A stretch of DNA of 64,000 nucleotides. It comes from Harriotta raleighana (Eukaryota). Below, piece after piece: positions 1 to 64,000 of the stretch. A program made the position numbers and the translations under genes. Each line of letters opens with the position of its first letter. Position 1 is the stretch's first letter. The notes below the pieces were generated by a model. That model was not told the DNA's origin. It worked only from the letters and a program-made list of their open reading frames with translations, and did no database searches. The stretch is from contig JBNZDD010013729.1 of NCBI GenBank assembly GCA_050575255.1, positions 9,550,312 through 9,614,311 on the forward strand, read 5' to 3'.

Positions 1-19
1 GGAATATAACAGGCGATAA

Positions 20-217
<198 letters not shown>

Positions 218-686
218 TGATGCCTTGTGAACATCCTATCATGATCAGTATATGACATGATGGACTGAGCAATGTGGGACAGAAAGGGTACTGCTCTGTG
301 CTAAGTTACTCTTCGCTAAACTGTGCGGCGTCCATCGCTCGGGCTGCCTTTGGTGGGTGCAATGTGTTTGAATGTTTATCTGATTTAAATAGAAGAAAAA
401 AAAACCCTAACTTACCAAACGTGCTAAGACACATTTATAAAAGCGGATCTGTTTCCCACTGCATTTTTGATTGCTTTTTGAGGAATTCCCATCATGTTTG
501 TTTGTGTTCAGTCAGGGGCAGATTTGAGATCAATGCAAATTTAAATGTTAGAAGAATTATTTTTAAAAGTAAACAAATTTTAAGAATATTTGAGTGATGT
601 CTTAGATGTGCCATGTTGAAAAACTGAATACCTCCCATTGGCTTACACTAGACATTTTTTTTTAAAAAGGCTAATATTTTTGTTAA

Positions 687-851
<165 letters not shown>

Positions 852-1264
852 TAACCCAGAGCCGTAAAGATTTTTTTGTAATGAAAACTATAAATTTTAA
901 ACTCTTATGGTTAGAATTGAGGAACGCTGGTTATAATGTTTGGAATGTTTGCATGATTAGAGACAAGACTAGGTTACTCACAGAGCTATGCTGTCATTTT
1001 ACTTAAATGAATAAGTGGGATTGAGGCCATTCTATATGGCAGAATGTAAATTTCAGTAGGAAGTAGAGGATTGTTGAGGCTTGACTGGCCTTTCTTCTCT
1101 CTATTTTAACATTTTAAAAAAAATGTGTTTGGAATTTGTGGCTTCATTAATGACCGGGGATCTTTGAATTAACATTAGGTATTTTTCAAATAGAAGTATA
1201 ATGTGTTTGCGTAATTGATGTTTTCTTAACTTGGCAGTTGTTGTGCTTTTGTTCTTTCCTATAG

Positions 1265-1393
<129 letters not shown>

Positions 1394-1981
1394 TAAGGGT
1401 GACTAAAGCAGTTAGTTATCTTTACGTTTAGCTTCCAAGCTGTAGCCTGTATAGATTATTGCTTTATGTTGCGGTTATGGATCACAGTATTTTCTGCCAA
1501 ATATCTGAAAATAAATGTACATTTATATGCTTCTATCACATGTTGGCTCACTGTGCATCAATGACATGGAACACACAGCAAACCCCAGTGAGGAACAAAC
1601 TTCAAAATAGCCACCAATTAATTTAACTACTGCTTTGAATGCATTGCAGCTGGAGCGATCACATTGTTGTGTGTTTGCTGGTGAATTTTGACAGTATGAT
1701 ATCTCCTGACCAGAGTGTTAGGGCACAACACCCATTGGAGCTCTTCCATTTCAAAGTCCAGGGTTCAATTTGACCCCACAACTCTTTGATGAATGTGAAA
1801 CTTGATGTGGTAACAGTTTCAAATGAGATTCCTACGTGGCAGGGTAGGACTTCAGTCGATTAGAAGTTAGATTAGAATTGAAATGAGATCAGAAATTTTT
1901 TGTCACCAGTTGAGTTGACCTGTTAGAGAAGTGGCAGCTATATTGTTCCTGTTATCTCTAAACTAACGTTCGCTCTTTCAG

Positions 1982-2147
1982 TGCATCATTTGACTCCACC
2001 GTGCGATTATGGGATGTGGACCGAGGGATCTGTATTCACACTCTGACCAAACACCAGGAGCCTGTGTACAGTGTAGCGTTTAGTCCGGACGGCCGATATC
2101 TGGCTAGTGGTTCTTTTGACAAGTGTGTTCACATCTGGAACACGCAG
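1982..2147 (+). CDS. TBL1XR1: TBL1XR1 coding exon: [55 protein letters not shown]
   Basis: Branch-like ctaac, acceptor ctctttcag, donor gtaagt. 166 nt. Overlaps ORF 2001..2246. Confidence 0.97.
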
Positions 2148-2160
2148 GTAAGTGTGGTAG

Positions 2161-2454
<294 letters not shown>

Positions 2455-2519
2455 TGAACAGTATGAAAGATAATGGCAAACATTGAATCTGCCTTCCTGA
2501 TTAAAACAATAAAATTAGT

Positions 2520-2640
2520 CATTTCAATCACCCACAAATATAGTCAATTCACTTTGCAGTATATTCTGTGAAGCGCTTTGAGATGTCTAGAAGATGTGCA
2601 AAGCGCTATATCAAATGCAAGGATTGTTATTTATTATTAA
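2520..2640 (+). mobile_element. 5'-truncated SINE (3' part) in the last TBL1XR1 intron
   Basis: cacaaatatagtcaattcactttgcagtatattctgtgaagcgctttgagatgtctagaagatgtg...aaatgcaaggatt, shared with dozens of copies in the window. Confidence 0.85.
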
Positions 2641-3330
2641 ATCTGATATAAATTGACAGATTAATTTATTTAAAAATACAAACTTTTTTTAGAATCTGTT
2701 CCACTATCTGTAAGCTCAAAGGATGGGAACAAGTTGGGGGTAAATTCATTCTAAGGAAAGATTGTTGGTTTTGAAGGATTAAGTGGAGCTTTGGGCCGCA
2801 CAACCATTTCTAGTTTCCTTTTGTGTTATTTCACGAGACTAGAAAATGAGACAGATCATGTGACTTACATTCACACAAAGTCAGGCTGTGTCTCCACCTA
2901 CTGACAGCATCTGTTCCTGAATTTCACTTAAAAAAACAAAATAAATTTACTCGCATTCTTGCTATGGCTAGATTTATTTCAACCGTAGAACCTCTTATTT
3001 TTAGCTAATTAAAATGGGGAAAAAAAATTCTCATCATGGTGGGAGGATGTTGTAAAGCATAAATAATTAATAGGATGTTGTGTTTCATTCGTTTCTATGT
3101 TTATACTCTTTGAGCTCTTACTTACTCAGCCTTATAATGTGTGTTCCTTATTCAGCCTTACTACATAACGTGTGCTTTCTGTTTAAAATGCTATTACTGA
3201 TGGTGAGGCTAACTGAATCTGAATCCGATTAACGGAGATACACATGGTTAATAAATAAACTTCTGACATAAAAGTCTCGCGATGAAGCCACACAGTAAAT
3301 TGACGAAATATTTCTGTTTCCTATTAAAAG

Positions 3331-3357
3331 GTTTGTGTGTTAGATCTGCGGAAATAG
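3331..3357 (+). CDS. TBL1XR1: TBL1XR1 terminal coding segment: VCVLDLRK*
   Basis: Acceptor ...ctattaaaag, then GTT TGT GTG TTA GAT CTG CGG AAA TAG, the known TBL1 family C-terminus. Confidence 0.95.
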   Translation, partial: VCVLDLRK

Positions 3358-6300
3358 CGCTGCGAGCTGGTAGCCATGGACCGACTATGAATGTGTACAT
3401 AGCCAAAATGACTGTCCCTGCCCCACGTACTGCTACAGTCTCACATGAACCATGGCCAGTCCACTACAGCCAAAACAGTCCGCAAAGCAGAGAGCAGGGC
3501 GGGAAACAGCCCTGATGTGATATGAAGAACGCGCCCTGGACTGCTTAATGCTGGGAGCTCCCACCTCACAAAGAAAATTCAACCTTTCCTGAAGATTTTA
3601 AATAACTTTTTAAGACTTCACACACACACACATACACGCACACACAAGACCATATGACCATATGTGTACCAGAATCGCAAGGGAGCGGGGGACAAAATAT
3701 CTTTTTTTGGTCCGGAGTCGATATAGAACGAATGAACTTGTCAGCAGGTCAGCAGATTTGCACATATCAACTTCTTTAAATCAGCAGCAAACAGTTTGTT
3801 CCCTTGTTTTAGATATTGTTTTTAACCACTTTGGTTTACAGTTGCATGAAGTAGAAGAGTAACTGTTTATTCTTTCCTTGCTCTTCTCCTTCTCCGCCTG
3901 CCCGCCTCATCTTACATATTTACAGAACACACAATTAGAACAAACCCTTTTTTTGTGGTGGGGGTGACACAGTGAGCAAAATATCTGTGTGTTTAGTATT
4001 TTTTTGGGGGGTGGGGGAGTGGGTACATTTTGTTAATCACCAAGTTTAATACCGTATGTGGGGAAAACACCAAACCAACCACTCCAACAAAACTCAAAAC
4101 TAAAATTAGTTTTCATTGTACACCAGTCACAGGTGAACAAGCCGTGGTTTACAGGTGTAATAGTTTCTCAATGGGAACATGATTCTGCCGATTTATAATA
4201 AGTCAACAAATGGGCACAAGGACAGAGAATCTCTGCAGTGGTGGATGGAAGCTCCTCTCGCTTTGCGTATGGTTGGATTGTGCACTATTGTTAGAGCATC
4301 TTATATAGAACTTTGAAAAATAACTTCTGGACACAGGATTTTTGCTGTTCTACTTTGGTAGAAGTACAAGCATCAATTTCAGTATTCCAGTATTAATGAC
4401 TGATATCTCGTAAGCAAAGGTTTTAAATCCTATCCAGTGCAATGAGATACCCCCCCTCCTCCGTGCCCCCCTTCCCCCTCATCTGCCGTTAGGCAGAAAT
4501 CATGCAGGCATATATTTTATGTTGATGCTAAGGCAAGAGTTGACTTGCTTTTAAAAAAATTATTTCCTCAGACATGGGTTCATCTCAGCCCTCTGACGCA
4601 CTTGCACTTGCTATGTGCAGTGAAGGACAAGTGTTATACTTGCAATAGCTTTTTTTTTGAATAAAGTATATTATTCTATAAAGTATAGAATATGTGGGCT
4701 TGTAAACCTCAGGGGACCCTTCTTCAGACGGTGAAGTTGCTAAATATTTCTGCTAAAAGAAACTCAATTACTTTTTCACATGGAGAAGACATTTGAGGTT
4801 TCAAATTTGTGGATGTAATTAATGCATTATATATAATGTCAGTTTAACAAAGATATTTCTCCGCTTCCTATGGTTCCCGTGCAGTAACCGGTTGCAGGAA
4901 CCAGGTTCTTGCAGTTATTTCTTACCCCACCACCCTGGGCTCCTATTTTGACACTTGGAAAATAATTCCTGTAACGAAAAGTATTGGTTTTGTTGGAAGA
5001 CCATTTTGCCTCGATATTCTGTAAACTCAAAACTACTACAGACACAGGTTTCCCCTTTTCTGGACCAATAAGATTGGAATGGCTTTTATCCATCTATGAT
5101 GGCCTTGCTGGCATATATGTGTTGATAAAGTCTGTCTAGCCTCACTTATAGAAATGGAACCTATCAATTGTTTATGATCCTGTACAAGTAGGTTTCACCA
5201 TATCCCGGTGGCAGACAGACAAGCCTTATCATTCTCAAAACGTTGCCCTTTTCTTACTAAGTTTGTTGTGAAGTTGACCTTAAAGTAACGAGTACTCCTT
5301 TCCTACATAAAAACTGATGCAGAAAATATGTTATGTAGACTGACTGTATTGCTGGCGGGCGAATGTTTGTGGTGGTGTTAAGGTCTGAGAAGGGTTTGCG
5401 GCCCAGTGTTTTTTGTATCTGGGTTGCAAGAAAGTAAAGTAAATGCTGACATTTTATTTTCGGTGGCAGCGAGTGACTGGGCTCCTTGCAAACCATTCTG
5501 TATTTTTGGCGGGGAGTCCAGGCCGGAAGAGAGCGAGGCCGGAAGAACCTTTTACACCCAACAGTTACGGAGTCGCTGTTCTCTTGACGTGGCTGGAGTT
5601 ATCTGCCGTTTTTTTTTAAAGAAAAACACTTTTTATTTTTAATTTGCCCGGGAGTGATGTCGAGGGTTTCATTTTGTGCGTCATGAATGGTTGGGAAGTT
5701 ACCACTGCTGGGGCCGGATGTGAGGGCAGGCGGGAACACAGGGAGAAACATTGGGGGGTATTTGAACTGTAATAATGGGGTGGGGGGGGGAAGAAATTAT
5801 CTGATACGGTCATTGTTGTTTGACATCAGTCAGATACAGATACGCCCTGGATAATTCCACACTTCTGCTGATCTGCAGGTTTGTTCTTAATCACTTCACG
5901 AGTGGGTAAGTGCACATACATAGGCTTTTGATGATTGGAGGCTGTTGCTCATATCTTCTGCTGGGACTTTAGTAGGACTGAGAACTCCACAGAAACCATT
6001 GTGATGACAATTTTTAAGAAAACAAAAATAGATTTTTTTGTGAACTACCTGAAGCGAGAGTAATTATAAACTGTCGTCCTTTCCCTAAACCAATCCTGAT
6101 CCGGACACATCACTGACATAACACTCTCGCTCGTCTGTTCCGATTGCAAAGTGAGTGTTTTAAGGAGGGAGAGCTGCAAATCACACTGGCGATTTGAAGG
6201 CAGTGAGATGGTTAGGTCAGGTCAGTGAACACATGCATTCAGTGCTGCGGAGACAACGATTTGCAGGGGATCGATCGCTTGCTCGATCGTGTACCTATTC

Positions 6301-6725
6301 TCTTCGTAGCACTGGATTTTAAAATGTTTGCATCATTTCTACAGTTCTCACAAATTAAGATTTTAAAAGAAAAAATTGTGAACCTGTAAAACCAGGCAAT
6401 GAAAAAGTTTTTTTTTCTACTCTTTGAAACTATTGTTCTGTTTTATTTGTACCTGTTTTAAAAAAATACTGATTTTGATGTACCATTGCTGTCCTGGACC
6501 ATGTAAATATCATCTGATAATGTATTTGGGTTCCACATCACATTCATGATTTGCCCTTGGCCCCTCGTCCCCTCCCCTCCCATCACCTCACTCCCCACAT
6601 GTATGGCCACCACCCCAAGGCACATCTTCTGTTGCAGCTTCCCTTTGCATTGTACTGATCTGAAGACCATAATTTGCATCAGATCTGAAAGAGGTCCAGA
6701 ATAAAATATATTTTGATATTACATT
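3358..6725 (+). other. TBL1XR1: TBL1XR1 3'UTR (~3.4 kb)
   Basis: Follows the stop codon and lacks the SINE copies that fill the rest of the window. AATAAA at 4660-4665 and 6700-6705, the latter followed by a GT/T-rich tract. The 3' end is approximate. Confidence 0.7.
6700..6705 (+). terminator. Probable distal polyadenylation signal of TBL1XR1
   Basis: AATAAA followed by tgtgtggtctttt, a GU/U-rich downstream element. Confidence 0.65.
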
Positions 6726-6850
6726 GTGTGGTCTTTTGAAAACTTTTATATGACTTCTTTAGCTTGTGATCACTTCTGACCAACTCCATCCTTTACCTGC
6801 CTTCCTATGTGTTGGAAAAACACCAGTATCACGTGGGTTAAACAGTATTT

Positions 6851-6856
6851 TTTATT
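6851..6856 (-). terminator. Candidate polyadenylation signal of the minus-strand permease-like gene
   Basis: First AATAAA I found on the - strand downstream of the stop at 8654. An ATTAAA variant lies at 7254-7259. Confidence 0.35.
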
Positions 6857-8139
6857 AATCAGTAGGACTAGCACATTTTAATTATACGGTGTGTGTATAT
6901 GCAGATGGATTCTGAATTCATAAACATTTCAATCCTCTTCAGAAAGCACAGTGTCTTAAAATAGCAGGGTGTATAGACCGCACAGTTGTTTGGTTCCCGT
7001 CCAGTCATTGATGTGTAAGATTTTCTGGCATTTCAAGGACTTTCGCCTAGAAATCAGGAAGGTTTGTAGCATTCTATTCAGCCTCCACTGTGGGGGGAGC
7101 AATTATTACTGTTAATTACATACAGAGGGTGGCAGCTGACATTTTATGAGCCACAGCAGGATTTGGTAGGGGTGTGTTAATAGCGGCGCATGCAACAAAC
7201 TTCATTCAGAGCCAAATCTCACAGCCACAACGCTTCTAACTTAATCGCCAAACTTTAATCTTTTTAGAAATTAATTAGGAATCATTATTTTGGAATTCTG
7301 CTGTTATTACTTTTTTTTAAAACTGAAATCACCCAGAGGCTTTGAAGATTCAAGGCCTCCGTCCTTTCTCGAGTCAAAACCGTACATATGTTTAGCTTAA
7401 CCCTTACATCTTCTTTTACGATATCTGCAGGTGCACCACAATCACTTCATTGCAAAATATTTTGTCAGATTCAATGTCATTCATTTTTATAGCAAGGTCA
7501 AACTTGGGTAATTTATCTCTTGAGATGATAACCCAACTGGCTGTCAATAAAGAATATTCTTAGCTAAACGCTCGTAAAGACAGATACCTGACAAAAAATC
7601 TGTAAAATCTCCTGTAGATGTGTAACAATAAGACTTGATTTTATCCAATCAGATATAATGATGTTGCTGAGAAATGAGCTGTTCCTCCAAGACCCATCTA
7701 AAACCTGACACTCGACTGTCCGACCTTCAGTCATCTTCTCATCTCCCACCTCTGGCAAACCCTTCACTGTCCAGTGCCTTGGGACTTTCTCCTGATGTGA
7801 AAATGCCATTTGCTTGAATTCAATTGCAATATTGATTTGAATATATAATTTACTGGGGTTTCCCCCTTGATTATGTCTGGTACTTTTATAGGATTAGATA
7901 GAAATTTAACTTCTATTTGCTATTGTACACAAATCTCATAGCAACCCTTATATTTCCACAGTGCCAAGTCCTGATTCACATTAATTTCATGTGTTAAACA
8001 CTAAAACCACTGGTCTTACCTATATTTTCTTGGAATTCTACATTTGTATTAATGTCTGGCTAGATTTCAGGGTCTTTGATATAAATTTCAACAGTCTGTA
8101 AGTTTATAGTTGGGTGTATGATATAATTAATGATCTGCC

Positions 8140-8320
8140 AAAAGGTTTAAGATTAAGATGGGAGGTTTTTTTAACCGCAGTGTCCTGGCCTTGAATCCCT
8201 TACATAAAATTGAACATTCATTTTATGCTGTTTATGGGATGTTGCTGTGTGCAATATTGGCTGCCATGTTTGCCTACAAAATACTCTGTATTTTACGGAA
8301 AATCCTGTAAAGTGATTTCA
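8140..8320 (+). mobile_element. Old, diverged Deu-domain SINE remnant, within the putative 3'UTR of the permease-like gene
   Basis: gctgtttatgggatgttgctgtgtgcaatattggctgccatgtttgcctac resembles the DeuSINE core. Confidence 0.5.
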
Positions 8321-8653
8321 GACTTCCTTCAGTAAAGCCAAGAGAAGTTATGATGTTCTACAATTAAGTTTGACCCTTGACAAGTGAACTAAGTTTAGGA
8401 ACAGTAAAATAGTACACTACTGCTTGCATTTCCTACATTTTTAAATTAAAAATGGAAGTGTATCAATTTTTTTTAAACTTAGTGTGTGACTGAAGAGATA
8501 TTTAGCCTACACCAAACACACCACATTATCTGAAATTGTCATTCTTATTAAAGATCTGTCTGAAATGCAAAAATAATTTCACATGGCTTAAATATCTCAT
8601 TTCATACGGCTTAATAAAGATATGTCTGACAACCCAGTCTTTCAGGCCTGTGG

Positions 8654-8816
8654 CTACGGGTTTGCTGTACCGTTGGCTGGTATTAAATGTGTGTTTGTCC
8701 ACATCGGAACCATCAACTCCTCAATGTCATAACCCACAGCAAACAGGAAATAAACTGGGAGAAGCCAGTGTAAAGAGAATACCCTGGGACTTGTGGCCAA
8801 AGGCACGGTGATATGT
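8654..8816 (-). CDS. Permease-like gene, last coding exon: (K)HITVPLATSPRVFSLHWLLPVYFLFAVGYDIEELMVPMWTNTHLIPANGTANP*
   Basis: - strand acceptor ttttacttatttcag. Phase 2 matches the previous exon. Hydrophobic helix LHWLLPVYFLFAVGY; TAG at 8656-8654. Confidence 0.88.
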
Positions 8817-9274
8817 CTGAAATAAGTAAAATAATCCAGTTAATATTGGCACTTTATATATATATATATAAAAAAAGTACACGCATTCAATGGCAAACTT
8901 GACAACTCACTCCACTATTAAGCGCTTTGAGGCGTTGATAAGATGTGAAAAGCTCTATATCAAATGCAAGGATTATTATTATTATGTTCACCAACAACTT
9001 GCATGATATAGCGCCCCTCAAGCAGGCCAGCCAGAGCAATTGGAAATATTCCTCTTGTAAACTTCTAAAAAGTTTTAAAAACATTTTTACTCAATTTCAG
9101 GTTGCATTTGTCTTTTAAGTCACCAGCTGCACAGCGCATGAGGCTATGACATTAATACAGGTGTGAGTTGATCAAGAACACTCAGAAAAGGAAGTTTAAT
9201 GTCTGAAACAAAACGTCAAAGTATCAGCTGTCTCCGGACCTGACTAATGGAAAGATGAAATTGACAGTACTTAC

Positions 9275-9378
9275 TTGTATGGCTCTGACTGAGAATTGTG
9301 CAGCATTAAGAAAACAAACAAACCAGCTTCGAGGTTTAAAGCGAATGAAGCGACTTTATCGAGCAACACAACAAAGCC
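9275..9378 (-). CDS. Permease-like gene exon: GFVVLLDKVASFALNLEAGLFVFLMLHNSQSEPY(K)
   Basis: Acceptor ttgctttctacag, donor gtaagt. 104 nt. Contained in ORF 9271..9480 (-). Confidence 0.9.
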
Positions 9379-10323
9379 CTGTAGAAAGCAATAAAACATC
9401 ACAATTTTGTGGCTGTGCATTTTCACTGGGAGAATTCTCCTCCCATCACACCTCACTAGTTTAGCTGAGCCAGGTGACATGAAGTTTAAACTGCTTGTTC
9501 CAAGATTTATTGCGTTTCACCTACAAGTACTGTATACAGTTGATTTACTTTGCAGTATATTCTGTGAAGCTCTTTGAGATTTTGATAAGATGTGAAAAGT
9601 GCTATATCAAATGCAAGGATTATAATAATTATTATTTAAAGCAACATGTCATTTTCATTAACCTACAAATAGGGTTAAAAACTGGAGCTCTGACAAAGGC
9701 TTGTCTTTTCAGTTCAGAGTTCAGTTTAGGTACCCTGCTCTGTATAAATTGGATGGGACCTGTTCACACACAGTCTCCTTCGTTCTCTACACAGACAATA
9801 AGATAAACGGGACACAGTACAATACAAATACAACCAAAGAGGAAATAAAGGAAAGCTGAATTTAGCAGAATAGCCAACTCACTTTGAACTGAATTAAACG
9901 TTCAAAATTTGAGAACAAATATTGTTTATGTGTGCTTGCTAGATAAGACAAATTAATTGACCTGACATCTTCACATCAATATGAGATTTGCTGTTTCTGT
10001 GTCAATACTAAAGGTAAAAGGTTGGCACAGATCCAAATTTTACATCCAATGTCACTTTATAAAACCATGAGGTGCAGAGAACAATTAGTGGGACATCCTG
10101 AATGTGGCTCTTAACATTTCCCGTCTTGTTTATAAAAGGGCAGCACTTTTTGGGGGGAGAAAAAAATCTAAACTTTAATATAAATTGAAAGTTTGATTGA
10201 CATTACTGATAGTACATTGTGTATTTATTTACTAACATTGCTAGTATAATGCAAACCAATACTGTGTTTTCTCAATGTGCAATGACATTTTAGGTCCATT
10301 AAGAGAGAAATGGTGAAACCTAC

Positions 10324-10393
10324 CTTTGAATCAGACATAGCCACAGTAAAAATAATGCTGAACGATAACAGGCTGACACTCGTCTTTGTGATG
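10324..10393 (-). CDS. Permease-like gene exon: (S)ITKTSVSLLSFSIIFTVAMSDSK
   Basis: Branch ctaac, acceptor tccattcacag, donor gtaggt. 70 nt. TM-like segment; phases match both neighbours. Confidence 0.88.
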
Positions 10394-10691
10394 CTGTGAA
10401 TGGACAGAGGAGTTGCTGTTAGTGTTTTGGTTTCCAAGATATGCACAGAGAGTGAAACACAAGTGACACCTGGATATAAAGCCACCGTTTGAACATTAAT
10501 AAGAGTGGACGAGGAGAGGTTATGTGGGGAGAGGACTTTCCTCAATATTATTTGTGTAGACACTTCTGCATAGTGGTCAACAGCAACAATAACAACAGCT
10601 TACATTTATATATTTAGTGCCCTCCATGCCAGGCGGCGTCTCAGAGAGCTTAAATATAGCTCAAATATATCAATATTTTTATTAGCCAATA

Positions 10692-10986
10692 ATAATCCTT
10701 GCATTTGATATAGCGCTTTTCACATTTTATCGACGTCTCAAAGCACTTCACAGAATATAAGGTAAAGTGAATTAACTATATGTGGGTGAAACGCAGCAGC
10801 CAATTGCGCACAGCAGTGTCCCCACAAACAGTCATGGATTGAAATAATTAATTTATTACAGGTTTTTTGAGGGATTATATGTGGTGCGGAGGAAGGAAAC
10901 TTGCCCAAGGTGTCGCCCTGCCTGGATTTGAACACAGGACTCACACTTGTAAAGCGAGTACTCTATCACTGAGCTATAGGACTCCT
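10692..10986 (-). mobile_element. Full-length tRNA-derived SINE (Deu-like core, L2-type tail)
   Basis: Reverse complement of a head with Pol III A/B boxes, core gctgtgcgcaattggctgc and tail ...gcaagg(att)n. Confidence 0.88.
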
Positions 10987-11354
10987 TCAGATGTATTAAT
11001 ACATACATTCATATTTAAATATTAAAATATAATATTCATATAATACATTATGTAAATGACACTTATGTAGCCTCTTTCACGTCAGGAGGACGTCCCGGTG
11101 CAGATAAAGAACTGCACCAGTAAACGTAGATTATTTACAGACTAACAGTGAGCTTGAACAAGTTGGATACTCGTACGTTTATTACTAAGTGCTCTAAGAC
11201 ACGGTCTGGCGTGGAGCTCGCTATATAAATAAAAGTTATTGTCGTTGTTTAATCTCTAAAAGCTAATAATACACCCCAGTTCTGTGTCTGGCTATTTAGT
11301 GAGCCGTATTTGCCATCTGATAACTCTGCTCACGGGATCTGCTAAACCATTACT

Positions 11355-11670
11355 GAGATCCTACAGCTCAGTGGTTAGAGCACTCACCTTACAAGCATGA
11401 GCCCTTTGTTCGAATCCAGTCAGATCAGGGCGAAACCTTGGGCAAGTTTCCTTACTCCTCACACTTAATAATAATCCCTCACCACAATAATAAAATTGGT
11501 TATTTCAACCCACGACTGTTTGTGGGACGCTGCTGTATGCAATTGGCTGCTGCGTTTCGCCCACAAACATACAGTCAATTCACTTTACAGTATATTCTGT
11601 GAAGGGCTTCGAGATGTCGATAAGATGTGAAAAGTGCTATATCAAATGCAAGGATTATTATTACTATTTA
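11355..11670 (+). mobile_element. Full-length tRNA-derived SINE
   Basis: A box agctcagtggttagagc, B box gttcgaatcc, core, hairpin tail and (ATT)n end. Confidence 0.9.
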
Positions 11671-11920
11671 TTCTGCATCATTTATACTACACCTTAAGAG
11701 AATGAAGGGAGTGGGGGGGGGGGGGGCGGGTCGACTAATTGACTGTGCTGGGTAAATGGAGGACAAGTTGCCAAAAATGCAACATAAAAAATTAAAATAA
11801 AAAATTATTTGAAAACATACCATGTTAATAATAGACTAAATAGTAACAGAATATTGTACGGATACTTACCAATAAAGCATTCCAGCACATTCGGTAAAAC
11901 GATTTATTGAAAGCTTTAAA

Positions 11921-11986
11921 TTAATTAAACGTACGAACCTGGGTTTTTTACCGATCAGTAAAAAACCCAAGTTGTAAGTTTAATAA
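11921..11986. repeat. ~66 bp imperfect palindrome / hairpin
   Basis: ttaattaaacgtacgaacctgggttttttac-cgatca-gtaaaaaacccaagttgtaagtttaataa. The arms are near reverse complements. Confidence 0.85.
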
Positions 11987-12422
11987 GTGCGCATGCGCAC
12001 GCATTGCACACATGTGCAAAATGAGCAAACTTCCAATTGCTGGAATGGGGAATTGTCCCGGGAGAGGGGGGGGGGGGGGTCGAGCAATCCGGTTGATCGG
12101 GTCACGGATAAACGAGGTCTTACTGTATATTCCTTTTTTTTAAAAACTCTCGTCAAATGGACTCGAATTGTTTGGCTTTTCAGTCGACATCAATGCTTTA
12201 TTTATTTCCATTATTATCGCTGTCAGAGGTCTATAATTTCCACAATTGTGCTTTCTGACCTTTTCCAAAGAGAGACAAAACATGAGCAATATTATTCGAA
12301 CGTACTAACAGAATTCGTTCGTCTCAGGTTTCAATAAATCCACTCTCGGTATTGTTGACGAGTTTTATCTTTTTCTCCTGTTTTCTGAAGCCGAAGCGCA
12401 AGTAAAAGATTTTCTTTTGTAC

Positions 12423-12513
12423 CTTTTAAAACTCCAAATCTTATGGAGCCGTGGGCAGTTTTCAGAGGCCCCCTCACACCGTCTGCTCCAGAATGAATCC
12501 ACCCATCCTTCCA
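12423..12513 (-). CDS. Permease-like gene exon: (L)EGWVDSFWSRRCEGASENCPRLHKIWSFK(S)
   Basis: Acceptor tttcccttgcag, donor gtacaa. 91 nt. Bridges phase 1 to phase 2, as the flanking exons require. Confidence 0.82.
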
Positions 12514-25372: not shown

Positions 25373-26936
25373 ACTTTACATTTATATTCTGTGAAGCGCA
25401 CTGAGATATCCAGAAGACATGATAATGCGAGGGTTATTAGTATTATTATTATTATTTGCTGTATTTTCTATGAAGTGAGATAGCTACAGCCTCTTAGGAC
25501 TCATTTCCACAATTCCGTTACACATTCATCTTCTCGTGTGGAAGCATCGGAATCAACTTTCGTTAATTTCTGGCAGATTTGCAAAGGGAAACAGAGCAAT
25601 GCCATGTACAGTACGTCCCACAGGAGCAATGCAGAAAGTTTCTACTATGGTTGAGTCCCTGTTTATAGAGGCATTTATTTATAACAGAAATCTCAAATTA
25701 CCACAGATCTTCGTCTCATACGGCAACCCAGATCCGAATTATTTAGAGTGCTTCTCTGTCACGGCTCATTATAACATAATTCTCTATTGAGTTTGATATT
25801 CAATCATCTCTCAATCCTTTCCCACAAAGCAAGATGGATCATAGTTTTGTTCTATTTTATTCTGAACGGCTGCCTACAGAAAGTGGGAAATTAAGAGATT
25901 GCAATGTGAGCGTGAGATGGAATAATATTTCATGTTCAGCGCGAAAGATTAAAAATGTCTGAAGCTAAATGTTTCATTTCCGTGGGGGGGAAATTCATAT
26001 TTCAAAGGTGATACCACAAAATATTTTACGTCCACAAAATACAGTCAATTCACTTTACAGTACATTCTGGAAAGCACTTTGAGACATCTAGAAGGCCTGA
26101 TAAGGAGCTACATCAAATGCAAGGATTCTTCTTATTATTTTTCATTATAATACAATACAAATTGACATTTATATTGCGCCTTTCATGTTGGGGAAGGTGT
26201 CCCAAAGTGCTTAACAGTACTGCCTGGACAAACAATTTAATCTGACTGATTAGGCCAATTTAACTGATTACATTTTAATGCTTGTTCCTTTATTGTGCGA
26301 GATACCTCTGAGATTCACAGGAAATGAAGATAAATGAAGAGATAGTATTTCTGTTGACGGGAAATCTAGATTTTAACAACAAGGAGATGATAGGAGGAAG
26401 AGGAGCCAGGAGAAAATGAAAGGAAAGCCTCGACTAAAGATCAGTTAAGAGGTAATATGATAGGCTTTCATTACAGCAGTAAGTTAGAAGGTTACAGTAA
26501 GCGTGGGGGAGGTGGGGGGGGCGAAGAAAAATAACTGTCTCCAATGAGAAACTGCATGAAGATGTTCTGACAATTAATATTTCAACACAGCAAATGAAGG
26601 TATCACTTAAAGGAGTGAAATCCATCATTTTATCTATATCGTGTTTAACATTAATATCACCGGGCCCTGCTGTATGGAACATGCGCTTTTGAAAATGAAA
26701 CCCCCTCTTCTCTCCCCATCACCAGAAAATATACATCAGATCCTAAGCCGACAAGTAAACAGTAAATAGTATAACTGCACTGCCCAGCCCCATAGCCATG
26801 GAGGTAAATAAAACAATTTTACTGGCTCTTGCTGACCTTGTGGAAAGGCATTGGAATAAAGGTAAATTCTTTCACTGTGTTTTGCAAGACAGGCATTGTG
26901 AAATATTCTTGCACCAAATGTTTTCTTCCTATTTGT

Positions 26937-27233
26937 GGAGTCCTGTAGCTCAGTGGGTAGAGCACTCGCCTTACAAGCGAGAAATCTGGGTCCGAATCCA
27001 GGCAGATCAAGGCGAAACCTTGGGCAAGTTTCCTTACTCCACAGCCTGATAATAATCCCTCAAAAAAAAATTAAATTGGGTATTTCAGTCCATGATTGTG
27101 AGATGCTGCTGTGGGCAATTGGCGTTTCGCCTACAAAATATAGTCAATTCACTTTACAATATATTCTGTGAAGCGCTTTGAGACGTCTAGAAGAACTGAA
27201 AAGCACTATATCAAATGCCAGGAATATTATTAT
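26937..27233 (+). mobile_element. Full-length SINE
   Basis: ggagtcctgtagctcagtgggtagagcactcgccttacaagcg head (tRNA-Val(TAC)-like arm), core and tail. Confidence 0.9.
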
Positions 27234-27532
27234 CTAACCTGCAGGCACAGGAAAGTATCACTAGGGGACAGCCATGCACTGCTCCTTTTATTCACACACT
27301 TGGAAAAAGAAACGCATTTGGAAATGTAAATAGGTCACATCTTCTCAATACCCGGTGATTTATCTGATCCGACACAAGATTTTTGCTTAATAAATTTGCA
27401 ACAAGAGAAAATTAATCATTTGAAATATAACTTCGAACACCTGCTACACACACGCCTCATTAAAATCCGATCGATTAGAAAATCGCTAATGTTTCGTTTG
27501 ACAACAGGACAAAATCTATTTGAGTTGGGGGT

Positions 27533-27645
27533 TGTGTGTGTGTGCGAGTGAGTGTGTGTGAGTGTGTGTGTTTGAGTGTGTGTGCATTTGAGTGTGTGTG
27601 AGAGTATGTTTGAATGTGTGTGTGTGAGAGTGTGTATGTTTGTGC
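27533..27645. repeat. Degenerate (TG)n microsatellite
   Basis: Direct inspection. Confidence 0.85.
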
Positions 27646-27984
27646 AGAAACACCCCAATCTATTTGGCTCTAATAAAATTTAACAATTTGATACTGGTCG
27701 GTCCATTTGTAAGTGAATTGTAATATAGGTGGATATGGATTAGGTGACAATCAACACTAGGATAAGTGTTAATCCCTGTATCTGCTTTTAGAGCAAAAGT
27801 ATCACATACTTACTTTGAAAGACATTAATTGTTTTTAACATTAAACTGACAGGCGTCTCACACACATCCTTCAAATCTCTGCACCTTCTCTGGTGGAAAT
27901 AAAACAGAACTTCAGGCTGATCTTTTTCTCCTCTTGGGCCACATTTTACAGTGCTCTAACCACCGAGCTACAGCTTCTGCACTA

Positions 27985-28272
27985 AGCGGTTAGAACACTC
28001 GCCTTGCAAGCATGAGACCTGTGTTCGAATCCAGGCAGATAGGGCGAAACCGTGGTCAAGTTTCCTTACTCCACACACCTAATAATAAAAAAAATTGTTC
28101 ATTTCAATCCACGACTGCTTGTGGGGACGCTGCTGTGCTCAATTGGCTGCCGCATTTCGCCCACAAATATACAGTCAATTCACTTTACAGTATATTCTGT
28201 GAAGCGCCTTGAGATGTCGATAAGATGTGAAAAGCGCACTATATCAAATGCAAGGATTATTATTATTATTAT
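27985..28272 (+). mobile_element. Near full-length SINE
   Basis: B box gttcgaatcc, core and tail with (ATT)n. Confidence 0.88.
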
Positions 28273-29375
28273 CTTGCAGCTAATCAGTGATTTGTTTTTG
28301 AACTTCAAGTGGGAAATCAATTTGATCTTAACACCTTCTCACTGAGAACCTGTAAGAAATATCCACTTTTATCTTCTCACCCTGGTTTGGGGGCACAGAG
28401 ACAGGAGATCAGAGCTCAGAAGAAAAGTTAATGGGCCAGTCGGTGGTCTTAGAAAATGCCTGAGACCTTAATACTATCACCCTAGATCTTTGTGCACTTG
28501 GAGCAGCCCGGTAAAGCCACATCTCTGAAGAGGATTGTTGGCCTGGTTCAGTATCAGAAGGTTGTGAGTTCAAATCCCACAATCAAAACAAACCTATCCC
28601 TTCAATCACTTGTTCTGTTGTTCAATACAAAACAGGTTATCATGATCCACATTATCTTACAGCTAATTGAGTAATTGAACATCTCGTAATTACACCAGCA
28701 ACTACAGTAATTTTGTTTTCGCTGGGACAAAAATGTCGATATTTTCAGCAAGTACTGGATTTGAGTGTTGGCTGTTGTTGTCTGTATCTATGTTGCTATG
28801 GTTACCATTTGGGTGATTCTTTTCACATCTGATGCAGTGGGAAGTGAAGTATGTTGTAAACAACACAAACACTACCAAAGTGAATATTTAATTGTTTAAT
28901 ATTTTTTCTGTGTGTATATGTGCGCGTGTGTGTATGTGTGTGTGTGAGTCTTACTCAATGATTGTTGGGAGATATGTTGACTAAGAGATCTTAGCCCCCA
29001 TAAAATTATGGCATTATTGCTATTGTCAAGATAAAAAGTTACAGTTTACACTATTATCTATTTGATGAAAAGAAATATAATTTAGGACAATGTTATCTTT
29101 CAGAGCATTTGTTCAGTGTCCAGACTATAGCACAGAGTGAAGCCATAACAGCCATCAGCTATCAAAGAGAAACTGTGGTAACTCTTGGTGACTCGTCTAA
29201 AACACATGAAAGTATTTGTGGCCTTCGACAAATTGAAAGAAACAAGATAATCATTACACCAAAGTGCATGGAATTCAAGGTTCACTCCCACCAGCTCGTC
29301 CTCCGTCAAAGGCCTAAAGGTTTATGTGTGATGGAAGCCAAGTAGTCTGAGGGAGCTGGTGAATACAGAGTGGAN

Positions 29376-29847
29376 TCTTAGAAAATGCCTGAGACCTTAA
29401 TACTATCACCCTGGATCTTTGTGCGCTTGGAGCAGCCCGGTAAAGCCACATCTCTGAAGAGGATTGTCGGCCTGGTTCAGTATCAGAAGGTTGTGAGTTC
29501 AAATCCCACAATCAAAACAAACCTATCCCTTCAATCACTTGTTCTGTTGTTCAATACAAAACAGGTTATCATGATCCACATTATCTTACAGCTAATTGAG
29601 TAATTGAACATCTCGTAATTACACCAGCAACTACAGTAATTTTGTTTTCGCTGGGACAAAAATGTCGATATTTTCAGCAAGTACTGGATTTGAGTGTTGG
29701 CTGTTGTTGTCTGTATCTATGTTGCTATGGTTACCATTTGGGTGATTCTTTTCACATCTGATGCAGTGGGAAGTGAAGTATGTTGTAAACAACACAAACA
29801 CTACCAAAGTGAATATTTAATTGTTTAATATTTTTTCTGTGTGTATA
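29376..29847 (+). repeat. 472 bp near-identical copy of 28447-28918, bounded by single Ns (likely haplotig or assembly artefact)
   Basis: N at 29375 and 29848. Only about three substitutions seen relative to the first copy. Confidence 0.85.
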
Positions 29848-31629
29848 NACTCCTGCTGCAGAGCTCGGAGTGTTGCCGGCTGAGCTGGGCTGACACCCGC
29901 AGTTAGTCTGGCCTCACAGTCAGACTCGCAAGTTGTGATTTGAAGGGAAACATTGTGAGGCCGACTTGTCAGCCCAGAAAGCAACAGTCATCATCACCCA
30001 CCGACCAGGCAGTCAGATCAACCAGTGTTAGCTGATTAGTGTTTGTCAATGTTCTGAATGAATTGTTGGTGTGGGGCGAGGAGTGTGAGGATCGAGGCGG
30101 GAGTCCCTCTGTTACCCTGAGGGAAGCTTCCACACTTCACTGGTTCTAAATCATTTCCTGGCTGATGGCGAGGCTCTAGCTCTAACTCATCCCGGAGGCA
30201 AAGATCTGCACAAACATGGTATTGATATGTACCGTGTTCAATGCAGAAACAGAACGACGCATGTGAACAGCGGTACAAATCAATGTCATCAGGTATTGCA
30301 ACTGATCGTTAGCAAGCCGGCCGTCTTTAATCTTAACGTTGTTCAATTGACTCCGACACGCTGCCCGGCGTGGAGGGCGTCATAGAAAGGAAAGTGGTTG
30401 TTGCTGTTGTTGCTGGACCTTTGAACATTAGGTTTGAAGAACCAACAGCCATCATAGTAATAATAATACTAATGCCTCAAGAGAAAAAATAAGAATTTGG
30501 TCACTTCAATCTTTGTGTGAGCAATTGGCTGCCGCGTTTCGCCCACAAAATACATTTTCAGCTCCTGTGAAGCGCTTTGAGAGGTCTCGAAGGCAAGATA
30601 AGGCGCTGTGTCAAATGCAAGGATTATTATTATTATAGTTACTGTGGAAACCAGTTGTCTTCCATTGATAAAACATTACTCACTGCACACTGATTCTGGC
30701 CCTCACCCATTTTGTGTAATAAGATTTGCAAAATGCAATTTTTACTTAAAAAGGCAAAGTTCCTACCCCAGTTAGACCTTTCTTGGTTTTAATACTTAAT
30801 CCAGATATACGGCTGAAAAATCACGGAGCCTGCACAAAGGAAAGGTCGAAATTGTAAATTTGACGACAATATTTATTCTTGTATTTGATGTAGCATTTTG
30901 ATCACATCATCAAAACATCTCAAAGGATTTCCCCAGGATTCACCACCAAGTCCACTTAACAGGCAGCATTTGTTGCATTTGTAGTCAATGTTTCGCCCAC
31001 AAAATGTACACTTTTCAATTCACTTTACAGTGTATCCAGTGAAGCACTTTGAGACATCTGGAAGACACGATAAGGCACTGTATCAAATGCCAGGATTATT
31101 ATTATCATTATTATTGTTATAAATTGTTGCATCTGCCTACAAATTAAGATTCTTCATCTTAAAACATCTGAAACGTGAAAACGATGGTTTTGAGGTTAAG
31201 GGCACGGCTGCCTGTGGGCAATTTGTCTATGTCAGCAATCAATTTTTAAACTCATCTCCATTGAGGGAAAGTAAACAGATAAATAAGTTATAAGAAAGTA
31301 GGCATGCTGCGCTTTCTAAAATGATTCATTTCTCAACTGCGATATTCTTAAACAAATTAAAGATTAAAGTCGCTGCTCAGCCCCCCGTGGGCTCCCGGTG
31401 CTTGAACACACTGTCGGAGCAGTTTGTCTGTTTTAATCCTCTTAGCAGCAACACCAACAACACCACCAACACCACCACCAAAATTACACTTGTACCACGG
31501 CTTTCACGTCAGGAGGATGTGCCAAGGTGCTGGACAGGCATCAGTGAATATTTAATTACCCAGGGATTGAATAATGGGCCACTATTTAATGGGTAACCAG
31601 AGGCCAGATGGCTGGACACATTTGCGAAG

Positions 31630-31790
31630 CAGCAGATAGGACGGTAGTTTAGAGTTTCATTGAAAGGAACAGCACCTCTGACACTGCATTGGAGTGTCAG
31701 TCTAGACTGTGAGTGTCAGTCTAGACTGTGAGTGTCAGTCTAGATGGTAACTGTCAGTCTAGACTGTGAGCTCAAAGTTCTGATGCTTCA
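31630..31790 (-). mobile_element. Old DeuSINE-like remnant with an internal 19-bp tandem repeat (31692-31767)
   Basis: gcacctctgacactgcattggagtgtcagtctaga...gctcaa resembles the reversed DeuSINE 5' core. Unit gagtgtcagtctagactgt, four copies. Confidence 0.55.
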
Positions 31791-32400
31791 CTTGGTCAAC
31801 AACAACAACAACTTCGACTTATATAGTGCCCTCCACGCCGGACGGTGTCTCAGAACGCTTGGTCAGCAACTAATGACTCACCAAGAGACACTGGTTATCT
31901 TACACCAGGAACCATGGAACTGTTGGGAAAAGATTACATAACAATTTAGTAAAGTATGTTTGTCCTCGAAGTCAAACATTTGGTAGGTTTGGCCTGAGCC
32001 AGGTTAGGCCAGTTTCATTGTGTCTGACTGAGAGTGTTACTAATCTAAAAGCTACACACTGAGTGGAAGAGTGCGTAGAAGGTTCCGACTTATGTTTAGG
32101 TCAAACTCAGAGAGAGAAACGGACATTGCGCCGTTTGTGAAATATTGTGTGAAGGCAACATCAATGCTGACATCCAGAGAGTACAGATACAGACTGGAAC
32201 ACTTAATGAGCTCCTCCTAAGAGAGGCTCCTTTTGTGACAATCTTTTATTTCTTCTTCTTCCTCTGTAGCATTTCAGTCAGAGGTGGGGACAACTGGATT
32301 TACATCTGATGTTTGCATTTCTCATTATCTAACCCAAAATGAATAGGATGAAAAAAAAATCCATGCATTTGATACAGTGCTTTTTCACGTCCTTCTAGAC

Positions 32401-32708
32401 CAGCAGTTCTCAGCCAGGGGTACAAGTACCTCAGAGGGTACAAAATTTCTTCCAGGGGGTACAGGTGGGGGTACATTGATTTATTTAGCTCTTATTTAGC
32501 GTTTTATAACCTTCCAAATTATATATTTAATTGTTATTCCCCTCGTTTTGTATGTGCTAGTTATTTTGTTATATAAGAACAGCTTGGTCATAAAATGCAA
32601 GTGGACTGAGTGGGGTGGTGTGTGTGTATGTATTTGGTTGGGTGGGGGTACACGGTAATGTTGAAAATGAACAAGGGGTACATTACTGAAAAAGGTTGAG
32701 AACCACTG
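32401..32708. mobile_element. Non-autonomous hAT (Charlie/Buster-like) MITE, 308 bp
   Basis: TIRs cagcagttctcagcc ... ggttgagaaccactg. Perfect 8-bp TSD TTCTAGAC (32393-32400 and 32709-32716). Confidence 0.9.
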
Positions 32709-34914
32709 TTCTAGACTGTGTCTCAAAGCTCTTCACAGAGTGCTTCAAATAGGATAAAATAATTAGATGAATCCTGAATAATAATCCTTACATGGTCTAT
32801 TGCGCCTCTCATGTCGGGAAGAATGCGGCAGCCTTATTTGCGCAATGTTCCTGTACACCCCCACCTCCCGCAAACCTGCACTTCCCACACCCGCCCATCC
32901 TCCCACTGGAAGAATAAACAGAAGAAAAATCTGAGTTTGCAGCATGGCGTTTGAAAATTGTGCAACTAATGCAGTCTGTGTGGCAAATTGTAGGTTTGTT
33001 TTTCTGTTGCAGTTTCCTAACTGTGGAGAAAGCAAACTTTTCATAAATCTGTAACATTCAACCCAATCTAAACATTTGGACGCGGCCTTTGAACAACAAC
33101 AACAACAATACCAAACAACCAATTGGATTGATATAGAGCCTGTCAAGTTGGGAGGATTTGCATTACATCAGAATGTATATCATGTAGGATAGCTTCTAAG
33201 AGAGCAATGACCTTCGTGAAAAGTTAATTCTTAAACAGTAAACAGTAGAGTTTCAACTCTTTGCAATTAATCTATCTGAAAGGGTCATTTTTGCGTTACG
33301 TAATGCGAAATGATGGCTGTTACTGTTATTTATTTGGATGTTGAAACTATTTTGCGAGACTCAGTGGCAGAAGCTTTTGACCTCTCGAGTTCAGAAGTAA
33401 TGGGCCATTGTTGTTTCTTCAAATTGTCCTGACAATCTGCAAAGATTGTCATCGCTTTGGGGGCAAGATCCATTCCTCTGTGAGTGTCTAATGGGAGAGA
33501 AGGAGCTTCGAGATGTGGTTTCCGAACCACCTTTAATACTTCAAAAGTAATCGTTGTTCAGAAAAGGGCGAGGAGAGGTCTTGACGAGTGTTGTTTCCTC
33601 TACGTGGAGATCTCTCGTAAGTGTGAGAGGCTGACAAATAAAAGTATCTTTCAGGAGGAAGCTGTCTGAGGAGTGAATTGTTCCACACAGGGTCTTATTG
33701 AACAGTCACCTCCTCCACTTCTCCAACAGCTGCTGAGATAGTTGGCACAATTTTCTGCGCCGTGTGATTTATGACTTGCTGTAAGAGCCACTTAGCTGAT
33801 GCTCGCCAGCACTGAGTTAGAATTAAATTGAGCAAATTGAACACCAAACAGTCTAGAGGTGTGTTTGCAATTGTTACTGGCTGGTATATCCCAAAGAACA
33901 ATCATATGGGCCAAACGAAGCCTTTTAAAACATTCTATACCATTGTACGGCATGTTATAATATAATAATAATAATCGTTGCATTTGATATAGCGCTTTTA
34001 ACATCTTATCAACATCTCAAAGCAGTGCCACTGCACTCCATGCTATATTGTGCTCTGTGCTGCACTGTGCACTATGCTATAATCATAATCATTCTTGCAT
34101 TTGAGCTAGCACTTTTTTTACATCTTCTAAACGTCTCAAAGCGCTTCACAGAATGTAGTGCAAAGTGAACTGACTGTATATTTGTGGGCGAATCGTGGCA
34201 GCCGATTGCGCACAGCTGTGTCCCCACAAACAGTTGTGGATTGAAGTGACCAAATTAAAAAATATATATACTGTACACTAGGTTGAACTATGCACAATGC
34301 TGTACTGCTAACTGCTCTATATGCTAACCATTATACCTGTGGTTCCCATTGAAAACTACATCTGAACCATCTAGCCTGAATGCCCGGCCAATACACTTAC
34401 AATGGACTCCTTTGTTATGTTTAGTTGGCATATTGTCCTATGATTCACTGGGAAATTCTGTCAGCAATTTATCTGCAATGGTTTTTTAACACAGCCAGCG
34501 TGTCATCATTAGGAACATCTACCATCTGTGATTAACATGCAGTTGTGTTATGTCTGCTTTTCACGGAGTAACTGCATTCTCAGCATTTCCTCTCTTTTAC
34601 AAACTGACACTATGCACTAGGCTTTTTAAAAAAAAACTCCATTTACATTTTAAGCCATATTACTTTGCACTGGAACATGCTTTCCTTCCTCATTCATGTG
34701 GTTTCAGTGCCTTGGGACGTCCTCCCAACGTGAAAGGTACTCTTATAAATGTAATTTTGTTCTTGTTATTGTTGTATTTTGTTGTTGTTGTTGTAACTCT
34801 ACCCTCGGTGCTATTTTTAGCTCATCAGGTACAGAGTATAGCAGAGAAAAAGCAGGCAAACATCAACCCTGAGCATTACACATCAACCCTGAGCTTAAAC
34901 ACTGCTACCAATAA

Positions 34915-35215
34915 TAATGACCCTTGCATTTCATATAGCGCTTTTCATGTATTCTAGTCGTCTCAAAGTGCTTCACAGAATAGACTGTAAAGTGAATTGA
35001 TTACATGTTTGTGGGCGAAACGCGGCAGCCAATTGCGAATAGCAGCAGTGTCCCCACAAAACAGTTGTGGATTGAGTGACCAGAATTATTATTATTTTCC
35101 TGGACATATTATTATCATATTATCAGGCATGTGTGTGTTTGGAGTAACGAAACTTGACCAAGGTTTCACTCCGACCAGCCTGGAATCAAACCCAGGTCTC
35201 TTGCTTGCGAGGCGA
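34915..35215 (-). mobile_element. Near full-length SINE, followed by a short CR1-like 3' end (~35220-35250)
   Basis: Family consensus in reverse, then gccgaatggcctattcctgttccta. Confidence 0.8.
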
Positions 35216-37319
35216 GAACGGTGAAGCCGAATGGCCTATTCCTGTTCCTAATAGTCTTTAAAATCACACCTTTAGTTACACATTAGAAACGTGTGGAGTT
35301 TCTAGGGAGCTGAAGAGTAATCATTACGGTGGACGCAGTAATCATCATACTAACCTCAACACACTTGAACTTCGTGACTGCTCCTGAGTGATCCACATTA
35401 AGCTTGTGATGAGAACAAGGCAGATTGTCTTTACTGCTGGTTCATTGTTACAGTCAGCGGGAGGTACACAATCTTGCTTACGTTTTTACTCACCAAGAGA
35501 CGGAAACAGATGGTACAAACCTTTCAACAATTTCCCATCTCAAAAGTCTCCCTCTTTCAAAGTTTAAATCACAAGTCGACTGTCATTGTTGAGTTACGTG
35601 TTTCGCATCTGATTTTCACTCTCGGAATAATGAACTGACAACATGTCACCAGGCAGTGGATGGAATGGAGCGCAATGCCAGTTTAATATTACCTGCCAGT
35701 TTGGGGGAAAGCTCATAACTTGCATTGAAAACGAATAAAACTTAAATAAAGGTTAGTTTGAGATCTCTTGTTCATCACTGTACCAGTTCCCGACAGTCTA
35801 AGAGAGATACTGCAGTAATGTAGAATTTGGGTAAAATGAATGAACATTCAAGGAAAGCCAATTTCAAGTTATTATCAACGGGGCCAGTCAGGTTGCGTCT
35901 CTGACACATTCAGTCTGAGTTTCATTTAATTCAAAACGGATCATTTTGACCCGGATATAACTTCGCTGATGTTCATTGAAAGGGGCATTTTCAAGTAAAA
36001 GCAGAACACAATATGATGGAGAGGTCTATACAATAATTAAATGCAGAGGAATATGGAGGCATCAATGCGGGTGACAGCGCTGATGTAAAGCACTTCACCA
36101 TCAAACCATCTATTTAATGTCCTCTGATAAGGAGATCCCTGAAGCACACTGATACTGCTATCAACACAACACATCACCACCACTCCACCTTTACTCTGTG
36201 TTTATGTGGCTCTGTACAGAATAATCCCTGAAAAATAAAGATTGGGTTTGTTCTGCTTGTGTGAGACAATGCAAGAGAAGGATTGCTGTTGAACTACCGA
36301 CTGAGCTGTTAAATTTTGACAAGCTCTATGGTACGTTAATATAACTCACATCTTAGCGCTCAAGAGTGCAAGACTGGAAGTTGTTCTAATGGCAGGAGGG
36401 ATATTCGGAACCAAGGAGCTAAACCTGTTGTTTCTTGCTTGTTGTTGACAATATTATTAACAAATCTCCCGTCTCCTCGCCAGCTAATTAGATATGTTCA
36501 GTAGAGTTTCACATTGCACAGACTATTCTGTAAATAGCAGCAGGACTTATTATTGCTGTCATCGTTTTTCAGATATAAATTATAGTGATTGATGTGATGG
36601 CATTAAACACAAGTACACAGCCAATCTTCACATGTTAAGTAATGAGTCCCTTGTAGATGCAATCAGCTGAATATTCTGTGCCATGATACGTATCATTCAT
36701 GCACCAAAGATGACAATAATTCACGTCACAATTGTGGGTGTACAGGTTTCACATAAGAGTGCCAGATCTCATCAATAATGCAAGCCGGCTTGCAGCCTCT
36801 CCAATATAAAATTAATTACCTTTTATAATGGTAGATACGCAGGCCCATAAAGCTAGGGCAGAAACTGATAACTTCTGTAAGCAACGGCTGAGTGATTGAG
36901 TGCTTGTAGCAGCGCCAGCTGAAAGACCAGTTGAAACATGACCAACATTTGCAAATCTTCCTGTATTACTTTGCTCAGTGAACGGGAAGCAGACAAACCA
37001 AGCTCGCTTAAATAAACTTTCACTTCTTTCCCAAGTGAACTAGTCCATGTTTTCTGCGTAACCTTTGCTTCAGTTTGGGGTTTCGCTCCGCCACTGTCCA
37101 GTGCTCTGGGACGCTATCCGGTGTAAAGTGAGAGTGGCTGTGCAAATGCAAGTTGTTGTTGTTGCTTACGGTAGCAGTGATTTTAAAAAAACCAGGTATT
37201 TGTGAACTTTCTACAAGAAGCCTATCACAGTATTATCATTATACTATTTAACATGGATAATATAGATATATAATGTTGATTTAAAATCCGTTAATAATGA
37301 TTATAATAATCGTAGGTTG

Positions 37320-37885
37320 TAATAATAATCCTTGCATTTGATATAGCACTTTTCACATCTTATCGATGTCTCAAAGCACCACACAGAATATATTGAAAAG
37401 TGAATTGACTGTATATTTGTGGGCGAATAATAATCCTTGTTATGGATACCACGCTTTATCGCTTCAGCAAGATGTAATACAGCACCTTACCACGTCTCAA
37501 AGCTCTTCACAGAATGTATTTTGTGGGCAAAACACGGCAGACAATTGTGTGTCCCACAAACAGTGGTGGATTGAGTGATCACATTTTAATGGTTTTATAA
37601 TATTATTATCTCCGGAAAGCAATAATAATAATAACACTAATCCTTGAATTTGATATAGGGCTTTTTCACGTCTTCTAGATGTTTTAAAGCGCTTCACAGA
37701 ATATACTGTGAAGTGAATTGACTGTATATTTATGGAAGAAATGCGGCAGCCAATTGCGCACAGCAGCGTCCCCACAAACAGTCGTTGGATTGAAATGACC
37801 AATTTTTTTTTAGTATTGTGCTTTTTTGGGGAGGAATTATTATTAGATGTGTGTGTGGAGTGAAGGAAACTTGCCCAAAGTTTCA
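37320..37885 (-). mobile_element. Cluster of three tandem partial SINE copies
   Basis: Three successive reversed tails (aataatccttg...) at ~37325, ~37430 and ~37640. Confidence 0.8.
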
Positions 37886-38687
37886 ATGCTCCAGGATTTC
37901 AGGAGAAAGGAGAATGTGAGAGACACGACGTGTGAGAGTGCAAATTGTGAAATGCGTTTTGTTGCATCAAACACTTCCTGAAGAGGGTGTCACTTCAATA
38001 AGACAGATAACATCATTATGGCTTCTGATCTAAAGTACCCATATTTATAGTTTTTGAACCAAAAAGAATGTGTGGTGCTCTCAGCAGGTGTAGGGTCATC
38101 AATTCTGGCTGTAGAGTTTGAATGCATTTAATATTTACTCAAATAAGCAGCAACCAATCCGTGTAGAAAACATTTAACATGCTGAGTGCTTCACTGTCAT
38201 TTCACATTAAAAATGCAACGATAGACTAAAAACTATACATAAGATGATGGATAGAAAAAACAATCTGTGCCCTAAGCATAATTTCAATTCAGCATTCATC
38301 CATTAGTGTTGTTTCACAACAGGGCAAATCAAAACCTTAATACTGTACATTCATGGGAATGTAACATTCACAGCCACTGCTGCATTGGCTGTGAATTATA
38401 ATCATCCTAATAATAATCCTTGCATTTAATGTAGAGCCTTATGAGATGTGTCAAGGCGCTTCACCGAATCTACTGTGAAGTGTAGTGACTGAATATTTTG
38501 TGGGCCAGTTCTATTGTGCTTTGAGACGTCTAGAAGACGTGAAAAGCACTATATCAAATGCAAGGATTATTATTATTGTTATATTTCAGGCACATATTCT
38601 GGTTGCTGTTCAAAGCAAATTGCCCTATTCAAAGCGATTACATTGCTGCTGCACAACGACCACTCCTGTGTGCCAAAACAGTAACGG

Positions 38688-38812
38688 TGTGTGTGTCTGT
38701 GTCTCCGTGCGTCTATGTGCGTGTGTCTGTCTGTGTGTCTGTATTCGTCTGTGTGTGGATTTGGGTGTGTATGTATATGTCTATGTCTCCATGAGTGTGT
38801 GTGTGTGTGTGT
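38688..38812. repeat. Degenerate (TG)n microsatellite
   Basis: Direct inspection. Confidence 0.8.
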
Positions 38813-41469
38813 GAGAAAGAGAAAAGAGAAAAAAAAAATCATCTCAGAACGAGGAAATCAAACAGGGTTGCGGGAACCTGTGGTTAACTATTTTTATTTA
38901 TTTATTTTATTTATTGTATTTATATAGCGCCTTTCACGTCAGGAGGACGTCCCAAGGCGCTGTACAGTCAAGTGGGGGGAGGGGTCGGGGGAAGAAAAGC
39001 AGGAAAATACTGACTGTATATTTGTGGGCGAAACGCGGCAGCCAAATTGCGCACAGCATTGTCCCACAAACAGTCATGGAAGCGAGAGGGCCAGGGATGA
39101 AAGGGGGAAAGAGGGCAAGGGGAGGGGTTGGGGTAGGAGGAAGAGAGAAGGAAAACCAGGTGTATATCTGGGGAGAAACGCGGCAGCCAAACTATGGTTA
39201 ATCTTCCTGAGTTAACTTGTGTGTTCACACATGAGCTGATTGAAAAATAGGCTCGGAATTTAAAAGTTTTGTCCAGATTTGTCTGCTAATTTTGCAGTTC
39301 TCACAATTTAATGGGTGAGAGTTTCATAATGTGTCCCTGGGTGTTATTATCACAAGGCATTAATTAGCACCGGGAATGTGCGATCAAACGCCGCAAATTT
39401 CATCCCATTTTCATTAAATGTTGGAAGCGTTTATGTATTTTATTACAACGAACATTTCTCATCCACTGTAGTTGATTAACAAACGCATCACTGGGATTCC
39501 AAAGACAAATTTTGGTTTCATAATAACCTATTATCTTTGCTGATCAGCTTTGCTGCATTCGGTGCTGTGCAGGAGTAATCGGGGAGTGTGGTATCATTTA
39601 CAAACAGTGAAATAATGTGTTAGCACTCAGTGTCTGGCCTTCCTGCCTTGGTTAATTCTGGTAGCAAAACCGAGACTTCGCCCACAAATATAATAAGAGT
39701 CAAGTCACTTTGCAGTAAATTATTCTGTGAAGCGCTTTGTAGCGTCTAAAAGATGGGAAAAGCTCTATATCGAATGCTAGGATTATTATTCTAATTATTA
39801 CTATTCAGGGAGAAAAATTATTAAGGTAGAAAAAGGTTGGATGGTTTGAAACACTACAATGTGGCCCTATACATAAACAAAGAGATAGTTAGACAGGCAA
39901 CAAAATTACATTTGTATAGCGTCTTTAATGTTAGGAGGACATCCCAAGGCGCTGACTGACTGACTGTGACTGACTGATGACAGACATACAGATAAATTTG
40001 AACAAAGCTAGTGTTGGAATAGCTCAGAACTCAACATAACAGCTTGTTGTAATGGAGCTTATTTGTCTGTGACATTCATCACCGGGCGACCTTTTTGGCT
40101 TTGGTCTCTGCCAGTGATTGTTAATTTACAGATCTGTATTAGATTAGGAAGATCACACTGTTAAACTATAATGGACACTGAGAGCATAGACAGTCACTTA
40201 GCTGGGAGGCAATACCCAGTGACACTGCTGGTAAACAATAACGTCTAGAGACAGCAACGTGGAAAGGCAACTCATATGGAAATTAATTATTAAAGCTTTT
40301 AAATATATCATACATTTCTTAAAGTCACAACCCTAACACTGAATATTAAAAACAATCATCAAAACTCTCAAAGTTTTTCTCTCTCTCCGGTATTAAAAAG
40401 GCAGTTTGAATGGAAAGGTCAAAGAACATGATTGAAATTCCCATGAAACAACAAAGATAAATACTCAGGAAAGATGTAATAATAACAATAATCATAATAT
40501 TCCTTGGATTTGATAAAGTGCTTTATCACTTTAATAATATAATAAGAATCCTTGCAATTGATATAGCGCCTTACACATTTTATCAACGTCTCAAAGCGCT
40601 TCACAGAATATACTGTAAAGTGAATTGACTTTATATTTGTGGGCGAAAAACTAGAAGCATACCACGGACTGTGACCGATTGATCAGATTATTTTTGTTTC
40701 ACTGACCGGGATTTGTTTTTCCTTCTTTTGCACCAACAACTCAACGTGGCGAAGTCTCATTGTAATAATTCTTACAGTTCACGAGGCGCCTTTCATGTTG
40801 AGAAAATAAAACACCCGAAAGCTCAGATCATTCCTTCACCCCACACTAGCTGCCTCGGGTGTGAAGTTTAAACCAGTTCAAGTGCCCGCATGGAATTGCT
40901 CCAGGAGTGAAGTGTTGACTTTGTTTCCCACTCGGGATCAAGTGCTAAAAGGGGAGTCGATTAGGCAGAGACTCTCACTTTCCCTCTCTCTCTCCCACTC
41001 TCTCTCTCTCTCTCTCTCCACAATATATGACCCAGCAGATTGAATGCCGCAGAAATCTTTGCAATTGCAATTGCCCCAATAGACTCACAACTCTTGTGAA
41101 ATGTTCCTCTGATGATTCGAACAGTATTTTTTTCAAAGTGCTAAACTTCCGAAGGCAACTGGCTTTCCATTAGGACAATAAAACCATGGATCATGGACCA
41201 CCATAAAAAGAACAAGTGCCCACAGATCTCTTTTATGCCCTCGAAGCGCGACATGCCAATGTTTGAAATGTGAAATATGTAACCACACAATTAAGAGCAC
41301 TGTTGCACACACATACACACAGGTACGTGTATTTTACTGCAAGTGAATTCAGATTCAAGGTCTATCTTATCCCAGGCACCATAACTAGTAAAGCCCAGGT
41401 GCTTTGCGAACAGTGGTTCGTTTGCAAGATTCCACCATCTGTCTTGTGTGTGAGCATGTACACACAACT

Positions 41470-41640
41470 CATGTATGTATGTGTTTGTTTGTATGTGTGT
41501 GTCTTTGGATGTGTGTGTATGCGAGTGTATGTGTGTGTGAGTGTGTATGCCTGGATATATGTGTGTGTGAGTGTCCGGATATGTAGGTGTGTGTATGTGC
41601 GCTCATGTATATGTACATGTGCTCACACGTGTAAATACAC
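41470..41640. repeat. Degenerate (TG)/(TA) microsatellite
   Basis: Direct inspection. Confidence 0.8.
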
Positions 41641-43225
41641 ATATTACGTATTCTATTATTGTTACAACAAAGATAAGCATGACTTAAAAAGGCAAACATA
41701 CTGAGCTGACTAAAGCGGAGTATGATAAATAAAAGAACTGATGGGCATACATATTTTATAGCGGATTCCTGCTGTCCACAGGGAAACATTCAGCTTGCCT
41801 TAGGTCCATATTATTTTTCAACTCATTAATTCTAGTTACCAAAATACTTTTCACCCACAGTATGAAGGTTGCATTCGTTTAGCTTCTTGTCCTTCTATTT
41901 GTTACATAAAACATGAATCTCTTTGAAGTGCAGCCCATAACATATTCATGCATGTAAAATCAGTATGTTTCAAACTGTGCGGTAATAAAGTATTCACACG
42001 GTGAAAAATATATTAATTCAAAATAATCTATAAATAATATATTTAATTATTAAAGCTTATTTTGCTCATGGTTTGTATGGTATCAAATGTAACACCGAAA
42101 GTCTAGGTGACAAGAAGTCAAATAATCCTTTGCTGAGCAAAACTATCCGCAAAATGAAACCGCTTACAAATAAATAAGTAATAATTATTTATTAAAAACG
42201 GCGTTAGAACTGCGGTTTTAAAAGCTGTTTTTTTAGACAAAAAATTGTTCGTTTTGAATTCTCTCTCTTGTTCTGCTGGCAATGCGGCTGATCTCAAAGT
42301 AAAACACAAGTAGCAGCATTTGTTCTGCACACTCATGTTACGGGACAGATCATTGCCGTGAAAATCAATTTATGGGATTAAACAAAATGTACTAAATGCT
42401 ACAATGTTATAATAAAAACAGTAATAATCCATACGTTTGATATAGAACCTTTCATGTCAGAATGTCTCAAAGCACTTTACAGGCTTTAAAGTGGAGGGAG
42501 TGTGTATTTTATGAGCAAATGCTGTGTTTTATGTTACATACAACTTAAATACAGCAACAACTTTGCAAGTTATAAGTGTTTCAGAGTTTTTAAAGTCTTT
42601 CGCCCACAACTATCCAGTCATTTCACTTTACAGTATATTCTGAGAAATGCTTTAAGATGTCTAGAAGACATGAAAAGCACTGTATCAAATGCAAGGATTA
42701 TTATTACTATTATTATTCATTCCTATGAATAAAACACATCCTATGAATGCCAGATGCGGTTGAATTGCATAAATACTCTTGTGCTTCTAATATTTACAAC
42801 AGTCTTTCCACCTTTTCATTGCATGGTTAAAACATAGATATTATTCTAATTATGTCCTGTTTATATTGAGATGGGCGTTATTTTCCTTGTTGTATTTTCC
42901 CGCTGTATCCTTGCTCGAGGCTCTAAACATTCTGAATGAGGGCAATCACCAGGTGCAAGAGGATGATAGATGTTTGGGGGAAACAGGAATCAAATTCTCA
43001 TAGGTACCACAGACCTGCTGGCTGGTGCCCGGAGTAAACCATACACTGCGGAAAAGCGCAAAAAGACGTAGAAATGGAATCCTCAACAGTCGGAGAGTTT
43101 CCGATAACACACCACATTATCAATCAAATTTTCAGCCACACCCTCGCAATACTTTGGGTGCCACTTACACCCTGACACTGAGCTGCTGAGGCAAAGTGAG
43201 TACATATGCCTTCATGTTATTAAAT

Positions 43226-43485
43226 GGATTCCTGTAGCTCAGTGGTTAAAGCACTCGCCTTGCAAGCAAGAGACCTGGGTTGGAATCCCGGCAGATCAGG
43301 ATGAAACCTTGGGCAAGTTTCCTTGATCTACCACGCACGTGTACAAACATACACACACATACACACGCCTGATAATAATCCCTCAAAAAAACTATCCTAA
43401 TTGGTCATTTCAATCCACGATTGTACGTGGGACACTGCTGTGTGCAATTCGCTGCTGCATTTCACCCACAAATACACAGTCAAAT
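43226..43485 (+). mobile_element. SINE lacking the tail, with an internal CA expansion
   Basis: Head and core match the family. Confidence 0.82.
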
Positions 43486-44909
43486 ATAAGGAATATGCAC
43501 AAATGTAAGGACAATCAGCACATCAAACGTGACTTTTTGTTGGCCGTCACAGATTGTTAACAGTCGCTTCAAATGCGACCGTCCAATTCAGGACATTTTG
43601 TATATCGCTCAAGTAAATTGGATTTATCTTTGATATCACCCAGCCCAGCACCATCAACAATAACTGTAAGTTGGTCTAAATTGGTGTTTTTGATTCACAA
43701 AAGATTTCACTTCAAGACACACCTCTAACATTTTCCACATTGCTGGGGGGGAAAATCATCCAGTCAGATACAAGCATGTGCCTCGTCAGGATTAATATCT
43801 ACTGTGTGTGTACCAGTCACTAAAAATAATGATCGGTTTCTTTACTTGTTTATAATTGGGGGCTTCTCATCAGAACTATCGGTGTGCGTTAAAAATACAA
43901 GGATTATTATAATATTATTATTAACCCCCTGTTGATGAGTAATTGCTTTCAAAAGTGGCTTTAAAATCCAATTAGATGTTTTAAAATAACTGGACTGGTA
44001 AATAAGAGATCTTTCCTATAGTTCCCACTACATTCATCTGTCTCAGGATCTAAATCCTTCACGACAGTTAATGACCCGTATTCATCTTTTTCGCAAAAGA
44101 TGCTTTCCTGTCGGAAAGTCAAACAAAACGGGTAACTGGAAATGTCGTCCAGTTTGGGTTCAGATGATGTTATAAATCACACCAGCCTTGATGTCATGGT
44201 GCCTAGCATCATCTAATGGTTTCAACAAGATTATTTTCCTGTAATCGCTCCCATTAATTGCTGTAGGATTCACTGATATGTCTGCAAAGCTATCTATTTG
44301 CATAATATGATCATTTGCATACTCCTTATGAATGGCTCATTGGCCTCAAAAACACTTTGACCATGAAATTTTACATTACTAGTTAATGTAATTACTGTTC
44401 ACTAATGGCAGGGTTTTAGTGTGTAAATGCAAAGCTGATGCATTTGACGCTTTAATTGATGCTAAACTAGGATCTGGATAAAGCATTTAAAGACATTGTT
44501 GTAGGTCATTTTGTGCTGTTAAGCAAATCATTTGTGATGATATGTTGGGAGCGCAAATTGTATCTGCTGCAGATACACACACACACGACCAGACGGGGGC
44601 GTTGACGAGGGACACAAAGGGAATTCCTGTTGGATTTCTCCCTCTATATAACCTGGGATGGCTTGGGGTCAATTTAGCATCTTCACAGATCCTAGTTAAC
44701 ACCAGCCAGAAAACACGGTTAGGGATCAGGGTTCAAAACTGCAGTCCTTCATCCACAGTTCCATCTACTATGGACATGGCTGTCCTCTGTCTGTCCAGCG
44801 CCTTGGGATGTCATCCCAATGTGAAAGGCACTATACAAACATAATTTTGCTGTTGTTATTCTTTTATTGTCACGCAGTCAGTTAACAACAGACTAAAACA
44901 GACTAAGGC

Positions 44910-45235
44910 ATGGAGTCTTTAGTAGCTCAGTGGTTAGAGCACTCGCCTTACAAGCATAAGACATGGGTTTAATTCCAGGCAGGTCAGGGTGAAACATTGG
45001 GCACGTTTTCTTACTCCACACAGTTAATAATAATCCCTCAAGAAAAAACCCAATAATAAATTGGTTATTTCAATCCACAGACTGCTTATGGGACACTGCT
45101 GTGTGCAATTGGCTGCTGCGTTTTATCTACATGTATACAGTCAATTCACTTTACAGTATATTCTGTGAACAGATTTGAGATGTCTAGAAGCTGTGAGAAG
45201 GTACTGTATCAAATGCAAGGAATATTATTATTAAT
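44910..45235 (+). mobile_element. Full-length SINE
   Basis: Family consensus. Confidence 0.88.
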
Positions 45236-46504
45236 ATTAAGAACTGTCACTTATATATACAGTATATTTCTTTAAATGTTGTCACCATTTGAAATAATTA
45301 TTCCCCAAATGGTTATTAGTTCCACTTGAGGCTGGAAGGGTTGTTTGTGTTGGAATCCTCTTTAAACATTGATGGGGGTTGGCATCACAGGTTTGTATGT
45401 TTGACGCTGCAATGTAATGATAGGCTTTTCACAGCAATCCACCGCATTAGGTTTCAGGCGAATTCCTGTGCGGAAAACGCAATGGAGATTGTCCAGTCAG
45501 TGTAAAGTGCCCTCCTGGATCAGTATGAAGCATTCTCACCTCTGACACTGAAGCTGGTGAGTCAGGTGGTTATTTTGAACTGATATACTCCAGTTTGGCG
45601 ATGTCGGACATACACTTGAATCCACTTGACAATATATTCCGTGAAGTGCTTTGAGATGTCTCAATGCCGCGACGAGGCTCTTTAAGGTCAAAGGTCTTCA
45701 AACACTGTACAGTGCTTGGGTGGGTAGGGGGCGGGGATTTGCTGCTTTGCTGAAGCTGCTGTGGTTTAGATTAAACATATTACATAGAGGATGTTAAAAA
45801 TCCTCTATTTTGGAAAGAGGAGGGAGTTTCTCTCATTGTCGCCAACAATTTCCCGGATTACACTGGATGCTCACTACTTGTCGGTCTGTGTAAACTGGCT
45901 TTGACATCCGCCTGCAAAATACACAGTCACCACACTACAGTAAATACTTCGTGACATCCTTTTGAGGTTTAGTATCAACTTCTGTGGTCATCTGTCAACA
46001 CTCAAGGGATTTGTTGTTGATGTCGCGGCATTGAAATAAATATCCAATTTAAAATTATTTAACTACCTCTCAGAGCAGAACATATAAATGAAACTTCACC
46101 GCTGCTCCGTACTGTGGCTCTGGTAGAAATGATATTGCTTTGCTTACACCAGCCTAAACTCAGCAATGTACACCTCTCTCAATGTGACAGCATGTGACAG
46201 AACACAAGTAACAGAACATCAAACATCAAGTCTATGACAGTGAGCTGTGTTATACTTAATGCATGTTTCTATTGTTTATATCTCCATTCAAACACCTTGG
46301 GACGTCCTTCTGATGTGAAAAGCGCTGTATAAATGTGACATTGTTGGTGATCTTGTTGTTGAAATATCTCCTTGGATTTGGTTTTGTTTGACAATAACAT
46401 TTACCAACTAAAAGAGAAGATTGAAGAAATACATTTGTAAAGTGCGCTTGGCTGGATTTGGAGCACTGATTGAAGGTGGTAACACACATATAATAATACT
46501 TAGA

Positions 46505-46786
46505 ATAATCCTTGCATTGGATATAGCGCTTTTCATCGACGTCTCAAAGCTCTTCAGGGCATATACTGCAAAGTCAAATGACTGTGTATTTGTGGGCGAA
46601 ATGTGGCAGCCAATTCCACAAACAGTCGTAGATTGAAAGTAACCAATTTATCATTTGATTTTTTTGAGGGATTATTATCAGGTGTGTAGAGTAAGAAAAC
46701 TTGCCCAAGGTTTCGCCCTGCCTGGAATCGAACCCAGGTCTCTTGCCTACAAGGCGAGTGCTCTAACCACTGAGCTACAGGACTTC
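46505..46786 (-). mobile_element. Full-length SINE
   Basis: Family consensus in reverse. Confidence 0.87.
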
Positions 46787-48281
46787 ATAAAAAATAATAA
46801 TAGTAATCCCTGCACTTAATATAGAGCTTTATAATAATAATTCTTGCATTTGATATAGCGCTTTGAGACGTCGATAAGATGTGAATATACTGTAAAGTGA
46901 ATTGACTGTATATTTGTGGGTAGAAAGCCAGTTTTCACTACATAAAAACACAGAGGATGAAAAGTGAGTTGTGTCATTTAACTGCATTTAAACAGCCACA
47001 AAAGATGCGAATAACATAATCTATTATCTCCCAATTGTGAGGCTGCCCTTTTTTTTTACCGTTACATCTAGAAAATGAAAAGATGCTTCTGAGAAAAATA
47101 ATATGTAGCTTTATGGAGACTGAATTATTCATAACCAAATTGCACTTGATATCTTTTATCTTCACTGAATAAGAAGCTACAGGGTGTCCTCAAGAATAAT
47201 ATATTAATGGTTTCACACCTGACATGGTATTAAAAAAAATCCAGCTAACTAAATATGAAACGGAATGCATTAACTTTATGTGGGCACTCTGCTTCCACTC
47301 ACTAAACAATAGAAAAAGCATTTAAAAATGTAACTTTATCAGGGTTACCTCCGTGCATAATATCCTCACAATTTTCAAATAAAATACCATCCTCCCTGCA
47401 CAATGGCTGATTATTTAAGCGTTTTATTGTTTTTTTTTACACAGTGAATTTTCACAGTAATATTTTTTCCCCCCTTGTTTACCAGTCTGTCTCTGCAAAG
47501 CACTTTGGGACCCTTTCCTAAGTCGTAGATGTTTTACAAACGCAGAACGGTTTGTGAACCTACGGCTCAGTTGGTGGCTTATCAAGCCTTTAAATCAAAA
47601 AGCTGTGGGTTCAAACCGCTTTAAATCACGTTAAGAAACTCTGTAAGCCAGGCCAGGCCGAATTTAAAAACATTACAATTCCTAAAAACTCAGCAAAGAA
47701 CAACAATCTGAATCCTGAGTTACTGGTTACCGTAAAATGATTTAGCAAGGATTCAATCACAGAATCGAAACTTGTGACACAAACTGTGAACCAGCAAACA
47801 CAGCCCTACTCCACAGCCACCAATTTAAAGCCCATTCATTCCAGTCCATCAACAGCCTCGATACTTATCTCAGTGCAGCCCAATAAACCATCAGAGCCAA
47901 GAACTCAGGCAACAATAATATAAAAACAGACCTCGCTGAGATTCTTCGGGTCGATGAAGAAAAATTGTGAATAAGAATGGTCTTGGTAAACATCAGGAGA
48001 GATGGGAACATTGGCGACTGCTGCAAATGGACATTGACTTGGGCGGAAGTAGCATGCGGGTGTTGAGGCTGTTGAATATTACTGAGCCAAGCTATAAATG
48101 AATATCACTGAGGTTCTAAAAGAAATTACGGTCTGAAATTTTTAATAAAAAAGAGTCATTGATTTTGTTATGAAGCTATTGTGTAGAAGTGAAGGAACTG
48201 AAAGATGTAGCAAAGGGTCTTAACCTGGTGAGAAAAAGGGATTTACTCTGGTGAGGAGGAGTGTGTAACAGTGTGACTTAC

Positions 48282-48324
48282 CCTGGTGAGGGGGAGTGTG
48301 GCTATTTCTCCTGCCATTTCTGAG
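48282..48324 (-). CDS. Permease-like gene small exon: (A)SEMAGEIATLPLTR
   Basis: Acceptor ttttttttcttgcag, donor AGG|gtaagt. 43 nt. Phase 2 to 0 joins the 56767-56895 and 19774-19888 exons in frame. Confidence 0.85.
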
Positions 48325-49154
48325 CTGCAAGAAAAAAAAACAAGTAGAGGGTTTTTAAAAATGTAAAATATAAAAGTAGAAAAACAAAGTGTAACAGGGG
48401 AGGGGGTGGAGGAGGGGATGGAGGAGTGCAAATTTCAAACCATCCTAATTGCACAAAGTGTTCATGATCTACAAAATGGGAGAGTTGTGAAAACTCCTAA
48501 CTTTCTTATTTATTGTGGAAAAGTCTTTCAAACAACCCAATAAAATTAACAGTATTTAATCATTATCAGTGTTATTAACTCCAACAGATGTCACTGGACA
48601 GTGTGTAATAGGTGATATCCCAGCATTAAAAAAACCTCCAGCTTAAATTTCCTTTGGAAGGTTCCCGTCAACATGGAATTCAACTTCAGTTTGTTTCCAC
48701 CAGCCCAGAGTTGGGATTTACTTGGGATTCAGTTCATTTTATTCAACTTGGAAATCAAAATGAATAGCCCCAGCAAGCCATCCTCTGATCAACTGGCAAT
48801 CGGGTTCCTACTTACATTAACAACGACAACAAAATTACATTTATAGAGCATCTTTCATGTCGTGAGGACGTTCCAAGGTGCTGAATGCCAGGTAAACAGT
48901 TTGGAGTGAGGAAGGACACAAAATACAAGTTTTGCATGTAGATTTGGTTGATCAGTAACTAACTGAATGCCAAAGAACAGTTTTCACAGCCAGCGCACCG
49001 TGAAGTTGTTTAACTGTGTGTTTTTTTTCGTTGAAAGTCATGAATGTGAACAAGTCTGCTCTAGTTAATAAAAAAAAATTGTGGGGACATTAGATGCCTG
49101 TGGGAGCCATGGAAACTTCCTGTGTTCTTGTGGTTCGGGCTACCATCTCATTTT

Positions 49155-49402
49155 AATAATAATAATCCTTGCATTTTATATAGGTCTTTGCACAACTTAT
49201 CGACGTCTCAAAGCGCTTTACAGAAGATACTGTAAAGTGAATTGATATATTTATAGGCAAACAAGGCAGCCAATTGCGCACAGCAGTGTCCCACAAACAG
49301 ACATGGATTGAAAATTTATTATTATTGTGTTTTTTTGGGATTTATTAGACGTGTGGAGTAAGGAAACGTGCCCAAGGTTTCGCCCTGACCTGCCTGGATT
49401 CG
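49155..49402 (-). mobile_element. SINE copy with truncated head
   Basis: Family consensus in reverse. Confidence 0.85.
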
Positions 49403-51813
49403 TAAGGCACTTTTAGAATCTAATCAGGTACAGATCCTAATGCTGTTACACATGGAGTAAAATGCTGAAACCTAAGGTACCAGAGATTTCGTTCTAGCAC
49501 CAGAACTATTAGTCATAGTTCCCAGAGACTGAAACTGTCTTGCATTTTCACCAGCTGCCAAACCATTTCAGACGTTTAAAAGGACAACCGTACGCTCAGT
49601 GGAAAGCCCTGAAAAGCCAGCCACAAGGCATTGTTTGATGATTCACATGTTTGTGCAGTGGGACTCAACGGTAGAAAGAGATTGAGGTCACCTGTTTGTG
49701 AGTATGACACACTGGCTGATGCAGCCTTTTGTGAGAATTGATTAAATTATAGTAATAATCCTTGTATTTGATACAGCGCCTTATCATATCTTCTAGACAT
49801 CTCAAAGTGTTTCATAGAATGTACAGTAAACTGAATTAACTCTATATTTTGTGGGTGAAACTGAGCAGTCAATTGCGCGCAGCAGCGTCCCACAAACAAT
49901 CCAGGGATTTTACAGGGAGTGTGGCAACCAGGTTCCTACTTACTGCTCAGTAAACGGAGGCATGTGGAGTAAGGAAACTTGCCCAAAGTTTCACCCTGCC
50001 CTGGAATTGAACCTGAGTTCTCTCGCTTGCGAGGCGAGTGATCTAACCACTGAGCTGCAGAACTCTATAGAAAACAGGACTCCTCCATTGTCTTATTCAA
50101 AGCTATGCACACACGCAGTGACACAAACATTTACAAGTTTCACTGATAGCGACGAAAGCTGGGGAAAGAGGGGGAACAGAGCAACCAGCAGAGGGTGTGA
50201 AGTGTGGATAAGAGTATTGGGTGGGACGAGGAACGTAGGGATTCTTCCAAGACGGGAGTCGATCGACCATTTATTCCTCTTTTCTTTCTAGGCTTTAAAC
50301 TGAACACTTTAGGTTTTCAACTGCATGGTTTAACTATTCTTTTACAAAAACCCTTCAGGTCAAATATCGACCTGGGAAACACGAGGAAAAGGCAATTAAT
50401 TACATTCAATGAACAGTGAACAAACCAGCATTGATGGAATATTTTTATTAAATACATTAACCTTTTGTTAGTGGTGTAGTTTAATAGCTGACGTTTTCTC
50501 GTGTGTGCAAACTCCTGGGAATGTGGCTTTGAGAAACAAAAATTGCATCATATAAAGACATTACAGTGATAAAGCCATAGTAATCTATTTCATTAAAAAC
50601 TAAACCTNTAAGGCACTTTTAGAATCTAATCAGGTACAGATCCTAATGCTGTTACACATGGAGTAAAATGCTGAAACCTAAGGTACCAGAGATTTCGTTC
50701 TAGCACCAGAACTATTAGTCATAGTTCCCAGAGACTGAAACTGTCTTGCATTTTCACCAGCTGCCAAACCATTTCAGACGTTTAAAAGGACAACCGTACG
50801 CTCAGTGGAAAGCCCTGAAAAGCCAGCCACAAGGCATTGTTTGATGATTCACATGTTTGTGCAGTGGGACTCAACGGTAGAAAGAGATTGAGGTCACCTG
50901 TTTGTGAGTATGACACACTGGCTGATGCAGCCTTTTGTGAGAATTGATTAAATTATAGTAATAATCCTTGTATTTGATACAGCGCCTTATCATATCTTCT
51001 AGACATCTCAAAGTGTTTCATAGAATGTACAGTAAACTGAATTAACTCTATATTTTGTGGGTGAAACTGAGCAGTCAATTGCGCGCAGCAGCGTCCCACA
51101 AACAATCCAGGGATTTTACAGGGAGTGTGGCAACCAGGTTCCTACTTACTGCTCAGTAAACGGAGGCATGTGGAGTAAGGAAACTTGCCCAAAGTTTCAC
51201 CCTGCCCTGGAATTGAACCTGAGTTCTCTCGCTTGCGAGGCGAGTGATCTAACCACTGAGCTGCAGAACTCTATAGAAAACAGGACTCCTCCATTGTCTT
51301 ATTCAAAGCTATGCACACACGCAGTGACACAAACATTTACAAGTTTCACTGATAGCGACGAAAGCTGGGGAAAGAGGGGGAACAGAGCAACCAGCAGAGG
51401 GTGTGAAGTGTGGATAAGAGTATTGGGTGGGACGAGGAACGTAGGGATTCTTCCAAGACGGGAGTCGATCGACCATTTATTCCTCTTTTCTTTCTAGGCT
51501 TTAAACTGAACACTTTAGGTTTTCAACTGCATGGTTTAACTATTCTTTTACAAAAACCCTTCAGGTCAAATATCGACCTGGGAAACACGAGGAAAAGGCA
51601 ATTAATTACATTCAATGAACAGTGAACAAACCAGCATTGATGGAATATTTTTATTAAATACATTAACCTTTTGTTAGTGGTGTAGTTTAATAGCTGACGT
51701 TTTCTCGTGTGTGCAAACTCCTGGGAATGTGGCTTTGAGAAACAAAAATTGCATCATATAAAGACATTACAGTGATAAAGCCATAGTAATCTATTTCATT
51801 AAAAACTAAACCT
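49403..51813 (+). repeat. 1205 bp tandem duplication (49403-50607 / 50609-51813) around a single N, likely an unmerged contig overlap; each copy carries a SINE
   Basis: ORFs 49851 and 51057 are identical (offset 1206); N at 50608. Confidence 0.9.
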
Positions 51814-53717
51814 GTCAATAAATGGCAATATTCCTGCAAATTCAATCGGTGTTTAAAAGGACTAGTCTATTTTCTCCCCTTTAGGTTCCTTTGTCCTTGT
51901 CCTAATCCACTGACAAAAATATTGTGGTATGACATATTCACAAGTTACCACCAGCGCATAATGTGTACACTGCAATCATGTTCTTTCTAATGCTATGTCT
52001 CAATCTGTGCCTGTACCTTGGGGAGTGAATTTGCTCCGAGTCATAATAACATGGAAGTTATGGAGCAAGTTGGATGATTTTTGCTACTTGGCCTCTGAGT
52101 TAGAAAGCTGTGACTTTGGCTTCAAGCCTCACATCGGGTCTCATACGTTTGAACACAATGTTGGTGGGGGAGGGGGGAAAGGGATGGTTATGCTCGGTTA
52201 TGCTCAGCCAGACCGCTGTTTTTGCTCTACCGGAGTCTTCAACCAGTCCTTTCTCCCTCCCATACCCTCTATTCCCTTCTCCCTCCATGTGAAGATCTAG
52301 TTTCCTCTATTCCGTCCTTCAGATGAGATGCTAAACCCAAACTCCTGCCTGTCTATCTGTCTGTGAATCTAGTGCATATTTTGCGGGCGAAACGGATACA
52401 GTCACTACACTTTAGAGTATATTCTGTGAAGAGCTTTGAGACGTCTTGAAGATGTAATAAGGTGCTGTATCAAATACAACAATTATTATTATTATTCTGC
52501 TGCCTGTTGAGCAGAATTGTAGTGACTCACTATCTTTAGTGCTGCATATTCACAATATATCCACCAAACTCACTCAACACCCAAGGAGGAGTAGTCATGC
52601 TTGACAAAGCAATCCCTAATGTTACTGCATTCTGCAATGGGCTGCGGCGAAGATTAAGGAGCTATATAAATGTAAATTGTGTTGCATTGTATAAAATGAT
52701 ATGAGTGAAGTTACAGGTTGCCATAGCTGTAAATTGGGGCAATGTTGTAGACTCTTTTTGTTAGCATAATCTTGACAAGTGTGAGCTTCAAAAGATCCAG
52801 TAACATTCGTGGCTGTGTCGAGGCCGAATTGTTGTAAGAATTCACTGTCTCGTCATGAATTTTGCAATGAAACAAGGGTCAAATCTGTGGGAGAGAAAGT
52901 GGAGAAGGGAACAATGCTGCTCAGAGCGGCAGAGTGTAGATGGACCTACTGTGAGTAATGACAGCACTGGGGTAAGTCAGTGAGCGATGGGAGGCTTGCA
53001 ACGAATCATGCCAGGGTGAATCCCGCCGAAGGATGACAGCTTTGCAGTGAATCTTTGTAAATAACTGGACCTCCGCCGCAGCGCAAGCATCGCTTCAACA
53101 AATGGAAGGTGGGCGACGAGACCTTGTAAATGAAGATCCACTGCGACAAATCACTGTGTAAAAATAATACAAAAAGCGTCTCGAGAAGTGTCAAACGCCT
53201 GCGGAGAATCAGAGGGATTGCGAAAGAGTCCTTCACAACAAGACTGCTGCAACAGCTACCCCAGCCCTCACCCTAACCTTGACAACCGGGAGGCGCTGGG
53301 AATCCTCAATAAACCACACGAGAATCAAACTCAATCGTACAACAACTTTTTCCACTTTCATTATTGCCTTTGGGTAGAATTGAGTGAAGTCTCAGCATAT
53401 CTTAAACCATACTAATAAATATAATAATAATCCTTGCATTTGATTTAGGGCTTTTCACGTCTTCCAGACGTCTCAAAGTGCTTCGCAGAATATATTGTAA
53501 AGTGTCAGGGAATCGGCGAGACTTGGGGTTGTGGGTGATTTTCTGCCCCTGTTGTTGGGGTAGATTTTACAGTGACACTGACCAGTGAAGGATGAAAATG
53601 GACTAATTCAGCAGTTCATCCTGTTTGTACCAATTTAGCTCCCCAATGATTGAAACCAAGCCTTTTCTTGCCATACAAATGCTTTCCACTGTTAGGCTGG
53701 GTCAGTGACAAATAATG

Positions 53718-53830
53718 AAAGTTAACTCACTCTCCTCTCTCCATAGATGCTACCTGACCCGATGAGTGTTCCCAACCATTCCTGTTTTTATTTCAGATTT
53801 CCAGGCATCCACAGTATTTTGTCTCTTGTG
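53718..53830 (+). mobile_element. Short retroelement-terminal remnant (Penelope-like or related; family uncertain)
   Basis: catagatgctacctgacc..tgagt.ttcc...catt.ctgtttttatttcagatttccag.catc..cagtattttg resembles a repeat I recall from cartilaginous fish genomes. Confidence 0.4.
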
Positions 53831-53844
53831 CAAAAAAAACGCAC

Positions 53845-54335
53845 AATAATAAAATTGGTCATTTCAACCCACGACTGTTTGTGGGGGCAATGCTGGGCAC
53901 AACTGGCTGCCGCATTTCACCCACAAATATACAGTCAATTCACTTTACAGTATATTCTGTGAAGCGCTTTGAGACGTCTAGACCAGTGGTTCTCAACCAG
54001 GGGTATATGTACCTCAGAGGGTACAAAATTACTTCCAGGGGGTACAGGTGGTAGTACATTGATTTATTTAGCTTTTATTTAGCGTTTTATAACCTTCCAA
54101 ATTGTATATTTAATTGTTATTCCCCTCGTTTTGTATGTGCTAGTTATTTTGCTATATAAGAAAAGCTTGGTCATAAAATGCAAGTGGAATGAGGAGGGTT
54201 GGTGTGTGTGTACATGTAGTTGGGTGGGAGTACACGGTAATGTTGAAAATGAACAAGGGGTACATTACCGAAAAAGGTTGAGAACCACTGGTCTAGAAGA
54301 CATGGAAAGAGCTGTATCAAATGCAAAGATTATTA
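53845..54335 (+). mobile_element. Partial SINE (core and tail) interrupted by a hAT MITE
   Basis: Tail gagacgtctaga|MITE|gtctagaagacatggaaagagctgtatcaaatgcaaagatt. Confidence 0.85.
53984..54290. mobile_element. Second copy of the hAT MITE, 307 bp
   Basis: Perfect 15-bp TIR cagtggttctcaacc / ggttgagaaccactg. TSD GTCTAGAC / GTCTAGAA (one mismatch). Highly similar to 32401-32708. Confidence 0.9.
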
Positions 54336-54974
54336 AAATGGCAAACGGCTGTGCTGTGGCTACTAACAGCCCAAACTGTAAAGTTTTGAATGTAATTGAT
54401 TGGCCCGACAGCCTATGTTTTAAATTGTTCCAACTTTAGAAAACTCCCAGCTTAACAAATAATAATAATAGTAATAATCCTTGCATTTGATATAGCGCTT
54501 TTCATATTTTATCGACTGTAAAGTGAATTGACTGTGGCAACTGATAGGCTTCACATGACGGGCGACAGAGGTGGAGGGACATTCTGTCATCAGGGAGCAC
54601 AAACCCACGATAGCAACAACAACAGCACTGATATAGCACATGCCACATGTACAGCTGTCAACAACTGCTGAAAGAGCGTAAACCACCTGTGACCTGTATC
54701 TAGGGAATAATTTATAGCACAATAGAGCTAACAACAGGGCAACAGACTCAAATTAGCTCCCAAGGGAAACAAAACAGTAATGTGACCACAGGAAAGGGCT
54801 CAATGGAGAAACTTTCTGGATGGGATTTCACAAGATCACAAGACTGGCTTGGATTGAGAAGGTCCTTCTGCCCATTTAATATTCATGACCCCAAATCCCT
54901 CCCATCGCCCTGCAAGTTTCTGTTTGTTAGATAAATCATAGATGTTGGCTTGAGCCACTCTCCCTGGTAACCTG

Positions 54975-55262
54975 TGAGGCCTGTAGCCCTGCCTTACAAG
55001 CGTGTTTAAATCCAGGCAGCACAGGGCGAAACCTTGGGCATGTTTCCTTACTCCACATGCCTAATAATAATCCCTCCAAAAAAAACCACAATAATAAAAT
55101 TGGTCATTGGTCATTTCAATCCACGACTGCTGTGCGCAACTGGTTGCCCTATTTTGCCCACAAATATACAGTCAATTCACTTTACAGTATATTCTGTGAA
55201 GTGCTTTGAGATGTCTAGAAGACATGAAAAACGCTATATCAAATGCAAGAATTATTATTATC
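54975..55262 (+). mobile_element. SINE with degenerate head
   Basis: Core and tail match the family. Confidence 0.82.
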
Positions 55263-56766
55263 CAAAGAGACTTTATTTAAAGATTTCCTAAAATTCAGGT
55301 AAATATTTTATGTTCTATCCTGATAGAGAGGTAAGCCAGGGTGTAGGCGGTGGTGAGTTACCTGGGATCAGAATTTGTGGCATTAAAGATGTTCTCAGCT
55401 CCTGTTATCCTCTCACTAATGTATGGCCCAAAGGGAGCATTTGAATTTTTTTTTATTGTGCACCACATATGGTTGTTTTGCAAATAAAATAGCTGCAGTG
55501 GATCCACTAATTCCAAGTGTTCTGCAGATGGCATTGTTGTACTGCAGCTCGAGTGTTTCTCCTGCATTCGATTCTGTCAGTGTCTGTCATCATAGTTCCT
55601 GCATCTCACTACTTTCTCACGGACAGAGAAAATCTTGACTTGAACCCTCACCAGTGACAGTGTTTAATATTCCCACTGGCGGCTTTAGCAGCATTGTATA
55701 CTGTGCTCCAGCTCGCTCCGACCTTGCATTAGAACATTTCTATAGTCAATATCCATTCAATTTTCAGTGTATCCTGTAATAACCTTTGAGACATCTCCGA
55801 AGTGTGATGGGGTGCTACATCCAATGCAAAGATTATTATTATTATTGTGTTTCAGCGTCCTCCTGACGTGAAAGGAGCTATACAAATGCATTTTTGTTGT
55901 TGTTGATGTTTCAATAGGTGGATGGAAAAGGAGATACCAGCCAAAGAAAAACGTGACAATAAAAATACAGAAAATACTGTTTACCCGCTCCCCCATTCCC
56001 GTTCCTCTACAATCAGAATTAAACCTGATTTTAGTATTTTTCTGTTGTATTCAATCCAGTCTGTTGTGTTTCTTGTTTGTGATGCACGCTTTGGCACCGC
56101 CACCAAGAACAAGCGTATTTTTGTTTACTTATACTGTATAAAGATTTCGAGATGTCCCAAAGCACTTTAGCAGAAAAATGTTCTCGTCTAAATTTTAATT
56201 TGCAAATGTGATCTCATCATGGCATTGGCCGTGAGAAAACACAATAACCCAAAGGGCTCACTTCCTCATTATCTCAAACATTTACTGTCTTCCCTTCTGG
56301 ACTGCATTGTGAAGCCTTAATCACAATTCCTGGTGGTGTTGAACTGCTCTGATCGCAGAGAATGTTTCTTCATTCAAGCTCATTATGTTGCCGAGATGAG
56401 AGCAACAATATCTTGTTGATTAGATAATGGAACGATTGTTCCAAACAATGTGGAGAAATGACACAGAGAGGACGAGGAGAGAAAAAACACACAAAAGTCG
56501 AAAATGCAAACAAATCTGAGAAAGTAATTAAAGTGGTCTCAGAAGCTCCTAATGCCTCATTTACACAAGATCACAGGAGAGATACTGTGACAAAGGTTGG
56601 ATGCTAATATGGGAAAAATTAGGCTAGTTATTGGGAAGAAATCAAACCGTCAAAAAGGTCTTCTTCATGCGTCCCTCTCCCTTGTGTGAAACAATCATCG
56701 CTAACTGCAGACAATAGCCAATTATAAGTATGTGGAATGAGAAGATAAATACCGTGGATTACTTAC

Positions 56767-56895
56767 GCCTCCAAGGATATATTGAAGTAGATGACTGTAT
56801 AGGCAGGTGGGATATGGCTACTGGTGTTCACACTTCCATCAAGTAAAACTTTCCGTGTGGATGTCTGAGGAACAATGTTCAATACAGCCCAACAC
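56767..56895 (-). CDS. Permease-like gene exon (most 5' found in window): (W)CWAVLNIVPQTSTRKVLLDGSVNTSSHIPPAYTVIYFNISLE(A)
   Basis: (TC)n tract and acceptor aag, donor gtaagt. 129 nt. End of a TM helix (WCWAVL.IVPQ) followed by a loop with sequons NTS and NIS. Confidence 0.85.
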
Positions 56896-59669
56896 CTTCA
56901 CGTGGAGAGGGAGAGAGAGAGAGAGAGAGAAAGATGGATTATGAACAACAACAGCAACAGCAGAATTATATTTGTAGAGTGCCTTTTATGTTGGGAGGAC
57001 GTTAAAATTCTCGTCAGGTTAAAATTATTTTGGAAAAATTAAAGGCAGAAATCTGTTTATCTTTCTTATTAATGGAAGAATGTGCAGAAATCCCACATCT
57101 AGGTGTTAGTTTTTAAAATAAACTATATATATATATAATATATATATAGATTTATTATTAATGAGTTGGTTGCATAAATAACTCATCCAAAGCTCCCTGG
57201 GGTGATAAACACATCCCTGACTGTAACCTGAGTAAAACAACTAACTAGGAAAGAGCCTTACCCTCATGCTTAATGCTCAAGCTCAGTGAATTGTGTCCCA
57301 TCACATCACAGCCATTGAACAATCCCTAAATGATAGATATGATGATAAAGTTCACTAACTACAGACTTTTTGTGTCCTTGAGAACCAGCAATCGATGAAC
57401 ATTATCATTAACTGTGCCAGATCATAATGTGAAGGAGCTTCATACAACGATACATGTACAAAGCACAGCCCCACGAAACAGCTGTACATTTTATTTCAAT
57501 ATTAAACTTTCCCGTGGCTGTATTTTATCTGCTATCCTATTGATTTGTATCAGGAAATCACAATTTGAGTAGTTCTGGCTCTGTGTTTGATGGACCTTGG
57601 TCAATATTAATCAAATTAAATACTTTAAACCAAGGTCAAATCCCTGATTCCTCACTACTGTCTTTTAATGGCGTATTTAATTAGGGTCAGGGTACTAAAC
57701 TGTATCACTACAGAGACAAGAATAATTAAATAGTCATGATATTGGTTGTATGGTTGTCATGCTTCTCCCTTGAGAAACCAGAGATTTGTATTCATTCTTC
57801 TTTTTAAGACTGGCAATTTAATTATATTACAGGATTGAATCAGGGAGGTAATTACAAATCATAATCATAATCACCACCAACAGACGTAACTCTGAAGGTA
57901 ATCTTCACAATCACCGTCCCATTTTACTCCAATCTCAGGGCTGTTGTTCGAAACATTTTCATTGCCCCCCACCCCATCTCCCCTCCTCCAAACACAGCAA
58001 AAAGTAAATATAAGAAATAACATTCAAACCATCCGAGCACTCATCAGAGGCTCAGGGGGCTACATTTGCTATAAAATGGTTGCTCTAATTGCAATTAAAT
58101 TGGCTGTCCTCCCTTTGTCTTAAAAAGCTTAACAACAATTGCTTATTGATGCATAGCCTCCCGTTTATTGGAACATAGTCTATATGAAGATGTGATCTGC
58201 ATCCCAAGTGTCTTATGGAATAACATTAATAATAATAATACTCGCATTTGATACAGCGCCTCATCACGTCTTCTAGACGTCTCAAAGCACTTCACGGGAT
58301 AAACTGTAAAGTGAATCGACTGTATGTTTGTGGGCGAAAGAATGACTTTTATAGCTCCAAGGACATAGACAAATGTTTCAAATGACTATTTTGCTCCCAC
58401 TGTTGATTGGGATAGTTTGTATGGGTTAGACTCAGCGTAAACACAATCAATTACCCACCTTTCAGGAGATTAGTGACTTGCCATGATCATCCCTGTGACT
58501 TTCCAACATTCTAGATAATTCATTAGGATGACATGATTGGTGATCATGTCATATTTAATGAATATAATATATATATTAATATATATTAGGGGTAATAATC
58601 TCTTCAAAATAAATGAATAATAATAATTTAGTCACTTAATCCTTGACTCTTTGTGGGACACTGCAATTGGCTGCCGTGTTTCGCTCACAAAATATGCAGT
58701 CAATTCACTTTACAGTGCTTTGAGATGTCTAGAAGACGTGATAAGGTGCTATATCAAATGCAAGGATTATTATAATATTCTAATTTTTTTAACTTTTGGA
58801 ATCACTTCTTAAAAAAAGCTGAAGATGTACTGGTAACATTTTGACTTGAAGTACTGAAAACGACAATTAGATTGATGTCCTAGCATAATGGGAACATGCA
58901 TATTGGATGTTAAAATGAGAGTTACTGTTGATGCAGTAAGCACTTGACTGAATTGCCTTTTTTTTCATTCCACAGCACATCTAGGATGGTATTGTAAATT
59001 AAACAGAAAACACTCCCTCTAGATTTTCCTTTCCCCCCTAAATATTGCATTTATATACTTATTGGATTTTAGTGCTGTTTGCTAAATGGATGGTAGGCAT
59101 ATGTTGCTTTATCAAACATTGCACAGAGTTTAACACATAAAGTAATTAAGTAATTAAATCAGAACCTTGCCTAACAGATAAATGTAAATTTGGTTGCCAG
59201 GATTTCTATTCACAACATGTGTCTGTAGATAGTGCAATTCCCCTGCTGACAGAGTGCAGGGCATGCAAAAGCTATTTGGACAGGTGGGCAGGCAGGCAGG
59301 GGTGTAAATCTTATCTTAATCCGATTCACTAGCTATGGAATTCGATGAGGAACATCTGAGGAGAGAAAATGAGAACTGTATAATAAGAGACAGTGCTCTC
59401 TCAAAGCTAAACGTTTTTATTTGGGGAAGATTCAGACCTATCGAAGCACACTCTGGGATCCTCAGGATACCACCAAGCTGCCTACGCTCCTTTGGACCAA
59501 ATAGTTCAATTTGCAAGGTGGAAAAGCAAATGAGAAGGTAATTGAGTACAATTTATACAATGTAGTGCAATAAAAATCTTCTACTTTCTGTTTTCTTTGG
59601 TTGCAACTATAAGAGGAGAATATTGTTTGCACTTGTGTTGGATTCATTTTGAGTTCAAATTCATTCATT

Positions 59670-59985
59670 GTGGAGTCCTGCAGCTCAGTGGATAGAGCAC
59701 TCGTCTTGCAAGCAAGAGACCAGGGTTCTATTTCTAGCAGTTCAGCGCAAAACCTGGGCAAGTTCCCTTTCTCCACACTCCTGATAATAATCCCTCAAAA
59801 AAACAATAAGAAATTGGTCATTTCAATCCATGACTGTTTGTGGGGTCACTGCTGTGTGCAATTACCTGCCCTGTGTCCCCCACATCTATAGAGTCCATCC
59901 ACTTTCCAGTATATTTTGTGAAGCGCACTGATACGTCTAGAAGACGTGATAAAACGCTATATCAAAGGCAAGGATTATTATTAGT
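59670..59985 (+). mobile_element. Full-length SINE
   Basis: Family consensus. Confidence 0.87.
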
Positions 59986-60524
59986 ATTTTAGTCACAGGA
60001 CTCATCTCTCACACTTACACAAAGAAGCCCTTAATTTAATGAACGTAATATAAGGTAAAACATTCCAGTTGAACTCCGATTACAAAGACAACTTGCTCTA
60101 TTTATTTGTCTCTGTCTAAATTTAAAAAAAACTCCACCTAATACGAGAATGGGGGAAAAAACAACACTGGATCTAATTATAATCTGTATTTAACATGAGG
60201 GAACACCTGCCGAGATCTGCATCTTGGGCATTAGCCAAAGCATATCTGCCCGACCGATTTAAATTATTCTGAAGTGAAGCTGGAAAGGATCGAGTTAGAA
60301 GCTGCCGGTAATGTGGTTACAATAGAAAATGCTTTCCAATCTCCACCGAAACATTCCTCGTGGGAAAAAAAACAGACTGTGTGTCTCAGGTGCTGTCTGC
60401 CTGACTAAAATGGCAGCCTTTCGAGTCACAGCTGACGGGAGCGACTGAAAATCTATCGGGCTCTGAAGGTTGAAAAGAAGTGAAGAGACACTGATATCCA
60501 TCAAAAATAATGTTTGCTCTGTGC

Positions 60525-60780
60525 CCAGTGCAGTGCTGTATTTATTGGAGGTGCCAATCCTTTGGATAAGATATTAAACTGGCTTGTTTTTGTGGTGAGA
60601 GGTGAATGCTAAAGGTCCCATGGCCCTCCTCAAAAAGAGAAGGGAGTTTCTCTCTCTCTCTCTCTGAGTGTGTTCTCTCTTTTTCTCCCAGTGACGTTGG
60701 TCAATCAACAATCCCCCAGATAGAATTGGTCACTTGTTTCATTGCTGTTTGTGGAACCTTGCGTGCAAACTGGCTGTTGG
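60525..60780 (+). mobile_element. Old DeuSINE (SacSINE1/AmnSINE1-like) remnant with a long Deu core
   Basis: cagtgctg...ggaggtgcc..cctttggataagat.ttaaac...aaaggtcccatggc...gaagggagtttct...cattgctgtttgtggaaccttgcgtgcaaactggctg; layout matches my recall of the Deu domain. Confidence 0.6.
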
Positions 60781-62839
60781 AATAAGTTTGGGATCTGGGA
60801 TCATACTGCGATCAGCCAGGATTATAGCTGGACTTCTCAACAATTTTTTTGGTTTCAAAAATTAGCTTCAGTTGCAATGATTGTTCTGTGGCAAAATGCT
60901 CCACCCCTGGAAGGAGCGAGTAACTTGGAACGCATCATGAGGTCTAAAATTGATCAGAGTTCTAGGGTTTATGCCTAACAAACAGTGTGAGTTTGCCAGC
61001 ATTTTGCTAGTCAATGACACGTGTAAATCAGTACTGGCCCAATGCGGATTGAGCTGGTGTTTTATGCCTGACTCCACCTGTAGGTACTGGTTTGGTTGGG
61101 GAATCACAGCACCGGGAGAGAAGTGGAGCAGCTGCCAATGAAATTTCAATTTACTGTTCGTGTTATTTAATGCTATTTATAGGAGGGGGTGGGAGGGGCT
61201 GGAGCTGAATTGATGGAATGGTCTGCACTGCAGCTAGTACAACAATAATAATAAGAATCATCCTTGCATTTGATGTAGCGTCTTATCGTGTCTTTGAGAT
61301 GTCTCAAGAGGATATACTGTAAAGTGAATTGACTGTGTGTTCTGTGGATGAAACACGGCAGCCGATTGCGCACGGCAGTGTCCCAATATTTAAACAGAAC
61401 TTCGAAAGCAAATTATTTAGTGTTGTGGTTCTTGGTCCAATAGACTGCCCTTCAGCCTTCCTCACGTTATTAAGCTTTGTTTGCATTTCTGGAAGAGAAG
61501 CGACTTGGCTTCCAGCAACTGAAATGATGTGTTGGTGCAGGAAGATGATGATTTATGCTTTGCCTGTGGCTACATTCTAACACCCGGCTTCAGCGCTCGT
61601 TGCTGTGGTGGGCGAAGGTTAGCTTTTAATATTATTAAAAATTCCAGTGATGTGATTGTTCCCTTATAATAAAATTATAAGACCTTGTGCTGAAAGTTCC
61701 TCCATTGGGAATACAATGGGAAGCACAGCCACTACTGATCGTCCAGCTTTGTATCAGTACGGCAGCAAAGTCAATCAAACTGAACCCTAGTCTACATAGC
61801 ACGTTTCACTGCAACTTAAGAGTGAAACAAGCAGCAGAAATACAGTCTTAAATAACCAGCATTTTATACCATTCATAAACTAGCTGTTGTTCGGATCCTG
61901 ATTAAAGACATTCTCGTTTTTTTTTCCTGTGAGATAGTTTGATCCTTTATCTGATGTTCATTAATCCTCATTAATGGTCCATCTATCAGTATAGTGCTAG
62001 CTCGCTAGCTATTTTCCCCCATGAACTTGCTTGCGGTTGGAAAGGTTTGATATTCTGACAGTCTAGGCACGTCTAGGAGGAGATCCACATCTGATTCCTT
62101 CCTGATCTCTCCACACTTTCCTCTAGCTTTGTTTACTTTATATAATAATAATATTAAATGCAAATCTCACAACTGGAGAATTGGGATTTAGAAACTTTCA
62201 AGTTCGGATTTACAGCCATAGGATCGAAATGTTGTTCCCTGCTCTCCTGTTGTTATTTGTTGTGGATGGGAGAGGGGATGGCAAGGGCTGGAGGCGGGAA
62301 CATGCAGTTTCCGTTTGAGATATATGGTCCAAAGCATCGAAGGGAGACAAATCAATAGCATCAATAGGTGACTGGATCAACCCGAAGGAATCACACTCAC
62401 GTTAATAAAAAACTTGAGATTCTAAATGTCATTAAAGGTTGCGATTTCATAATTTATCTGAAGGTCTTTAGCAGGTTAAGAGGCAATGTTAATAGTCTGT
62501 TCGGAATCTGTTGTATGTAAATTCAAATTAGTTTTTTCATCAATCATGCTTCCACTGCTGGAGATAAAAAAACATCAATTGTTATTATGCCTTCAGATCT
62601 CTGTAATAGGATTAGATCATTTCTTTGACAACACATTGACACCAATCTGGTTTTCGTAAGACACTCATTAGTAATTCATAAGATTTGTCTTGGAAGGTCT
62701 GAAACAAGCAAGCCTTTAATTGATCATTCACCTCATGACTGTTGGTGAGTCCTTGCTGGCTGCTATATTTGCCTACAAATATAGTCACTACATTTTGTAA
62801 TAATTAAGATATTTCAACATCATCACTAGGAAAAACTAC

Positions 62840-62975
62840 GTGGAGTTCTGTAACTCAGTGGTTGGAGCACTCGCCTTTCAAGTGAGAGACCTGAGTTCGA
62901 TTCCCGGCAGGTCAGGGCGAAACCTCGGGCAAGTTTCTTTACTCCACACACCTGATAATAATCCCTTTTGAAAAA
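62840..62975 (+). mobile_element. SINE 5' half (tRNA-derived head)
   Basis: ggagttctgtaactcagtggttggagcactcgcc...gttcgattcc, followed by family linker sequence. Confidence 0.82.
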
Positions 62976-64000
62976 AAACTTGGTGATCTTATCTGTATCT
63001 TGAATGCATTGCAAATGTATTAATATATATAATTGCTTCTGTGTAATATAAACAAGAGCACGAGTGCAATATCCTTATTTAACTGGCCAATTTATACACT
63101 CTGTGCTTTAATGAGATGTGCTACTCTGTACAAAGCCTACAATGTTTGAATTACTCCAAGTGCAATTGATCTTATCACCAAGAAAATATTGCAAAAAAGG
63201 TTTGAAATTCTATTTAAAGAAAACTGTGTCTGAAAAATTGTGGAATCAAATAAATGCCATATTAGAACTAATATAATTGCACTAAACCTCCTGCGACCCA
63301 TTGCTATTTCAATCTCATAATTGCATAATGAAGCGTCTTAGTGATTATATTCGCAGAATGGTAGATGTGTGCCCCACAGTTGTGGAGGGCTCCATTTGGC
63401 CTGCAAATATTATTTGGTCGTTCATATTGTGAATTTATTTTCAATTTTAGGTGTGAATTACCACTGAAACACAAGTTCATGCATCTCCACACAATGTGCA
63501 GTCAACAGCGTCCAGGATAGATGACAATCGAGCTATACCACAAGCCATCGTGCTGATTTTGCACTTTACTGACAGGGATTTTCGGGGGAACTGTTCAGAT
63601 TGATCTATATCCTTGGCCAATCAAGCAGTCATTTGCTTCATCAATATTTGCATCGTGGACTCAGTAATTCCTGAATAATTAATAAAGACATCGGTAAGGA
63701 GCCTGAAGCACCAAGGATGAAAACTGCACAAATTGCGACAGAATGGTGAGAATGCGGGTCATAAGATTTCTGTGTATACTCCCTCTCGATTAGAAGCAGA
63801 TTAAATTCCGTCATTACCCTTTTGTTCTGTTCACTGTTCCTGTCCTCAGCTATACTAAATCTCCCGCAACCCATTGCTATTTCAACCACCACTCTTACAT
63901 CTCTGCACTGAAATGACATTGTTCAGATGAGTTTTAAATTGCAATCAATATGCAGTATTATGCAAAACTACACACCCAAGGTATAGTTGCTGACATAAGA

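Follow-up and report, generated by a model that had tools for sequence, protein, structure and literature searches.

The Harriotta raleighana orthologue of si:ch211-51h4.2, a predicted LeuT/APC-fold membrane protein with relatives in fishes, invertebrates and protists

Introduction

The HAAAP permeases, which we take to be family TC 2.A.42, contain 11 membrane helices, and the SLC7 LATs contain 12 and have a heavy-chain partner. The Na2 site is a point of comparison: two papers describe a TM5 lysine that substitutes for Na2 in BasC, GkApcT and ApcT (PMC6472337; PMC8399266), and the former places such a lysine at the Na2 position of the LATs as well. TMEM104, of the AAAP branch, is presented in a further paper as an orphan and is likened to SLC38A9 (PMC9333335).

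Here we describe a gene of Harriotta raleighana, the 3' part of which lies in a window of 64,000 nucleotides, meaning the whole stretch of DNA analysed (contig JBNZDD010013729.1, positions 9,550,312 to 9,614,311). It is the orthologue of the uncharacterised fish gene si:ch211-51h4.2 (Callorhinchus LOC103175764).

Gene structure and neighbouring genes

All seven minus-strand exons of the original prediction were found, with the positions and lengths given there. Exon 12 (56895-56767, 129 nt) codes for the last part of TM7 plus EL4, an outer loop carrying two N-glycosylation sequons, exon 13 (48324-48282, 43 nt) the short helices of EL4, exon 14 (19888-19774, 115 nt) TM8 with a conserved S-x-T-x-S stretch, exon 15 (12513-12423, 91 nt) the stretch by which TM8 extends into the cytosol together with the loop to TM9, exon 16 (10393-10324, 70 nt) TM9, exon 17 (9378-9275, 104 nt) TM10 with a conserved Ser and Asn, and the coding part of exon 18 (8816-8654, 163 nt) TM11, the outer C-terminal tail with a sequon and the stop codon. 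A candidate polyadenylation signal, ATTAAA (7254..7259, minus strand), is located ~1.4 kb 3' of the stop and may be the one in use. The predicted GT-AG borders, matching phases and stop-free frame were confirmed by splicing: all six introns within the window are GT-AG with compatible phases, and the spliced 715 nt hold a single open frame with a lone, terminal stop, while the other two frames contain 12 and 9 stops.

The description as a 7-exon gene does not hold, as these exons are the 3' part (exons 12-18) of a model with 18 exons, 548 amino acids and a length of ~157 kb. The 5' exons expected past base 64000 were located there, also on the minus strand. In extended window numbering, where contig position equals window position plus 9550311, exons 1-4 lie at 165246-165135, 156926-156885, 154931-154858 and 151786-151718, exons 5-8 at 147965-147881, 133821-133686, 125872-125807 and 110442-110319, and exons 9-11 at 76168-76069, 67877-67819 and 67027-66963. 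They encode TM1-TM7 and an acidic loop on the cytosolic side; the TM5 lysine, residue 229 of the 548-residue model, also falls here, in exon 8. Intron 11 totals 10,067 nt, of which the 3' part (56896..64000, minus strand) is in the window and the rest continues past its end. Each of the 17 introns is GT-AG, the sole stop is codon 549, and exon 12 could be skipped in frame. The transporter gene is single-copy, with 15 of 15 genome matches inside one locus.

The Callorhinchus protein P0002 has the same residue at 208 of the 237 positions encoded in the window (41/43, 13/14, 38/39, 25/30, 16/23, 31/35 and 44/53 for exons 12 to 18 in order), on which ground a chance splice was rejected; a pseudogene was rejected on the ground of the intact frame.

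The neighbour was correctly named as a convergent TBL1XR1 gene. The 3' end of a plus-strand TBL1-type WD40 gene occupies 57..6705, outside the transporter gene, with an exon (1983-2147) that matches TBL1XR1 structures from end to end, a stop at 3355-3357 and an AATAAA at 6700-6705. For the gene upstream of the transporter, the Atlas gave just unrelated matches scoring below 0.9, the Peptidase_M28 profile had no match on the transporter gene's contig, and a weak NAALADase-like PDB match was obtained (E 0.75).

Orthology and distribution

The Harriotta protein is 88% identical to its counterpart in Callorhinchus, 72% in Heterodontus, 62% in Polypterus and 54% to a zebrafish isoform. The branching of the tree tracks species order, with the Harriotta protein as sister to that of Callorhinchus (support 1.0), and best matches, tree position and single copy all place the gene in the si:ch211-51h4.2 orthogroup. 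The suggested name si:ch211-51h4.2 was correct, as best matches and the homologue listing show, but to call the gene hidden was an overstatement, since its orthologues are annotated by NCBI in many fishes. It is thus already in the databases, without a name or function; full-text literature searches returned no paper naming si:ch211-51h4.2, and a systematic SLC census that covers zebrafish does not have the symbol in its supplements.

A pool of 7991 candidates of 309-986 amino acids was scored for homologues. Family members occur in sponges, cnidarians, molluscs, echinoderms and protists, and the similar proteins suggested for fish, invertebrates and protists were found in each. The family is older than animals. 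Among the matches listed, the vertebrate members are from cartilaginous and ray-finned fishes only, and none of the best 120 of 266 homologues comes from a lobe-finned fish or tetrapod, compared with 65 of 120 listed in a TMEM104 control, Latimeria and Protopterus included. This difference suggests that the family was likely lost on the line to lobe-finned fishes and tetrapods. The proposed vertebrate lineage is too narrow a term, given the sponge and protist members, and also too wide, as the vertebrate members found are from these two groups of fishes. The named members found are all from organisms of aquatic or moist habitats.

Predicted fold and topology

The structure model is that of a shark orthologue, 72% identical to the Harriotta protein (pLDDT 86.5, pTM 0.86). 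It has 11 membrane helices and the 5+5 inverted-repeat core of the APC superfamily (LeuT fold), and the Harriotta protein is accordingly predicted to be an 11-helix LeuT/APC-fold protein. The suggested APC fold is supported by this model together with its matches to LeuT-fold structures: SLC7A10 (Z 32.7, rmsd 3.2, 383 aligned), LAX3 (Z 32.3, rmsd 3.3, 393 aligned), AUX1 (Z 32.0, rmsd 3.3, 391 aligned) and ApcT (Z 31.0, rmsd 3.3, 375 aligned), the identity to these proteins being 10-15%. Nramp and NKCC1 each reach Z 28.9, less than 4 below the top match, and for this reason the fold cannot pick the substrate. A wide structure search gave 44 rows at Z of at least 8, all of them at least 13.9, the next row being at 7.4; SLC38A9 was matched there with Z 24.5, rmsd 3.7 and 329 aligned residues. 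The Foldseek matches listed do not include SLC38A9, which excludes nothing. Identity to every solved structure is at most 16%. One protein and two family profiles, searched against the sequences of the PDB, matched no transporter, nor did the HAAAP and TMEM104 profiles.

TM6 of the model breaks at the conserved Gly 277, and TM1 is, according to DSSP, one continuous helix, although its G-T-G motif is conserved. The part encoded in the window covers four whole helices (TM8-TM11), while of the fifth, TM7, only the end is present, so that the "about five" helices first counted stand for four and a part. Both sequons of the loop described in the original prediction are present, and a third lies near the C-terminus. 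EL4 carries a sequon in 113 of 113 fish records and the tail does so in 109 of 111, as compared to 13 of 109 and 5 of 104 for the two cytosolic loops. This placement supports the predicted topology with an inner N-terminus and an outer C-terminus, EL4 and the tail being glycosylated. The AAAP layout of 11 helices, an inner N-terminus and a glycosylated outer C-terminus is thus matched by the model helices and the sequon pattern.

Sequence relatives

Judged by profile comparison, the nearest sequence relatives are the bacterial HAAAP permeases and TMEM104, and the family belongs to neither. HHalign against the HAAAP alignment gave 97% (E 8.6e-11, 330 columns, TM1-TM10), a homology along the full-length profile that includes the TM5 lysine and bears out the proposed kinship to Trp/Tyr permeases; TM6 did not align cleanly, and the comparison with Mtr alone was not significant. 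On the HAAAP side, the TyrP scan gave only relatives 80-100% identical, of which 3 of 80 were used. The HAAAP HMM scores at least 20 bits in 10 of 115 family members. The Pfam check came out mixed: Trp_Tyr_perm (PF03222, cut-off 22) is passed by 18 of 47 representatives, mostly via TM1 alone, but by none of six fish proteins (best 19.8), and Aa_trans (PF01490, cut-off 25.6) by none of the six (best 18.5) or of the 47 (best 22.6). A precomputed Trp_Tyr_perm match is carried by 13 of 120 homologues among the matches listed, and a Pfam scan of the six longer exons alone returned no family. Scans of GTDB genomes and of viruses with a 21-sequence alignment, which detects close relatives only, gave 22 and 53 pattern matches, respectively, none confirmed.

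Of the named vertebrate AAAP members, TMEM104 and the VGAT type were compared by sequence and SLC38A9 by structure only. TMEM104 lies at a locus of its own and has 15% identity, the VGAT-type genes are likewise separate and show no significant similarity, and HHalign against a single TMEM104 half and a VGAT exon was significant for neither. The gene is thus distinct from both.

Conserved residues and putative mechanism

Conservation was assessed in 34 named-fish rows, to which 81 other representatives were added afterwards, in shark numbering. Core transport residues rank among the most conserved positions. All 34 fish rows and 98% of the 81 others have the TM5 lysine; HHalign puts it on the TM5 lysine of TyrP, and five of eight E. 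coli HAAAP proteins have one. Among rows other than the named fishes, T232 is found in 81 of 81 and S401 of TM8 in 80 of 80.

The near-invariance of the TM5 lysine suggests Na+-independent transport, but is no proof of proton coupling, because BasC and the LATs carry the lysine and yet exchange. We regard it as fairly probable that this 18-exon orthologue of si:ch211-51h4.2 encodes an 11-helix LeuT/APC-fold carrier of neutral or bulky amino acids, independent of Na+, with the TM5 lysine replacing Na2. Such a carrier would work by alternating access, with the substrate lying between the G-T-G of TM1 and the T-V-A-L-G-G of an unwound TM6, and the lysine would link TM1 to TM8, the arrangement of ApcT, GkApcT and BasC. 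Coupling to protons, by analogy with TyrP, Mtr and TnaB, stands at about even chances against facilitated or exchange transport. Location is the weakest step: an acidic cluster and a dileucine in the first cytosolic loop hint at endosomes or lysosomes. A Leu-Leu pair in this acidic loop is found, by a loose pattern, in 109 of 109 fish records, the DxxLL form in 102 of 109 fish loops (the Harriotta protein lacks it) and the canonical [DE]xxxL[LI] signal in 1 of 109, and outside fish the motif is present in 9 of 80 rows.

An Nramp-type metal carrier was rejected, as TM1 lacks the Nramp motif, neither Asp nor Asn being conserved there. That the protein carries a non-standard substrate on the APC fold, such as an aromatic acid, an amine, an osmolyte or a modified amino acid of aquatic relevance, appears unlikely: the auxin carriers AUX1 and LAX3 tie for best structural match, TM6 is unlike that of HAAAP and the habitats noted above would fit, but the closest sequence relatives of known function are amino acid:H+ symporters and the TM1 G-x-G motif is retained. 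We consider it improbable that the protein is an SLC38-type Na+-coupled transporter in which the Ser/Thr residues of TM8 form a Na2 site, since the near-invariant lysine would fill that site and SLC38A9 scores lower in structure (Z 24.5), against which have to be set the 11-helix layout shared with AAAP carriers and the conservation outside the named fishes of S401, T403 and S405 in TM8 (100%, 80% and 99%) and N314 in TM7 (86%).

The long acidic loop with its Leu-Leu pair, as well as the likening of the relative TMEM104 to SLC38A9 (PMC9333335), would be in line with a lysosomal sensor or transceptor of little flux; this seems very improbable for a protein with a short N-terminus (~35 residues), strongly conserved core transport residues and a loop motif so rare outside fish. 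Finally, if the gene were just a diverged version of TMEM104 or another named human SLC, there would be no tetrapod loss to explain. The family profile does reach 21-34 bits with each of the 16 TMEM104 sequences and HHalign gives 84% over TM1-TM5, yet the TMEM104 profile reaches 20 bits in none of 115 family members, the genome has a TMEM104 of its own (contig C13730, 95% identical to that of Callorhinchus), and the family has its own sponge and protist members, so that this reading, already largely refuted, is the merest chance.

The carrier reading can be extended, tentatively and with doubtful prospects as a whole, to a separate unnamed SLC family, no less distinct than the numbered ones and the closest animal counterpart of HAAAP, which arose before animals and was lost at the base of the lobe-finned line, leaving human NAALADL2 and TBL1XR1 adjacent. 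Chimaeras, sharks and ray-finned fishes would have retained it as one copy, and its product would be a proton-coupled carrier that exports bulky or unusual amino acids from endo-lysosomes, amino acids for which land vertebrates would have other means. If the carrier reading holds, zebrafish and farmed fishes would own an amino-acid-type transporter family without a human counterpart, and one more transporter would join the genes lost during the move to land. This is a further family inside a well-known fold and no new kind of system; the gene is single-copy here and amenable to oocyte assays and zebrafish knockout.

Comparison with known systems

Nothing of substance differs from si:ch211-51h4.2; the records found for Callorhinchus are either partial or lack exon 12, while the Harriotta model is full length. 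TMEM104 is closer than the VGAT type, the sole other vertebrate family tested by sequence, and shares with the family 11 helices and a long charged TM2-TM3 loop, but is a separate gene with 15% identity, C-terminal halves that do not align and retention in tetrapods. The E. coli HAAAP permeases TyrP, Mtr, TnaB, SdaC and TdcC resemble the family in the TM1 motif, the TM5 lysine and the S-F motif of TM8, whereas identity is 16% and the family is eukaryotic, with an acidic cytosolic loop of 60 residues, an EL4 that is predicted to be glycosylated and to contain a beta-hairpin, and a TM6 unlike theirs. With the plant AAAP carriers AUX1 and LAX3, with ApcT, GkApcT and BasC and with the SLC7 LATs the fold is common (Z 29-33, rmsd 3.1-3.4), at 10-16% identity and with no sequence-profile match.

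Gene structure and orthologues

The transporter gene lies on the minus strand of the Harriotta contig C13729. Its seven exons in the window (G000:C13729:9550312-9614311), at 8654–56895, have the places and lengths originally predicted, and all six introns are GT-AG with agreeing phases. Spliced, they yield 715 nt in one frame with a single terminal stop, against 12 and 9 stops in the other two, and 208 of the 237 residues they encode are shared with the Callorhinchus protein P0002, compared exon by exon. Fish homologues used as queries in the adjoining 150 kb recovered 11 further exons, the 5′ exons sought past base 64000. With splice sites set by inspection, the full gene has 18 exons and 17 GT-AG introns over ~157 kb, and its 1647 nt encode 548 residues with no internal stop. 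The locus is virtually certain to be a real gene, and a single copy was found, all 15 full-length-query matches in the assembly mapping to it.

The plus-strand neighbour has its stop at 3355–3357 and an AATAAA at 6700, so the two genes are convergent; its terminal WD40 exons match TBL1XR1 structures at all 55 residues tested, in agreement with the neighbour originally named.

The longest ORF in the window (270 aa, 20774–21586) is artefactual, produced by a GT-rich 24-bp minisatellite. A ~320-bp interspersed repeat of SINE-like size has many copies, 75–83% alike, in the window introns (for example 19914–20236, 23889–24204, 25053–25375, 44911–45238 and 59671–59996). Identical or near-identical tandem duplicates of 1205 bp, 472 bp and shorter flank single N bases (49403–51813, 28447–29847, 12647–12753, 16289–16459, 21531–21648 and 22531–22741) and are likely assembly joins, not true repeats.

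Identity of the 548-residue protein falls from 88% with Callorhinchus records through 72% (Heterodontus), 62% (Polypterus) and 54% (a zebrafish isoform) to 48% (a scallop protein). Most vertebrate matches are labelled si:ch211-51h4.2, the name suggested in the original prediction, or “uncharacterized”, so the gene is annotated and not hidden as first supposed. Many fishes have several NCBI isoforms, which we take to suggest transcript support for the gene. Exon 12 (56767–56895) is skipped cleanly in frame in three cartilaginous-fish isoforms (P0001, P0004 and P0051), and its motif is missing from 5 of 120 records. The skip costs the protein its glycosylated loop and an invariant Trp in TM7, and the product is therefore likely inactive. 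The sturgeon record P0127, “Protocadherin-16”, in which the transporter is fused to cadherin domains, is likely a gene-model merger.

Family range and probable loss

A profile search returned 776 representatives at E<=0.001; 30 of the best 150 listed were looked up for organism, giving seven fishes, 11 other named organisms and 12 without organism. The 11 are chiton, abalone, anemone, crinoid, sea cucumber, rotifer, sponge, placozoan, bryozoan, Chromosphaera and Cafeteria. A FastTree tree, rooted on Cafeteria, covers 166 of 168 sequences, two having overlapped too little to be kept. In it the jawed fishes are a single clade (support 1.0) with a cartilaginous and a ray-finned branch, the Harriotta and Callorhinchus proteins form a pair (1.0), echinoderms are sister to the jawed fishes (0.98) and Chromosphaera stands just outside the animal clade. 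This order follows that of the organisms and fits vertical inheritance of the family from before animals. Low-sensitivity scans gave no confirmed relative in GTDB genomes or viral contigs. In a subgroup of 800–1070 aa, Cafeteria included (P0180, P0182, P0183, P0187, P0222, P0229 and P0231), the best match stops near TM8 and a long additional part carries no Pfam family.

Among 266 homologues found with the Polypterus protein, the best 120, counted by source name, comprise 119 from cartilaginous or ray-finned fishes and one from scallop, with no lobe-finned fish or tetrapod among them. Since an intact tetrapod orthologue would be expected to rank above scallop, this distribution points to a probable loss of the gene in lobe-finned vertebrates, tetrapods included. 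TMEM104 of Harriotta, an inexact control with a partial query and a different length setting, gave 65 named lobe-finned fishes or tetrapods, including Latimeria and Protopterus, among 120 listed in the same database, six rows being unnamed. Seven unnamed representatives within the vertebrate clade are 88–97% identical to named fishes, but clustering at 50% could mask a tetrapod copy among them. About 20 kb upstream of exon 1, on the strand of the transporter gene, one exon (L014:881-1090, G000:C13729:9735186-9735359, minus strand) matches TFR_dimer below threshold. It weakly matches a NAALADase-like structure, which points to the family only, and we take it to be NAALADL2. The gene closest to human NAALADL2 is TBL1XR1 (PMC7429505), an adjacency consistent with disappearance of the transporter gene from between them. 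Of 34 genes given as lost in tetrapods in the elephant shark paper (PMC3964593, Table IX.7), none is described as this transporter, and six rows, “Uncharacterized protein” with Ensembl ids only, could cover this gene, which weakens the novelty of the loss.

Predicted fold and nearest families

The AlphaFold2 model of the shark orthologue P0011, built on a 115-sequence alignment (pLDDT 86.5, pTM 0.86), has 11 long membrane helices, a disordered TM2–TM3 loop and a beta-hairpin in EL4, the outer loop after TM7. The Foldseek matches listed for it are LeuT-fold carriers only, the fold anticipated. In VIA-align SLC7A10 (Z 32.7, rmsd 3.2, 383 aligned), LAX3 (Z 32.3, rmsd 3.3, 393 aligned) and AUX1 (Z 32.0, rmsd 3.3, 391 aligned) are tied, followed by ApcT (Z 31.0, rmsd 3.3, 375 aligned); in a wide structure search ApcT led and SLC38A9 scored Z 24.5. 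The modelled protein is almost certainly an APC-fold carrier. Sequence identity to all structural matches is <=16%, and Nramp and NKCC1 both reach Z 28.9, so that the predicted fold sets the mechanism class, not the cargo. In 120 fish records, counting those from which the segment could be excised, sequons occur in EL4 (113/113) and the C-tail (109/111) and are rare in the two inner loops (13/109 and 5/104), which independently supports the predicted topology.

Pfam is borderline for the two families proposed: 18 of 47 representatives reach the Trp_Tyr_perm cut-off, mostly via TM1, and none of six fish proteins does, and no protein of either set reaches that of Aa_trans; Atlas neighbours carry both at 0.93. 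HHalign matches the family to an HAAAP alignment (PF03222-type; eight E. coli proteins and three TyrP relatives) at 97%, E 8.6e-11, over 330 columns, and to 16 TMEM104 sequences at 84%, E 7.8e-6, over TM1–TM5. HMM scores rank them oppositely (TMEM104 21–34 bits, best HAAAP 12.6, VGAT-type unreported). Together these scores place the family, by sequence, on the AAAP/HAAAP branch, yet in neither group. TMEM104 is treated as an orphan (PMC9333335), and the symbol “51h4” does not occur in five supplementary files of that paper, where another id is possible. Two tandem VGAT-like open frames with equal scores, L043 and L044 (G000:C13717:6995845-7000613), are separate from the VGAT-type gene L042 on C13721 and represent either a real duplication of an SLC32-like gene or one made in assembly.

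Proposed mechanism and comparison with known transporters

No paper naming si:ch211-51h4.2 or LOC103175764 was found in the full-text literature searched (main texts, few subscription journals). The gene was already known as an annotation; its delineation as a distinct family inside a known superfamily, the fold, the likely coupling residue and the probable loss appear undescribed.

Conserved positions (shark numbering) are G50-T51-G52 in TM1, T232 and K235 in TM5, T272-G277 with a helix break in TM6, N314 and W317 in TM7, S401 and S405 in TM8, and S485 and N489 in TM10. They cluster at substrate-binding and gating places of LeuT-fold carriers, and the near-invariant TM6 Gly may make room for large side chains in the pocket. 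The first inner loop has an acidic run with Leu-Leu behind it (109/109 fish records by a loose pattern, rare outside fish), a hint of sorting to endosomes or lysosomes; only 1/109 has a canonical signal, and such a location is tentative and somewhat doubtful.

The TM5 Lys, K235 (K229 in Harriotta), is present in 34/34 fish rows and in 98% of the 81 remaining ones, and HHalign aligns it with the TM5 Lys of TyrP. Among E. coli HAAAP proteins, TyrP, Mtr, TnaB, CyuP and YhjV have this Lys, and SdaC, TdcC and YqeG do not. In BasC, GkApcT and ApcT a TM5 Lys substitutes for the Na2 ion, and transport requires it (PMC6472337, PMC8399266). The near-invariant Lys kept here would, by analogy, point to a carrier that works by alternating access without sodium and moves neutral or bulky amino acids; amino-acid cargo is probable, and Na+-independence slightly less so. 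The annotations of TyrP, Mtr and TnaB give H+ symport, but BasC works by exchange, so the case for proton symport by this family is evenly balanced.
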